Source: Isurus oxyrinchus | Taxonomy: Eukaryota | Length of the DNA stretch: 64,000 bases | Direction: 5' to 3' | Assembly: GCA_026770705.1 (NCBI GenBank) | Contig: JANJGN010000009.1 | Span: 164,114,001-164,178,000 of the forward strand | Part shown: piece by piece, positions 1 through 64,000 of the stretch | Layout: each line of letters starts with the position of its first letter | How positions within the stretch are numbered: the stretch's first letter is position 1 | Notes under the pieces: generated by a model | Seen by the model: only the letters and a program-made list of their open reading frames with translations | What the model was told of the DNA's origin: nothing | Database searches by the model: none | Position numbers and translations under genes: made by a program

Positions 1-482
1 TGCTTGGTAAGATCGGGAGGTGGGAAGTAGAGAAGGCAGCCGACCAGGAAAAGCTGGAGGATATCTCCAGGATTAATGACTGTCTCCAAGAAGAAACTCT
101 TGTAGCCTTCAGGCAGGGTATATATATGTTTATATAGCTGCAATTTAAAGTTACCTGCCACATCCCTTTTAACACTTTCTAATGCAGCATCGCTCTGATC
201 AGAATCAGATTTATTGGGGTTGTGCAAATGTCTCCCCAGCCTCTGATATAACAATAAAAAGCTGCTTTTTCCTTTCCAGTTGCAGTAAGAGGAATGTCCC
301 AGCCTCTCAATGTGACAGGACAGCCCAGGACTATGTCTCTCAGTGCAACACCCAGGAACACACACAGTGCAGCCCCCACATTGATTGTTCCAGTTAGGGA
401 GGGAAAAGCGTGCATGTGGAGTCAGTGTACAATTGGGAAGATATTGATTCTCACAACATTTCCACGGCTTTAAATCAAATTG

Positions 483-590
483 AGTTCTGTTGAAGGGTCA
501 TGAGGACTCGAAACTTCAACTTTGCTCTTCTCCGCCGATGCTGACAGACCTGCTGAGTTTTTCCACTTATTTCTGTTTTTGTTTTATTCT
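483..590 (+). mobile_element. Penelope-tail fragment with degenerate hammerhead-like motif (copy 35959-36066)
   Basis: agttctgttgaagggtcatgaggactcgaaac...agacctgctgagtttttcc. Confidence 0.75.
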
Positions 591-766
591 GAGTGTTTTG
601 CTTGGAGTCAATTACAAGCAGCGTAGACAATGTCTGTGTTTTAATTGTGTCTGGCTGTCCTCGTTTTTCACAATAAAATTTGCCAGGCTTTTACTCAACT
701 TTTATTCTGAGTGGTTTTTCTGAGTTTATGGAGATATAACCTCATATTCTGCTGAAATGCACTTTA

Positions 767-1273
767 NNNNNNNNNNNNNNNNNNNNNNNNNNNNNNNNNN
801 NNNNNNNNNNNNNNNNNNNNNNNNNNNNNNNNNNNNNNNNNNNNNNNNNNNNNNNNNNNNNNNNNNNNNNNNNNNNNNNNNNNNNNNNNNNNNNNNNNNN
901 NNNNNNNNNNNNNNNNNNNNNNNNNNNNNNNNNNNNNNNNNNNNNNNNNNNNNNNNNNNNNNNNNNNNNNNNNNNNNNNNNNNNNNNNNNNNNNNNNNNN
1001 NNNNNNNNNNNNNNNNNNNNNNNNNNNNNNNNNNNNNNNNNNNNNNNNNNNNNNNNNNNNNNNNNNNNNNNNNNNNNNNNNNNNNNNNNNNNNNNNNNNN
1101 NNNNNNNNNNNNNNNNNNNNNNNNNNNNNNNNNNNNNNNNNNNNNNNNNNNNNNNNNNNNNNNNNNNNNNNNNNNNNNNNNNNNNNNNNNNNNNNNNNNN
1201 NNNNNNNNNNNNNNNNNNNNNNNNNNNNNNNNNNNNNNNNNNNNNNNNNNNNNNNNNNNNNNNNNNNNNNNNN
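767..1273. other. Assembly gap (N run)
   Basis: Run of N. Confidence 1.
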
Positions 1274-1769
1274 CCCACACACACAAACAAACACAGTCAA
1301 ACATATGCACACACACAAATATCCTCAATAACCCCACAAACACCGATACGCACAGACAGCAATATCGTCCATCACGCCACACACACACACAGAAACCTAA
1401 GCACACACAGTAATATCCTCAATCACCCCCACACACACACACACATACACACACACACACACACAAACCTAAGCACACACAGTAATATCCTCAATCACCC
1501 ACACACACACACACACATTCACACACACACACACACACACATTCACACACACACACAAACCTAAGCACACACAGTAATATCCTCAATCACCCCCACACAC
1601 ACACACACATTCACACACACACACACACATACACACACACACACACAAACCTAAGCACACACAATAATATCCTCAATCACCCACACACACACACACACAC
1701 ATACACACACACACACACAAACATAAGCACACATAGTAATATCCTCAATCACCCCCACACACACACACA

Positions 1770-1816
<47 letters not shown>

Positions 1817-1875
1817 GCACACACAAACATAAGCACACACACTAATATCCTCAATCACATACACACACACACAAA
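1274..1875. repeat. Compound (CA)n minisatellite, unit ~60-80 bp (taagcacacacagtaatatcctcaatcaccc + (AC)n)
   Basis: Directly visible repeat. Confidence 0.95.
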
Positions 1876-2699
1876 CATGGGAATGCGTGATTCAGTTCAT
1901 TGTTGACATTCTTGATCCTCATTTGGCCCTGCAATATATCAGTGCACCAGCAATAAACACCAACAGATAAACGGGAAAAGTAACCAGTTTGGACCAGTAC
2001 TACTTACATCACCAGTATTTCTGGCTGTTCCTACTGGGCGACCGGTAATACCGCTGATATTGACAGTTTTACTGGTCCTACCTAGTTCAGAACTGGTCTT
2101 CATTTACCAGTTTGGAATTGGGATCGACTGGTGTCAGTATTACAGGGACTTCCTTCTGGGAATGACAATAAATGAATGTGCTTCTCAACTCACTGCATTG
2201 TCAACCTGAGGTCCATTGCTTTAGACATGTAAGAGTGAAGACTTTACCCATGTGGAACAGATTGCCTTTAGAGGCCTGAGTTTCCTTCCGGTTTCAATGG
2301 TTGAAAACTTTTTGTTGTGTACAGAATGGTGAGGGTGGATGTTCAATCCTAAATGAACGTAGTTCAGTTTCAGCGCAATTCATTAACTCCACAAATAATT
2401 TAACGGTTGATGACCAACGTAAATAAAGAGTTGAACTCTGAAAAAAATGTTTTCAAAGCTGTTGCACCTTGTCATGTAGATGGTGGCTTGAAACCACAAG
2501 AAAAATGTGCTGCTATTGTTAGGATTGAGGTGTGACAGAAACCTGTGGATGTACAACAGGTGTTAGTCACAAAATGAAGGGTTGTGTTTGCAAATGGGAG
2601 AAGAAGAAGAATTGCATTGTTACAGGGCAAACACGTTGGCAGTAAGTGTTTGAAGGTTAAGCAGCTTCAGCTCAGAACAGACACTGAGACACATCAGGG

Positions 2700-5600
2700 A
2701 GAAGGAAAGTTACCTGGATTCTTTGTGCCAGGAGGCAATCACAGCTCTTAGGACAGGGTGAGTGTGACTGCGAGTGCGGCAGGTAAAGGGACCCAGAGGG
2801 CAGGAGCGCAGGAGCCTCAGCCTTTACAATTGTTCTACAGGTCTGAACTTTTCTCAGCTTGTTTGGACAAGAGCAGCGGGTGAGCAGGGGGGATGAGCGA
2901 ACTGACCTTGGCACCATGGCACAGGAAACCATCCAAGTGGGGGGAGCAAACAGGAATGTAGCGGGAGTGAGGGATAGTATAGTCAGAGGGATTGACACCG
3001 TTCTCTGCAGCAAACAGCGTGAGTCCACACGAACATGTTGCCTGCCCGGTGCCAGGGTGTGGGATGTCGGCTCAGGGCTGGGGAGGAACTTGCATTGGGA
3101 GGGGGAGCACCCACTCATCGTGGTCCATGTAAGCACCAATGACATAGGCAGCACAGAGAAGGAGATTCTGCACAATCAGTGTGAGGAATGAGGCACCAGA
3201 TTAAGAAGCAGAACCACAAAGGTCATAACCGATGGATTATTACCTGAGCCATGTGCAAATTGCCACAGGACAAATCAGACTCAGGAGGTGAATGTGCCTC
3301 AAAGGCTGGTGTGGAAGAAGTGGGTTCTGGTTTGTAGGGCACAAGAACCAGTACTGGGGAAAGTGGGATCTGTACCATTGGGATGGTCTACACCTGAACC
3401 GTGCTGGGACCAGTGTTCTTGCAAGCCACATAACTAGGGAAGTAGAGAGGGTTTTAAACTAAATAGTGGACAACAGATCATATTCGGGATAATGTTGTAA
3501 TTCAATGGGCAGAGACAAGTCAAAAGATGAAGGTATTATTAGGAAAGATGAAAAACAGACACTGACAAGGGGGTATAGTGAGAACAAATCTAATAGTAAA
3601 TCAACCGATGAAACTAAAAGTTATAAAAGCATAAAAGGATAAAACTAAAAGCTCTGTATCTGAATGCACGTAGCATTCAAAACAAAACAGATGAACTGAG
3701 AGCGCACATAGAAATCAATAATTACAATTTGATAGCCATTACGGAGACATGGCTGCAGGAGGACATGGATTGGGATGTGAATATTGAAGGGTACAGGGTA
3801 CTTAGGAAAGACAGGAAGCGAGGAAAAGGTGTAGCGGTGGCTCTGTTAGTGAATGATGGTATTAGTACAAGAGAGGAAGAAATAATTGGAGCTTGTCAGA
3901 AAGTCATGGTGATAATCATGGGAGACTTTAATTTACATATAGAATGGAAAAGTCAGATGGGCAAAGATAGCCTAACAGAGGAGTACATTGAATGTTTTCA
4001 AGATAGTTTCTGAGAACGGCATGTTCTGGATTCAGCCAGACAGCAGGCTATACTAGACCTGCTATTGTGCAGTGAGATGGGAGGAATTAACGATCTCACC
4101 ATGAAGATGCCCCTAGGAAACAGTGACCATAATAGGATGAATTTTACATTCAGTTTGAAGGAGAGAGGAGTGGGTCTGTGTCTAAGGCGGGGATTTTTGG
4201 GCCCTGCTGCTGGTGGGACTCGCTGTGGGGGAGGCAGTTCCCCAGTCAGAAGCCCCAGTGACTTGCGACAGGACAGGAAGGGCCGGCGAGCGGGTGTGGA
4301 AAATCCCACTGTAAGTTTTTAAACTTTAATAAGGGCAATTATAAGGACATGAAAGCTGGGATGGCTAAAGTGAATTGGCAAAATATGTTAAGGGACAGGT
4401 CAATCGAGATGCAATGGCTCATATTTGAGGGGATATTTCAGAATGCACGTTCCAACGAGTAAGAAAAAGTCTAAGTGACGGACACACCATCCGTGGTTAA
4501 CTTGAATGTTTAAACATAGTATCAACCTCGAAGGAAAAGTATATAATTCTGCAAAGACAGGTGGCAGGTCAGAAGATTGGACAGAATAAAAGGAACAGAA
4601 AAGAATGACTAAAAGACTAATAAGAAGGGAAAATTTAGTCTATGAGAGAATATAACAGGAATATAACAACAGATAGGAAGTCTTTATAAGCACGTAAAAA
4701 AGAAAAGAGTGAACAAAGTGTGTGCTGGTCCTATAGAAGGTGAGCCTGGAGAATTGATAATGGAAAACAAGGAGATGGCAGATGAATTGAACAGGCATTT
4801 TGCACCAGTCATATTGAAAATGTTAGAAGCTATTATTAAAGAAATTATAGCAGGACACTTGGATAAGGTCATGGTCATCAGGCAGAATCAACATGGTTTT
4901 GTGAAAGGGAAATCTGTTCAACCAGTTTTTTGGAGTTCTTTGAGGAAGTAACATGTGCTGTGGAGAAAGGGGAACTGGTGGATGTACTGTACTGAGGTTT
5001 CTAGAAGGCATTTCATAAGTTATTGTGGAAAATAAAAGCTCATGGTATAGGGGGTCACATACTGGTATGGATAGAAAATTGTCTGGCTAACAAGAAACAG
5101 AGAGTAGGCATGAATGAGTCTTTTTTAGTTTGGCAAGATATAAGAGTGTTGTGGCACAGGGATCATTGCTGGGACCTCAACAGTTTACACTTAATATCAA
5201 CGACTTGGATGAAGGGTTTGAAGGGATGGTTTCTGAATGTGCTGATGACACAAAGATAGGTAGAAAGTAAGTTGTGAAGAGGACATAAGGAGGCTACAAA
5301 AAGATATAGATAGGTTTAGACAGTGGGCAAAGATCTGGAAAATGGAGTATAATGTGGGAAAATGTAAAATTGTCCATTTTGGCAGGAAGAATAAAAGAGA
5401 AGCATGTTATCTTAATGGTGAGAGATTGCAGAGCTCTGAGGTGCAGAGGGATCTGGCTGTCCTAGTGCATGAATCACAAAAGGTTAGTATGGAGATACCG
5501 CAAGTAATTAGGAAAGCTGATAGAATGATTTCATTTATTGTGAAGGAGATTGAATTCAAAAGTAGGGAAGTTATTCTTCATCTGCATAAGGCACGAGTGA

Positions 5601-5990
5601 GACTACATTTGGAGGACTCTGTACAGTATTGGTCACATTATTTAAGGAAGGATGAAATGCATTGGAAGCAGTTCAGAGAAGGTTTACCAGGCTAATACCA
5701 GGAATGGGTGGATTGTCTAATGAGGAAAGGTTGGACAGACTAGGCTTCTATCTGCTGGAGTTTAGAAGAGTAAGAAGCGAATTGATTGAAACATATAAGT
5801 TCCTGAGGGGTCTTGACAGGGTGAGTGCAGAGAGGATGTTTCCTCTTGTGGGAAAATGAGGGGTCACCAATTTAGAACAGAGATTAGGTGATTTTTTTGA
5901 ACTCAGAGGCTCGTGAGTCTTTGGAAATCTCTTCCTGAAAAGGTGGTGAAGGGGAGGCTTCGAATATTTTTAAGGTAGAGGTGGATTGGT
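2700..5990 (+). mobile_element. CR1-clade LINE, degenerate and internally deleted (ORF1 esterase, ORF2 endonuclease and RT)
   Basis: DSIVRGID / VHVSTNDI (SGNH-type ORF1), IAITETWL and IMGDFN (APE), QHGFVKGKS, MEYNVGKCKIVHFG, EAVQRRFTRLIPG. Contains stops and frameshifts. Confidence 0.92.
4186..4311. mobile_element. Harbinger/Tourist-like MITE inserted in the CR1 element
   Basis: Imperfect TIR GCGGGGATTTT...AAAATCCC(A/G)C flanked by TAA on both sides. Copy at 39594-39719. Confidence 0.7.
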
Positions 5991-6127
5991 ACAAATCAGC
6001 AGTAACTTGTGGCAATTCACGATTCATTGGCTTTTTTTTTCATCGTCAAAAGTTGCTGATGATTTTCACATTAAAAGAGGTGTTTGTTGTTCATACCCCA
6101 TTATATTTTCAGTACGTTCTAGCCCAT

Positions 6128-6720
6128 TGTTATAGAGTTGGTTTTCCAGGCAACTTTTCTGGGTGGAAACATTGAACTTTATTTACAAGACAGCAGCAGC
6201 AGCTACATGTGTGTATCTAACTCTATAACTAAAGGACAATTCCCCGTGGAGGTTCCCCATGCTGCAAATTGGTTGGTTTACACAGATCATGTTCTCTTAC
6301 AACAAAGGATTATTCTTAATGTTACAGTCCTACATTGATCAAAACTATAATTATTACATTCCTCACCCTTTACCTTTTCTGTACATTTGTATTTACAAGG
6401 ATGTTGATCTCATGACATTAAAATACTTCCACAGGTCATGAAATTATAAGCTTGGTCTTTCAAGTGGTTCCATGTGGAACGTTTTAGTTTCATGACCTCA
6501 GATTCTCTGACAGGAACCACAGTCTCTGCAATAACATCAGGTACCTCATTAGGCACAGGCTGATCAGTGTCGTCCACTCCGACAGAGACATCGGGCATGA
6601 CTATCCTTGGCTGTACAATTTTAACAGGAACAACAGGTTCAACAATGGCTACAGGTGGAAAATTATTTTGTGCGGTATCTCCATTCTTTTTAAATCAATC
6701 AGGAGCTTACCGGTGATCTA
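6128..6720 (-). mobile_element. Gypsy-like LTR retrotransposon 3' remnant: pol tail, polypurine tract and ~231-bp LTR (6128-6358)
   Basis: Minus ORF ending LKRSTWIRKPLERPSL* in the unit 2 copy, resembling the RRSTRxRKPPERL tail of Gypsy pol. Purine tract GAAAAGGTAAAGGGTGAGGAA abuts TGTAATA...TATAACA with an internal AATAAA. Confidence 0.68.
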
Positions 6721-7032
6721 CAAAGATTAGTAAATAAAACCAAAATATTAAGAAATCTCTGTATTCAATTTGACAACTAAATTTCAGAAATGAAAAAAAT
6801 ACCTCTGTTCCTGTGGGGTTTGTGGAAATTGGGAGGGGGTTCCTGTTCTAAATCACTTCACAATTCAGTATAAATACTAGTTCAGCTCATCATTATCCAT
6901 ATGTTCTAACATTTTAACATTCTTGTTTTCAGGATTTTATATCCTTTCAATGAAAATTAGTTTAGTTCTTTTGTTAAATATAACTGACAGAAGTTCAAGT
7001 TCTCAGGGGTCAGATTTCATCAGCTGCCTTAA

Positions 7033-7075
7033 TGTGGTTTCATGACCTGGCTTCCTGCTATCTTCTTCCTCATTT
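7033..7075. promoter_or_regulatory. Putative proximal promoter: RUNX-like TGTGGTT plus two ETS/PU.1-like GGAA cores
   Basis: TGTGGTT at 7033-7039, CTTCCTG at 7051 and CTTCCTC at 7065 (GAGGAAG on minus), 100-140 nt before the ATG. The ETS cores are conserved in gene 2 (42468-42490). Motif match only. Confidence 0.4.
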
Positions 7076-7175
7076 AAATTCCTTGTATCATTTATATTAG
7101 ACAATTATTTCAACGTGAGAAACAAGAGCTGAGTGTCTGGAAACAAGTTCTGTCCTGATCTTTGTGAACAAAATG

Positions 7176-7212
7176 ATGTGGATTTTGATTCTCCTCATTA
7201 GTTCTCTGCCCG
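7176..7212 (+). CDS. Gene 1 exon 1, signal peptide MWILILLISSLP (extra in-frame ATG at 7173)
   Basis: ATG, hydrophobic run, then G|GTGAGT donor (phase 1). Joins VLGALWA of the V exon. Conserved at 42593. Confidence 0.85.
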
Positions 7213-10200
7213 GTGAGTGACAGCCAGAGCTGGATGTTCCGATATTCTGAGTTGGTTTAACTCTCGTGCGCTGGTTATACAGGAGATGTTTAAATATTTG
7301 GAGACATGCAAAGGCACAAGAGAGGTCTTGGGCACAGTGGGTAGTGTCTCTGTATCTGAGCCAAAAGCTCTGTGTTTGAGTCCCACTTCTGTTCTTGTTG
7401 AGAATGGAAGGCGCGTTCTAACCAGGACCAACAGATTGATTATCAACCTGAAAATCTTCCAACAGACCGAAGGCTGGTGGTAAGAGGGTTTAAGATCCCA
7501 GTCCAACATGTTTGATGTGGAGTGGTGCCGCTCATTCTGTTGTCTCCGGAGGTTAGTGACCTGTTCCAGGGAAAACAAGCTTTGGAAAGCAAAAGTAAAC
7601 ATGTGCTTTGTCTGCCGCATCCGTCTCTAGATGTGGGAAGTCTCCTAAGTCTAAAGGCACAAAATAGTCAGCAAAACCAAATGAGTAATAATTGTGAAGT
7701 ATTTTATTACCCTGTGAATTAACTATCACACCATGGGAATAGTTAACAAATAAACTGAACTGCATTATTAATTATGAATGATAAGTAAAGGAGAATTAAA
7801 TTTTCAGAATGCTATGCAAGCAACATTTTGAAAATGAAAACCTTTTTTAATTGGTAATTTTCAATATAATCTGATGTCCAGTATAGACTGAAGACTGCAG
7901 CGGTAATAATCCCACAAATAAAACATGTCCCAAGTTGGCGAATATTTCTGTTTTTTAAAGTACAGTTGATGAAATATTGTGTTATGAGGCTCTCTCAGTG
8001 ACACTGTTCCTCACTGGTAGATGGTTGGTCTACATCACTCTTCTCATAAGTAGCCTTTTCTTGTTCATTCTTTAACTTTAAGAAACTAGATTTTGCTCAT
8101 CACTCAGTATTGCCACCTCTCCATCATTTCGATGAATCTATTTTATAACACACAATGTTAAACTCCCAGCCCCATCTGCTCTTAACCACCTCCCCAAAAT
8201 AGTTTGTGCCTCTAGCTGATCAATTTAATGCAGAATACTCGATGTACTTATGGACAGGAAACTGAATCATGTTTCTGTCTGTTTGGCAATCTTCTTCTTT
8301 TCAATCCTTCCTCTTTCTGATCTGATCTCTTTCCCATTCCCTTTTCATCTGTAACTTTTCCTGTATCTTTTTCCTTTTCTTCACTTCTCTCTAGCCATTT
8401 AATTATTTTCAATCTCTCTTTTGTTATTTTAGTGCAAACTCTTTCCCCACAGCATGAGTTTCTCTCCCAGCAAGGCCATTGGTCTCATGAAAGTTCAAGT
8501 CAAGGCATCCAAATCCCTACCTCAGGAATCCATCCATACTGTAAGGCCACCTATCACACAACCTCGCAAACCTTCAAGACCTTCAAATCCTACCTTTGGA
8601 CATCCCTAACTCATTCAAGATCTGAACAACCCCTCCTGCAAGGACACAAACCTACCCCGCACCCCACCCATCTCAGATCAGAGCAGGGAACTGTCGGATC
8701 CTGTGACCCCCTCCACACTGCTCCCCAGCCGACTGCAAATCAGGCCTGTCAATCAGACTGGTTTCTGGCTGTGGAACCTCCTGATGATGTCAAACGCAGT
8801 CTAGGGTGAAACCCCAAAATATGAGGCAGAACCCCAATTTCCAGGTTCCCTCACTCTACCAGCCCCTGCCAATATGTCAAGAAAATGTCCCAATTATCTC
8901 ACGAGTATATCATTGTCTGAGACGTGCTTTGGAACCACAGTGAGGCTCTGATAAGTGTCTATATGAATGATTACTCTCATCACAAACTTGATGGAATTTA
9001 ACTCATTAAAATGCATCTGTTTGAATTAAACAGTTATTTCCTGTTCAATTCCTGAAATGTTCTCTCCTCAGTTTTAGGTGCATTGTGGGCAAAAGAGAGA
9101 GTAACAGGAGTTGTGGGAAGAGCGATCACAATAGAATGTCACTATGATGCATGGAGGTACAAGTCACATATAAAATATTGGTGTCGCGGCTGGACTCGCC
9201 AGTGTAATGTTGTAGCATCAACAAATAGGCCAAATGGAAGAATATCGGTCACAGATAACAAGTCACAAGGAATATTTATTGTTACTATGGAGGATCTTCA
9301 CTCAGGAGATACAGGATGGTACAGCTGTGGTATTGAAGCAACTGGCCACGATCCAATGTTTAATGTAAAGCTACAAATATCTTACGGTACATTTCTTACT
9401 GTTTTTCTTTATTACTCTCGACTGAAATGTCTGCTCAATGTTTTATCTGGGAGGAAACATGACAGCTCCGATATCCCGAGGCTCCACAGCAATGCAGAGT
9501 CTTAAAGGTAAAGGGCAGAGGTCGGGAAATCCGACTCATGTTACCCAAACCCAATTCATGGCCTGTCAAACATGTCAGAATTGAACGTTACAAGTGAACT
9601 AAACGGAAATTGAGAAGTTGTTTTGATGGTAAAAGAAGCCTCTTTATTAATTGTTGAGACATTGGGCTGGATATTCAGCCTCAAAGCGGGTAGGGGCAAT
9701 TCAGAAAATTCCCCGCTCGGCCTTGGAAGAAAGTGCCCACAAAGGTGGGATTCCCATTGCTGGGAGCTGTGCCCGGGCTGCAGTCTGGCCAGCCACACCA
9801 GGAAGAAATGCAGAGGCAGCCACAGGGGCTGCCGGCTGCGGAGACGGGCTGTTTAAAAGGCCCCTCCTTAATGCCCTTGGACTTTGTAACAGCTAAACTC
9901 AAAACACAAAGGCCCTTCACCCCTCACCCCTCACAGCCCCCAAAGGGGGTGGATGTGAGGGGAAAATTTGTCATGAGGGGGCTTGGAGGTGGGTGGAAGT
10001 GTACAGCTTGAAGTCAGGAGCATGAGGGGGTATAAGGCGTGGGTATAGGGATAGAGGGGGAACGAAGGGCCAAGCGGGTTGGATGGGGGTGTGACTTGAC
10101 ATAGCGGGCATGAGATGCACCTTTTGAACTTAGCTGTTAAAAGATCCCCTCATGCAGACCAGTGTTTACAGCTCCTCTGAGGGGCTTTGGACTACGACTC

Positions 10201-13200
10201 AATCAAAACCTGGCCCGAGTCCATGAAAATTGCAGAGGAGTCGGACGTCACTTTGGTCTGAAGGCTGCACAAAGCACAGGGTAGAGGCCCTGGACTAAGA
10301 CACCTGCCTTTATCTTGTACAGAAAGTGTTCACATGTGAGTGACATGAACATTGCTCATCAAAACAAGGAGCGATAGGCAGGGAGACATTCTTTGGAGTT
10401 TATTGACAATAATGAACAGTATGTACAAGTGATTAACACCCGTGCCCAGGACGTGAAACTACTTCTCCTCAACCACGCGGTGTCTGGCAGCACTGTTGAG
10501 ACCTTCTGTGCTCGGTGGGTGACCACGGGGGTTGGGGTCCTTTATCCAGCCTCTTAATCACATTTTGGTTTGATGTTGTAAGTGTCCTTTAAATCATGTC
10601 TTTGGTTTTGCAGTGACCCTAACTTAGGGGCTGCGTTTTATATTATCCCTCATTTTGTTAATTTAGTTTATTGGGTTGGCTTTAAAAGAGCTACATCTTC
10701 TCAACTTTCCTAATCCTCCCGCTACATCTTGGTGCTCCGCAGACATCCACAGTGGAGGTAAAGACAGTCTGCTGACTGCTATGCTCTGTCTGTGATAACT
10801 TTGGCGGGCATCCTCTGGAGGCCTGAGGCCTGGAGGGCCCCGGCTTCCTTTCGAGGTCCTACTGTGTGGCATTAGCACGCTCCTTGTCCTGTGGACTGGG
10901 AGCTGTCAAGGTCACAGTAAGAGGGGAGTTACCAGGATGAATGGCCCCGGAGGGTACACATGTTGATCCTTCTCGCTATGGGTACCCAATGGCCATTGGC
11001 TGAATCCTTGAGGAGCAGGTGTAGCTGGAGTGAGATCGAGCTGCCTGCACCCCTCTCGCATACACACTGTCAGGGGCCAACTATACATCAGCAATGGAGT
11101 TCAGCCCCGCAGCAGTGTAGGAACAATGCCCTGGACCAACGTCTCCATGGCAGCTGCCATCCTACCAGTGTTGACCTCGGTGCAGTGACATGCCGGCGCT
11201 ATCACCTCAGAGTGCAGGCGGATGGACTCCTCCATTGTGCCTTGCAATCTGAGGGGTGCAGCAGATATCCCTTCCTGATGTTCCCGCGTTGGCCTTTCCA
11301 GCTCCAGCAACTGTGACATGACCAAATCCAGAAACGCGTCACCTGACTCGAACTCAGCAAATTTATGGCCTCCAGCTGCCCACTGAGTGCCGGACACCTG
11401 GGAAGCCCCTGCCGCTGCCAGTTGTGGATCAGGCAGTGCAATTTGCTCACCAGCTGTGACCCTGAGTCTACTCTAAAGCTAGATCTCACCGAGGGGTGTG
11501 CCTCTGCACTGGTGGAGGGTGTGGGTGAGGGCAGTGATGGTACAGCAAGGAGGGTCCCTCCAGGTTCCTCTTCAGAGATTTCTTTGGGGATTACTTGGTG
11601 TCCCTGGTTCTCCATCGGCTGTTTCCCAGATGTGCGTGTGGAAGCAAGTGGAAATATTTTGTGCATGGCAGTGGCCTGTGAAACAGGACACATCACTCAC
11701 AGCATGGTTGTCTGATGGATGTTGCACTGCTGGACCCTCACTTGGCTGAGCACCGCAGACCTCACCGTCAGAACAGGATTGGTCCAGGCCGTTGCCGGCC
11801 AGCTGGATGGCTCTGTTTACAAAGTACTAGTACCGTTCAGGAACATGATGTTCATATTTTCATACATGTCGCTGAATTTGTCAGTCACATTTACGCCTCT
11901 ATTATCAACCAAAGAGCGGGATTGTCCCCGATTTGCACTAAGTGCGTTAGTGGGCGGGGGAATTGATGTTTTACCCACCGGCCACAATGGGGGGTTTTCA
12001 GGCCGCATCGTCCCAAACCCAACGCATTAGTTATGCATTCCCGGGAAACATACCATTTCCATGGTGAGTGGGATCTCATTCACCCCAAACACCATCATTT
12101 CACTGCTTCATCAGGCCCAGCACCATATGTAAAGTCCAGCCTCGTGCACACATCTCAGTGTTTCCAACCCAGGACCACTGCAGGGAAGATATCCCCAAGA
12201 GGCAAAAGGACTGTAGCTCCCAGGTTTAGTGAGCTGTCACTGCAACACATTGTGTACACTGTGGGGGCCCTGCTGTGATGTCCTCTACTCCCACTCTGGC
12301 TGCAGTATGGACAGCGCTGTGACCAACCAGGCCTGGGAGGCGGGGGCAGCGGTGGTCTACCCACTGAATTTTATTAAGTTAACCCTCACTGTCAGATAAT
12401 GTAGACAGTATGAAAAGTGTGGATGAGAAACCCTTAGAAACTGTCCTTGCTGGATGGAAACAAATACTGGAGAGATTGGAAATTTCTAAATGAAATGAGT
12501 GGATGCCTGATTGTTTTAGAGAATGAAATGCAGGTACAACAAATTTTTTAGGGATCTGAGGAGAGGGCTATCTTGCAATATGATGAAGTATAGAATATTG
12601 AGATTTTTAATTCAATTTGTTTCACACTTTTTGGTCACCATATTAACTGAAAATTTTATTTAAATGAGAGAAGGTCATCACCTAATCGTTTACTAATTGT
12701 GTTTAATTGTATGCAGTGGTGGCATTAATTGGTGATTCACTTGTGCACCTATAAACAGATGCAGACTGAAACTGCGGGTGGTGGATTTAATTAGAATCAC
12801 ACAGTAAACAGCACTTTAAAACAGTTCCACAAGTCTTAACCTATCTAACCTCAGAGCTAATCTTTCTCTTTTCCGTTCAGCAACTAACACTATAGATTTA
12901 AAAAGCTATAGAAGTCCAATAATTTTACCACACAGTGCTTTCACATTGGGGTGTCCACTGACAGCAACTGGGTCTTCAGATCTGGGCCTTGTTCACACTG
13001 TCTCCTGGGAATTCTGACCAGCTACCCTGCTGTCTTCAGGGAGATCTGGCCAACCATCCTGCTGTGTTCTGGGAGATCTAAGCAGCTACCCCCTCACATA
13101 GGCTTCAGTATTCCCTTAAATGTGTTTCTTCTCTTTCATCTCTCTTTGTTGAAACCAGTCTGTTCAGAAATGCTTTTATCCCAGGATTGATTAAATCAAT

Positions 13201-16200
13201 CTTCACTTTAATTCTTAGACTTGTAAAAACAAACGTACCCTATCTTTATGTCACTTCATGACACCTTTTTACAACCTGCATATATCCCCCTTTGAACTAA
13301 AACAACTTAATTCAAACTATTCCTGTTATTGCTTCATGTACAAATCTGTTGAAGTTCTTTTGTGTTCATTAACATATCAAAACCACTTCTTACTGTTGAC
13401 TTTTGACCCTATCCACTGATGAGGCAGTCCACGTCATGGAACCATAACCTTAAATCTGGAGATAGGCTCGTCAGGGATGTCGGGAAGCACTTCTTCACGC
13501 AAAGTATAGCGGAAATCAGGAACACTCTCCTCAAAAAAGCTCTTTCGCTCAATTGAAAATTTCAAAACTGATTGACAGATTTTATCTGGTAGCAATATTC
13601 GGGTTATGGGACCCAGGTAGGTAAATGGACAGAAGATACTGGTCAGTTGGGATTTAATTGAATTGTGGAACAGGCTGAAGGGGCTGCATGTCCGAATCCC
13701 TTTTCCATGTTCTGGAGCCCCAGTTAATTTTTCAGTGGTCTGGGCCTTGTGAGTAACAATGTGCTGTGAAACAAGCTCACAAACAGTTAGCATTTCAAAG
13801 AGACACTTTCCAATCACCAGGCAAACTGTGACCTGTGTTGTTTCAGAGTACAGTTTGTGACAGTGAAAGCAGTGAAGGCCTGCCAAACCTCACTAAAAAT
13901 GTTGGTGAAAGTGTCACTTTTCTCTGGCTAATCCCTTGATCAAAGAGGGAATTTTAATTCCCCTCCCCCATCCAGCATCGTGTTGAAGCATGATGGGATT
14001 TGCTGGATCCAGAACCTTCTCCAGCACGGCTTGTGATCCAGGAGACACACGAAAGCTTCACCCCCACCCCCAGGCAAATGTTTCATACAATTTCTCCCTC
14101 CCCATGATTGGCCAATCCTGCCCCAAGCAGCAAAGTCACCCTGACTCCCTCCTCGCTGCTGTGCTCCGAGGCAACATTCCCACCAATTTCCAAACTTTTA
14201 CCATAACGTTCCTACTTGGAAACCAGCCAAACATTCAATCAGTGTGCAAGAATTCTGGTAAGATTTTGCTGTTAAATTCAGCACAAACTCAACATTCCTG
14301 GTATTTCCAGCTTTCTCACCACCCCACACACAGTCCCCCCTCTCGTCTCCACGTACCAGGGTTGAAGTGTTCTATCGCAGCATGCAGAGAACCAGAGCCA
14401 ATCGCATTTACATTCTTATCCAAAGCCACAAAACATGTAACCGATATCTGACAACATTTTGCCCTCATTTTCCCCTTTGCTTTTCTAAGATTCTCTCCAA
14501 CTAATTCACATTCAACTCACAAACAATGAAACAGCATTGGAGGCTCACTACCAGCTACGAAGAGATATTGTTCACCATGATATTCATGTTAACATACTCT
14601 CAGTATCATAGCTGCTGTTCTGATCTGGAGACCTGATTTGTTCTGATATAATGGCTGAAAGGGTAACTCAGGCCTCTAAGAGGATGGAGAGATATGGGGA
14701 TGGATTTTTAAAAAGTATGCTATCAGGATTAGAGATGGGTGGGTGTGAAATTTGACACCGCTGGTCTCCATGCCAATTTACTGTTACAATCTCAAGCCCG
14801 AAACATTTAGAAAGCGAGCGGCTTGCAGTCAAGTGGTGGGCAGCTAACTTAGGAAATAACATTTACCAAAGGGGCCAATTAAAGACCCATTCCTGCACCC
14901 ACTGGGATTTCATTCAGCAATGATAGCAGACCACATTGCCCCTTCAGGATCATGGCCCGGCAGTTGCCGGGTTTTGAAACATAAAATAAACTTACCTGGA
15001 CTTTCCCCTTGCTGTCTCCATGCTCAGGTCAGCAACTCCCACCTCACCTGGTGAGGCCCTCTAGCATCAGGAGCCCGCCCACTGTCCCTGATTGGGTGGT
15101 GAGCCCAGTTCCAGGCTTTTGATTGGCTGGAACATTGAAAATTGTATTGGGCATGCCTAAAGAATGGTGAATGGTGTCAGGACCTGAAACTATCTCCCAT
15201 GTCCAGTTCGCAAACCCAAATTTAACATCCACCCCATAGAGTGGTAGATGTGTTGGTGAGATTCCAACATGACAGAGCCTGGCTGAGATGAAGTGCAAAG
15301 TTTGAAGAGTATTTGATTATTAAATGTTCAGTATCTGAATGTTTCTTTCTTTCCAACAGAACCCGTGTCTGTTCCTGTGCTTAGATTTTCATCACCACCA
15401 CATGTCTCATGTTCTGGTGGTTCAGTGTCCGACTCCTGTGAGTCTGTCCAGGGATCCCTTCCCATTCAGTACACATGGTATGAAAAGACCCTGTCTGAAG
15501 ATTCAAAGATCTCTGACACCAATAAACTGGATCTACATTGTCAATCCTTCAAACAGCAACATCATCAATATTACTGCACAGCCTCAAATAATCAGGGAGA
15601 AAAATCCAGTGACACTGTCACTGTTAACTTAACACTCATGAATGTAACAACGAAAAGCTGCAGTTATGTGATACAAATTGGAAACATTGGTAAGTGTTAC
15701 TTTCTACAAACAATGTGGCGAATGAATGTTTTAAATTCATGTCTATCCAAACTGGTCACTGATTCAGTTCCTTCAGTTTATCTGAGAAATTGCAACTGGC
15801 CAAATTCACTCTCTCTGGTTCCTCAAACATTCTGAACAAGGTCACTAAGTTGCATTTTTCATGAAAAATGGACAGGATCATAAAATATCCCCAAAACATG
15901 CAAAAATATTGCCGAATCTCCAACAAATCCATCGAATCAAAATAGCATTTGATTGACAGAGCTTTCATAAAGCAATTTGTCTATTTCCAGCAGATGGAAT
16001 TGTGAAATGCAACCTCCAACTGTTGTGTCCTAGTTTGGGAAGGATATCACTGATAGAATAGAGAAGAATTGAATTAAAATGAACCCTTGGATGAGAGGCT
16101 TTAGTCATGAGGAAAGTATCATCACAACTGAGGTGAATGACCAGCTGGAGGGCGTGGAAATTGTTAGAAATTTGGATAAGGTAACTCTAACTATTTCCAC

Positions 16201-19200
16201 TAGTCAGTGAGTCAACAACAAGAGAGCATTAACTTTAAAATTATCACTAAAAGGACAAAGGGAGAAATTTGGAGAATTTTATTGATGCAAACTGTTTTTA
16301 GGACATGGAATGCCCAACTGAAATAAGTTTACAAACAAATTTAATAATAGATTTTAAAAGGGAAACAAATGTATGAGGGTGTGGGAAAAGGACAATGAAA
16401 TGGAATTAAATGAGGAGATCATTCAGAGAACCAGCATTGGAGCGATGGGCTGAATTCCCTCCCCTGTGTTGTAAAAATTCCATCACTCCAGACAAAATCT
16501 CAACTTATCCTGTATAAAAAATTAACTATTCCTTCCCCATAAAACAATGACCCTGGTTCTGAAACAAGGAGGACTTTAGCCTATTTGAATGTAGCGGTTC
16601 AATTTTCTGCAGAGTGGGTGCAGCATGTTCACCGAGAAACACCAACATGGGCACAAAACAAAGAGAATCACATTTTCCCCTGAGCAGCAGGAGACAGGAA
16701 TTTACATATGCAAATATATTGACTCTGGTCATGTGGTCTCTTGCCTCAGTTGTCAGGGAAGAAGGGTGGAATTTTACACCCCCATTGCGGCAGGGACTGG
16801 GCTGTAAAATGCAGCCAGCCATTCTAAACTCCATGCACTCCAGCAGGACCATAAAATCCCACTGTCACAAGCCTCAGACCAAAGGCTGTCAGCAGCAGGT
16901 AGAAATTACACCTGTAAACTGTGTTTGTACTGGAGTTGTCAGCAGGGACTCAGTCGCACTCTGACCTTTGATGACAGTATTTTGTAGGTTCAAGTTTCCC
17001 TTAAGAGTTAAAATTCAGGCTGATACCACTGTCCAGCACTGAGGTAGTGCTATACTGGTGGTGGTGCTGCTGTGTAGATGAGGTGTTAAACTGAGGATCC
17101 ACATCCCCCTTAGGTAGATGTAAACAATTCCAGGGTATTATTCACAGAATAGGGAAGTTCTCCTGGTGTCCTTGAAGCCTTTATTCCTCAACCAATACAC
17201 ACAAATAGGGAGCAGGAGCAGGGTATTTGGTCTTTTGAGCCTGTTAATGTCACTACAAAACAGATCATCTAGTGAATGTTTTACTGATGTTTGTGGGGCT
17301 TTGTTATGTACGAATTAACTTTCACGTTTTCCGATATTAAAACTGTGGCTTTACTTCAGAAAAGTACTTCATAGGCTCTGAAGCACTTTGGGATATCTCA
17401 AGGTTGTGAAAGGTGATGAATCAACACAACTGATTTCTTACCTTTTGAAACAAACGATTTATTAAAATACATCTGAACCATATGCAAACTGGAGGGGGGG
17501 GAGGGGGAGGGAGGAGCCAGTCCCAGCAGCAAGGTGGGTCATTATTTTTAAATGGACAGAAAATCACTGGCAGGTTTGAGACATTCAGCATCAGTGGGTG
17601 AAGATTCCCATCTTTACTGCAAGCTCAGAAAACTGCCCCCAAAGGACAGAAAGTGACCATTGCCAGTATTTGGATGTGACTGTTTAATGTGTTCACATGA
17701 AATTCTTGTCAAGAAAGTGTATCTCTGATTGTAGTCCACCAACCTGAGCACTTACCTGGCCCACTTCTAACTCTGTCCCACCAACTCTCAGATATAGGAA
17801 AGAAAGTGGAATTACCAGTAAAGATAGACCACCAGGTATCAGCAAACTCTCCACTTGTGACCAGAGAGGGGTAAATTACACAGAAATCAATTCTACCAGC
17901 CAGTCTTTTCCTCAATTAATGAGGTTCCATTTGACAATGATGCTCTCTCAGTTGAATACAAGTGAAAATGAGGTGAATCTCAATGTTATTCTCTTGTTTC
18001 AACAGGACCTGAGTATTGTTACGAAGCTTGTACAACAGTATCACCAACTATCACACAACCCAGGAACGCAGTTGGGAATCCCAGAATTAGGACACATCCG
18101 CCATTTTTAAAGGGCTCTTGAATCAACCCAAGTTGGTGAAATCCAGGCCGTCACTTTGGTCTGAAGGCTGCACAAAGCACAGGGTAGAGGTCCTGGACTG
18201 AGACACCTGCCTTTATCTTGTACAGAAAGTTTTCACATGTGAGTGACATGAACATTGCTCATCAAAACAAGGAGCGATAGGCAGGGAGACATTCTTTGGA
18301 GTTTATTGACAATAATGAACAGTATGTACAAGTGATTAACACCCGTGCCCAGGACGTGAAACTACATCTCCTCAACCAGGCGGTGTCTGGCGGCACCGTC
18401 GAGACCTTCTGTGCTCGGTGGGTGACCATGGGGGGTTGGGATGCTTTATCCACCCTCTTAATCACACTTTAGTTTGATGTTGTAAGTTTCCTTTAAATCC
18501 TGTCTTTGGTTTTGCAGTGACCCTAACTTAGGGGCTGCGTTTTATTTTGTCCCTCATTTTGTTAATTTAGTTTATTTGGTTGACTTTAAAAGAGCTACAT
18601 CTTCTCAACTTTCCTAATCCTCCCGCTACATCTTGGTGCTGCACAGACATCCACAGTGGAGGTAAAGACAGTCTGCTGACTGCTATGCTCTGTCTGTGAT
18701 AACTTTGGCGGGCGTCCTCTGGAGGCCTGAGGCCTGGAGGGCCCCGGCTTCCTTTCGAGGTCCTACTGTGTGGCATTAGCACCCTCCTTGTCCTGTGGAC
18801 TTGGAGCTGTCAAGGTCACAGTAAGAGTGGAGTTACCAGGATGAATGGCCCCAGAGGGTACACATGTTGATCCTTCTCGCTATGGGTACCCAATGGCCCG
18901 TGTCTGAATTCTTGAGGAGCAGGGGTAGCTGGAGTGAGATCGAGCTGCCCGCACCCCTCTCACATACACACTGTCAGGGGCCAACTATGCATCAGCAATG
19001 GAGTTCAACCCCACAGCAGTGTAGGAACGGTGCCCTGGACCAACGTCTCCATGGCACCTGCCATCCTACCAGTGTTGACCTTGGTGCAATGACATGCCAG
19101 CGCTATCACCTCAGAGTGCAAGTGGACGGATTCCTCCATATTAACTGAAAATTTTATTTAAAAAGAGAGAAGGTCACCATCTAATCCTTTATTAACTGTG

Positions 19201-22200
19201 TTTAATTGTATGCAGTGGTAGCATTAAACAGATGTCTTCAGGTCTGGGCCTTGTACACACTGTCTCCTGGGAGTTCTGACCAGCTACCCTGCTGTCTTCA
19301 GGGAGATCTGGCCAACCATCCTGCTGTGTACTGGGAGATCTAAGCAGCTACCCCCTCACATAGGCTTCAGTATTCCGTTAAATGGATTTCTTCTCTTTCA
19401 TCTCTCTTTGTTGAAACCAGTCTGAAAAGAAATGCTTTTTTCCCAGGATTGATTAAATCAATCTTTACCTCTTAAACTTGTAAAAACAAACTTACCCTAT
19501 CTTTATGTCAATTCCTTACACCTTTTTACAACCTGCATAAAGCTCCCTTTGAACTAAAACACTCAATTCAAACTATTCCTGTTATTGCTTCATGAACTAA
19601 TCTGTTGAAGTTCTTTTTTGTTCATTAACATATCAAAACAACTTCTTACTGTTGACTTTTGACCCTACCCACTGATGAAGCAGTCCACGTCATGGAACCA
19701 TAACCTTAAATCTGGAGATAGGCTCGTCAGGGATGTCAGGAAGCACTTCTTCACGCAAAGTATAGTGGAAATCAGGAACACTCTCCTCAAAAAAGCTCTT
19801 GAACTTAAATGAAAATTTCAAAACTGAATGACAGATTTTATCTGGTAGCAATATTCGGGTTATGGGACCCAGGTAGGTAAATGGACAGAAAATACTGGTC
19901 AGTTGGGATTTAATTGAATTGTGGAACAGGCTGAAGGGGCTGCATGTCCGAATCCCTTTTCCATGTTCTGGAGCCCCAGTTAATTTTTCAGTGGTCTGGG
20001 CCTTGTGAGTAACAATGTGCTGTGAAACAAGCTCACAAACAGTTAGCATTTCAAAGAGACACTTTCCAATCACCAAGCAAACTGTGACCTGTGTTGTTTC
20101 AGAGTACAGTTTGTGACAGTGAAAGCAGTGAAGGCCTGCCAAACCTCATTAAAAATATTGGTGAAAGTGTCACTTTTCTCTGGCTAATCCCTTGACCAAA
20201 GAGGGAATTTTAATTCCCCTCCCCCATCCTGAATCCAGTTGAAGCATGATGGGATTTGCTGGATCCAGAACCTTCTCCAGCACGGCTTGTGATCCAGGAG
20301 ACACACGAAAGCTTCACCCCCACCTCCAGGCAAATGTTTTATACAATTTCTCCCTCCCCATGATTGGCCAATCCTGCCCCAAGCAGCAAAGTCACCCTGA
20401 CTCCCTCCTCGCTGCTGTGCTCCGAGGACAAATTCCCACCAATTTCTCCCATGTCCAGTTCCCAAACCCAAATTTAACATCCACTCCATAGAGTGGTAGA
20501 TGTGTTGGTGAGATTCCACCATGGCAGAGCCTGGCTGAGATGAAGTGCAAAGTTTGAAGAGTATTTGATTATTAAATGTTCAGTATCTGAATGTTTCTTT
20601 CTTTCCAACAGAACCCGTGTCTGTTCCTGTGCTTAGATTTTCATCACCAGCAAATGTCTCATGTTCTGCGGGTTCAGTGTCCGTCTCCTGTGAGTCTGTC
20701 CAGGGATCCCTTCCCATTCAGTACACATGGTATGAAAAGACCCTGTCTGAAGATTCAAAGATCTCTGACACCAAGAAACTGGATCTACATTGTCAATCCT
20801 TCAAACAGCAACATCATCAATATTACTGCACAGCCTCAAATAATCAGGGAGTAAAATCCAGTGACACTGTCACTGTTAACTCAACACTCATGAATGTAAC
20901 AACGAAAAGCTGCAGTTATGTGATACAAATTGGAAACATTGGTAAGTGTTACTTTCTACAAACAATGTGGCGAATGAATGTTTTAAATTCATGTCTATCC
21001 AAACTGGTCACTGGTTCAGTTCCTTCAGTTTATCTGAGAAATTGCAACTGGCCAAATTCACTCTCTCTGGTTCCTCAAACATTCTGAACAAGGTCACTAA
21101 GTTGCATTTTTCATGAAAAATGGACAGGATCAGAAAATATCCCCAAAACATGCAAAAATATTGCAGAATCTCCAACAAACCCATCGAATCAAAATAGCAT
21201 TTAATAGACAGAGCTTTCATAAAGCAATTTGTCTATTTCCAGCAGATGGAATTGTGAAATGCAACCTCCAACTGTTGTGTCCTAGTTTGGGAAGGATATC
21301 ACTGATAGAATAGAGAAGAATTGAATTAAAATGAACCCTTGGATGAGAGGCTTTAGTCATGAGGAAAGTATCATCACAACTGAGGTGAATGACCAGCTGG
21401 AGGACGTGGAAATTGTTAGAAATTTGGATAAGATAACTCTAACTATTTCCACTAGTCAGTGAGTCAACAACAAGAGAGCATTAACTTTAAAATTATCACT
21501 AAAAGGACAAAGGGAGAAATTTGGAGAATTTTATTGATGCAAACTGTTTTTAGGACATGGAATGCCCAACTGAAATAAGTTTACAAACAAATTTAATAAT
21601 AGATTTTAAAAGGGAAACAAATGTATGAGGGTGTGGGAAAAGGACAATGAAATGGAATTAAATGAGGAGATCATTCAGAGAACCAGCATTGGAGCGATGG
21701 GCTGAATTCCCTCCCCTGTGTTGTAAAAATTCCATCATTCCGGTCAAAATCTCAAATTATCCTGTATAAAAAATTAACTATTCCCTCCCCATAAAACAAT
21801 GACCCTGGTTCTGAAACAAGGAGGACTTTAGCCTATTTGAATGTAGCGGTTCAATTTTCTGCAGAGTGGGTGCAGCATGTTCACCGAGAAACACCAACAT
21901 GGGCACAAAACAAAGAGAATCACATTTTCACCTGAGCAGCAGGAGACAGGAATTTACATATGCAAATATATTGACTCTGGTCATGTGGTCTCTTGCCTCA
22001 GTTGTCAGGGAAGAAGGGTGGAATTTTACACCCCCATTGCGGCAGGGACTGGGCTGTAAAATGCAGCCAGCCATTCTAAACTCCATGCACTCCAGCAGGA
22101 CCATAAAATCCCACTGTCACAAGCCTCAGACCAAAGGCTGTCAGCAGCAGGTAGAAATTACCCCTGTAAACTGTGTTTGTACTGGAGTTGTCAGCAGGGA

Positions 22201-25200
22201 CTCAGTCGCACTCTGACCTTTGATGACAGTCTTTTTTAGGTTCAAGTTCCCCTTAAGAGTTAAAATTCAAGCTGATACCACTGTCCAGCACTGAGGTAGT
22301 GCTATACTGGTGGTGGTGCTGCTGTGTAGATGAGGTGTTAAACTGAGGATCCACATCCCCCTTAGGTAGATGTAAACAATTCCAGGGTATTATTCACAGA
22401 ATAGGGAAGTTCTCCTGGTGTCCTTGAAGCCTTTATTCCTCAACCAATACACACAAGTTGGGAGCAGGAGCAGGCCACTTGGTCTTTTGAGCCTGTTAAT
22501 GTCACTACAAAACAGATCATCTAGTGAATGTTTTACTGATGTTTGTGGGGCTTTGCTGTGTATGAATTAACTTCCACGTTTCCTGATATTAAAACTTTGG
22601 CTTTATTTCAAAAAAGTACTTCATAGGCTCTGAAGCACTTTGGGATATCCCAAGGTTGTGAATGGTGATGAATCAACACACATTGTTTCTTACATTTTGA
22701 AACAAACGATTCATTAAAATACATCTGAACCAATTATCTGAGTGCAAACTGGAGGGGGGTAAGGGGAGGGAGGAGCCAGTCCCAGCAGCAAGGTGGGTCA
22801 TTATAATTAAATGTTCAGAAAATCACTGGCAGGTTTGAGACATTCATGGTCAGTGGGTGAAGATTCTCATCTTTACTGCAAGCTCAGAAAACTGCCCCCA
22901 AAGGGCAGAAAGTGACCATTGCCAGTATTAGGATGTGACTGTTTAATGTGTTCACATGAAATTCATGTCAAGAAAGTGTATCTCTGGATTGTAGTCCACC
23001 AACGTGAGCCCTTAACTGGCCCACTTCTAACTCTGTCCCACCAACTCTCAGATATAGGAAAGAAAGTGGAATTACCAGTAAAGATAGGTCACCACCAGGT
23101 ATCAGCAACCTCTCCACTTGTGACCAGAGAGGGGTAAATTACACAGAAATCAATTCTACCAGCCAGGCTTTTCCTCAATTAATGAGGTTCCATTTGACAA
23201 TGATGCTCTCTCAGTTGACTACAAGTGAAAATGAGGTGAATCTGACTGTTATTCCCTTGTTTCAACAGGACCGGAGTATTTTTGTGAAGATTCTGCAACA
23301 GTATCACCAACTATACATTTGACAAGTACAGATATAATTTCCACTACCAGTCGATCCACACCTTCAGATCCCGAAAATCCTGAAAGGTACAATGTTCTCA
23401 TGGATTGGCACTGCTTCCATATGTGAGAGATACGATTGGCCAAAGGAGTGAAAGTTGTTCATTAATTTGGAAAGTAGCTCATCAGAATGGAAATGGTGGC
23501 TGGGTTTATATCATGCTGTTGTGTTAGCTTCTTAATGAGGGTGCATTTTTCTGTTGGAAAATACAAGCAAGGAGTGAGCTTTTCCATTGTGTTGCCGCTC
23601 AGATGGTGTTTTTAGCCTTATTCACCTGAATTACTTCACCGCTAAGGTAACCTCACAGTGTGTGAGGAGTTGTACTTGTCAAACTTACCTTGCTGCTGTC
23701 TACACTGACAGAGTACTTGTATTACGGCTGATGAAAAGGAAGAATTAGCGTGATATATCTGCACATCCATTGGTTTCACTAATGAGAGACATCTTGCAGC
23801 TCTGGTCCCGCTTCCATATGATTAGCCTGAGCTGTCAACAATAAGTAGCAGAAATTGTAGTCCGATGTAAACACTCAGGAACCGGGTCTTTGAAGTTACA
23901 ATGGTGATAAAGAGAAAACGCCAACTAAATGTCAAACAGAAAGAGGGACAGTTGGAAATGGACAGCAGGTATGTCCGCAGCTGTGGAGAAAATAAACACG
24001 TTCATGGTTTGGGTGCAGACACTTCTTCAGAATTCTAGTCCACACACGAAGCGAAGCAGGTCCACTCACCCCACAGATCCCAACTGAGCTGCTGAATGTT
24101 TCCAGAATCTTCTGTTTTCCATTCATATTTCTAGCACATGCAGTGCTCTTACTTTTATCCAGATTATTGTCAATGATTTAAAAAGTATTGAAAGTCTATG
24201 GTCTGAATTTTCCGCTTGGCGGGGGTGGGGCTGGGGTAGAGCGGGAGCGAGCACGGGCAGCTGTGGACCCGTTCGCCATCCACCATCGGGTTTTTGACGC
24301 CATTTTGCGCGGGCGGCCAATTTAGGCCATCCCAGCGTATTTCCCGACTCCCGAGGATAGCGGGAGTGGGCGAGCAGCGGGGGGTGTGCACAGACAACCG
24401 GGTCCAATGGTGACCCAGCGGCCTGTTTAAATGAAGGCCTGGCAGCCTGTTCCAGCTGCTCACAATGGCCAGTGCAAAGAATTTTCACTTACAATTTAGC
24501 TTAGTATTACAGTTAGACATTATGGACATGCTAAAGAAATTTGCTTCGTTTGATTTTTATCTAATGATCATGAAGTTGATAAGTAAAACTTTAGCTGATT
24601 CTTTCAGCTAAAGTCCCTTGTCTACTTTATGTTGCTGCAAAAAATTACAGTGTAAAGCGGAGAGTCATGTTTCAAAAATGAAACAGTCTCATTTCATTTA
24701 AATGGTTTGATATTTCTTCTCTTTTGCTCAGTTACATTATCTGGGATGTGATACGTTGGGTGCTCTTTACTCTCCTGGTGATTTGTGCTGTTTCAGGCAC
24801 ATGGTGTACGAGAAAATCTAAGGTGAGAGTTATGGACTGTATAAGAATCATTATGGGCAGTTTGCAATGTTATGATGTGGCAGATGATGTGTGTCAGGCA
24901 GACCAAATCCGCAAGTGAAACTTGGTCGAGCTGTCACAACGGTTTTGCAATTTATATTTATTATGAGATGCATGCACTGAATTCAGACACCATAAGTCTA
25001 CCAAACTTTTAGAGATTTAAAAAATATATCGTTAAATATATTTATTAGCAAAAGATAGATTTCAATTACATACATAAGTCTACTAATTTCTTCTATAATA
25101 ACTCGTAAAATTCCTAATTAGCCTCACTCCCAGTTACACCTCCTTTAAGGCAACTGTACAAAGAATAGATATTAGGTTTCAAGCAGATCCAGCAAATTGA

Positions 25201-28200
25201 CACAATGATCTAGACAGTGGAATTCCAAATGGCTTTCACCAGCTTCAGTTTCGTTAGACAGCAGGCTTATGCACAAATGCTGGAGGCTTCATTAAGGCTA
25301 CTTCAAACACATCTGTTAGGTCTCATATGGACTTCTCCTGACACATAGCCTCATTCTCCTTTATATATGTTTCCCTCTATTTAACATGTAAACCCTATTG
25401 TTTCAGATACCTTTGAAACTGTGTCTTCCTCACAATGTAAAAACTTTCATGTCGATACTATATATTGTCAGTAACCTTTGAGATAAAGAAACACATTCCT
25501 TCATCTTGCTTAGCTGCCTAATTGTAAAGAGACTAAAATACTTTTGAAATCCAAATCTCCCTTCATTTATCTAAAAAGGCAAATTCCCTTTACACTTTAC
25601 TTGCTAAACCAGTATCCATGTTTACTCATTAGCATGTCAAATACCTAGCTTCTTTTGTTGAGTTATATCATGCCATCTACCTGATTCCAAATGTAATTAA
25701 ATCTCACACAGACAGACCCAAACACTTACCCCCATAAACCGACTCCACAATAAAGCAGAAAATATTATGAAAATTATTATACTTTCATGACAGTAAATTC
25801 TCCATCAATTATTTCAAAAACATTGATCACAGATATTGTCAAGAAAAACTTGCATTGATGTTAAGGTCCACAGATTGAAACAAGGTGTTTTACAGATTCT
25901 ATGGGCAGAATCATCTGAGATTTGCACAAAATGCCGTAGTGAGTGGGAAAAAGGACATCCCGGGTGTGAAAAAACAGCACAGACCAAGACCCTGATTTCC
26001 CAGTTTTTACTGGTGTTCCATGTTAATGTATATGAGCCCCACTCAGGCCCGTATTCTTATTTCCCATTTTTTACTGTTTTTCCCTTCTGGGATATTATCC
26101 GCCGGCTGCAATGGCAGATTTTCACACCTTATTATCCTATTCCTGGCACGTCCCACCTCATTAATTATGCGTTCACTGGAAACACACCGGGTCGCTGGTA
26201 GGAAGGCCACTGACGCGCCACCCCACCATCACCTCAGGCCTTCATTTATCCAGACGCCCTATTTAAAGGCCGTTCCTGCAGAGAGATAGCTCTCTCTAAG
26301 GCATCAGAAACTGCTAGGAATTCATAGCTGCCAAAGGGAGGAAACATGTTGCATCCAAAATTTAGCACTGCCTCCCTCAGCCTACTGGGCACTGTGAGAG
26401 CTGCCGTGAAGTCCTCTACCCCAATTCTAGGCAAAGACCAACAAGCATGGCAACAAATCTAGCATGGGAGATGGTGGCAGCAGTGGTCAGTGCCAATGCA
26501 CTGCTAAAGAGGACGGCCACCCAGCGCTGAAAGAGGATGAATGGTCACCTTCTTTCTGCTAGGTTAAATCACTTTTCTCATCACTCACAACTCAAAAACC
26601 CATCACACATTCACTGGGATCTCACTCAATACCAGTTCAAAGGACATCACCATTCTCCCTCTCACACACACCTTCCTCTGCCCTGCCGATCCTGTCCTCA
26701 TCCATGGCACCACTTACCACCCACACGTGCCGGGTGCCCTCCTCATGTGACCTGGCAGGCACCCTGCTTACGCTCTCTCCATCTGTATTCCTGCAGAACA
26801 AGCTGGATGATGTCAGGGATCTGACACTTACTGAGAACATAGGAGTCACGGACACTCCCTTGGAATCGCGCGCAGACCCGTGGAAGCTCTTGCTGTTTGT
26901 TTAAATATTTCTTGCCATTCCATCTCATAATCATCTTTCCCCCTCTTTATTCGTTTTTTGGTCATCCGCTGCTGGTTCCTAAAAAATTCCTAATCCTCAA
27001 GCATACCATTAGTTTTCCCCCCTTTTTATACTTTAGTTGTTGATTGGATACTCTCCTTGACTGCCGTCGTTAACCATGGGTGGTTCATCCTTCTCATCAA
27101 GTCCTTCCTTTTGAGCGGGATAAATTTTTTCTGAGCGTTATGAAATACTTAAATGTCTGCCACTGCTCACCCACTGACCTTCCTGTTAGTCTATTCTCCC
27201 AGCCAACTCTTCCTTCATAACTCTGTAATTGGCCTTATTTAGGTTGAGGACACTGGTTTTAGAGACGAGCTGCTCACCCTCAAACAGAATTTCAAATTCT
27301 ACAATGTTGTGTGATCGCTATCCCCTAGAGGATCCCTAACTACACGATCTCTTATGAATCCTACCTCATTACGCATTGCTAGATGCAAAATAGCCTGTTC
27401 CCAAGTAGGTTATGCAACATATTGCTGAAAGAAACTATCCTTGGTACACTCTACAAATTTGTCTTCCAAGTTAGCCCTGCCTATCTGATTTCTCCAGTCA
27501 ATATGCAGATTAAAATAATCCATGACAATTGTAGAACCCTTCTTACATGCCTATATTATATCCCAGTTTATGCTTTGTCCTACAGTGAGCAAACTCTTTG
27601 GAGGCCCATAGATGAGTCCAACGCATGGCTCGTTCCCCTTACTAATTGTTATTTCTACCCAAACTGATTCCACATCACGATCTATGCCAGCTATATCACC
27701 ACCGCACTGATACCTTCATTTATTAACAAAGCTACCCCACCTCCTTCTCCTTTTTGCCATTTTTTCCGGATTGTCGAATACCCTTGAATATTGAATTCCC
27801 AGTCTTGGTCACCCTGCAACCATGTCTCTGTCATGGCTATCAAGTCATATCCATATATTTCTATTTGTGCCGTCAACTCATCTGCGTGCATTCAGATAAC
27901 ATGCCTTAAGCTTGGATTGTTTACCATTATTGCTCATTCTGGTTCTCATTTCTGCTGCACTCTTCTGCTCCTTGTCCTGCCGCTTCTCATCATACTTTGA
28001 TTACCATTCGCCTCTTCACTACCCAGCACTTCTGCTCTCTCATTTCCTTTAGATGTTTTAAACTTCCCTTCAATTGTCCCTGTTACTATGATCCCATGTA
28101 ACCCATCCATAATAGAAACATTCCATAGTTTAATCTAATCTTACAAAATAATCGATACAAGAAAAGGAAGCGAGGAAATGGAGGCAGAATCTAACAGAGC

Positions 28201-28638
28201 ACCAGGGATGATTGTTTTTCAACAAGAACACAAGGAGACGTAAAATTATACAGACTGCAACAGGAGACTGAGATACAGACCCAAGAGAATTGTTACTGGA
28301 AGCAGCAATTGCACTGTATAAAATATATTTAATAAAGTAGCCACAGCAATCAATTTCTACCCATAACACCAGTTGCAGGGGAACATTAGTTACCCATGAG
28401 AAAATGATGTTACATCTCTTCAAGAGGGGCACAACTGATAACTTTTCCCAGCACACATGCAATGGGTGAGGAGTGTGATGTTGCCACAGCTCCAGCTCAT
28501 CACAAGCTTTGCCTCGATTTGTTGGCATAGCCAGAATTCTGTTCACATGTAAAATAATGCATCGTTCTCAGTCTCAATTAATCTGGTGATTTTCTGTTCC
28601 AGACACTCAACGAATCAAATCCTCACAGCTTGACCTAA
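7176..28638 (+). CDS. Gene 1: CD300/TREM/pIgR-family (MDIR-like) activating-type Ig receptor, L-V-C2-C2-stalk-TM-short tail, ~418 aa; exons 7176-7212, 9072-9386, 15360-15689, 20612-20941, 23269-23386, 24732-24822, 28603-28638
   Basis: All introns are GT-AG with compatible phases (1,1,1,1,2,0). The joined CDS is 1257 nt and open. AATAAA at 28746. The model requires skipping the broken stalk exon at 18006. Confidence 0.82.
7322..7560 (+). mobile_element. tRNA-derived SINE, degenerate (copy at ~42739-42975)
   Basis: A-box-like GGCACAGTGG and B-box-like GTTTGAGTCC at tRNA-like spacing. The 3' end is approximate. Confidence 0.5.
9072..9386 (+). CDS. Gene 1 Ig V-set domain exon (CD300/pIgR-like)
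   Basis: TIECHY...KYWCRGWTRQC...DTGWYSCG: canonical B/F cysteines plus the extra Cx6C pair typical of CD300/TREM/pIgR V domains. Acceptor tcctcag, donor G|gtacat. Confidence 0.93.
10247..11830 (-). mobile_element. PIF/Harbinger internal fragment (3' exons of Myb/SANT-like gene); shorter copies at ~18148-19138 and ~51309-53435
   Basis: Colinear similarity to 30600-31940 of the TIR-bounded Harbinger element (MSQLLEL.RQ.REHQEG motif). Confidence 0.75.
10473..10690 (+). mobile_element. Tx1-clade LINE 3' fragment with 14-bp TSD (duplicated copy 18376-18594)
   Basis: Matches the ORF2 end and 3'UTR at 52480-52695. Flanked by ctacttctcctcaa / ctacatcttctcaa. Confidence 0.8.
11915..12360 (+). mobile_element. 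PIF/Harbinger 5' fragment with the start of the Myb/SANT-like ORF
   Basis: GKRTVAPRFSELSL...DVLY. Terminus resembles the reverse complement of 32700-32771. Confidence 0.55.
15360..15689 (+). CDS. Gene 1 Ig C2-type domain exon, copy a
   Basis: EPVSVPVL...SCESVQGSLPIQYTWY...YYCTASN. Acceptor ttccaacag, donor G|gtaagt, 330 nt, phase 1-1. Confidence 0.9.
16030..16475 (+). mobile_element. Old CR1 3' fragment (copies ~21280-21725, ~56735-57180)
   Basis: Degenerate 3' end including gatgggctgaa. Confidence 0.5.
16935..17440 (+). mobile_element. DeuSINE (SacSINE1/AmnSINE-like); copies ~22187-22690 and ~57640-58145
   Basis: Resembles the Deu-domain consensus as recalled (ctgaggtagtgct...gatgaggtgttaaactgagg...aaagtacttcat..gaagcactttggga). 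B-box-like gttcaagt upstream. Confidence 0.68.
18006..18051 (+). pseudogene. Truncated stalk exon (GPEYCYEACTTVSPT) broken at the internal duplication junction
   Basis: Acceptor ttgtttcaacag is intact and the first 46 nt match the exons at 23269/58718. The sequence then switches to intronic DNA found at ~51210. There is no native donor. Confidence 0.85.
18050..23314 (+). repeat. Intragenic duplication block (intron + C2 exon + intron) in gene 1
   Basis: Repeats ~10250-18051 with internal deletions. Its 5' end matches unit 2 from ~51210. Confidence 0.9.
20612..20941 (+). CDS. Gene 1 Ig C2-type domain exon, copy b
   Basis: Near-identical to 15360-15689 with intact splice sites, 330 nt, phase 1-1. 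Confidence 0.9.
23269..23386 (+). CDS. Gene 1 stalk exon (GPEYFCEDSATVSPTIHLTSTDIISTTSRSTPSDPENPES)
   Basis: Acceptor ttgtttcaacag, donor AG|gtacaa. Phase 1-2 fits the TM exon. Ser/Thr/Pro-rich. Confidence 0.85.
24200..24488. mobile_element. GC-rich MITE-like insert, Harbinger-type terminus (copy 59647-59936)
   Basis: Starts GGGTCTGAATTTTCC in the unit 2 copy, similar to the Harbinger TIR. Abrupt GC/CpG-rich block in an AT-rich intron. Confidence 0.45.
24732..24822 (+). CDS. Gene 1 transmembrane exon (YIIWDVIRWVLFTLLVICAVSGTWCTRKSK)
   Basis: Polypyrimidine acceptor ttttgctcag, hydrophobic helix followed by basic RKSK, donor AAG|gtgaga. Confidence 0.9.
24868..25792. mobile_element. Solo-LTR-like element just 3' of the TM exon (copy 60316-61240)
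   Basis: TGTTATGA...TCATGACA termini. Flanks gcaa / gtaa form a 4-bp TSD with one mismatch. Confidence 0.6.
25901..26790 (+). mobile_element. PIF/Harbinger fragment (Myb/SANT-like exon 1 and intron); copy at ~61350-62250
   Basis: Starts GGGCAGAAT like the TIR. Degenerate AWEMVAAVVSANALLKRTATQ..KRMN. Confidence 0.65.
26810..28040 (-). mobile_element. CR1 LINE fragment, endonuclease region (copy ~62260-63490)
   Basis: ADELTAQIEIYGYDLIAMTETWLQGDQDWEFNIQGY...GGGVALLI. Confidence 0.85.
28603..28638 (+). CDS. Gene 1 terminal coding exon (TLNESNPHSLT*)
   Basis: Acceptor ttttctgttccag in phase 0, TAA at 28636-28638, AATAAA ~110 nt downstream. Confidence 0.68.
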   Translation, partial: TLNESNPHSLT

Positions 28639-28745
28639 GAGGGAAAATGAAGATTCCGGGGTTACATCAACATTGATGGAATTTTTCATCCTGACAAAAT
28701 ATTCATTATTCGTCGAGCTTTGAATTTCTTTTAATAATTCTACAG

Positions 28746-28751
28746 AATAAA
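28746..28751 (+). terminator. Polyadenylation signal AATAAA of gene 1
   Basis: AATAAA shortly after the stop codon of the putative last exon. Confidence 0.55.
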
Positions 28752-28972
28752 AATTGATTTTCTCATCAAATAATTTTGACCATTAAATTAGTGGAGCAAT
28801 CAAAAAGCAAAATGATGGCTGCGAACTTCAAATTGTATATCGACATCTTGACAATAATTTCTCTGTTTGCTGCCTTAGTGTCTACACAACTTTATTTCTT
28901 GTTTTAAGACTATCAAATTCTTTAAGAAATAAGCAACTTGAAAGGTTCATTTATTGGAAACCAATCGCTTCA

Positions 28973-31900
28973 TATTATGATGCAGCTGAGCTAAATGCTG
29001 AGCGGTTCAAATCCAGGAGGGAAACTTGAACCAACTGTCATAACTAACTGTTGCAATTTGTATGATTGAAGATGTAGGCTTTAAATTCAGTAGTAATAAG
29101 ACGACTGAGTCTCAACAGGTTTTTATAAAACTAAATTAAACATTTATTAATACAAGAAAGATTGTGAGCACATGCATATGTTGACAAAATTACTACTATA
29201 ATGTCTACAAAAATCCCCTAATTAATCTGGCTCCAAGTTATACCTCCGTTAAGGCATCAGTAAAACACATGGATTTAAACAGACCCTGGGCAAAGCTCAC
29301 TCTGGACAGTCACATTCAAATTGAGTTTCTTTCAGCTCTGGGTCTTTGCAGACAGCGGCTTGAGGCGTACGGACTGGAGGATTTAGTTCTTAGAATCGCT
29401 CTCCTTTTTACCAACAGCCTTCTAATCCTTTTTACATATTATTCTCTTTGAATGCAATTTTCATTCTATCACTATTTCTTTTGAAATTTTAACTCTTCAA
29501 ATAATAAGACACTTTCATACGACCCACTTTATTAGTAATCCTTGGGAAAAATAAACAAACACACAGTTTCTGAGCTTCACCTGGTTAGGTGTAATATTTC
29601 ACACCATCTCTGAACCCAAGGTAGGGGAGTTAGTTTAAAGAAAAAATGCAAATTGCCCCCATATTTACCTAATTAACATTTCAAACCTACTCCTTTTCTA
29701 TACATCAAAGCCTCTAGACAAGCTGGCTTTAATCCAATTAGGACACACACACACACAGAGGGCAGGATTTTCCGAGCCCGCTGGCAGCAGGTGTAATAAG
29801 TGGCATGTGTGGATAATATGGTGTGAGCTGCTTCACAATGGCAGCATGAAGGCAGGTTGTGATCGTCCGCTCAGCCCACCTACAGCGGGTCGTGCTTCCC
29901 GCTATCGGTCAGCGGGGAGCTAATTGTTATACATCAGCATGTAATTAAAAGGCCATCCTGCCAGGCTCTTGGAACCCGGCCGTATCCTCTGTCCACGTTA
30001 GCAGGAAAGCACGCCGACGTGATTCACAACAGCACACAGGCAATTTGTACCTGGTGGCCTTGACTCTGGGGGAAATGGGGTGAGTGAGCAGCAGCGTTCT
30101 CCACAGCTTGCCTGTTGTTTACAGGCTTCAGGGATGCCTGACCCCGGATGTGACTGCTGAGAGGGGGGTGCCGGGGGGGGTAAGAGCTGGCCAGCCTCGT
30201 AGGTGAATGCTGAGGGCAAGGTGTCTAGTGGCAAGTGCTGGCTGCCTTGGAGGTGGATACTGAGGGGGAGATGTCCGGGGTCATGTGATGACCAACCTCA
30301 GAGGCGAATGGTGTCGGTGGCTCCATGCTCAGGACCATCTCAGATGCAGCCATGAAACCTTAGACGCATCTGGTGCTGTGCCCTCCTTCAGCAACTCAGC
30401 CCTTTCAGGAGCTGGTGCGCAGTATCACTGGTCACAGATGCTGGTGTGATGGGGGTCAGCCCCACCTTAAAGATGCTGAGAGCTCACAGAGAGAATGAGA
30501 GAACTCTGTGGGGCCTGCCCACTCCATTCTGGCAGCAATGCCCAGCACCGCCGAGGTGCAGGCATCAGTAATGTGTCCAGAGAGTGTGAGGCTGGACCAT
30601 CACTGTTATCTGAAGGTTGCACAGAGCACAGGGAAAAGGCCCTGGACTCATACACCTGCCCTTTATCTTTCACAGGAAGGTTTCACATCTGAGTGACAAG
30701 AACACTGCTCATCAGAACAAGGAGCCACAGGCAGGGTGACATTCTTCGGAGTTTACTGACAATAGTGAACAATATGTACATGTGACCAACACCCGTACCC
30801 AGGCTGTGCAACTACATTTCCCTAACTTTCCTAACCCTGCCACTACATCTTGCTGCTCCCCAGACATCCACAGCAGAGGTGGAGCTAACCCGCTGCATGT
30901 GACGCCCTGTCTGTGATGACACTGGTGGGCGTCCTCTGGAGGGCTGAGACTTGGTGGGCCCCGGCCTGCTTTCGGGGTCCTGCTGTGTGGTAGTGGCCCC
31001 CTCCTCGGCCTGGGGGGCTGGAGCTGCTGAGATCCTAGGAAGAGGGGAGTCGGGTTGGCCAGTCACTCCCAGAACCTCCTGAGTCGATGGCCCCGGAGTG
31101 TGTACCTGCTGCTCCTCCTCCCTATCGGTGTCTGAGTGCCCCAGGCTGACTCGGAGAGTGGAGGATGTAGCTGGAGTGAGATTGAGCTAATTGTAACCCC
31201 TCTCTCATACACACTGTTGGAGGCCAAATATAGCATCAGCGATGGAGTAAACCATGCACAGGAGTGACGTCCTGGGCCAAGGTCTCCATGGCAGCTGCCA
31301 TCCTGCCAGTGTTGACCTCAGTGTATTGCAGCACCGGAGTTATCACATCAGCCTGAAGATAGACAGACCCCTCCATCATGCCTTGCAATCTGAGGAGTGC
31401 AGCGGGCATCCCTTCCTGATGTTCCCGAGCTTGCCTTTGCAATTCCAGTAACTGTGACATGACCGAGCCCAGAGGCTGTCATCTGACTCGGACTCAGCAA
31501 CATTGTGGCCTCCAGCAGTCCTCTGAGGGGCAGGGGACCTGGGAAGTCCCTGCCTCCACCTGCTGTAGATCAAACAGTGCGATGTGCTCCCAGATTGTGA
31601 TCCTCAGGCTACTCTAAAGCTAGGTCCCACTGAGGTGTGAGTCTCTGCGCTGGCAGAGGCTGTGGGTGAGCTCTGTGACAGAACTTCAGGGAGAGTGCCT
31701 TCAGATTCCTCTTCAGAGGTTTCTTCAGGAGACCCTGGGTCATGGACTCTGTCGGCTGCTTCCCAGATGTGTCTGTGAAAGCAAGGGGAGATAATGAGTG
31801 CATGGCAGTGGCCTGTGATAAAGGACACATCACTCACAGCATGGTTATCTGATGGGTGTTGCACTGCTGGACCCTCACTTGATAGGGCAGTGCCAACCTT

Positions 31901-32850
31901 ACCATCAGCACAGGACTGGCCCCGATCAGCTGGATGGCTCTGCTTTCGAATTCTGTCAGAACTTTGATCTCCGGCATCCCTCCACCTGTCTCTGACCTTT
32001 CCCCCCTGTTGTGTGCCAGTTTGTCCTGTGTGGATATGGATGGGGACAGTGTGTCAGGATGCCTGCAGGAGACAGATGATAAGTATGCCTGTGTGGGTGG
32101 GGAGTGGTCCCGTGGACAGGGTGAGAACAATGAAGGTGTATGTGAACAGGTGAATGGTGACGTCCCTTGCACTGGCAGTGAGTGAGGGCCCTGTAGATGT
32201 GTGATGGGTTTGTGAGTGTGTGAGTTGGGTTTGTGAAAAGAGTGACTTACCCTGGAGGAACGGAGGAGATCATTCATCCTTTTGCGGTACTGGGTGACTG
32301 TCCTCCTCTGCAGGACGTTCACACTGACCACCGCTGCCTCCACCTCCCAAGCCGGGTTGGGTACTTTGCTGCCCACCCTGCGGTCAGAGCGTGGGGTAGA
32401 GGACATGCCGGTGCCCCTCCACGGCATCCAGCAGTCGCTTGAGGGACCCATCAATGAAGCAGGGGTCTGCAGTCTTTTTTCCCTCTGCTGGCCATGTCTC
32501 CCAGGCAGGGGTGGTGAGCTGGTGGCGATGAGCGCTTTGATGGTAGCTGCCTTTTAAAGATGGTGGCCAGCGTGATGTAACAGCGGGGTGATGGTGCGTG
32601 GGCGAATGAGAGCCCGCTTGCCATGGAAACGGTGTGTTTCACGGGGGTGAATAAATAATGAGCCGGGTTCGGGATGATATGGTGTGAAAACCCGTCATCT
32701 TCGTCGGCAGGTAGGACTCCATTTTACCCACCCGCTACCGCACTTAGTGCAATTCTGGGAAAATTCTGCCCACAGATACAGACACCACTAAAACTCTCAT
32801 TTAAAATAATTTCCAATAACATTATAAACATTAATATAATGCTTCACACT
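28973..32850. mobile_element. Related LTR-like element split by the Harbinger insertion
   Basis: 28973-29759 resembles 24868-25710, and the similarity resumes after 32771. Confidence 0.5.
29760..32771 (-). mobile_element. PIF/Harbinger DNA transposon, non-autonomous, with a degenerate intron-containing Myb/SANT-like gene (stop at 30812)
   Basis: TIRs GGGCAGGATTTTCC / GGAAAATTCTGCCC (13/14 match). AWEVEAAVVSVNVLQRRTVTQYRKRMNDLLRSSR|gtaagt...cacag|DKLAHNRGERSETGGG. No recognisable DDE transposase ORF. Confidence 0.82.
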
Positions 32851-33059
32851 TCAATAATATGTGTAACATGGGATGGAACCTTTATAACTGTAGAATGGGA
32901 GACCCACAGGTATAATAAAGAAGGTGTTTTCCTTTTAGAAACCTGATATGATCTTAATGTTATTATGTTATGATTTTTATCCATATTTTAGCAAATACAA
33001 TCTACACTTGTGAGGAATTCCCTGTTTCCTAATGACCACACGCGCAGTTTCAAGCACAA

Positions 33060-33380
33060 AGCCTGATTCCCTGTTTGACCACCTCCTCTCTTGCCCCCTC
33101 CATTGCCTCTGTGCTGTCAGACTGCCTGTCCAGCTGTTTGTCCAACAGCCAGTCCCAAATTACAACTGAACATTGTGAAGACTGAAGCCACTGTCTTTGT
33201 CCCCACTACAAACACTTTTCCTTATAGCCACTGATTCTATCCACCTCCCTGTCCAATTGAGTTTTCATCCAATGTTGTTCTTACCTACAAATTCGACTGT
33301 TCCAATACCATCCTAGTTGACCTTACATCTTCCACCCTGAACCAACTTAAGCTCATCAAAACCTTTGCTGCCAGTTTAAC
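33060..33380 (+). mobile_element. Old L2/CR1-like LINE fragment
   Basis: Degenerate QLNI.KTE and DCSNTIL..L motifs. Confidence 0.45.
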
Positions 33381-33444
33381 GATGAGTAAGGCTCTATATC
33401 AATGCAAGTTATTGTTCTTGTGCTCCACACTTCCCAGTAGGAAA

Positions 33445-33910
33445 TAACATGTTGGACCAGAAAGTGCAGGAGAGGTTTAGAGGAATGGTTCCAAGAAGAA
33501 GCAACTTCAGTTACGAAGATAAATTGGAGAGATTGGGACTGTTCTCCTTGGGGAGGAGAAGGCTAAGAGGAGATTTAATCGAGGTGTTCAGAATCATGAC
33601 GGGGCTGGATAGAGTAGAGAGGGAGAAACTGTTCCCGCTCGTAAAAGTGTCAAGAACAAGAGTGCACAGATTTAAAGAGATTTGCAACAGAAGCAACTGT
33701 GATGTGAGAAATGAACTTTTCCACATGAGTAGCTCGAGTTTGGAAAGCGCTGCCTAGAAGTGTGGTGGATACAAGTTTAATTGAGGCTTTCAACGCAGCA
33801 TTAGATTATTATTTGAAAAGAAACAATGTGCAAGGATACAGGGAAAAATCAGGAGAATGGCACAAAGTCATATTGCTCATTTGGAGAGCCGGTGCACACA
33901 CGATCGGCCA
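33445..33910 (+). mobile_element. CR1 LINE 3' fragment
   Basis: SYEDKLERLGLFSLGRRRLRGDLIEVFRIM. Confidence 0.88.
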
Positions 33911-34068
33911 GGTGGTCTCTACTGGATTCTACTGGACTCATCAGAAATCCAGTAGGGATTCCAGTTGCTTCAGCTAAATTGAGCTGGAACCACAGCACCT
34001 GTTCCCAATTGGACTAGGAGTCAGAGAGGGACAATGCAAGAACTGGGGCATAAACTCTCATTCAGTGG

Positions 34069-35896
34069 GTGGTGCAGTCTGAGGAGGGCCTGAGAAGGCT
34101 TCGAGAGAAAGGTGGGAAAGTGGGAGAAAGGGAGACAGAGACAGAAGCATCCATGACATTGTCCCCAGAGTTGGTCACTCTGGCAGAATCAGCATCAGCC
34201 TCAGGGAAGGAGGCAACTGTGGAGGAGACGGCAGTGGTGGAGGTGGAGGTGGCAGATACGGTACATGGCAGAGGAGGAGGTGGCGATAGCAGCGGAACTG
34301 AAGGTTGCAGTGAAGTTAGTGGAGAAGGATGAGGTGGAGGCAGTGACTGAGGAGGCTGAGGTGGAGGCAGTGACTGAGGAGGTTGTTGGAGGCTGAGGTG
34401 GAGGCAGTGAGTGAGGAGGCTGAGGTGGAGGTGGTGGCTGAGGAGGCTGAAGTGGAGGCAGTGACTGAGGAGGCTGAGGTGGAGGCAGTGACTGAGGAGG
34501 CTGAGGAAGAGGCAGTGACTGAGGAGGCTGAGGTGGAGGCAGTGACTGAGGAGGCTGAGGTGGAGGCAGTGACTGAGGAGGCTGAGGTGGAGGTGGTGAA
34601 TGAGGAGGCTGAGGTGGAGGTGGTGGTTGAGGAGGCTGAGGTGGAGGCAGTGACTGAGAAGGTTGAGGTGGAGGCAGTGACTGAGGAGGCTGTGGTGGAG
34701 GTGGTGGTTGAGGAGGCTGAGGTGGAGGCAGTGACTGAGGAGGCTGAGGTGGAGGCAGTGACTGAGGAGGTTGAGGTAGAGGTGGTGACTGAGGAGGCTG
34801 AGGTGGAGGCAGTGACTGAGGAGGCTGAGGTGGAGGCAGTGGCTGAGGAGGCTGAGGTGGAGGCAGTGACTGAGGAGGCTGAGGTGGAGGCAGTGACTGA
34901 GGAGGCTGAGGTGGAGGTGGTGCCTGAGGAGGCTGAGGTGGAGGCAGTGACTGAGGAGGCTGAGGTGGAGGTGGTTGCTGAGGAGGCTGAGGTGGAGGCA
35001 GTGACTGAGGAGGCTGAGGTGGAGGTGGTTGCCGAGGCGATGGAGGTAGTGAATGTGGGGGTGGAGGAGGAGACATCAGCAGCGGCAGCAGCAGAGACAG
35101 TGACTGAGGCTGAGGAGAGGGAGGCAGCGGCTGTGACAGTGACAGAGGGAGAAGCAGCGAAGGCGGCAGCAGCAAAGGCTGAGGCCACAGTGAGGGAGGC
35201 AGTGGAGAGGGAGCTGGAGGTGGGGCAGAGGCAGCGAGGAGACGGTACGAGACCAGGAGCAGCAACAAAACCTGCCTTGTGGTTTGTGAGGCTCAGGGCA
35301 ATGGCGACTGTGAGTTGATATCTTCCATGTGCCATGTGTGTGTCTCCGAGTCAGCGCACCGGACCACACTGCTTCTGCCCGATTAGGGCGCTTCAGTGGA
35401 GTCCGACACCAGTCCAGTGCCACCCAGCTCCCATTCCCGAGGACAGGTGATGGAACCTGCCCAGTGCCAGGATGAGCTGCTTGGTAAGATCGGGAGGTGG
35501 GAAGTAGAGAAGGCAGCCGACCAGGAAAAGCTGGAGGATATCTCCAGGATTACTTACTGTCTCCAAGAAGAAACTCTTGTAGCCTTCAGGCAGGGTATAT
35601 ATATGTTTATATAGCTGCAATTTAAAGTTACCTGCCACATCCCTTTTAACACTTTCTAATGCAGCATCGCTCTGATCAGAATCAGATTTATTGGGGTTGT
35701 GCACATGTCTCCCCAGCCTCTGATATAACAATAAAAAGCTGCTTTTTCCTTTCCAGTTGCAGTAAGAGGACTGTCCCAGCCTCTCAATGTGACAGGGCAG
35801 CCCAGGACTATGTCTCTCAGTGCAACACCCAGGAACACACACAGTGCAGCCCCCACATTGATTGTTCCAGTTGTGCGGGGAAAGCGTGCGTGTGGA
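34069..35896 (+). pseudogene. Putative spliced Glu-rich gene or relic of unknown identity; exons ?-35309, 35387-35594, 35757-35896
   Basis: GT-AG introns 35310-35386 and 35595-35756 join in frame, followed by donor GGA|gtaagt. Two frameshifts lie upstream (~34263, ~34385). Confidence 0.4.
34330..35037 (+). repeat. 27-bp minisatellite GAGGAGGCTGAGGTGGAGGCAGTGACT, ~26 units (EEAEVEAVT)
   Basis: Directly visible repeat; ORF 34383-35318. Confidence 0.95.
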
Positions 35897-36242
35897 GTAA
35901 GTGTACAATTGGGAAGATATTGATTCTCACAACATTTCCACGGCTTTAAATCAAATTGAGTTCTGTTGAAGGGTCATGAGGACTCGAAACTTCAACTTTG
36001 CTCTTCACCGCCGAGGCTGACAGACCTGCTGAGTTTTTCCACTTATTTCTGTTTTTGTTTTATTCTGAATGTTTTGTCTGGAGTCAATTACAAGCAGCGT
36101 AGACAATGTCTGTGTTTTAATTGTGTCTGGCTGTCCTCGTTTTTTACAAGAAAATTTGCCAGGCTTTTACTCAACTTTTATTCTGAGTGTTTTTTCTGAG
36201 TTTATGGAGATATAACCTCATATTCTGCTGAAATGCACTTTA

Positions 36243-36621
36243 NNNNNNNNNNNNNNNNNNNNNNNNNNNNNNNNNNNNNNNNNNNNNNNNNNNNNNNNNN
36301 NNNNNNNNNNNNNNNNNNNNNNNNNNNNNNNNNNNNNNNNNNNNNNNNNNNNNNNNNNNNNNNNNNNNNNNNNNNNNNNNNNNNNNNNNNNNNNNNNNNN
36401 NNNNNNNNNNNNNNNNNNNNNNNNNNNNNNNNNNNNNNNNNNNNNNNNNNNNNNNNNNNNNNNNNNNNNNNNNNNNNNNNNNNNNNNNNNNNNNNNNNNN
36501 NNNNNNNNNNNNNNNNNNNNNNNNNNNNNNNNNNNNNNNNNNNNNNNNNNNNNNNNNNNNNNNNNNNNNNNNNNNNNNNNNNNNNNNNNNNNNNNNNNNN
36601 NNNNNNNNNNNNNNNNNNNNN
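36243..36621. other. Assembly gap (N run) at the position homologous to the first gap
   Basis: Run of N preceded by the same aatgcacttta. Confidence 1.
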
Positions 36622-37186
36622 CACACAAATATCCTCAATAACCCCACAAACACCGATACGCACAGACAGCAATATCGTCCATCACCCCACACACACACAC
36701 AGAAACCTAAGCACACACAGTAATATCCTCAATCACCCACACACACACACACACATACACACACACACACAAACATAAGCACACACAGTAATATCCTCAA
36801 TCACCCCCACACACACACACACATACACACACACACAAACCTAAGCACACACAATAATATCCTCAATCACCCCCCACACACACACACATACACACACACA
36901 CACACAAACCTAAGCACACACAGTAATATCCTCAATCACCCACACACACACACACACACATACACACACACATACACACACACACAAACATAAGCACACA
37001 TAGTAATGTCCTCAATCACCCCCACACACACACACACATTCACACACACACACACACATACACACACACACACACAAACCTAAGCACACACAGTAATATC
37101 CTCAATCACCCCCACACACACACACATACACACACACACACACACAAACATAAGCACACACAGTAATATCCTCAATTACCACCCAC

Positions 37187-37223
<37 letters not shown>

Positions 37224-37283
37224 GCACACACAAACATAAGCACACACACTAATATCCTCAATCACATACACACACACACAAAC
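36622..37283. repeat. Compound (CA)n minisatellite, unit 2 copy
   Basis: Same unit with a different copy number. Confidence 0.95.
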
Positions 37284-38106
37284 ATGGGAATGCGTGATTC
37301 AGTTCATTGTTGACATTCTTGATCCTCATTTGGCCCTGCAATATATCAGTGCACCAGCAATAAACACCAACAGATAAACGGGAAAAGTAACCAGTTTGGA
37401 CCAGTACTACTTACATCACCAGTATTTCTGGCTGTTCCTACTGGGCGACCGGTAATACCGCTGATATTGACAGTTTTACTGGTCCTACCTAGTTCAGAAC
37501 TGGTCTTCATTTACCAGTTTGGAATTGGGATCTACTGGTGTCAGTATTACAGGGACTTCCTTCTGGGAATGACAATAAATGAATGTGCTTCTCAACTCAC
37601 TGCATTGTCAACCTGAGGTCCATTGCTTTAGACATGTAAGAGTGAAGACTTTACCCATGTGGAACAGATTGCCTTTAGAGGCCTGAGTTTCCTTCCGGTT
37701 TCAATGGTTGAAAACTTTTTGTTGTGTACAGAATGGTGAGGGTGGATGTTCAATCCTAAATGAACGTAGTTCAGTTTCAGCGCAATTCATTAACTCCACA
37801 AATAATTTAACGGTTGATGACCAACGTAAATAAAGAGTTGAACTCTGAAAAAAATGTTTTCAAAGCTGTTGCACCTTGTCATGTAGATGGTGGCTTGAAA
37901 CCACAAGAAAAATGTGCTGCTATTGTTAGGATTGAGGTGTGACAGAAAGCTGTGAATGTACAACAGGTGTTAGTCACAAAATGAAGGGTTGTGTTTGCAA
38001 ATGGGAGAAGAAGAAGAATTGCATTGTTACAGGGCAAACACGTTGGCAGTAAGTGTTTGAAGGTTAAGCAGCTTCAGCTCAGAACAGACACTGAGACACA
38101 TCAGGG

Positions 38107-41100
38107 AGAAGGAAAGTTACCTGGATTCTTTGTGCCAGGAGGCAATCACAGCTCTTAGGACAGGGTGAGTGTGACTGCGAGTGCGGCAGGTAAAGGGACC
38201 CAGAGGGCAGGAGCGCAGGAGCCTCAGCCTTTACAATTGTTCTACAGGTCTGAACTTTTCTCAGCTTGTTTGGACAAGAGCAGCGGGTGAGCAGGGGGGA
38301 TGAGTGAACTGACCATGGCACCATGGCACAGGAAGTCATCCAAGTGGGGGGAGCAAACAGGAATGTAGCGGTAGTGAGGGATAGTATAGTCAGAGGGATT
38401 GACACCGTTCTCTGCAGCAAACAGCGTGAGTCCACACGACCATGTTGCCTGCCCGGTGCCAGGGTGTGGGATGTCGGCTCGGGGCTGGGGAGGAACTTGC
38501 ATTGGGAGGGGGAGCACCCAGTCATCGTGGTCCATGTAAGCACCAACGACATAGGCAGCACAGAGAAGGAGATTCTGCACAATCAATATGAGGAATGAGG
38601 CACCAGATTAAGAAGCAGAACCACAAAGGTCATAACCGATGGATTATTACCTGAGCCATGTGCAAATTGCCACAGGACCAATCAGACTCAGGAGGTGAAT
38701 GTGGCTCAAAGGCTGGTGTGGAAGAAGTGGGTTCTGGTTTGTAGGGCACAAGAACCAGTACTGGGGAAAGTGGGATCTGTACCATTGGGATGGTCTACAC
38801 CTGAACCGTGCTGGGACCAGTGTTCTTGCAAGCCACATAACTAGGGAAGTAGAGAGGGTTTTAAACTAAATAGTGGACAACAGATCATATTTGGGATAAT
38901 GTTGTAATTCAAGGAGCAGAAACAAGTCAAAAGATAAAGGTATTATTAGGAAAAATGAAAAACAGACACTGACAAGGGGGGATAGAGAGAACAAATCTAA
39001 CAGTAAATCAACAGATGAAACTGAAGGGTATAAAAAGCATAAAAGGATAAAACTAAAAGCTCTGTATCTGAATGCACGTAGCATTCAAAACAAAACAGAT
39101 GAACTGAGAGCGCACATAGAAATCAATAATTACAATTTGATAGCCATTACGGAGACTTGGCTGCAGGAGGACATGGATTGGGATGTGAATATTGAAGGGT
39201 ACAGGGTACTTAGGAAGGATAGGAAGCGAGGAAAAGGTGTAGCGGTGGCTCTGTTAGTGAATGATGGTATTAGTACAAGAGAGGAAGAAATAATTGGAGC
39301 TTGTCAGAAAGTCATGGTGATAATCATGGGAGACTTTAATTTACATATAGACTGGAAAAGTCAGATGGGCAAAGATAGCCTAACGGAGGAGTACATTGAA
39401 TGTTTTCAAGATAGTTTCTGAGCGCGGGATGTTCTGGATTCAGCCAGACAGCAGGCAATACTAGACCTGCTATTGTGCAATGAGATGGGAGGAATTAACG
39501 ATCTCATCATGAAGATGCCCCTAGGAAACAATGACCATAATAGGATGAATTTTACATTCAGTTTGAAGGAGAGAGGAGTGGGTCTGAGTCTAAGGCGGGG
39601 ATTTTTGGGCCCTGCTGCTGGTGGGACTCGCTGTGGGGGAGGCAGTTCCCCAGTCAGAAGCCCCACTGACTTGCGACAGGACAGGAAGGGCCGGCGAGCG
39701 GGTGTGGAAAATCCCGCTGTAAGTTTTTAAACTTTAATAAGTGCAATTATAAAGACATGAAAGCTGGGATGGCTAAAGTGAATTGGCAAAATAGGTTAAG
39801 GGACAGGTCAATCGAGATGCAATGGCTCATATTTGAGGGGATATTTCAGAATGCACATTCCAACGAGTAAGAAAAAGTCTAAGTGACGGACACACCATCC
39901 GTGGTTAACTTGAATGTTTAAACATAATATCAAACTCAAAGGAAAAGTATATAATTCTGCAAAGACAGGTGGCAGGTCAGAAGATTGGACAGAATAAAAG
40001 GAACAGAAAAGAATGACTAAAAGACTAATAAGAAGGGAAAATTTAGTTTATGAGAGAAAGGTAGCCAGGAATATAACAACAGATAGGAAGAGTTTTTATA
40101 AGTACGTAAAAAAGAAAAGAGTGAACAAAGTGTGTGCTGGTCCTATAGAAGGTGAGCCTGGAGAATTGATAATGGAAAACAAGGAGATGGCAGATGAATT
40201 GAACAGGCATTTTGCACCAGTCATATTGAAAATGTTAGAAGCTATTATTAAAGAAATTATAGCAGGACACTTGGATAAGGTCATGGTCATCAGGCAGAAT
40301 CAACATGGTTTTGTGAAAGGGAAATCTGTTCAACCAGTTTTTTGGAGTTCTTTGAGGAAGTAACATGTGCTGTGGATAAAGGGAACTGGTGGATTACTGT
40401 ACTGAGGTTTCTAGAAGGCATTTCATAAGTTATTGTGGAAAATAAAAGCTCATGGTATAGGGGGTCACATACTGGTATGGATAGAAAACTGTCTGGCTAA
40501 CAAGAAACAGAGAGTAGGCATGAATGAGTCTTTTTTAGTTTGGCAAGATATAAGAGTGTTGTGGCACAGGGATCATTGCTGGGACCTCAACAGTTTGCAC
40601 TTAATATCAACGACTTGGATGAAGGGTTTGAAGGGATGGTTTCTGAATTTGCTGATGACACAAAAATAGGTAGAAAGTAAGTTGTGAGGGGGACATAAGG
40701 AGGCTACAAAAAGATATAGATAGGTTTAGACAGTGGGCACTGATCTGGAAAATGGAGTATAATGTGGGAAAATGTAAAATTGTCCATTTTGGCAGGAAGA
40801 ATAAAAGAGAAGCATGTTATCTTAATGGTGAGAGATTGCAGAGCTCTGAGGTGCAGAGGGATCTGGCTGTCCTAGTGCATGAATCACAAAAGGTTAGTAT
40901 GGAGATACCGCAAGTAATTAGGAAAGCTGATAGAATGATTTCATTTATTGTGAGGGAGATTGAATTCAAAAGTAGGGAAGTTATTCTTCATCTGCATAGG
41001 GCACTAGTGAGACTACATTTGGAGGACTCTGTACAGTATTGGTCACATTATTTAAGGAAGGATGTAAATGCATTGGAAGCAGTTCAGAGAAGGTTTACCA

Positions 41101-41400
41101 GGCTAATACCAGGAATGGGTGGATTGTCTAATGAGGAAACGTTGGACAGACTAGGCTTCTATCTGCTGGAGTTTAGAAGAGTAAGAGGCGAATTGATTGA
41201 AACATATAAGTTCCTGAGGGGAATTGACAGGGTGAGTGCAGAGAGGATGTTTCCTCTTGTGGGAAAATGTGGGGTCACCAATTTAGAACAGAGATTAGGT
41301 GATTTTTTTTAACTCAGAGGCTCGTGAGTCTTTGGAAATCTCTTCCTGAAAAGGTGGTGAAGGGGAGTCTTCAAATATTTTTAAGGCAGAGGTGGAGTGG
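38107..41400 (+). mobile_element. CR1-clade LINE, unit 2 copy
   Basis: Same motifs (ORFs 38323, 39137, 40013, 40752). Confidence 0.92.
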
Positions 41401-41539
41401 CACAAATCAGCAGTAACTTGTGGCAATTCACGATTCATTGGCTTTTTTCTTCATCGCCAAAAGTTGCTGACTGATTTTCACATTAAAAGAGGTGTTCGTA
41501 GTTCATACCCCATTATATTTTCAGTAAGTTCTAGCCCAT

Positions 41540-42135
41540 TGTTATAGAATTGATTTTCCAGGCAACTTTTCTGGGTGGAAACATTGAACTTTATTTACAA
41601 GACAGCAGCAGCAGCTACATGTGTGTATCTAACTCTATAACTAAAGGACAACTCCCCCATGGAGGTTCCCCATGCTGCAAACTGGTTGGATCACACAGAT
41701 CATGTTCTCTTACCAGAAAGGATTATTCTTAATGTTACAGTCCTACATTGATCAAAACTATAATTATTACATTCCTCACCCTTTACCTTTTCTGTACATT
41801 TGTATTTACAAGGATGTTGATCTCATGACATTAAAATACTTCCACAGGTCATGAAATTATAAGCTTGGTCTTTCAAGTGGTTTCCTGATCCATGTGGAAC
41901 GTTTTAGTTTCACGACCTCAGATTCTCTGACAGGAACCACAGTCTCTGCAATAACATCAGGTACCTCATTAGGCACAGGCAGATCAGTGTCGTCCACTCC
42001 GACAGAGACATCGGGCATGACTATCCTTGGCTGTACAATTTTAACAGGAACCACAGGTTCAACAATGGCTACAATTGGAACATCATTTTGTGGGGTATCT
42101 ACATTCTTTTTAAATCAATCAGATGCTAATGGGTG
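41540..42135 (-). mobile_element. Gypsy-like remnant, unit 2 copy (LTR 41540-41771)
   Basis: Homologous to 6128-6720; ORF 41857-42054. Confidence 0.68.
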
Positions 42136-42592
42136 ATCTACAAAGATTAGCAAATAAAACCAAAATGTTAAGAAATCTCTGTATTCAATTTGACAACTAA
42201 ATTTCAGAAATGAAAAAAATACTTCTGTTCCTGTGGGGTTTGTGGAAATTGGGAGGGGGTTCCTGTTCTAACTCACCTCACAATTCAGTATCAATACTAG
42301 CTCAGCTCATCATTATCCATATGTTCTAACATTTTAACATTCTGGTTTTCAGGATTTTATATCCTCAATGAAAATTAGATTTGTTCTTTTGTTAAATATA
42401 ACTGACAGAAGTTCACGTCCTTAGGGCCAGATTTCATCAGATGCCTTAATATGGCTTCATGACCTGGCTTCCTGCTATCTTCTTCCTCATTTAAATTCCT
42501 TGTATCATTTATATTAGACACTTACTTCGATGTGAGAAACAAGAGCTGAGTGTCTGGAAACAAGTTCTGCCCTGATCTTTGTGAACAAAACG

Positions 42593-42629
42593 ATGTGGAT
42601 TTTGATTCTCCTCATTAGTTCTCTGCCCG
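42593..42629 (+). CDS. Gene 2 exon 1, signal peptide
   Basis: ATGTGGATTTTGATT...CCCG|gtgagt. Confidence 0.85.
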
Positions 42630-45600
42630 GTGAGTGACAGCCAGAGCTGGATATTCCGACAATCTGAGTTGGTTTAACTCTCGTGCGCTGGTTATACAGC
42701 AGATGTTTAAATATTTGGAGACATGCAAAGGCACAAAAGAGGTCTTGGGCACAGTGGGTTGTGTCTCTGTATCTGAGCCAGAAGCTCTGTGTTTGAGTCC
42801 CACTTCAGTTCTTGTTGAGAATGGAAGGCGCGTTCTAACCAGGCCCAACAGGTTGATTATCAACCTGAAAATCTTCCAACAGACCGAAGGCTGGTGGGAA
42901 GAGGGTTTGAGATCCCAGTGCAACATGTTTGATGTGGAGTGGTGCCGCTCATTCTGTTGCCTCCGGAGGTTGTGACCTGTTCCAGGGAAAACAAGCTTTG
43001 GAAAGCAAAAGTAAACATGTGCTTTGTCTGCCGCATCCGTCTCTAGATGTGGGAAGTCTCCTAAGTCTAAAGGCACAAATTAGTCAGCAAAACCAAATGA
43101 ATAATAATTGTGAAATATATTATTACCCTGTGAATTTACTATCACACCATGGGAATAGTTAACAAATAAACTGAACTGCATTATTAATTATGAATGATAA
43201 GTAAAGGAGAATTCAATTTTCAGAAATCTATGCAAGCAACATTTTGAAAATGAAAACCTGTTTTAATTGGTAATTTTCAATATAATCTGATGTCCAGTAT
43301 ACACTGAAAACTGCAGCGGTAATAATCCCACAAATAAAACATGTCCCAAGTTGGCGAATATTTCTGTTTTTTAAAGTACAGTTGATGAAATATTGTGTTA
43401 TGAGGCTCTCTCAGTGACACTGTTCCTCACTGGTAGATGGTTGGTCTACATCACTCTTCTCATAAGTAGCCTTTTCTTGTTCATTCTTTAACTTTAAGAA
43501 ACTTGATTTTCCTCATCACTCAGTATTGCCACCTCTCCATCATTTTCAATGAATGTATTTTATAACACACAATGTTAAACTCCCAGCCCCATCTGCTCTA
43601 AGCCACTACTTTAACTTCCGCAAAATATTTTGTGCCTCTAGCTTATCAATTTTATGCAGAATACTTGATGTACTTATGGACAGGAAACTGAATCATGTTT
43701 CTGTCGGTTTGGCAATCTTCTTCTTTTCAATCCTTCCTCTTTCTGATCTGATCTCTTTCCCATTTGCTTTTCAACTGTAACTTTTCCTGTATCTTTTTCC
43801 TTTTCTTCACTTCTCTCTAGCCATTTAATTATTTTCAATCTCTCTTTTGTTATTTTAGTGCAAACTCTTTCTCCACAGCATGAGTTTCTCTCCCAGCAAG
43901 GCCATTGGTCTCATGAACGTTCAAGTCAAGGCATCCAAATCCCTACCTCAGGAATCCATCCATCCTTCAAGGCCACCTATCACACAACCTCTCAAACCTT
44001 CAAGGCCTTCAAATCCTACCTATGGACATCCCTAACTCATTCAAGATCTGAACACCCCCTCCTGCAAGGACACAAACCTACCCCGCACCCCACCCATCTC
44101 AGATCAGAGCAGGGAACTGTCGGCTCCTGTGACCCCCTCCACACTGCTCCCCAACCAACTGCAAATCAGGCCTGTCAATCAGACTGGTTTCTGGAACCTC
44201 TTGATGATGTCATACGCAGTCTGGGGTTAAACCCTACAGTATGGGGCAGAACCTCAATTTCCAGGTTCCCCACACTCTACCAACCCCTGCCAATAAGTCA
44301 AGAAAATGCCCCAAATATCTCACAAGTAAATCATTGTCTGAGACGTGCTTTGGAACACAGTGAGGCTCTGATAAGTGTCTATATGAATGATTACTCTCAT
44401 CACAAACTTGATGGAATTTAACTCATTAAAATGCATCTGTTTGAATTAAGCAGTTATTTCCAGTTCAGTTTCTCAAATGTTGTCTCCTCAGTTTCAGGTG
44501 CATTGTGGGCAAAAAAAGAAGTAACAGGAGTTGTGGGAAGAGCGATCACAATAGAATGTCACTATGATGCACGTTACAAGTCACATATAAAATATTGGTG
44601 TTGCGGCTGGAGTCGCCAGTGTAATATTTTAGTATTGAAAAATCAGCAAAATGGAAGAATATCGATCACAGATAACAAGGCAACAGGAATATTTATTGTT
44701 ACTATGGTGGATCTTCACTCAAGAGATACAGGATGGTACAGCTGTGGTATTGACAAACCTGGCCTCCTCGATTCAATGTTTGCTGTCTGGCTACAAATAT
44801 CTTACGGTACATTTCTTACTGATTTTCTTTATTATTCTCAACTGAAATGTCTGCTCAATGTTTTATCTGGGAGGAAACATGACAGCTCCGATATCCCGAG
44901 GCTCCACAGCAATGCAGAGACTTAAAGATAAAGGGCAGAGGTCGGGAAATCCAACTCATGTTACCCAAACCCAATTCATGGCCTGTCAAACATGTCAGAG
45001 TTGAACTTTACAAGTGAACTAAACGGAAATTGAGAAGTTGTTTTGATGGTAAAAGAAGCCTCTTTATTAATTGTTGAGACATTGGGCTGGATATTCAGCC
45101 TCAAAGCGGGTAGGGGCAATTCGGAAAATTCCCCGCTCGGCCTTGGAAGAAAGTGCCCACAAAGGTGGGATTTCCATTGCTGGGAGCTGTGCCCAGGCTG
45201 CAGTCTGGCCAGCCACACCAGGAAGAAATGCAGAGGCAGCCACAGGGACTGCCGGCTGCGGAGACGGGCTGTTTCAAAGGCCCCTCCTTAATGCCCTTGG
45301 ACTTTGTAACAGCTAAACTCAAAACACAAAGGCCCTTCACCCCTCACCCCCCACAGCCCACAAAGAGGGTGGGTATAAGGGGAAAATTTGTCATGAGAGT
45401 TCTTGGAGGTGGGTGGAAGTGTACAGCTTGAAGTCAGGAGCATGATGGATTATAAGGCGTGGGTAAAGGGACATAGGGGGCATTAACGGCCAAACGTGAT
45501 GGATGAGGATGTGACTTGACATAGGGGGCATGAGATGGACCTTTTGAACTTAGCTCTTAAAAGGTCCCCTCATGCAAACCAGTGTTTACAGCTCCTCTGA

Positions 45601-48600
45601 GGGGCTTTGGACTACGACTCATTCAAAACCTGGCCCGAGTCCATGAAAATTGCAGAGGAGTCGGACGTGTCTGTCTCCACAATGGAGGCAGCCAGGTTGG
45701 AGTGTAAAAAACAAAAATACAAACAAAAAACTGCGGATGCTGGAAATCCAAAACAAAAAGTAAGAAATACCTGGAAAATCTCAGCAGGTCTGGCAGCATC
45801 GGCGGAGAAGAGCACAGTTGATGTTTCGAGTCCTGATGACCCTTCAACAGAACTAAGTAAAAAGAAGGGAGGGCTGAAATATAAGCTTGTCTAAGGGGTG
45901 GGGGTGGGGGTGCGGGTGGTGAGAAAAGGGGAGAGGTGGTTGTTGGGACAAGCAAGCAGTGATAGGAGGAGATAACCAAAAGATGTCACAGACAAAAGAA
46001 CAAAGAGGTGTTGAAGGTGGTGATATTATCTAAAAGAATGTGCTAATTAAGAACGTATAGCAAGACAAGCAAGGTACAGATAGGTCATGTGGGGGTGGGG
46101 TGAAATAAGACTAAAAGGGCAAAAAATGTATAGATAAATGATCAGTGGAATACATTAAAAATATTGCAAATAGGTGGGAAAAGAAAAATCTATATAAATT
46201 ATTGGAAAAAAGAAAAAGGATGGGGAAGAAATGGAAAGGGGGTGGGGATGGAGGAGGGAGTTCAAGATCTAAAATTGTTGATCTCAATATTCAGTCCGGA
46301 AGGCTGTAAAGTGTCTAGTTGGAAGATGAGGTGCTGTTCCTCCAGTTTGCGTTGAGCTTCACTGGAACATTGCAGTAAGCCAAGGACAGACATGTGGGCA
46401 AGAGAGCAGGGTAGAGTGTTGAAATGGCAAGCGACAGGGAGGTTTGGGTCATTCTCTGCGGACAGACCGCAGGTGTTCTGCAAAACAATCACCCAGTCTG
46501 CGTTTGGTCTTTCCAATGTAGAGGAAACTGCATTGGGAGCAACGAATGCAGTAGACTAAGTTGGGGGAAATGCAAGCGAAATGCTGCTTCACTTGAAAGG
46601 AGCGTTTGGGCCCTTGGACGGTGAGGAGAGAGGAATTGAAGGGGCAGGTGTTGCACCTTTTGCGTGGGCATGGGGAGTTGCCATAGGTGGGGGTTGAGGA
46701 GTAGAGGGTGATGGAGGAGTGGACCAGAGTGCCCCCGAGGGAACGATCCCTATGGAATGCCACCGGGGGGGTGAAAGGAAGATGTGTTTGGTGGTGGCTT
46801 CATGCTGGAGTTGGCGGAAATGGTGGAGGATGATCCTTTGAATGTGGAGGCTGGTGGGGTGATAAGTGAGGACAAGGGGGACCTTATCATGTTTCTGGGA
46901 GGGAGGAGAAGGCGTGAGGGTGGATGCGCGGTAGATGGGCTGGACACTGTTGAGAGCCCTGTCAACGACCGTGGGTGGAAAACCTCAGTTAAGGACGAAG
47001 GAGGACATGTCAGAGGAACTGTTTTTGAAGGTAGCATAATCGGAACAGATGCGACGGAGGCAAAGGAACTGGGAGAATGGGAAAGTGTCCTTACAGGAAG
47101 CGGGGTGTGAGGAGCTGTAGTCGAGGTAGCTGTGGGAGTCGGTGGGTTTGTAATGGATATTGGTGGACAGTCTATCACCAGAGATTGAGACACAGAGGTC
47201 AAGGAAGGGAAGGGAAGTGTCAGAGATGGACCATTTGAAAATGATGGAGGGGTGGAGATTGGAAGCAAAATTAATAAATTTTTCCAGGTCCAAACGAGAG
47301 CATGAAGCGGCACCGAAGTAATCATCGATGTACCGGAGAAAGAGTTGTGGGAGTGGGCCGGAATAGGACTGGAACAAGGAATGTTCCACATACCCCATAA
47401 AGGGACAGGGGCTCATGTGGGTACCCTTAGTCACACCTTTTATTTGGAGGAAGTGAGAGGAGTAAAAGGAGAAATTGTTCAGTGTGAGAACAAGTCCAGC
47501 CAGATGGAGGAGAGTAGTGGTGGATGGGGATTGTTCAGGCATCTGTTCGAGGAAAAAGCTAAGGGCCCTCAGACCATCCTGGTGGGGGATGGAGGTGTAG
47601 AGGGATTGGATGTCCATGGTGAAGAGGAAACAGTTGGGGGCAGGGAACTGGAAATTGTTGATGTGACGTAAGGTGTCAGAGGAATCACGGATGTAGGTGG
47701 GAAGGGACTGGACAAGGGCAGAGAAAAAGGATTCAAGATAACGAGAAATGAGTTCCGTGGGGCAGGAACAGGCTGACACGATCAGTCTGCCGGGACAGTT
47801 CTGTTTGTGGATTTTGGGTAGGAGGTAGAAGCGGGCCGTCCGAGGTTGGGCGACTATCAGGTTGGAAGCTGTGGGAGGAAGATCCCCAGAGGGGATGAGG
47901 TCAGTGACAGTCCTGGAAACAATGGCTTGATGTTCAGTGATGGGGTCATGGTCCATGGAGAGGTCGGAGGAAGTGTCTGCGAATTGACGCTCAGCCTCTG
48001 TGAGGTAGAGGCCAGTGCGCCAGACAACAACAGCACCACCCTTGACAGCGGGTTTGATGACAATGTTGGGGTTGGATCTGAGGGAACGGAGTGCAGTAAG
48101 TCACAAAACAACTGTTTGCTGAAATGCTAAACAAAGATAAATATTGAGATAAAAGCAAAGAACTGCGGATGCTGGAAATGCAAACCAAAGACAGAAATAG
48201 AAATATCTGGAAAAACTCAGCAGGTCTGGCAGCATCGGTGGAGAAGAGCACAGTTGATGTTTCGAGTCCTCATGACCCTTCAACAGAACTAAGTTACAAA
48301 AGGAAAGGGGTGAAGTATAAGCTGGTTTAAGAGGAAGGTGGGTGCGTTGTTGGGACAAGAAGCCAGTAATAGGTGGAGATAACCAAAAGATGTCACAGAC
48401 AAAAGAACAAAGAGGTGTTGAAGGTGGTGATATTTTCTAAAGGAATGTGCTAATTAAGGGTAGAAAGCAGGACAAACAAGGTACAGATAGAACTAGTAGG
48501 GGTGGGGTGGGGTGAAGGAATACTAAAAATTCTAAAAATTAGAGATTAACAGTGGATGGAAATACATTTAAAAATAATGGAAATAGGCGGGAAAAGAAAA

Positions 48601-51600
48601 CTCTATATAAACTATTGGAAAAAAACAAAAAGTGGAGGAAGAAACGGAAAGGGGATGGAGATGGCGGTTGGGGCCAGGGAACTGGAAATTGGTGATGTGA
48701 CGTAAGGTGTCAGAGGAATCACGGATGTAGGTGGGAAGGGACTGGACAAGGGGAGAGCGAAGGGAGTCAAGATAATGAGAATTGAGTTCCGTGGGGCAGG
48801 AAGAGGCTGACACGATCAGTCTGCCGGGACAGTCCTGTTTGTGGATTTTGGGTAGGAGGTAGAAGCGGGCCGTCCGAGGTTGGGAGACTATCAGGTTGGA
48901 AGCTGTGGGAGGAAGATTTCCAGAGGAGATGAGGTCAGTGACAGATCTGGAAGCAATGGCTTGATGTTCAGTGGTGGGGTCATGGTCCAGGGAGAGGTAG
49001 GAGGAAGTGTCTGCGAGTTGATGCTCAGCCTCCACAAGGTAGAGGTCAGTGCGCCAGACAACAACTGCACCACCCTTGTCAGCGGGTTTGATGGCAATGT
49101 TGGGGTTAGGCTTGAGAGAATGGAGTGCAGTATGTTCAGAGAGAGACAGGTTAGAATGGGTGAGAGGAGCAGAGAAATTGAGACGACTAATGTCACGCCG
49201 ACAGTTCTCAATGAAAAGATCAAGAGAAGGTAAGAATCCAGAGGGAGGGGTCCAGGTGGAGGGAGAATATTGGAGGTGGGTAAAAGGATCCGTTGAATGG
49301 GGAGAGGACTCCTGCCCAAAGAAGTGAGCCCGGAGACGAAGACGGTGGAAGAAGAGTTCAGCATCATGCCGAGCCCGAAATTCATTGAGATGAGGACGTA
49401 AGGATATGAAACTAAGTCCTTTGCTGAGCACTGAACGTTCAGCATCAGAGAGGGGAAGGTCAGGGTGTATAGTGAATACCCGACCGGGGCTGGGATTGGA
49501 AGATGGGGTGGGGACAGAGGGACAGGCAGGGTTGGAGGGTCCTGGATGTGTGTTGGTATCACTGAGTTGTTGCAGCTTGCGTTCCTTAGCACTTGAGAGA
49601 AAGAGAAAAGGTTTCTTGTTGAGGCGACGGATGAGACGAAGAATAGAATGAAACTGGGGGCACGGGCAGCTTTGGAAAGGGGTACGGCGATGCTGCTGGA
49701 GGGAGAGGTCGAATGTGTTCATATGGCAGCGCATGGCACTGAGTGTGGATCTCAGAATGCAACGGGAACAGTATTCCGAGGAATGTTGTATGTCCCAGAG
49801 ATACCTGTAATCCTGGGTTGGTTCGAATCCGATGGAATTTCAGTTGAGATCCACATGCGGTAAGTCGGAGACAGAGACAGTCACTGAGAAAGGAAATATG
49901 GCTGTGAAAGCGGGTTTTAGTAAACACCTTGTCAAACACCAGGAGAGAAATGGAAAGCAATGAAGGTAAATAAGGCAAAAGAGAGATATGAAAATCCTGA
50001 CGGAGAGTAGTACAAAACTTCTTTAAGGTAGGCATGTCTTGAAGAGAAGTGGCAGTCAATTAAACACGGATAAAAGCAAAAAACTGCGGATGCTGGAAAT
50101 TCAAAACAAAAACAGAAACATAAATAGCTGGAAAAACTCAGCAGGTCTGGCAGCATCAGCGGAAAGAGCACAGTTGATGTTTCGAGTCCTCATGACCCAT
50201 CAACAGAACTAAGTAAAAATAGGAGAGGGGTGAAATATAAGCTGGTCTAAGGGGTGGGGGTGGGTGGTGGTGGAGGGAGAAGTTGTTGGGACAAGCAAGC
50301 AGTGATAGGAGGAGATAACCAAAAGATGTCACAGACAAATGAACAAAGAGGTGTTGAAGGTGGTGATATTATCCAAAAGATTGTGCTAATTAAGGATGGG
50401 TAGCAGGACAAGCAAGGTACATGGTGGCATCATGCTGCAGTTGGAGGCGGAAATGGCGGAGAATGATCCTTTAGTGCGGAGGCTGGTGGAGTGATAAGTG
50501 AGGACAAGGGAGACCTCTTCATGTTTCTGGGAGACTTGCTGCCTTCTTCCAGTGAAGCTCAATGCAAACCGGAGGAACAGCACCTCATCTTCCGACTAGG
50601 CACTTTACAGCCATTGGGACTGAATATTAAGTTCAACAATTTTAGATCATAAACTCCCTCCTCCATCACCAACCTCTTTCCGTTTCTTCCCCCTCCTTTT
50701 TCCTTTTTCCAATACTTTATATAGATTTATCTTTTCCCACCTATTTCCATTATTTTTCATGTATTCCACCGATCATTTATCTATACCTTTTAAGCCCTTT
50801 AAGTCTTATTTCACCCCACCCTCCACTAGAGCTATCTGTACCTTGATTGTCCTGCTATCCATTCTTAATTAGCACATTCTTTTAGATGATGTCACCACAT
50901 TCAACACCTCTTTGTTCTTTTGTCTGTGACATCTTTGGGTTATCGCCTCCTATCACCGCTTGCTTGTCCCAACAACTACCGCCGACTTCTCTCTCCACCG
51001 CCCCCCCCGCCCCCCGACCCATTAGACCAGCTTATATTTCACCCCTTTCCTATTTTAACTTCGTTCTGTTGAAGGGTCATAAGGACTCTAAATGTCAACT
51101 GTGCTCTTCTCTGCCGATGCTGCCAGACCTGCTGAGTTTTTCCAGGTTGGGGAATTCTGGGTGTGGCTTTTGAATGAGCCAGCCTGTATCCTTTAAAGCT
51201 GCTCCCAAAATCACACAACCCAGGAACGCAGTTGGGAATCCCAGAATTAGGACACACCCGCCATTTTTAAAGGGCTCCTGAATCAACCCAAGTTGGTGAA
51301 ATCCAGGCCGTCACTTTGGTCTGAAGGCTGCACAAAGCACAGGGTAGAGGCCCTGGACTGAGACACCTGCCTTTATCTTGTACAGAAAGTGTTCACATGT
51401 GAGTGACATGAACATTGCTCATCAAAACAAGGAGCGATAGGCAGGGAGACATTCTTTGGAGTTTATTGACAATAATGAACAGTATGTACAAGTGATTAAC
51501 ACCCGTGCCCAGGATGTGCAACTGGCCTAAATAGCCAAGTGGTTATGGTACTGGGTTTGTAACCCCAAGATCAGCAATTCAAATCTCACAATGGCAAAAT

Positions 51601-54600
51601 ATGAAACAATGTAACTTGATCTGAATAGGAACAGATGGAAATGTGTTTGTACTCAAAAGAGTTACATTTCCTCAACTCTCGAGGCCTTCCGTGCTCAGTG
51701 GGGACTGGGGTGCTTTATTGACCCCTTTTAGCACTTTTTGGTTTAAAGTTGTAAGTTTCCTTTAAACTTTGTTCTTGGTTTTACAGCTGACCTAAATTAG
51801 GGGCTGTCCCTTATTTATCCTAATTTTGTAAATTTAGTTTAATTGTTTTGACTCTATAAGAGTTACATCTCCTCAACCCCCGTAATATGAGCCGCCTCGG
51901 GGACATGTCCTCTGTGCCATTTGGCACAGCAAAGAGGAGCTTTTTGTACGGACTGCTGCTGCACATCTTCCATTTTCTCGCCCTTGTCCGCCGCCTGGAT
52001 ATGCCCTGGCATGCCTTGTTGCCTTCCGGCAGCGGAGGCCCCCGATGGGAGGCCCTCTGAGGAGGTGTCCTCCCCCTTTCTATCGGGGACCTGGGTTCGA
52101 GGGTGTTGCATGCAGCAGTCCCCTATAATAGGAGAATTCATAGGTTCACGGACTCCCAAGACACATGCCCTTTTCGTGGTCTTGTGGAGTCCGTGGACCA
52201 TGCATACATAGGGTGTGGTAGGTTGCACTCCCTTTTCAGTTACTTGATGAACCTTTTGTTAATGTCTTGTTTGCACTTCAGCCCCACGCTCCTGATCTAT
52301 GGACACCCGGTGCGGAAGGGGGTCGGAAAGGAGGAGGACCTCCTCGTGAACCTGCTCCTGGGCCTGGCCAAGTTGGCCATTAACAGGTCCAGGCAGCAGG
52401 CGATCGAAGGGGGAGTCCTGCCCAATTATTTATCCCTCTTCCGCGGCTACGGTCGCAGCCGGATGTCCCTGGAAAGGGAGCATGCGGTGTCTGCCGGCAC
52501 TCTCGAACCCTTCCGTGCTCGGTGGGCACCGCGGGGACTGGGGTGTTTTGTTGACCTCTTTTATCACATTTTGGTTTAAAGTTGTAAGTTTCCTTCAAAC
52601 TTTGTTCTTGGTTTTACAGCTGACCTGAATTAGGGGCTGTGCCTGATTTATCCCAATTTTGTTAATTTAGTTTAATTGCTTTGACTCTATAAGAGTTACA
52701 TCTCCTCAACTCTCGAGACCTTCTGTGCTCGATGGGTGACCACGGGGGTTGGGGTGCTTTATCCAGCCTCTTAATCACATTTTGGTTTGATGTTGTAAGT
52801 TTCCTTTAAATCCTGTCTTTGGTTTTGCAGTGACCCTAACTTAGGGGCTGCGTTTTATTTTGTTCCTCATTTTGTTAATTTAGTTTATTTGTTTGGCTTT
52901 AAAAGAGCTACATCTTCTCAACTTTCCTAATCCTCCCGCTACATCTTGGTGCTCCGCAGACATCCAGAGTGGAAGTAAAGACAGTCTGCAGACTGCTATG
53001 CTCTGTCTGTGATAATTTTGGCGGGCGTCCTCTGGAGGCCTGAGGCCTGGAGGGCCCCGGCTTCCTTTCGAGGTCCTGCTGTGTGGCATTAGCACCCTCC
53101 TTGGCCTGTGGACCTGGAGCTGTCAAGGTCACAGTAAGAGGGGAGTTACCAGGATGAATGGCCCCAAAGGGTACACATGTTGATCCTTCTCGCTATTGGC
53201 TGAATTAGCGAGCAGCAGGGGTAGCTGGAGTGAGATTGAGCTGCCCGCACCCCTCTCTCATACACACTGTCAGGGGCCAACTATACATCAGCAATGGAGT
53301 TCAGCCCCACAGCAGTGTAGGAACGGTGCCCTGGACCAACATCTCCAAGGCACCTGCCATCCTAACAGTGTTGACCTTGGTGCAATGACATGCCAGCGCT
53401 ATCACCTCAGAGTGCAGGCGGATGGATTCCTCCATATTAACTGAAAATTTTATTTAAAAAGAGAGAAGGTCACCATCTAATCCTTTATTAACTGTGTTTA
53501 ATTGTATGCAGTGGTAGCATTAAACAGATGTCTTCAGGTCTGGGCCTTGTACACACTGTCTCCTGGGAGTTCTGACCAGCTACCCTGCTGTCTTCAGGGA
53601 GATCTGGCCAACCATCCTGCTGTGTACTGGGAGATCTAAGCAGCTACGCCCTCACATAGGCTTCAGTATTCCCTTAAATGTGTTTCTTCTCTTTCATCTC
53701 TCTTTGTCGTACCCAGTCTGTTCAGAAATGCTTTTATCCCAGGATTGATTAAATCAATCTTTACCTCTTAGACTTGTAAAAACAAACTTACTCTATGTTT
53801 ATGTCACGTCCTTACACCTTTTTACAACCTGCATATATCTCCCTTTGAACTAAAACAACACAATTCAAACTATTTCTGTTATTGCTTCATGTACAAATCT
53901 GTTGTAGTTCTTTTTTATTTATTAACATATCAAAACCACTTCAAATTGTTGACTTTTGACCCTATCCACTGATGAGGCAGTCCATGTCATGGAACCATAA
54001 CCTTAAATTTGGAGATAGGCTCGTCAGGGATGTCAGGAATCACTTCTTCACGCAAAGTATAGCGGAAATCAGGAACACTCTCCTCAAAAAAGCTCTTGAA
54101 CTTAAATGAAAATTTCAAAACTGATTGACAGATTTTATCTGGTAGCAATATTCGGGTTATGGGACCCCGGTAGGTAAATGGACAGAAGATACTGGTCAGT
54201 TGGGATTTAATTGAATTGTGGAACAGGCTGAAGGGGCTGCATGTCCGAATCCCTTTTCCATGTTCTGGAGCCCCAGTTAATTTTTCAGTGGTCTGGGCCT
54301 TGTGAGTAACAATGTGCTGTGAAACAAGCTCACAAACAGTTAGCATTTCAAAGAGACACTTTCCAATCACCAGGCAAACTGTGACCTGTGTTGTTTCAGA
54401 GTACAGTTTGTGACAGTGAAAGCAGTGAAGGCCTGCCAAACCTCATTAAAATCAAGTTCTGTCGAAGGGTCATGAGGACTCGAAACGTCAACTCTTTTCT
54501 TCTCCATCGATGCTGCCAGACCTGCTGAGTTTTTCCAGGTAATTCTGTTTTTGTTTTGGATTTCCAGCATCCGCAGTTTTCTTTGTTTTTATCTCATTAA

Positions 54601-57600
54601 AATGTTGGTGAAAGTGTCACTTTTCTCTGGCTAATCCCTTGACCAAAGAGGGAATTTTAATTCCCCTCCCCCATCCTGCATCGTGTTGAGGCATGATGGG
54701 ATTTGCTGGATCCAGAACCTTCTCCAGCACGGCTTGTGATCCAGGAGACACACGAAAGCTTCGCCCCCCCACCCCCAGGCAAATGTTTTATACAATTTCT
54801 CCCTCCCCATGATTGGCCAATCCTGCCCCAAGCAGCAAAGTCACCCTGACTCCCTCCTCGCTGTTGTGCTCCGAGGCAACATTCCCACCAATTTCCAAAC
54901 TTTTACCATAACGTTCCTACTTGGAAACCAGCCAAACATTCAATCAGTGTGCAAGAATTCTGGTGAGATTTTGCTGTTAAATTCGGCACAAACTCAACAT
55001 TCCTGGTATTTCCAGCTTTCTCACCACCCCACACACAGTCCCCCCTCTCGTCTCCACGTACCAGGGTTGAAGTGTTCTATCGCAGCATGCAGAGAACCAG
55101 AGCCAATCACATTTACATTCTTATCCAAAGCTACAAAACATGTAACCGATATCTGACAACATTTTGCCCTCATTTTACCCTTTGCTTTTCTAAGATTCTC
55201 TCCAACCAATTCACATTCAACTCACAAACAATGAAGTAGCATTGGAGGCTCACTACCAGCTACGAAGAGATATTGTTCACCATCATATTCATGTTAACAT
55301 ACTCTCAGTATCATAGCTGCTGTTCTGATCTGGAGACCTGATATGTTCTGATATAATGGCTGAAAGGGTAACTCAGGCCTCTAAGAGGATGGAGAGATAT
55401 GGGGATGGATTTTTAAAAAGTATGGTGTCAGGATTAGAGATGGGTGGGTGTGAAATTTGACACCGCTGGTCTCCATGCCAATTTACTGTTACAATCCCAA
55501 GCCCGAAACATTTAGAAAGCAGGCGGCTTGCAGTCAAGTGGTGGGCAGCTAACTTAGGAAATAACATTTACCAAAGGGGCCAATTAAAGACCCATTCCTG
55601 CGCCCACTGGGATTTCATTCAGCAATGCAAGCAGACCACATTACCCCTTCAGGATCATGGCCCGGCAGCTGCCGGGTTTTGAAACATAAAATAAACTTAC
55701 CTGGACATTCCCCTTGCTGTCTCCATGCTCAGGTCAGCAACTCCCACCTCACCTGGTGAGGCCCTCTAGCATCAGGAGCCCGCCCTCTGTCCCTGATTGG
55801 AAGGTGAGCCAGTTCCAGTCTTTTGATTGGCAAGAACATTGAAAATTGCAGTGGGCATGCCTAAAGAATGGTGAATGGTGTCAGGACCTGAAACAATCTC
55901 CCATGTCCAGTTCCCAAACCCAAATTTAACATCCACCCCATAGAGTGGTAGATGTGTTGGTGAGATTCCAACATGGCAGAGCCTGGCTGAGATGAAGTGC
56001 AAAGTTTGAAGAGTATTTGATTATTAAATGTTCAGTATCTGAATGTTTCTTTCTTTCCAACAGAACCCGTGTCTGTTCCTGTGCTTAGATTTTCATCACC
56101 AGCAAATGTCTCATGTTCTGGGGGTTCAGTGTCCGTCTCCTGTGAGTCTGTCCAGGGATCCCTTCCCATTCAGTACACATGGTATGAAAAGAACCTGTCT
56201 GAAGATTCAAAGATCTCTGACACCAATAAACTGGATCTACATTGTCAATCCTTCAAACAGCAACATCATCAATATTACTGCACAGCCTCGAATAATCAGG
56301 GAGTAAAATCCAGTGACACTGTCACTGTTAACTCAACACTCATGAATGTAACAACGAAAAGCTACAGTTATGTGATACAAATTGGAAACATTGGTAAGTG
56401 TTACTTTCTACAAACAACGTGGCGAATGAATGTTTTAAATTCATGTCTATCCAAACTGGTCACTGTTTCAGTTCCTTCAGTTTATCTGAGAAATTGCAAC
56501 TGGCCAAATTCACTCTCTCTGGTTCCTCAAACATTCTGAACAAGGTCACTAAGTTGCATTTTTCATGAAAAATGGACAGGATCAGAAAATATCCCCAAAA
56601 CATGCAAAAATATTGCCGAATCTCCAATAAACCCATCGAATCAAAATAGCATTTGATTGACAGAGCTTTCATAAAGTAATTTGTCTATTTCCAGCAGATG
56701 GAATTGTGAAATGCAACCTCCAACTGTTGTGTCCTAGTTTGGGAAGGATATCACTGATAGAATAGAGAAGAATTGAATTAAAATGAACCCTTGGATGAGA
56801 GGTTTTAGTCATGAGGAAAGTATCATCACAACTGAGGTGAATGACCAGCTGGAGGACGTGGAAATTGTTAGAAATTTGGATAAGGTAACTCTAACTATTT
56901 CCACTAGTCAGTGAGTCAGCAACAAGAGAGCATTAACTTTAAAATTATCACTAAAAGGACAAAGGGAGAAATTTGGAGAATTTTATTGATGCAAACTGTT
57001 TTTAGGACATGGAATGCCCAACTGAAATAAGTTTACAAACAAATTTAATAATAGATTTTAAAAGGGAAACAAATGTATGAGGGTGTGGGAAAAGGACAAT
57101 GAAATGGAATTAAATGAGGAGATCATTCAGAGAACCAGCATTCGAGTGATGGGCTGAATTCCCTCCCCTGTGTTGTAAAAATTCCATCATTCCAGTCAAA
57201 ATCTCAAATTATCCTGTATAAAAAATTAACTATTCGCTCCCCATAAAACAATGACCCTGGTTCTGAAACAAGGATGACTTTAGCCTATTTGAATGTAGCG
57301 GTTCAATTTTCTGCAGAGTGGGTGCAGCATGTTCACCGAGAAACACCAACATGGGCACAAAACAAAGAGAATCACATTTTCACCTGAGCAGCAGGAGACA
57401 GGAATTTACATATGCAAATATATTGACTCTGGTCATGTGGTCTCTTGCCTCAGTCGTCAGGGAAGAAGGGTGGAATTTTACACCCCCATTGCGGCAGGGA
57501 CTGGGCTGTAAAATGCAGCCAGCCATTCTAAACTCCATGCACTCCAGCAGGACCATAAAATCCCACTGTCACAAGGCTCAGACCAAAGGCTGTCAGCAGC

Positions 57601-60270
57601 AGGTAGAAATTACACCTGTAAACTGTGTTTGTACTGGAGTTGTCAGCAGGGACTCAGTTGCACTCTGACCTTTGATGCCAGTCTTTTGTAGTTACAAGTT
57701 CCCCTTAAGAGTTAAAATTCGGGCTGATACCATGATCCAGCTCTGAGGTAGTGCTATACTGGTGGTGGTGCTGCTGTGTAGATGAGGTATTAAACTGAGG
57801 ATCCACATCCTCCTTAGGTAGATGTAAACAATTCCAGGGTATTATTCACAGAATAGGGAAGTTCTCCTGGCGTCCTTGAAGCCTTTATTCCTCAACCAAT
57901 ACACACAAATAGGGAGCAGGAGCAGGCCATTTGGTCTTTTGAGCCTGTTAATGTCACTAGAAAACAGATCATCTAGTGAATGTTTTACTGATGTTTGTGG
58001 GGCTTTGCTGTGTACGAATTAACTTCCACGTTTCTTGATATTAAAACTGTGGCTTTACTTCAAAAAAGTACTTCATAGGCTCTGAAGCACTTTGGAATAT
58101 CCCAAGGTTGTGAAAGGTGATGAATCAACACAACTTGTTTCTTACTTTTTGAAACAAACCATTTATTAAAATACATCTGAACCAATTATCTGAGTGCAAA
58201 CTGCAGGGGGGGGAGGGGGAGGGAGGAGCCAGTCCCAGCAGCAAGGTGGTCATTATAATTAAATGGTCAGAAAATCACTGGCAGGTTTGAGACATTCATG
58301 GTCAGTGGGTGAAGATTGTCATCTTTACTGCAAGCTCAGAAAACTGCCCCCAAAGGGCAGAAAGTGACCATTGCCAGTATTAGGATGTGACTGTTTAATG
58401 TGTTCACATGAAATTCATGTCAAGAAAGTGTATCTCTGGATTGCAGTCCACCAACTTGAGCCCTTATCAGGCCCACTAGTAACTCTGTCCCACCAACTCT
58501 CAGATATAGGAAAGAAAGTGAAATTACCAGTAAAGATAGACCACCAGGTATCAGCAACCTCTCCACTTGTGACCAGAGAGGGGTAAATTACACAGAAATC
58601 AATTCTACCAGCCAGGCTTTTCCTCAATTAATGAGGTTCCATTTGACAATGATGCTCTCTCAGTTGAATACAAGTGAAAATGAGGTGAATCTCAATGTTA
58701 TTCCCTTGTGTCAACAGGACGTGAGTATTGTTGTGAAGCTTGTACAAGAGTATCACCAACTACATATTTGACAAGTACAGATATAATTTCCACTACCAAT
58801 CGAGCCACAACTTCAGATCCCGAAAATGCTGAAAGGTACAATGTTCTCATGGATTGGCATTGCTTCCATATGTGAGAGATACAATTGGCCAAAGGAGTGA
58901 AAGTTGTTCATTAATTGTAAAGTAGCTCATCAGAATGGAAATGGTGGCTGGGTTTATATCATGCTGTTGTGTTAGCTTCTTAATGAGGCTGCATTTTTCT
59001 GTTGGAAAATACAAGCAAGGAGTGAGCTTTTCCATTGTGTTGCCGCTCAGATGGTGTTTTTTGCCTTATTCACCTTGATTACTTCACCGCTAAGGTAATC
59101 TCACAGTGTGCGAGGAGTTGTACTTGTCAAACTTACCTTGCTGCTGTCTACACTGACAGAGTACTTGTATTTGGGCTGATGAAAAGGAAGAATTAGCGTG
59201 ATATATCTGCACATCCCTTGGTTTCACTAATGAGAGACATCTTGCAACTCTGGTCCCATTTCCATATTATTAGCCTAAGCTGTTGACAATAAGTAGCAGA
59301 AATTGTAGTCCGATGTAAACACTCAGGAATCAGGTCTTTGAAGTTACAATGGTGATAAAGAGAAAACGCCAACTAAATGTCAAACAGAAAGAGGGACAGT
59401 TGGAAATGGACAGCAGGTATGTCCGCAGCTGTGGAGAAAATAAACACGTTCATGGTTTGGGTGCAGACACTTCTTCAGAATTCTAGTCCACACACGAAGC
59501 GAAGCAGGTCCACTCACCCCACAGATCCCAACTGAGCTGCTGAATGTTTCCAGAATCTTCTGTTTTCCATTCATATTTCTAGCACATGCAGTGCTCTTAC
59601 TTTTATCCAGATTATTGTCAATGATTTAAAAAGGATTGAAAGTCTAGGGTCTGAATTTTCCGCTCGGCGGGGGTGGTGGTGGGGTAGAGCGGGAGCGAGC
59701 ACGGGCAGCTGTGGACCCCATCGCCATCCACCATCGGGTTTTTGACGCCATTTTGCGCGGGCGGCCAATTTAGGCCATCCCAGCGTATTTCCCGGCTCCC
59801 GAGGATAGCGGCAGTGGGCGAGAAGCGGGGAGTGTGCACAGACAACCGGGTCCAATGGTGACCCAGCGGCCTGTTTAAATGAAGGCCTGGCAGCCTGTTC
59901 CAGCTGCTCACAATGGCCAGTGCAAAGAATTTTCACTTACAATTTAGCTTAGTATTACAGTTAGACATTATGGACATGCTAAAGAAATTTGCTTCGTTTG
60001 ATTTTTATCTAATGATCATGAAGTTGATAAGTAAAACTTTAGCTGATTCTTTCAGCTAAAGTCCCTTGTCTACTTTATGTTGCTGCAAAAAATTACAGTG
60101 TAAAGCGGAGAGTCATGTTTCAAAAATGAAACAGTCTCATTTCATTTAAATGGTTTGATATTTCTTCTCTTTTGCTCAGTTACATTATCTGGGATGTGAT
60201 ACGCTGGGTGCTCTTTACTCTCCTGGTGATTTGTGCTGTTTCAGGCACATGGTGTACGAGAAAATCTAAG
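42593..60270 (+). CDS. Gene 2: paralogous receptor, L-V-C2-stalk-TM; exons 42593-42629, 44492-44806, 56064-56393, 58718-58835, 60180-60270; last exon expected just past the window (~64055)
   Basis: Same exon lengths (37, 315, 330, 118, 91), splice sites and phases as gene 1. The joined frame is open. Confidence 0.87.
44492..44806 (+). CDS. Gene 2 Ig V-set domain exon
   Basis: VSGALWAKKEVTGVVGRAITIECHY...KYWCCGWSRQC...DTGWYSCG, with the same splice sites as 9072-9386. Confidence 0.93.
45706..51146 (-). mobile_element. Penelope-like element cluster (partial tandem copies plus an inverted 3' copy at ~50535-51146), only in unit 2
   Basis: RT motifs IKPADKGGAVVVW, FYLLPKIHK, MDIQSLYTSIPH, FLRYIDD. 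GIY-YIG region NLVYCIRCSQC..YIGKTKRRL. Repeated pLTR-type tails at 45706, 48150, 50070 and, inverted, ending 51146. Confidence 0.92.
51524..51661 (+). mobile_element. tRNA-Thr(UGU)-like SINE ending AAAAGAG
   Basis: GGCC..TAGCCAAGTGGTTA..ACTGGGTTTGTAACCCC..TTCAAATCTC resembles tRNA-Thr(TGT). Followed by the target repeat ttacatttcctcaa. Confidence 0.7.
51676..52907 (+). mobile_element. Three tandem 5'-truncated Tx1-clade LINE pieces (51676-51862, 51877-52695, 52710-52907) separated by 14-bp target repeats
   Basis: ORF2 C-terminus FLYGLLLHIFHFLALVRR...TCPFRGLVESVDHAYIGC (zf-RVT-like)...LAKLAINRSR. Each piece ends AAGAG followed by (t/c)tacat(c/t)t(c/t)ctcaa. Confidence 0.8.
54453..54592 (+). 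mobile_element. 140-bp Penelope-tail insertion with perfect 11-bp TSD
   Basis: ctcattaaaat at 54442-54452 and 54593-54603. Empty homologous sites at ~13890 and ~20145. Confidence 0.88.
54455..54493 (+). ncRNA. Minimal type I hammerhead-ribozyme-like motif
   Basis: AGUU-CUGUCGA-A-GGGUC-AUGAG-GACUC-GAAA-C-GUC-AACU: stem I, core, stem II, palindromic ACGU in place of stem III, GUC cleavage triplet. U replaces the core A6. Confidence 0.6.
56064..56393 (+). CDS. Gene 2 Ig C2-type domain exon
   Basis: Differs from 20612-20941 at 4 aa. Splice sites intact. Confidence 0.9.
58718..58835 (+). CDS. Gene 2 stalk exon (GREYCCEACTRVSPTTYLTSTDIISTTNRATTSDPENAES)
   Basis: 118 nt, acceptor tgtcaacag, donor AG|gtacaa. 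Confidence 0.85.
60180..60270 (+). CDS. Gene 2 transmembrane exon
   Basis: Protein sequence identical to the gene 1 TM exon. Confidence 0.9.
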
Positions 60271-63200
60271 GTGAGAGTTATGGACTGTATAAGAATCATT
60301 ATGGGCAGTTTGCAATGTTATGATGTGGCAGATGATGTGTGTCAGGCAGACCAAATCCACGAGTGAAACTTGGTCGAGCTGTCACAACGGTTTTGCAATT
60401 TATATTTATTATGAGATGCATGCACTGAATTCAGACACCATAAGTCTACCAAACTTTTAGAGATTTAAAAAATATATCGTTAAATATATTTATTAGCAAA
60501 AGATAGATTTCAATTACATACATAAGTCTACTAATTTCTTCTATAATAACTCGTAAAATTCCTAATTAGCCTCACTCCCAGTTACACCTCCTTTAAGGCA
60601 ACTGTACAAAGAATAGATATTAGGTTTCAAGCAGATCCAGCAAATTGACACAATGATCTAGACAGTGGAATTCCAAATGGCTTTCACCAGCTTCAGTTTC
60701 GTTAGACAGCAGGCTTATGCACAAATGCTGGAGGCTTCATTAAGGCTACTTCAAACACATCTGTTAGGTCTCATATGGACTTCTCCTGACACATAGCCTC
60801 ATTCTCCTTTATATATGTTTCCCTCTATTTAACATGTAAACCCTATTGTTTCAGATACCTTTGAAACTGTGTCTTCCTCACAATGTAAAAACTTTCATGT
60901 CGATACTATATATTGTCAGTAACCTTTGAGATAAAGAAACACATTCCTTCATCTTGCTTAGCTGCCTAATTGTAAAGAGACTAAAATACTTTTGAAATCC
61001 AAATCTCCCTTCATTTATCTAAAAAGGCAAATTCCCTTTACACTTTACTTGCTAAACCAGTATCCATGTTTACTCATTAGCATGTCAAATACCTAGCTTC
61101 TTTTGTTGAGTTATATCATGCCATCTACCTGATTCCAAATGTAATTAAATCTCACACAGACAGACCCAAACACTTACCCCCATAAACCGACTCCACAATA
61201 AAGCAGAAAATATTATGAAAATTATTATACTTTCATGACAGTAAATTCTCCATCAATTATTTCAAAAACATTGATCACAGATATTGTCAAGAAAAACTTG
61301 CATTGATGTTAAGGTCCACAGATTGAAACAAGGTGTTTTACAGATTCTATGGGCAGAATCATCTGAGATTTGCACAAAGTGCCGTAGTGAGTGGGAAAAA
61401 GGACATCCCGGGTGTGAAAAAACAGCACAGACCAAGACCCTGATTTCCCAGTTTTTACTGGTGTTCCATGTTAAAGTATATGAGCCCCACTCAGGCCCGT
61501 ATTCTTATTTCCCATTTTTTACTGTTTTTCCCTTCTGGGATATTATCCGCCGGCTGCAATGGCAGATTTTCACACCTTATTATCCTATTCCTGGCACGTC
61601 CCACCTCATTAATTATGCGTTCACTGGAAACACACCGGGTCGCTGGTGGGAAGGCCTCTGACGCGCCACCCCACCGTCACCTCAGGCCTTCATTTATCCA
61701 GACGCCCTATTTAAAGGCCGTTCCTGCAGAGAGATAGCTCTTTCTAAGGCATCAGAAACTGCTAGGAATTCATAGCTGCCAAAGGGAGGAAACATGTTGC
61801 ATCCAAAATTTAGCACTGCCTCCCTCAGCCTACTGGGCACTGTGAGAGCTGCCGTGAAGTCCTCTACCCCAATTCTAGGTGAAGACCAACAAGCATGGCA
61901 ACAAATCTAGCATGGGTGGTGGTGGCAGCAGTGGTCAGTGCCAATGCACTGCTAAAGAGGACAGCCACCCAGCGCTGAAAGAGGATGAATGGTCACCTTC
62001 TTTCTGCTAGGTTAAATCACTTTTCTCATCACTCACAACTCAAAAACCCATCACACATTCACTGGGATCTCACTCAATACCAGTTCAAGGGACATCACCA
62101 TTCTCCCTCTCACACACACCTTCCTCTGCCCTGCCGTTCCTGTCCTCATCCATGGCACCACTTACCACCCACACGTGCCGGGTGCCCTCCTCATGTGGCC
62201 TGGCAGGCACCCTGCTTACGCTCTCTCCATCTGTATTCCTGCAGAACAAGCTGGATGATGTCAGGGATCTGACACTTACTGAGAATATAGGAGTCACGGA
62301 CACTCCCTTGGAATCGCACGCAGACCCGTGGAAGCTCTTGCTGTTTGTTTAAATATTTCTTGCCATTCCATCTCATAATCATCTTTCTCCCTCTTTATTC
62401 GTTTTTTGGTCATCCGCTGCTGGTTCCTAAAAAATTCCTAATCCTCAAGCATACCATTAGTTTTCCCCCCTTTTTATACTTTAGTTGTTGATTGGATACT
62501 CTCCTTGACTGCCGTCGTTAACCATGGGTGGTTCATCCTTCTCATCAAGTCCTTCCTTTTGAGCGGGATAAATTTTTTCTGAGCGTTATGAAGTACTTAC
62601 TTAAATGTCTGCCACTGCTCACCCACTGACCTTCCTGTTAGTCTATTCTCCCAGCCAACTCTTCCTTCATAACTCTGTAATTGGCCTAATTTAGGTTGAG
62701 GACACTGGTTTTAGAGACGAGCTGCTCACCCTCAAACAGAATTTCAAATTCTACAATGTTGTGTGATCGCTATCCCCTAGAGGATCCCTAACTACACGAT
62801 CTCTTATGAATCCTACCTCATTACGCATTGCTAGATGCAAAATAGCCTGTTCCCAAGTAGGTTATGCAACATATTGCTGAAAGAAACTATCCTTGGTACA
62901 CTCTACAAATTTGTCTTCCAAGTTAGCCCTGCCTATCTGATTTCTCCAGTCAATATGCAGATTAAAATAATCCATGACAATTGTAGCACCCTTCTTACAT
63001 GCCTACATTATTTCCCAATTTATGCTTTGTCCTACAGTGAGCAAACTCTTTGGAGGCCCATAGCTGAGTCCAACGCATGGCTCGTTCCCCTTACTAATTG
63101 TTATTTCTACCCAAACTGATTCCACATCACGATCTCTGCCAGCTATATCACCACCGCACTGATACCTTCATTTATTAACAAAGCTACCCCACCTCCTTCT

Positions 63201-64000
63201 CCTTTTTGCCATTTTTTCCGGATTGTCGAATACCCTTGAATATTGAATTCCCAGTCTTGGTCACCCTGCAACCATGTCTCTGTCATGGCTATCAAGTCAT
63301 ATCCATATATTTCTATTTGTGCCGTCAACTCATCTGCGTGCATTCAGATAACATGCCTTAAGCTTGGATTGTTTACCATTATTGCCCATTCTGCTTCTCA
63401 TTTCTGCTGCACTCTTCTGCTCCTTGTCCTGCCCCTTCTCATCATACTTTGATTACCATTCGGCTCTTCACTACCCTGCACCTCTGCTCTCTCATTTCCT
63501 TTAGATGTTTTAAACTTCCCTTCAATTGTCCCTGTTACTATGATCCCATGTAACCCATCCATAATAGAAACATTCCATAGTTTAATCTAATCTTACAAAA
63601 TAATCGATACAAGAAAAGGAAGCGAGGAAATGGAGGCAGAATCTAACAGAGCACCAGGGATGATTGTTTTTCAACAAGAACACAAGGAGACGTAAAATTA
63701 TACAGACTGCAACAGCAGACTGAGATACAGACCCAAGAGAATTGTTACTGGAAGCAGCAATTGCACTGTATAAAATATATTTAATAAAGTAGCCACAGCA
63801 ATCAATTTCTACCCATAACGCCAGTTGCAGGGGAGCATTAGTTACCCATGAGAAAATGGTGTTACATCTCTTCAAGAGGGGCACAACTGATAACTTTTCC
63901 CAGCACACATGCAATGGGTGAGGAGTGTGATGTTGCCACAGCTCCAGCTCATCACAAGCTTTGCCTCGATTTGTTGGCATAGCCAGAATTCTGTTCACAT

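What the first reader, a model, noticed from the sequence alone, without database searches (positions are those of the whole stretch)
7176..60270. Tandem array of activating-type CD300/pIgR-like (MDIR-like) receptors with different domain numbers
Seen: two intact gene models, V-C2-C2 and V-C2, with an identical TM segment. Gene 1 has a 16-aa tail (TRKSKTLNESNPHSLT) with no tyrosine motif. Known: the Cx6C extra disulfide marks CD300/TREM/pIgR V domains, and V+C2 modular receptors (MDIRs) were described in skate. Inference: this is a young, expanding innate-receptor cluster. The unit continues past both window edges, so more copies and possibly inhibitory partners are likely nearby.
Basis: partly seen in the sequence, partly recalled or inferred. 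Interest (0 to 1): 0.7.

Follow-up and report, generated by a model that had tools for sequence, protein, structure and literature searches.

The report
Two tandem shark MDIR immune receptors
Two neighbouring copies of a known shark immune-receptor gene family (MDIR, cousins of human CD300) look like activating receptors whose ligand-binding tips have drifted apart, while the extra domain in one copy is probably a broken duplicate.

Summary
Real but ordinary. The window holds two tandem copies (period ~35.45 kb) of a lamniform-shark MDIR gene: leader-V-C2-stalk-TM-short tail. Skate MDIR3 and MDIR5 are direct hits (C2 65%; V 56-65%), and MDIR5 has the same TM and tail type. Probable-RNA contigs of the closest organism join C2, stalk, TM and the short tail, with non-C2 sequence upstream. 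The second C2 of gene 1 comes from a partial duplication: its stalk exon is cut, it has Asp at a core position (0 of 201 homologous domains) and probably an orphan Cys, so V-C2-C2 is in frame but doubtful. The TM Arg lies at the N-terminal end, which points to FcRgamma/CD3zeta rather than the DAP12 of most activating CD300s. The V keeps the CD300lf Asp98/Met100 loop. V1 and V2 differ at 25% of residues against 1-5% in introns: diversifying selection is suggested, not proven (dN/dS ~2, p 0.075). 'Young' holds for C2/TM only; the array exists in white and basking sharks. No ITIM exon lies in the window; relatives have them. No earlier scan note on this DNA.

The parts
1..28548 (.). Copy 1 of the tandem unit (alignable part); matches 35478-64000
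   Evidence: Self-BLAST; sliding divergence
7176..7212 (+). Gene 1 leader exon (phase 1); an extra in-frame ATG at 7173 is ACG in gene 2
   Evidence: tblastn of homologs
9072..9386 (+). Gene 1 V exon (V1), Cx6C, FG loop with the D-P-M-F motif
   Evidence: Pfam V-set E 1e-10; PDB hits CD300/pIgR/TREM
15360..15689 (+). C2a exon: in frame, but Val>Asp two residues before the B-strand Cys; probably a relic of partial duplication
18006..18050 (+). Cut stalk exon after C2a, joined to V-C2 intron sequence through a 2-nt microhomology; reads on to a stop near 18120
20612..20941 (+). C2b exon
   Evidence: covered by contigs of X2, X6, X17
23269..23386 (+). Gene 1 Ser/Thr-rich stalk exon with one Cys (phase 1 to 2), needed for frame
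   Evidence: 95% identical to the white-shark P0024 stalk
24732..24822 (+). Gene 1 TM exon, Arg at the N-terminal end (W-D-V-I-R-W)
28603..28638 (+). Gene 1 tail exon to stop; AATAAA at 28746
   Evidence: contigs X6 record 26 and X2 record 23
35478..64000 (.). Copy 2 of the tandem unit, cut by the window end
42593..42629 (+). Gene 2 leader exon
44492..44806 (+). Gene 2 V exon (V2), with a fifth Cys next to the CC' disulfide
56064..56393 (+). Gene 2 C2 exon (C2c); C-terminal Cys replaced by Tyr
58718..58835 (+). Gene 2 stalk exon, three Cys
60180..60270 (+). Gene 2 TM exon, peptide identical to gene 1

Best explanation
Two tandem, activating-type members of the elasmobranch MDIR family (MDIR5-like C-terminus) in a lamniform shark. 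Each makes a type I receptor: signal peptide, one CD300/pIgR-type V domain, one FcRL5-like C2 domain tied by a disulfide to a Ser/Thr stalk, a TM helix with an N-terminal Arg and a short tail without a signalling motif. Shown: exons, frame, homology, spliced C2-stalk-TM-tail order in the closest organism. Inferred: the V binds a lipid or microbial/viral surface ligand in the CC'/FG cleft, possibly with Ca2+ held by the conserved FG-loop Asp, and the Arg recruits an ITAM dimer of the FcRgamma/CD3zeta type on leukocytes. The cluster evolves by unequal exchange that keeps C2/TM/tail alike while V and stalk diverge. Gene 1's extra C2 is the leftover of a partial duplication; the working product is most likely V-C2 (C2a skipped), or gene 1 is partly disabled.
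For: C2 search: 134 hits, 120 listed, all elasmobranch names, incl. skate MDIR3 and MDIR5 at 65%; V identity to the five MDIR3/5 V domains 56-65%. 39 of 148 fetched proteins end in the same W-x-x-[IGVL]-R-W TM with a short tail, incl. MDIR5; tails of Mustelus and Heptranchias align with the window tail. X6 record 26 holds C2 (record 236-565) and the tail exon (775-1031) in one 1031-nt contig; the gap fits stalk + TM (209 nt) with a tail acceptor 6 nt upstream; X2 records 17, 18, 23 fit the same order, with 404 nt upstream of C2 that are not listed as C2. Three intronic bins have zero depth in X2, X6, X17 and depth in X1. Feng et al. 2006 (PMC1440944, passages): FcRgamma partners carry an N-terminal TM Arg, type I DAP12 partners a central Lys. 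The V1 FG loop aligns without gaps to mouse CD300lf 83-107, putting Asp and Met on Asp98 and Met100 (E 0.026 for this short query), which hold the metal and line the phosphocholine cleft (PMC6166816, passages). Foldseek of a model of the white-shark relative P0083: top hits CD300lf, rmsd 1.4-1.5 A. C2a: cut stalk with 2-nt microhomology; Asp at a site that is V/I/M/L/A/G in 201 of 201 matched domains (241 examined, 40 not matched by the pattern); it keeps the Cys found in 74 of 77 C2 domains before a Cys-bearing stalk versus 43 of 100 before a V (sequences are related, so no true p).
Against: The RNA contigs come from 'organism A', not shown to be this species: run X1 lacks two C2b-specific letters, and the runs' RNA status is the tool's guess. 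The tables are cut, so a C2-C2 joint may be hidden, and the laid stretch held neither V nor C2a. C2-C2 neighbours occur in 8 of 120 homologous models (5 labelled as isoforms X2/X3), so such products are not impossible. No ligand, adaptor or cell type was tested; two paper searches found nothing on FcRgamma or DAP12 in sharks. CD300lf Trp89 is Ser here, the Cys spacing is 6 not 7, and D-x-[MKLV]-F occurs in only 88 of 247 homologous V domains. dN/dS of V1 v V2 is not significant against synonymous sites (p 0.075). Gene 2 has an odd Cys in V and lacks a nearly invariant C2 Cys, which could mean decay.
Confidence: 0.75

Rival explanations
1. One reading: gene 1 really makes a V-C2-C2 receptor, lengthened by exon duplication, beside a V-C2 gene 2.
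For: C2a has intact splice sites and keeps the frame (418 aa model); only 7 of 109 residues differ from C2b; one of five AlphaFold models gives it a normal Ig fold (pLDDT 82); domain number varies widely in the family.
Against: Core Val>Asp in strand 21-28, probable unpaired Cys, cut stalk exon with a strong acceptor between the two C2 exons; listed RNA contigs show one C2. AlphaFold is not sensitive to single destabilising changes (own knowledge).
Confidence: 0.2
2. Gene 1 splices C2a to the cut stalk exon and stops near 18120, giving a secreted V-C2 decoy or a transcript destroyed by nonsense-mediated decay; gene 1 would then be partly a pseudogene.
For: The cut exon keeps its acceptor and reads 37 codons to a stop; AATAAA/ATTAAA signals lie at 19223 and 19452.
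Against: No read evidence; the laid stretch began at 19200. The downstream exons of gene 1 are all intact.
Confidence: 0.15
3. The receptors signal through DAP12 like most activating CD300s, or bind secreted IgM like pIgR/Fc-alpha-mu receptor, as the automatic names suggest.
For: Relatives are named 'polymeric immunoglobulin receptor-like' or 'CMRF35-like' by pipelines; pIgR tops the whole-sequence PDB list.
Against: pIgR's rank comes from summed domains; per domain CD300lf scores 66.8 bits against 39-44 for pIgR domains. The TM has no central Lys (rule in PMC1440944). The 16-residue tail lacks room for pIgR-type sorting signals (own knowledge).
Confidence: 0.12
4. The duplication is an assembly artefact: two haplotypes placed in tandem.
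For: N gaps lie at matching places in both copies; some stretches are almost identical (24445-25845).
Against: Introns differ by 1-5%, V exons by 25% of residues with two indels; copies differ by kilobase insertions; white and basking shark models show the same tandem layout.
Confidence: 0.05

Closest known systems
Skate modular domain immune-type receptors, MDIR5 (P0064) and MDIR3 (P0076); Cannon et al. 2006 (not held; known here through PMC3031540 passages and the two sequences)
   Same: Leader, Cx6C V domain (56-65%), C2 (53-65%), Cys-bearing stalk; MDIR5 has the same Arg TM and short Tyr-free tail.
   Different: One V-C2 module instead of V-C2-V-C2 (MDIR5) or V-V-C2-V-C2 with ITIM-like tail (MDIR3); partial C2 duplication in gene 1.
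Mammalian CD300 family (CD300lf/CLM-1, CD300a, CD300c)
   Same: V fold (rmsd 1.4-1.5 A, 37-38% identity for the relative's model), CC' disulfide, FG-loop Asp/Met; paired activating/inhibitory design.
   Different: CD300s have one V and no C2 (own knowledge); activating ones mostly use a central Lys with DAP12 (own knowledge); Trp89 not kept.
FcalphaRI / LILRA / GPVI / NKp46-type FcRgamma-coupled receptors
   Same: Arg at the N-terminal end of the TM, short tail (rule from PMC1440944; list beyond FcalphaRI recalled).
   Different: Unrelated ectodomain: those have C2-type domains only (own knowledge).
FCRL5 C2 domains
   Same: Best PDB match of the C2 exon (domain 33 bits).
   Different: About 30% identity; extra cysteines in the shark C2; no FCRL-type tail.
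pIgR and teleost pIgR-like proteins
   Same: V-domain family; pipeline names of relatives.
   Different: pIgR has only V domains and a long sorting tail (own knowledge); lower per-domain score than CD300lf.

Membership tests
MDIR (elasmobranch) | V domain of the CD300/TREM/pIgR type with the extra CC' disulfide | tested here: met
   Cx6C in V1 and V2 as in 201 of 247 homologous V domains
MDIR (elasmobranch) | Modular V + C2 ectodomain homologous to named MDIRs | tested here: met
   MDIR3 and MDIR5 hit by both C2 and V; identities
MDIR (elasmobranch) | C-terminus either charged TM with short tail or uncharged TM with ITIM-like tail | tested here: met
   TM and tail match the MDIR5 type
MDIR (elasmobranch) | Multigene, tandem family | tested here: met
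   Two copies here; several per species among hits
MDIR (elasmobranch) | Orthology to a particular skate MDIR | tested here: not met
   In the V tree skate MDIR domains group with other rays; window Vs sit in a starred lamniform set of 9. Family member, not a one-to-one ortholog.
MDIR (elasmobranch) | Expression as a spliced mRNA in immune tissue | tested here: inconclusive
   Spliced contigs in runs of the closest organism; species and tissue unknown
CD300 (mammalian sense) | Single V ectodomain without C2 | tested here: not met
   C2 exon present and spliced
CD300 (mammalian sense) | Metal/phospholipid pocket (Asp98, Met100, Trp89, CC' disulfide) | tested here: inconclusive
   Asp, Met and disulfide kept, Trp89 not; binding not testable
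DAP12-coupled receptors (TREM, activating CD300) | Lys near the centre of the TM | tested here: not met
   No Lys inside the TM; Arg 19 residues before the cytoplasmic basic cluster (PMC1440944)
FcRgamma-coupled receptors | Arg in the N-terminal TM segment | tested here: met
FcRgamma-coupled receptors | Physical assembly with FcRgamma/CD3zeta | not testable with these tools
   Needs co-expression; the shark adaptor was not located
pIgR | V-only ectodomain, long tail, polymeric Ig binding | tested here: not met
   C2 present, 16-residue tail; binding untested

The most novel reading that the evidence does not exclude
A shark paired-receptor system caught in an arms race: a CD300lf-type Ca2+/phospholipid pocket wired to an FcRgamma-type TM, made by swapping activating and ITIM cassettes at the phase-2 intron after a shared stalk (the white-shark model P0024 puts a 95% identical stalk on an ITIM tail), with selection concentrated on the pocket loops (17 of 26 V differences in 29 of 105 columns, windows chosen after seeing them), as expected of activating decoys for a pathogen that exploits the inhibitory twin. 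It would date CD300-type lipid sensing with paired signalling to the jawed-vertebrate ancestor.
Probability: 0.25. Interest if true: 0.6.

Novelty: new member of a known kind. Interest (0 to 1): 0.3.

Why it matters
MDIRs were described in 2006 and similar genes are annotated under automatic names in many shark and ray genomes, so the genes are not new in kind. The family is little studied: of five searches naming MDIR or shark pIgR-like/CD300 terms only one relevant paper came up (PMC3031540), and a review of cartilaginous-fish immunity has no passage with MDIR, CD300 or pIgR (PMC6795676, term search); subscription journals are not covered. Two testable points add something: the activating branch carries an FcRgamma-type Arg across sharks and rays, and this pair, with an identical TM and near-identical C2 but divergent V domains, is a natural matched set for finding the ligand.

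Tried and rejected
Own-genome search: no genome held, so flanks and copy number were not examined. Direct C2-to-TM splicing rejected: frameshift. An alternative tail exon near 26800 used by a basking-shark gene model was not adopted: it is seen in 1 of 120 homologs, inside a fused model, and the RNA contigs fit 28597/28603. Search for inhibitory TM/ITIM exons or a decayed V between C2a and C2b: none (120 homologs; 10 inhibitory C-termini at E up to 1). Trans-species V lineages: suggested by identity and one 92/85 pair, not established (AU p 0.147). Positive selection: p 0.075 against synonymous sites; 4e-6 against a 5% intron background, a test that cannot exclude conversion from an older paralog. 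Informative sites among the three C2 blocks gave a patchy pattern with no clear donor. No run was on record as RNA ('no RNA holder listed'). The CC' loop alignment to CD300lf was not displayed, so Arg42/Tyr34 equivalence is untested. The MDIR paper could not be read; its supplements and text may already describe the Arg TM. Paper searches gave nothing usable. No complex prediction was run. Trees used 79 V domains, then 16 V and 27 C2 domains, chosen by species from the 120 homologs; no mammalian CD300/TREM/pIgR sequence was available for a tree.

Full report
1. What is in the window. Self-comparison shows a tandem duplication with a period of about 35.45 kb: 1-766 matches 35478-36242 (97.5%), 1282-10248 matches 36688-45668 (95.2%) and 20445-28548 matches 55897-64000 (98.0%); inside copy 1, 15193-18051 repeats as 20445-23314 (96.7%). 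The match runs to both edges, which shows two copies and leaves a third open; no genome is held to look further. The host is a lamniform shark by inference: the best C2 matches are white shark (86%) and basking shark (85%).

2. Gene models. All exons are on the + strand with GT-AG ends. Gene 1: leader 7176-7212, V 9072-9386, C2a 15360-15689, C2b 20612-20941, stalk 23269-23386, TM 24732-24822, tail 28603-28638, AATAAA at 28746. Gene 2: leader 42593-42629, V 44492-44806, C2 56064-56393, stalk 58718-58835, TM 60180-60270; its tail exon would begin just past base 64000. The stalk exon, found through homologs, changes phase 1 to 2; without it both genes frameshift six codons into the TM exon. With it gene 1 reads 418 aa (two C2) or 308 aa (one C2), gene 2 reads 297 aa up to the end of the TM exon. 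The TM peptides are identical and the gene 1 tail has no Tyr.

3. Family. The C2 exon found 134 proteins (120 listed), all with elasmobranch names, among them skate MDIR3 and MDIR5 at 65%; the V exon found 95, including both MDIRs, chimaera proteins, one teleost pIgR-like protein and primate TMIGD3. V1 and V2 are 56-65% identical to the five MDIR V domains. Against solved structures the V scores best per domain with mouse CD300lf (66.8 bits), then human CD300f, CD300a, pIgR domains, TREM2, TIM-4 and NKp44; the C2 matches FCRL5. A model of the white-shark relative P0083 (pLDDT 75.6) gives CD300lf as top Foldseek hits (rmsd 1.4-1.5 A). PMC3031540 (passages seen) describes MDIRs as multigenic activating/inhibitory receptors of skate resembling CD300, TREM and pIgR; the original paper was not held. 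The homologs fall into two C-terminal types: an uncharged TM with ITIM-like motifs (MDIR3 and many others) or W-x-x-[IGVL]-R-W with a short tail. 39 of 148 fetched proteins end in the second type, MDIR5 among them; 9 of the 39 have a Tyr in the tail. The window's tail lines up with those of Mustelus and Heptranchias but is a few residues shorter.

4. Expression. No run was on record as RNA. Contigs of three probable RNA runs and one DNA run were laid on 19200-30500. X6 record 26 (1031 nt) matches C2 at record 236-565 and the tail exon with 3' UTR at 775-1031; the same depth (9.37) appears at stalk and TM positions. The spacing equals stalk plus TM (209 nt) if the tail acceptor lies 6 nt upstream of 28603, an in-frame two-codon difference that may belong to that organism or paralog. 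X2 records 17, 18 and 23 (same sample) fit the same order, and the 404 nt upstream of C2 in record 17 suit leader + V + UTR; no second C2 piece is listed. Limits: organism A is not shown to be this species (X1 lacks two C2b letters), the tables are cut, and V and C2a were outside the stretch.

5. The extra C2. C2a belongs to a partial duplication that ends 45 nt into a stalk exon, where the sequence switches to V-C2 intron DNA over a 2-nt microhomology; read on, that exon stops near 18120. C2a has Asp two residues before the B-strand Cys, within strand 21-28, a position that faces the core in Ig folds (established knowledge) and is V, I, M, L, A or G in all 201 homologous domains that the pattern matched, of 241. 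It keeps the N-terminal extra Cys that goes with a Cys-bearing stalk (74 of 77 against 43 of 100 domains before a V; 220 domains examined), from which I infer a C2-stalk disulfide that C2a could not form. Adjacent C2 domains appear in 8 of 120 homologous models, 5 of them labelled as alternative isoforms. So 'different domain numbers' is possible but less likely than a relic.

6. Mechanism. Signalling (inferred): the tail has no motif, and the TM Arg lies 19 residues before the cytoplasmic basic cluster. Feng et al. 2006 (PMC1440944, passages) report that FcRgamma partners carry an N-terminal Arg and type I DAP12 partners a central Lys. The receptors therefore most likely assemble with an FcRgamma- or CD3zeta-type ITAM dimer; I found no paper on these adaptors in sharks. 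Ligand (inferred, weaker): the V1 FG loop aligns without gaps to CD300lf 83-107, with Asp and Met on Asp98 and Met100; Nelson et al. 2018 (PMC6166816, passages) show Asp98 holding the metal and Met100, Trp89 and the CC' disulfide forming the phosphocholine cleft, which norovirus also uses. V2 keeps the Asp and Met in a loop one residue longer. Against: Trp89 is Ser, and the Asp motif is in only 88 of 247 homologous V domains.

7. Evolution. Introns and flanks differ by 1.0% (TM-tail), 2.4-2.8% (around C2 and stalk, upstream) and 4-5% (around V); C2 domains are 94-96% identical, leader and TM 100%, V 75%, stalk 68%. V: dN 0.14, dS 0.067 (Fisher p 0.075); non-synonymous changes exceed even a 5% background (p 4e-6). 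17 of the 26 differing columns fall in the CC'/C' region and the FG loop/G strand. The three C2 domains group together (88/82, not starred), whereas each V is nearer to a different white-shark V (89% and 83% against 76%); an AU test does not reject their being sisters (p 0.147). Predicted proteins of white shark (P0024) and basking shark (P0005) include translations of the same spacer and intron pieces between tandem genes, so the array is older than this species. The picture is an old cluster with recent turnover and homogenised 3' parts, not simply a young one. No inhibitory TM or ITIM exon is in the window, but P0024, a fused and thus uncertain model, attaches a 95% identical stalk to an ITIM-type tail.

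8. Verdict. A new member of a known kind. The scan's own notes held nothing on this sequence. Interest 0.3.

Noticed in passing
window 45700-51200: Nested Penelope-like retroelement pieces (RT E 2e-5; weak GIY-YIG) in gene 2's V-C2 intron, absent from copy 1.
   Followed up: partly
window 2850-5900 and 38250-41300: Decayed CR1-like LINE (weak endonuclease hits; class recalled) upstream of each leader exon, duplicated with the unit.
   Followed up: partly
window 34388-35025: 27-bp tandem repeat, 23.6 copies, open in several frames, in the spacer between the genes; next to it 35387-35530 matches a white-shark predicted peptide at 96%, probably mis-predicted spacer DNA.
   Followed up: no
window 24445-25845 vs 59897-61297: About 1.4 kb around the TM exon with only 3 differences between copies, against 2-4% elsewhere: a recent conversion tract or an assembly effect.
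   Followed up: no
window 44492-44806, 56064-56393, 58718-58835: Gene 2 has reshuffled cysteines: one extra in V, one lost in C2, two gained in the stalk; could allow dimers or mark decay.
   Followed up: partly
window 28590-28603: RNA contigs start the tail exon 6 nt upstream of the AG acceptor; the window has TG there, so either a paralog/species difference or a rare tandem acceptor.
   Followed up: partly
P0001-P0024 (homolog list): Many very long 'multi-domain' database models (e.g. P0005, P0024) contain internal leaders and TM segments: they are fusions of neighbouring tandem genes, so domain counts in annotations of this family are unreliable.
   Followed up: partly
P0079: A ray model fuses a TRIM RING/B-box part to C2-V-C2-TM; probably a fused prediction marking TRIM genes beside the cluster.
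   Followed up: no

Follow-up and report, generated by a model that had tools for sequence, protein, structure and literature searches.

Organization of the locus

The window analysed here, 64,000 nucleotides of Isurus oxyrinchus C9, is part of a tandem array of ~30 paired immune-receptor genes. These are MDIR-family paired receptors that combine a CD300/pIgR-like V domain with an FCRL-like C2 domain. Our survey of the array covered C9:163.24-164.30 Mb (1.06 Mb), with 2 of 34 C2 matches falling beyond it; the 16 Arg-bearing transmembrane (TM) exons and 14 tyrosine-motif tails in this interval indicate activating and inhibitory forms in a multigene family, as in MDIR. In gene 1, the V exon encodes a CD300/pIgR-like domain, matches Pfam V-set (E=1.2e-10) and is 56% identical (E=1e-35) to V domains of skate MDIR5. 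The C2 domain shares 65% identity with MDIR3 and MDIR5. The features of the two genes are as follows.

7000..12500, + strand: 5′ segment of gene 1, nearly identical to g14/g27/g29 of the array, the nearest of which differs at 0-1 sites per 250 bp
7173..7212, + strand: signal-peptide exon of gene 1 (ATG...CCG, donor GTGAGT)
9078..9386, + strand: V-set Ig exon of gene 1 (CD300/pIgR-like; Pfam V-set), with an additional in-frame acceptor at 9072
15360..15689, + strand: additional C2 exon (C2a), FCRL-like and phase 1-1, with GAC (Asp) at 15431 as codon 24, replacing Val
17250..18048, + strand: sequence to the left of the junction, in one clade (100/100) with g06, an array fragment that lacks V
18006..18050, + strand: stump of a stalk exon, its acceptor intact and its break at 18049/18050; read contig 17962-18079
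18006..18238, + strand: candidate poison pseudo-exon (predicted), with the stump acceptor, an in-frame TGA at 18119-18121 and a cryptic donor CAT/GTGAGT at 18239
18050..20611, + strand: V-C2 intron of the downstream partner, a lineage of its own, with 1406-, 237- and 1004-bp deletions
20612..20941, + strand: C2b exon, 330 bp, phase 1-1, with the normal Val24; closest solved structure FCRL5
23269..23386, + strand: complete stalk exon, 118 bp
24732..24822, + strand: TM exon with Arg (YIIWDVIRWVLF...), activating type, like skate MDIR5
28603..28638, + strand: short cytoplasmic exon with stop; tyrosine motif absent
42590..60270, + strand: gene 2, a single V-C2 paralog of the L lineage with an Arg TM; last exon just beyond the window

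Both C2 exons of gene 1 are 330 bp long, phase 1-1 and flanked by AG/GT splice sites. The near-identity of 7000..12500 to g14/g27/g29 is, on sequence grounds, the mark of a recent crossover. This segment carries, at about 10245, the 190-bp deletion of the S lineage; the 190 bp are retained in the outgroup g03. 5′ replacement is demonstrably common. Across the array, the ~30 paired receptors exchange ectodomains between Arg-TM and tyrosine-motif tails.

The junction and its second copy

The first-pass annotation had placed a join between a stalk exon and V-C2 intron sequence at ~18050, and this join is borne out at 18049/18050 by the sequence, a read contig and a second copy. From 18006 the stalk exon reads CCAACTAT, followed by CACACAACC; the latter matches the V-C2 intron of gene 2 from 51210 (18050-18363 versus 51210-51523, 98.1% identity). 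A lack of reads across 18050 had been named as a sign of misassembly, but a 118-base read-derived contig from run X1 covers 17962-18079 with 0 differences and crosses the junction, although it ends only 29 bases beyond 18050 (31 if the AT overlap is counted) against a bridging threshold of 31 bases. Read support for the junction comes from one run, possibly of the assembly's own sample. Runs X5, X9 and X13, from a second organism, gave no contig cover at 17936-18049, where contigs cannot show absence; in X9, one contig shows the flank at 18050 unfused. The read depths of 54 for the junction contig and 838 for an array-wide contig would fit ~2 copies, although depth is not copy number and was not used.

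The same junction is found in a second gene at C9:163,705,854, 426 kb away. The two genes differ at 73/10,554 sites, about 0.75% over the 10.5-kb core; a 334-bp indel and dissimilar 5′ halves also set them apart, and their junction regions are identical over ~1 kb. We consider it extremely improbable that the structure, or the second copy of it, was created by the assembly through a mis-join or by placing two haplotypes in tandem. The shortness and possible origin of the bridging contig would agree with an artefact, as would the five array gene pairs that differ by merely 0.08-0.24%, as allelic haplotigs might. Against this stand the presence of the junction in read-derived contigs, the sequence differences and indel that separate the copies, and the private Asp24 that both carry. 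Even if the copies were alleles, the junction would still be real, on two chromosomes. The description of the event as "caught in progress" is overstated, as the junction already resides in two diverged genes and has been patched by later exchanges.

The AT microhomology suggested at the breakpoint is present as an overlap; it is uninformative, because 24/27 intact stalk exons read ACT-ACA at the overlap codon, which gives a 1-bp overlap only, and because an overlap of at least 2 bp arises by chance in ~16% of random joints (standard formula, our own arithmetic). The ACT-ATA allele, giving 2 bp, occurs in 3/27 exons, block 2's own among them (block 1 and block 2 denote the sequence upstream and downstream of the junction). 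At the breakpoint, stalk exon and intron thus overlap by 1-2 bp, and the long homology or shared repeat of KIR-type in-register NAHR was not found there. The range proposed for the extra module also needs to be shifted: instead of starting at the stump, the module consists of C2a, its intron and the stump (~15360-18050).

Ancestry of the two blocks

The proposal that gene 1 is a chimera and not a simple self-duplication is supported. The V-C2 intron of block 1 nests inside the S clade (99/97 and 100/99), whereas that of block 2 lies outside. Furthermore, the AU test rejected a block 1 + block 2 clade in three of four segments (p = 0.0006, 0.0005 and 0.0008). Segment trees and AU tests, a recombination check of the kind the first-pass annotation had called for, thus give the blocks different array lineages. 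The two sides of the junction also differ in their nearest paralog: the 800 bp on the left show 17/798 differences to g06 versus 48/798 to block 2, and the right flank lies near the L group.

The fourth segment, 15700-17200, did not reject the clade (p=0.46); here the blocks differ at 19/1501 positions, versus 30-34/1501 to gene 2 or g27. This closeness is also predicted by an internal tandem self-duplication of ~7.8 kb, the copies of which would later have been overwritten piecewise by crossover and gene conversion from paralogs. The presence in block 2 itself of the rare stalk allele with the 2-bp overlap, and the frequency of 5′ replacement, would likewise suit such a history. Three segments reject the clade, the left flank groups with g06 at 48/798 from its block 2 counterpart, and at least two further exchanges would be needed near the junction; we regard this origin as rather unlikely. 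The flanks could have been exchanged after a self-duplication, since indels move between lineages in the array, block 2 itself carrying both L-type and S-type deletions.

The ~1.4-kb deletion said to be common to the downstream block and gene 2 and lacking from block 1 is confirmed at 1406 bp: the gap corresponds to block 1 11232-12637 and lies at 19135-8 in block 2 and 53431-5 in gene 2. This derived deletion is present in block 2 and in 11 other genes (10 L genes and g04), and the derived 190-bp deletion unites block 1 with 14 S genes. Besides the L-group deletions of 1406 and 237 bp, the intron of block 2 has a 1004-bp deletion resembling that of six S genes. The ~100 bp reported as present in gene 2 and absent upstream also exist (96 bp, 18050-18145, missing from block 1). 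They mark no donor, because they are ancestral sequence lost in 14 genes; their presence in the outgroup g03 rules them out as a gene 2 marker.

Gene 2 as the fusion partner does not hold. Its distance to block 2 amounts to 35/718, 39/907, 32/1501 and 35/806 positions (2.1-4.9%), and the AU test rejected a clade of block 2 with the gene 2 lineage in 2/4 segments; block 2 forms its own branch. A hybrid with both parents identifiable, gene 2 being one of them, is thus not what we observed. The gene g04 shares the indel pattern of block 2, but was rejected as its direct parent at 35/733, 44/907, 31/1499 and 58/804 differences. A switch from tyrosine-motif- to Arg-type ancestry near 23,800, hinted at on a coarse scale, was mixed at a finer scale and is not claimed.

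State of the extra domain and predicted splicing

In both copies, C2a carries Asp in place of Val at position 24, two residues before the first Ig cysteine. Asp24 occurs in 2/28 array exons compared, these being the two extra modules, and in 0/207 homologous domains, where the position is never charged (V166, I25, M9, L4, A2, G1, D0). It aligns to the Leu of FCRL5 "VTLHC". Judging from the Ig strand-B pattern, residue 24 would be buried, and the replacement is predicted to destabilise the domain. Otherwise C2a is intact in both copies, with no stop or frameshift and with both splice sites and both Ig cysteines kept, which speaks against decay; the Trp is kept as well. Pro13-His14 (sequon loss) was ruled out as a sign of decay, as it is also present in homologs, including basking-shark proteins. 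The first-pass annotation overlooked Val24Asp, as well as the intact stump acceptor with its stop at 18119 and the cryptic donor at 18239.

The stump keeps its acceptor and runs into the TGA. The cryptic donor, which sits in a high-copy repeat, lies 233 nt downstream of this acceptor and 117 nt past the stop, and matches 8/9 consensus positions versus 6-8/9 for the six true donors of gene 1, splice-site strength being a consensus count only. Upstream of the stop, no in-frame donor scored above 4/9.

The claim that phase 1-1 exons permit in-frame C2a-C2b splicing is upheld: the exons are symmetric, the frame is open over 417 aa and the sites are canonical throughout, making an in-frame, longer receptor possible on paper. 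Whether the same paralog fusion yields a working V-C2-C2 activating receptor of longer reach is doubtful, though a real possibility. Such a receptor is favored by the open frame, by exons intact in both copies and by adjacent C-C domains in 8/120 homologous protein models. In 7/8 of these models, identity between the neighbouring C domains is no more than 52-63%, which makes them old, and 5/8 are labelled isoforms. Moreover, the Asp24 of both copies, seen in 0/207 homologous domains, and a native stump acceptor with an 8/9 donor between C2a and C2b, argue against it.

Discussion

We favor, with somewhat better than even confidence, an origin in which a non-homologous junction in a stalk exon joined the 5′ part of one MDIR-type gene with the 3′ part of another paralog, the extra C2a now decaying or being skipped. 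A single end-joining event with 1-2 bp overlap would suffice; in its simplest form, either ~30 kb between neighbouring genes in head-to-tail order was deleted or an exchange took place out of register. Upstream, the partner would have been g06-like and the downstream one from a lineage without an intact representative in the 1.06 Mb examined, the outcome being V-C2a-(stump)-C2b-stalk-TM. Crossovers and conversions after that event would have put another sequence in place of the 5′ half, made the blocks more alike in part (15700-17200) and given rise to the second copy of the gene. Three transcripts are predicted: V-C2b, in which C2a is skipped, encoding a normal 307-aa activating receptor; V-C2a-stump, ending at the stop and leading to decay or a secreted 264-aa piece; and V-C2a-C2b, of 417 aa with a destabilised middle domain.

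We think it decidedly unlikely that the orphan stalk acceptor and the repeat-derived donor form a splice switch, through which gene 1 could yield either an activating receptor at the membrane (as V-C2 or as V-C2-C2) or else a V-C2 decoy of 264 aa for secretion or a transcript prone to decay. If true, this arrangement, kept in two copies, would be a dated case of a mid-exon fusion giving birth to a regulatory exon.

Modular domain immune-type receptors (MDIR) of clearnose skate are described in PMC3031540. Gene 1 resembles them in its C2 (MDIR3/MDIR5) and V (MDIR5) domains and in its Arg-bearing TM, as in MDIR5. Domain number varies among MDIR homologs, with 25 architectures among 120. MDIR5 is V-C-V-C and MDIR3 V-V-C-V-C, the family mostly repeating the V-C pair; in contrast, gene 1 has C2 alone doubled, with copies ~94% alike and the junction with the broken stalk exon still visible. 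Our literature search returned no description of this shark array; the original MDIR paper lay outside that search, and an earlier description is possible. That original account, from clearnose skate, is reportedly by Cannon et al. 2006.

According to PMC2816608 and PMC7516082, KIR genes form an array of paired receptors arranged head to tail, where deletions fuse adjacent genes and bring together new combinations of binding and signalling parts; exon 3 of lineage III KIR is an Ig exon kept in DNA yet skipped. KIR fusions are described there as homologous events that take place in register within Alu/MaLR repeats and leave the exon structure unchanged, whereas the gene 1 event is out of register, cuts a coding exon with a 1-2 bp overlap and adds an exon.

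Gene 1 also recalls two general processes, namely the shuffling of Ig domains on symmetric (phase 1-1) exons and the exonisation of repeats into poison exons. As in the former, a 330-bp symmetric exon allows in-frame addition; as in the latter, an exon with a stop can come to be defined by an orphan acceptor together with a repeat-borne GTGAGT. Unlike clean intronic shuffling, the break lies in an exon and leaves an orphan acceptor.

Taken together, gene 1 is a real hybrid gene, of a known kind and not new-born, its extra domain probably decaying; instead of making a new, longer receptor, that domain is likely a side product of the usual reshuffling within gene arrays. As KIR already provides hybrid genes and variation in domain number is common across the MDIR family, gene 1 is a neat case that should not surprise specialists. 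It offers a base-resolved example of how domain number may change in shark and ray MDIR through out-of-register end joining inside an exon, with an orphan acceptor and a drifting domain as the likely cost of the mid-exon route, and the array is well suited to studies of how paired receptors evolve in cartilaginous fish.

A paired-receptor array related to skate MDIRs

The source assembly spans 4.98 Gb, and the window corresponds to C9:164,114,001-164,178,000 (C9, contig JANJGN010000009.1). In a protein search with the window's C2 exon, all 120 matches listed came from sharks or rays, the closest of them from white and basking sharks (83-86%). Identity to MDIR3 and MDIR5, skate MDIRs (modular domain immune-type receptors), is 65%. 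The V exon is a Pfam V-set domain, 56% identical to MDIR5, and has two in-frame acceptors 6 nt apart (window 9072 and 9078). The nearest solved structure to C2 is FCRL5. According to sections of PMC3031540, MDIRs form a multigene family of receptors, both activating and inhibitory, whose relatives include CD300, TREM and pIgR.

In the genome, the protein search gave 34 C2 matches, every one on C9 at 163.13-164.27 Mb. The stretch analysed (C9 163.24-164.30 Mb) covers 32 of these 34 and holds 30 V exons spaced ~35 kb apart; its genes are labelled g00-g29, gene 1 and gene 2 of the window being g25 and g26. In 16 array genes the TM exon carries Arg and the tail is short; in 14, ITYAAV and VIYSGV-type motifs are present in the tail. 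With both kinds in one array, it is a paired-receptor array.

Two intron lineages, S and L, are distinguished among the array genes, and both 5′ types occur with both tails (C9:163.24-164.30 Mb: L with tyrosine motif, 7; L with Arg-TM, 3; S with Arg-TM, 11; S with tyrosine motif, 3). Gene 2 and some tyrosine-motif genes, g07 and g08 for example, have identical V domains, i.e., one ectodomain with opposite predicted signalling. Divergent members lie at C9:163,254,000-163,366,000, and some may be pseudogenes: g00 is V-C-V-C, and its first C2 has no donor where one is normally present; g01 has a V match longer by 4 bp, and g02 is V-only with a TM exon of 92 bp. An inverted block at C9:163.40-163.47 Mb comprises g04, g05 and g06; the last lacks SP and V exons, and one tail motif reads IADAAV in place of ITYAAV. 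A tandem repeat at window 34060-35350, recurring between array genes, is open for >300 codons on both strands, with Ser/Thr/Ala-rich or Pro/Gln-rich reading frames.

A stalk-intron junction shared by two genes

Gene 1 features, in window coordinates (forward strand):
15360-15689, C2a exon, in the upstream repeated block (block 1)
18006, start of the stump, a broken stalk exon with intact acceptor
18049/18050, junction between the blocks
20612-20941, C2b exon, in the downstream repeated block (block 2)

The stalk exon is interrupted at the junction, and V-C2 intron sequence follows (98.1% against gene 2 51210-51523). The first-pass annotation had placed this join at ~18050, where it is indeed present: a read contig from sequencing run X1, which may be the assembly's own source, spans 17962-18079 with 0 differences, reaching only 29 bases past 18050. 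Furthermore, g13, 426 kb upstream, has the identical junction; apart from gene 1 itself, it alone of the 40 candidates scored matched over the full length. The description of exon shuffling "in progress" was not borne out, the junction being already in two genes.

The cores of gene 1 and g13 differ at 73 of 10,554 sites, with zero differences across 17917-18893 and a 334-bp indel at 23750. The two could be either paralogs or mis-tandemised alleles, since five other array pairs are only 0.08-0.24% apart. Those pairs on C9 (g08/g20, g09/g22, g11/g24, g14/g27 and g16/g21) stem either from block duplication that took place very recently or from haplotypes placed one after the other.

Mixed ancestry of gene 1

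Three-way alignment of block 1, block 2 and gene 2 confirmed the two gaps noted earlier, of 96 and 1406 bp. It also placed a 237-bp gap common to block 2 and gene 2 and a 1004-bp gap found, among the three, only in block 2; gene 2 has insertions of its own. The outgroup gene g03 retains 190 bp absent from block 1, and block 1's deleted state is common to 14 S genes. Therefore, the "100 bp" is ancestral DNA and was rejected as a gene-2 signature. The 1406-bp gap is a derived deletion because it interrupts a repeat continuous in block 1 (10691-11818 vs 30812-31945) and has CCAT at each end; both second blocks (gene 1 and g13) have it, as do g04 and ten of the L genes. The 1.15-kb and 150-bp insertions typical of L genes are missing from block 2, whose 1004-bp gap resembles that of six S genes; therefore, indels moved between lineages. 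At window 45669-51150, within the V-C2 intron of gene 2, lies a nested insertion of retroelement type, 5.4 kb long, which contains fragments resembling reverse transcriptase and has a CCAGGTTGG target duplication; it is common to 10 L genes, and g04 has a 4.2-kb form.

Informative sites in the three-way alignment were patchy and near balance (108 block-1-odd, 79 block-2-odd, 86 gene-2-odd). In the V-C2 intron tree, block 1 fell inside the S clade (support 99/97 and 100/99), with block 2 on a separate branch outside; the left flank of the junction, 800 bp, clustered with the V-less fragment g06 (100/100). A block1+block2 clade, as under self-duplication, was rejected by the AU test at 17250-18048 (p 0.0008), 18400-19135 (p 0.0006) and 19234-20140 (p 0.0005), the clade groups being taken from the first-pass hypothesis with the unconstrained trees seen beforehand. 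The best evidence for self-duplication is segment 15700-17200, where this clade was not rejected (AU p 0.46) and no more than 19/1501 sites separate the blocks, a similarity that we read as the probable result of subsequent conversion between them, their spacing being 5.25 kb. Two segments rejected a block2+L clade, and in the other two it was either present or escaped rejection; differences between block 2 and gene 2 number 35/718, 39/907, 32/1501 and 35/806 sites. The first 5.5 kb of gene 1 (7000-12500) is near-identical to g14/g27/g29 and different from g13, and appears to be a recent 5′ swap. Given these differing affinities of the blocks, left flank and 5′ segment, gene 1 is a mosaic with four or more pieces, and gene 2 is only a relative. 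The proposed chimera of paralogs is partly supported, in that the blocks differ in ancestry (AU, three of four segments), but its parents would be other than gene 2.

The structure would be explained by a single non-homologous join of two genes, the upstream one g06-like and the downstream one from a lineage that is now orphan. A ~30-kb deletion between neighbours in the head-to-tail array would give the structure directly; an out-of-register exchange would leave an identical junction, indistinguishable from deletion. At the junction, the ACT-ATA stalk allele (3/27 intact exons) gives an overlap of 2 bp and ACT-ACA (24/27, g06 among them) one of 1 bp, which is chance level.

A longer receptor is doubtful

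When SP, V, C2a, C2b, stalk, TM and tail are joined, the frame is open over 417 aa, or 307 aa with C2a skipped. For the long form, both copies of C2a are without stop or frameshift and retain their splice sites, and Pro13-His14 of C2a is a natural variant. Against it counts the Asp at residue 24, found in both C2a copies and in no other of the 28 array exons compared. This residue lies two before the first Ig cysteine, aligns with the Leu of FCRL5 VTLHC, and is presumably core-facing, given the general Ig strand-B pattern; in 207/207 homologous domains, a pattern-matched subset of the 264 C domains that a profile picked up, the residue here is one of V, I, M, L, A and G.

The stump acceptor, to which C2 normally splices, is retained and likewise argues against the long form. 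The stump frame meets a stop at 18119 after 264 aa, and no donor ahead of it scores above 4/9 consensus; a candidate, CAT/GTGAGT at 18239, matches 8/9 (true donors 6-8/9) and lies in a high-copy repeat. Together, this acceptor and donor would delimit a 233-nt exon in which 117 nt follow the stop, and which is predicted to be a substrate for decay. Thus, of the suggested in-frame, longer receptor, the frame stands, but its production by gene 1 appears doubtful.

Among 120 homologous protein models, which are gene predictions with some long ones fusing neighbouring genes, we counted 25 architectures, including V-C (32), V-C-V-C (29) and up to nine V-C repeats. Adjacent C domains occur in 8/120, the pairs being 52-63% identical in seven of these eight. 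A literature search, with the original MDIR paper outside its reach, found no description of this shark array. For KIR, hybrid genes born by deletion and a skipped Ig exon are documented in portions of PMC2816608 and PMC7516082; according to these, KIR hybrids form via homologous repeats, in contrast to the non-homologous join proposed for gene 1. Deletion-born hybrid receptor genes are, with KIR, already known.

Follow-up and report, generated by a model that had tools for sequence, protein, structure and literature searches.

Why do four inserts, a tRNA-like SINE and three LINE pieces, stand head to tail and in one orientation at a single point of a Harbinger transposon? The question is raised by a 64,000-nucleotide stretch of the Isurus oxyrinchus genome (the window), which an earlier sequence-only reading took to hold a Tx1 LINE and a partner SINE that home to the stop codon of a Harbinger gene. 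We report a genome-wide follow-up of this locus. The stack consists of one SINE and three Tx1 fragments at a repeatedly hit Harbinger site, and our data suggest that such stacks grow through the target site duplications (TSDs), which act as new targets, with the joining of new copies probably guided by the resident ones.

The four-insert locus and its sister loci

The four inserts, and the 14-mers that follow the terminal AAGAG of each, were found where the sequence-only reading had placed them (Table 1), as were the single inserts flanked by the 14-mer at two homologous loci, the diverged empty site of another Harbinger copy, and the minus-strand reading-frame ends, which translate as KVEKM* at 52908 and KVREM* at 30812. 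The sister loci carry just the rightmost piece of the window array; piece 4 is orthologous to their single insert, but ~18 nt of its 5' end is gone. The reservation that the occupied sites of the window descend from one locus was justified, as segmental duplication is seen. On contig C9 lie 10 near-identical segmental copies, the four-insert locus among them, and the window therefore counts as one independent array. Pieces 2 and 4 do have a common 5' end, as had been noticed, and since piece 3 lies between these two breakpoint-sharing pieces, the internal spacers have also been targets. In this region Rfam returned only a sub-threshold match to DLEU2_4, and ARAGORN predicted no intact tRNA in the window.

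Table 1. Features of the four-insert array, the sister loci and the empty site (window coordinates)
Feature	Position	Strand	Remarks
Sister locus 1	10459..10705	+	single old insert 10474-10690 between TSDs; 14-mers at 10459 and 10691
Sister locus 2	18362..18609	+	single old insert 18377-18594 between TSDs; 14-mers at 18362 and 18595
Left-truncated Harbinger copy	30320..32772	.	empty site 30812-30826; element end near 32772
Harbinger flank left of site	51306..51521	.	3' untranslated side of the minus-strand Myb/SANT-like gene; 85% to empty copy 30597-30813
AATAAA of the Myb/SANT-like gene	inside 51306..51521	-	
tRNA-headed SINE	51524..51664	+	lacks first 4 nt and left TSD, flank ...GTGCAA CT running directly into GGCC at 51524; ends in hairpin + TTA
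Spacer 1	51662..51675	+	element end overlapping target copy
Piece 2, young (A-type) Tx1 3' fragment	51676..51862	+	starts at LINE position 6815, breakpoint common with piece 4
Spacer 2	51863..51877	+	
Piece 3, A-type Tx1 fragment	51878..52695	+	from LINE position 6194; ORF2 C-terminus and 3' UTR; 92% to full-length L061
Spacer 3	52696..52709	+	
Piece 4, old-subfamily Tx1 3' end	52710..52907	+	78% to L061; founding insert, common to sister loci
Right target copy	52908..52922	+	TAG of Harbinger second gene = 52910-52908
Harbinger Myb/SANT-like gene, decayed last coding part	52908..53435	-	minus-strand translation

The LINE, the SINE and their target

The Tx1 assignment was borne out once a full-length element (L061) had been recovered and its RT placed in a tree. 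Its ORF2 of 1,303 aa encodes both APE (PF03372, E 1e-9) and RT (PF00078, E 3e-35), shows 49% identity to Xenopus Tx1L across 99% of its length, and falls into a clade with Tx1L and with sturgeon and turtle proteins (SH-aLRT 98) in a quick tree of 47 rows with no named L1, Keno or Kibi reference among them. The ORF2 is unbroken over 1,303 codons in four copies (L061, L306, L311 and L322), and two open pieces without Pfam match lie upstream of it in L061. The youngest LINE subfamily carries SINE halves at both ends. An apparent near-absence of the SINE head from full-length copies was rejected as an artefact of the last letter of the search pattern. A metagenome scan for relatives gave distant matches only (23-41% identical), and contigs from sequencing runs labelled as two organisms contain both the LINE and the SINE family.

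The partner proposed for the LINE is indeed a tRNA-headed SINE that ends in the same terminal hairpin. Its head matches the Rfam tRNA model RF00005 with 30.1 bits against a gathering score of 29 (one copy among six loci scanned), its tail has 13,105 exact matches genome-wide, and its copies are dispersed, with TSDs mostly of 11-15 nt when counted from the A. The base that follows GAG covaries with the 5' arm of the hairpin (A-T in 120, G-C in 10 and mismatched in 3 of 133 ends), which accounts for CTAC after the old piece 4 and TTAC after the young pieces. The opening bases of the 14-mer are thus encoded by the element, as part of its hairpin. The sequence-only reading had treated an element-derived 14-mer as fatal to its proposal; this holds for the first 3 bases, which are the element's own, while the next 2 are shared microhomology.

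The target is a PIF/Harbinger element, as the transposase beside the site matches DDE_Tnp_4 (PF13359, E 5e-21; 2/2 frames tested). With respect to its second gene, Myb/SANT profiles (PF13837/PF13873) reach E values of 0.02-0.06, below the cut-off, in 2/3 decayed copies, and the Harbinger pieces of the window gave no match to them. The frame and its stop are conserved. In the final 30 codons, counted in 24 empty copies, the Myb/SANT-like frame contains 8 stops versus 64 and 13 in the other frames. TAG or TAA sits at the target site in 25/30 Harbinger copies, 19/30 have AATAAA 52-54 nt past this stop, and the LINE inserts between the two. Antisense insertion at one base, at the stop of the second gene, stands. 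The accompanying notion of a safe harbour that leaves the reading frame intact is weakened, since stop and AATAAA become separated and the Harbingers, 80% alike versus 91-97% among the LINEs, are older than the LINEs and decayed; that the frame was left intact is thus likely incidental. In mapping that covered the right end of the element, the site lies mid-element: the transposase stop is ~700 bp before it, the right end is ~1,960 bp away, and >1.5 kb of Harbinger is on its left. A distance of ~490 bp from the Harbinger end had been considered and was discarded when the window copy turned out to be truncated.

Site preference across the genome

Exact 20-mers spanning the junction between element and target occur 1,442 times genome-wide and 0 times for the reversed control, which excludes chance. 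Among 30 unselected LINE-A ends, 22 have Harbinger flank within 1.5 kb, 4 a Harbinger-type spacer and 4 are off-target; ends in the Harbinger site number 12/30 for LINE-B, 3/12 for the old subfamily and 3/30 for the SINE. A Tx1 family has been regarded as target-specific when >20% of its flanks are one sequence (PMC4494074, as worded in the passages retrieved); the shares for LINE-A, LINE-B and the old subfamily lie above this value and that of the SINE below it. Counted by eye among the ends listed, with the 10 segmental copies collapsed, 70/91 ends are of Harbinger type. The off-target share of LINE ends is 13-75% depending on subfamily. Targeting is thus a partial preference that differs by family: the claim of a site-specific pair holds for the LINE as a preference but not as strict specificity, and for the SINE only loosely. 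Occupied loci differ in 5' ends and subfamilies, so those that are dispersed represent independent insertions.

TACAT-type Harbinger sites are occupied in 12/52 cases versus 1/40 for two variant types (scored by eye; Fisher p 0.005), and 24/30 Harbinger copies have an empty site. Two sequences that lack the element tail occupy the same site, a retrocopy of histone H4 (L236) and a fragment of the LINE 5' UTR that has a TSD of its own (L235), which points to targeting at the protein level. Off-target TSDs have T before A in 34/35 of those listed, or 23/24 once 9 array-internal and 2 Harbinger rows are dropped.

Growth of the stacks, alternatives and precedents

Adjacent LINE pieces have a common 5' breakpoint in 28/40 pairs, as compared to 2.7% of random pairs (32/45 in a larger set). 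At diagnostic columns, such pairs are discordant in 121/393 cells (31%), versus 4.2% at invariant columns and a background of 41%. The discordance rises with distance from the breakpoint, from 1/22 over the first 40 nt, which hold these 22 diagnostic cells only, through 5/29 to 156/548 (28%) beyond 80 nt, and the neighbour is the closest relative in just 7/48 units. A common breakpoint followed by a different lineage beyond 80 nt suggests that new copies likely join via the 5' end of the resident. Part of the sharing reflects a hot spot, since the breakpoint at LINE 6620 recurs at unrelated loci, one of them a solo off-target copy. The right-hand unit is the older one in 14/16 pairs that differ by at least 3 points (by eye; p 0.004); polarity over all same-breakpoint pairs is weak (16/28; 14 and 16 of 24), and a strict rule of newest on the left was rejected. 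In runs under both organism labels there are contigs in which the LINE end plus target is followed by an internal LINE position.

The main alternatives concern either how the stacks arose or how the site is found. In one of them, the targeting is real and stacks with common 5' ends come from tandem duplication between TSDs, later blurred by decay and by gene conversion from other copies. Clear cases do exist: the L061/L115 copies are 99.3% alike, nine copies lie ~7.4 kb apart on contig C2, a few pairs nearly agree at diagnostic columns (differences of 2/31 for L069 and 0/13 for the last L123 pair), and the entire unit shows an excess of shared rare alleles (0.29 versus 0.04 per 100 nt beyond 200 nt). 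In most pairs, however, discordance at diagnostic columns is about seven times the neutral rate and the subfamily tails are different, and gene conversion at many loci would have had to replace everything except the first 40 nt. We consider this origin unlikely as a general account; recombination in its simple form, which the sequence-only reading had offered for part of the array, does not account for most shared 5' ends.

Alternatively, RNA from copies already in the site that reads through into the Harbinger flank might pair with the nicked DNA in a self-reinforcing manner, with an endonuclease that needs little beyond T-A. This would fit the far higher specificity of the LINE than of the SINE (22 versus 3 of 30), the target remnant fixed on ~184/196 full-length 5' ends (by eye, among the ends listed), and the Harbinger-type spacers inside the off-target insertions L126/L219, L341 and L047, which indicate target-carrying RNAs. 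Yet H4 mRNA, a 5S-led chimera and other SINEs have arrived at precisely this site, SINE ends would still be enriched about hundred-fold over TACA density, and the Xenopus Tx1L endonuclease is reported to nick its target almost exclusively in vitro (retrieved passages of PMC1950540), so that we regard RNA guidance as a doubtful main cause. By far the least probable is hitch-hiking, be it one occupied Harbinger amplified by DNA transposition or random insertions that survived in Harbingers only: the occupied sites of the window do go back to a single, segmentally duplicated locus, but the dispersed ones are heterogeneous in 5' end, subfamily and cargo, which refutes it for these copies, the LINEs are younger than the Harbingers, the one-nucleotide precision goes beyond survival bias, and most sites are empty.

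For the reading that we prefer, repeated insertion with resident-guided joining, we infer the following route. The endonuclease likely prefers the Harbinger site sequence, and the RNA's own 3' end likely pairs with TACA at the site and primes reverse transcription. Each insertion leaves a duplication of 13-15 bp, which serves as a further target, and stacks thereby grow, mostly 5' of older copies. Where new LINE RNA is copied beside a resident piece, the DNA end on the upstream side likely extends into the first 20-80 nt of the resident, may anneal to the homologous new cDNA and there prime the second strand; the newcomer would thereby take the resident's 5' breakpoint, its remainder coming from a different source copy. 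The SINE, likely mobilised by one of these LINEs via the common terminal hairpin, would land mostly at plain TACA sites; endonuclease preference alone does not explain its low specificity. We lean, with some reserve, towards a wider interpretation, in which finishing by annealing to the resident, whose breakpoint and first ~40 bases are inherited, turns the site into an accumulating archive of the source lineages and of captured RNAs (H4, 5S, U6). In this view, the youngest lineage began with an insertion into its own SINE, now moves with a SINE half on either side and a 12-nt direct repeat, and has partly lost its Harbinger specificity.

Tx1 LINEs and SINEs that target DNA transposons, including a Harbinger-targeting Tx1, have already been described, and the comparisons that follow refer to the retrieved passages of the papers cited. 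Tx1-9_AMi of crocodilians (Kojima 2015, PMC4494074) likewise prefers one place in Harbinger transposons; its site is ~300 bp from the Harbinger 5' end whereas ours is mid-element, and those passages name no partner SINE for it. Tx1-Mar and SINEU resemble our pair in that a LINE and a SINE use one DNA-transposon target, Mariner-N4_AMi, with SINE specificity from 13% to 90% and tandem insertions around a TSD that are attributed to successive insertion events, and some LINEs bear small-RNA heads like those of their SINE (PMC4494074). In contrast, our target is Harbinger and not Mariner, the SINE head is tRNA-like instead of U1/U2, a shared 3' hairpin is visible, 5' breakpoints appear to be inherited and a tail is derived from the SINE; the same passages do not mention the last two features for Tx1-Mar/SINEU. 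Xenopus Tx1L, which inserts into Tx1D, belongs to the same RT clade and also has a DNA-transposon target (PMC1950540, PMC4494074), and the AGTT reported 3' of its nick is present on the bottom strand of the Harbinger site too; its piggyBac target use is described as stringent, unlike the off-target share found here. Drosophila R1 forms arrays with 14-bp TSD separators by insertion into the 5' TSD, and cDNA homology primes its second strand (Stage and Eickbush 2009, PMC2718515), much as we propose, but it belongs to the R1 clade, inserts into rDNA and anneals through upstream 28S on its RNA, rather than through the 5' end of a truncated resident copy. The passages retrieved from PMC5753468, PMC9004415 and PMC1919474 add nothing specific. 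In open-access PMC and bioRxiv we found no paper on inherited breakpoints or on this LINE family, which may be described in Repbase or Dfam.

What is new relative to this precedent is another family, another site and another animal group. The added value is mechanistic, as the 5' joining of LINE cDNA and the priming of the second strand are still poorly observed, and in many of the natural arrays described here resident-like sequence gives way abruptly to foreign sequence 40-80 nt beyond a common breakpoint. Targeting of 73%, 40% and 10%, depending on the RNA, with one protein family constitutes a natural series for separating the contributions of endonuclease and RNA, which bears on site-specific retroelement tools. 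Since copies with an intact ORF2 exist, the joining step can be assayed, and the arrays may serve to test how a LINE insertion is completed.

Target site and the Tx1-clade LINE

The window (C9:164114001-164178000 of the 4.98 Gb assembly) contains the four inserts, the four 14-mers, the two single-insert sister loci and the empty site, all as described in the sequence-only reading. The four-insert array is present in 10 segmental copies in all, and independent evidence was therefore needed from the rest of the genome. The left TSD of the window SINE is absent and the 5' end of piece 4 is altered; likely, piece 2 entered to the left of piece 4, piece 3 between them and the SINE at the far left. 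The window forms part of a segmental array (C9:163.4-164.3 Mb; units of ~35 kb) in which the old insert occurs at least 28 times. Two one-mismatch matches to the 14-mer, at 28410 and 63862 of the window, have unrelated flanks and no insert.

In the Harbinger, the plus-strand DDE_Tnp_4 transposase ends ~700 bp to the left of the site and the right end of the transposon lies ~1,960 bp from it. Myb/SANT scores of the converging minus-strand gene are weak; its last 30 codons in 24 empty copies carry 8 stops in frame vs 64 and 13 out of frame, and TAG or TAA is present at the target site in 25/30 copies. The 14-nt Harbinger flank matches 4,236 places and, among the matches listed, 18/97 sites are occupied (scored by eye, three unclear rows set aside). 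For the first 30 Harbinger loci, scoring by script gave 24 empty, three occupied and three other, all three of which were insertions on closer look.

Walking outward from dispersed copies gave a full-length LINE (L061:151-7140) with an ORF2 of 1,303 aa that includes APE and RT domains and is 49% identical to Xenopus Tx1L ORF2 across 99% of its length. The protein match of highest identity carries the label Heterodontus (68% across 27% of the query), which makes a cartilaginous fish the likely host. In a quick tree (47 rows) the RT groups with Tx1L and with sturgeon and turtle proteins (SH-aLRT 98). The 3' ends fall into three types: old, represented in the window by piece 4, A, represented by pieces 2 and 3, and young B. 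Within A and B the median pairwise identity is 91% and 97%, and among the Harbinger flanks 80%. Full-length young LINEs also occur in tandem runs with ~7.1-7.4 kb spacing (C2:61.83-61.89 Mb; C4:126.99-127.02 Mb). Within the last 60 nt, antisense AATAAA/ATTAAA is present in 60/73 LINE ends vs 24 expected from shuffles, an excess that represents few events because the copies are related; the motif could substitute for the displaced poly(A) signal of the Harbinger gene. The old 3' UTR (window 52825-52885) gives a sub-threshold Rfam match to DLEU2_4 (22.8 bits, E 0.07), which could be a hint of a Tx1 origin for that conserved element, or chance.

Stacked arrays and common 5' breakpoints

Among 212 distinct units, with L002 as the only locus taken from the window's segmental array, 32/45 directly adjacent LINE pairs have a common 5' breakpoint (within 3 nt); in a smaller set the figure is 28/40 vs 2.7% of random pairs. 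The breakpoints are mostly locus-specific. Real tandem duplications are present too, and duplicates would be expected to differ at lineage-diagnostic, non-CpG columns at the neutral rate of 4.2%; discordance in 24 young pairs is 31%, close to a background of 41%, and only 7/48 units have the neighbouring unit as their nearest relative. Discordance rises with distance from the breakpoint, from 1/22 in the first 40 nt to 5/29 at 40-80 nt and 156/548 beyond (given a 28% rate, the binomial chance of 1/22 is near 0.006; the cells are not independent). The simplest interpretation is that a new copy inserted and formed its 5' junction by annealing to the first bases of the resident. The older unit lies to the right in 14/16 pairs of clearly different age, and left/right polarity across all pairs is weak.

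A recurrent 5' truncation at LINE position 6620 is a hot spot across six loci (L022, L024, L123, L126, L127 and L128); it lies just upstream of a G-rich tract, is seen also in an off-target solo copy and possibly marks the end of a stable RNA fragment. SINE arrays of 30 to >50 units occur at L064, L132, L140 and L313, often repeating the TSD of the locus, with foreign spacers mixed in, and 17/30 unselected SINE ends have a second SINE within ~500 bp.

Young B copies have SINE sequence at both ends. At the 3' end they carry the SINE's 3' two-thirds (1,820 exact junctions). Full-length 5' ends gave 414 matches; of the 196 listed, ~184, scored by eye, share an initial 12-nt SINE segment, and a remnant of the Harbinger target comes next. 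This segment is preceded by the SINE head in ~23/100 listed (nine in one array), and in most others listed by a SINE or LINE end. This arrangement fits an origin of B from a LINE that integrated into its own SINE, making a TSD of 12 bp. Several composites of SINE and full-length LINE lie inside one TSD pair (L302/L311, L292/L304).

Tandem insertions around a TSD, small-RNA heads on LINEs, Tx1-9_AMi in Harbingers and Tx1-Mar with SINEU in a Mariner are reported in Kojima 2015 (PMC4494074), and R1 arrays separated by TSDs and annealed 5' junctions in Stage and Eickbush 2009 (PMC2718515). The proposal of a LINE/SINE pair homing to a Harbinger stop codon was therefore right in outline and already known in kind. 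In the open literature we found no report of this Harbinger site, of a tRNA SINE with the shared hairpin, of inherited breakpoints or of a SINE-bracketed LINE subfamily.

Specificity, terminus and cargo

The exact element/target junction 20-mer occurs 1,442 times genome-wide (control 0). Harbinger flank within 1.5 kb was scored for the first 30 A-type ends and the first 30 SINE ends in genome order: 22 A-type ends had the flank, four a Harbinger-type spacer only and four neither, vs three, one and 26 SINE ends. For B the counts were 12, three and 15, several in common arrays; of copies chosen by similarity, 15/30 A and 3/12 dispersed old-type are at Harbinger. TSDs of off-target insertions start with T-A, mostly TACA. 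At the TACA density of the window (0.008 per base) there would be ~4e7 such sites genome-wide, so SINE ends are still enriched at the Harbinger site, by our estimate some hundred-fold over TACA sites.

Both LINE and SINE terminate in a common short hairpin followed by ACA (folding z-scores -0.9 to -2.8). The position immediately 3' of GAG is paired to the 5' arm of this hairpin (A-T 120, G-C 10, other 3; subfamily-level changes rather than 133 independent events). The 14-mer therefore starts with three bases that are the end of the element, and TACA is microhomology common to RNA and target. Read on the opposite strand, TTA or CTA of the element gives TAA or TAG, which is why the stop codon is kept; since the Harbingers were already decayed, its preservation is likely a by-product.

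RNAs lacking this tail are found at the same site as well: a histone H4 retrocopy, a scrap of LINE 5' UTR, a 5S rRNA fused to an old Tx1 fragment, and other tRNA-type SINEs (see table). At L324 the SINE ends in a variant of this hairpin tail and is possibly a second partner.

Non-LINE cargo and related insertions (L-numbers, loci extracted genome-wide)
Feature	Location	Strand	Remark
Histone H4 retrocopy	L236, target site C1:6208564	minus	At Harbinger site, left TSD absent
U6	L060:1399-1505		Full copy inside SINE array
5S rRNA	L323:338-457		Joined to old Tx1 piece
tRNA half between SINEs	L056:1629-1675		By eye; presumably Lys-like
LINE with TSD inside U6-like sequence	L129 near 2220		By eye
Other tRNA-type SINEs	L324, L325		At Harbinger site; which we take to be HE1-like

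The presence of tailless RNAs at the site favours targeting by protein, and the gap in specificity between LINE and SINE suggests an additional contribution of the RNA.
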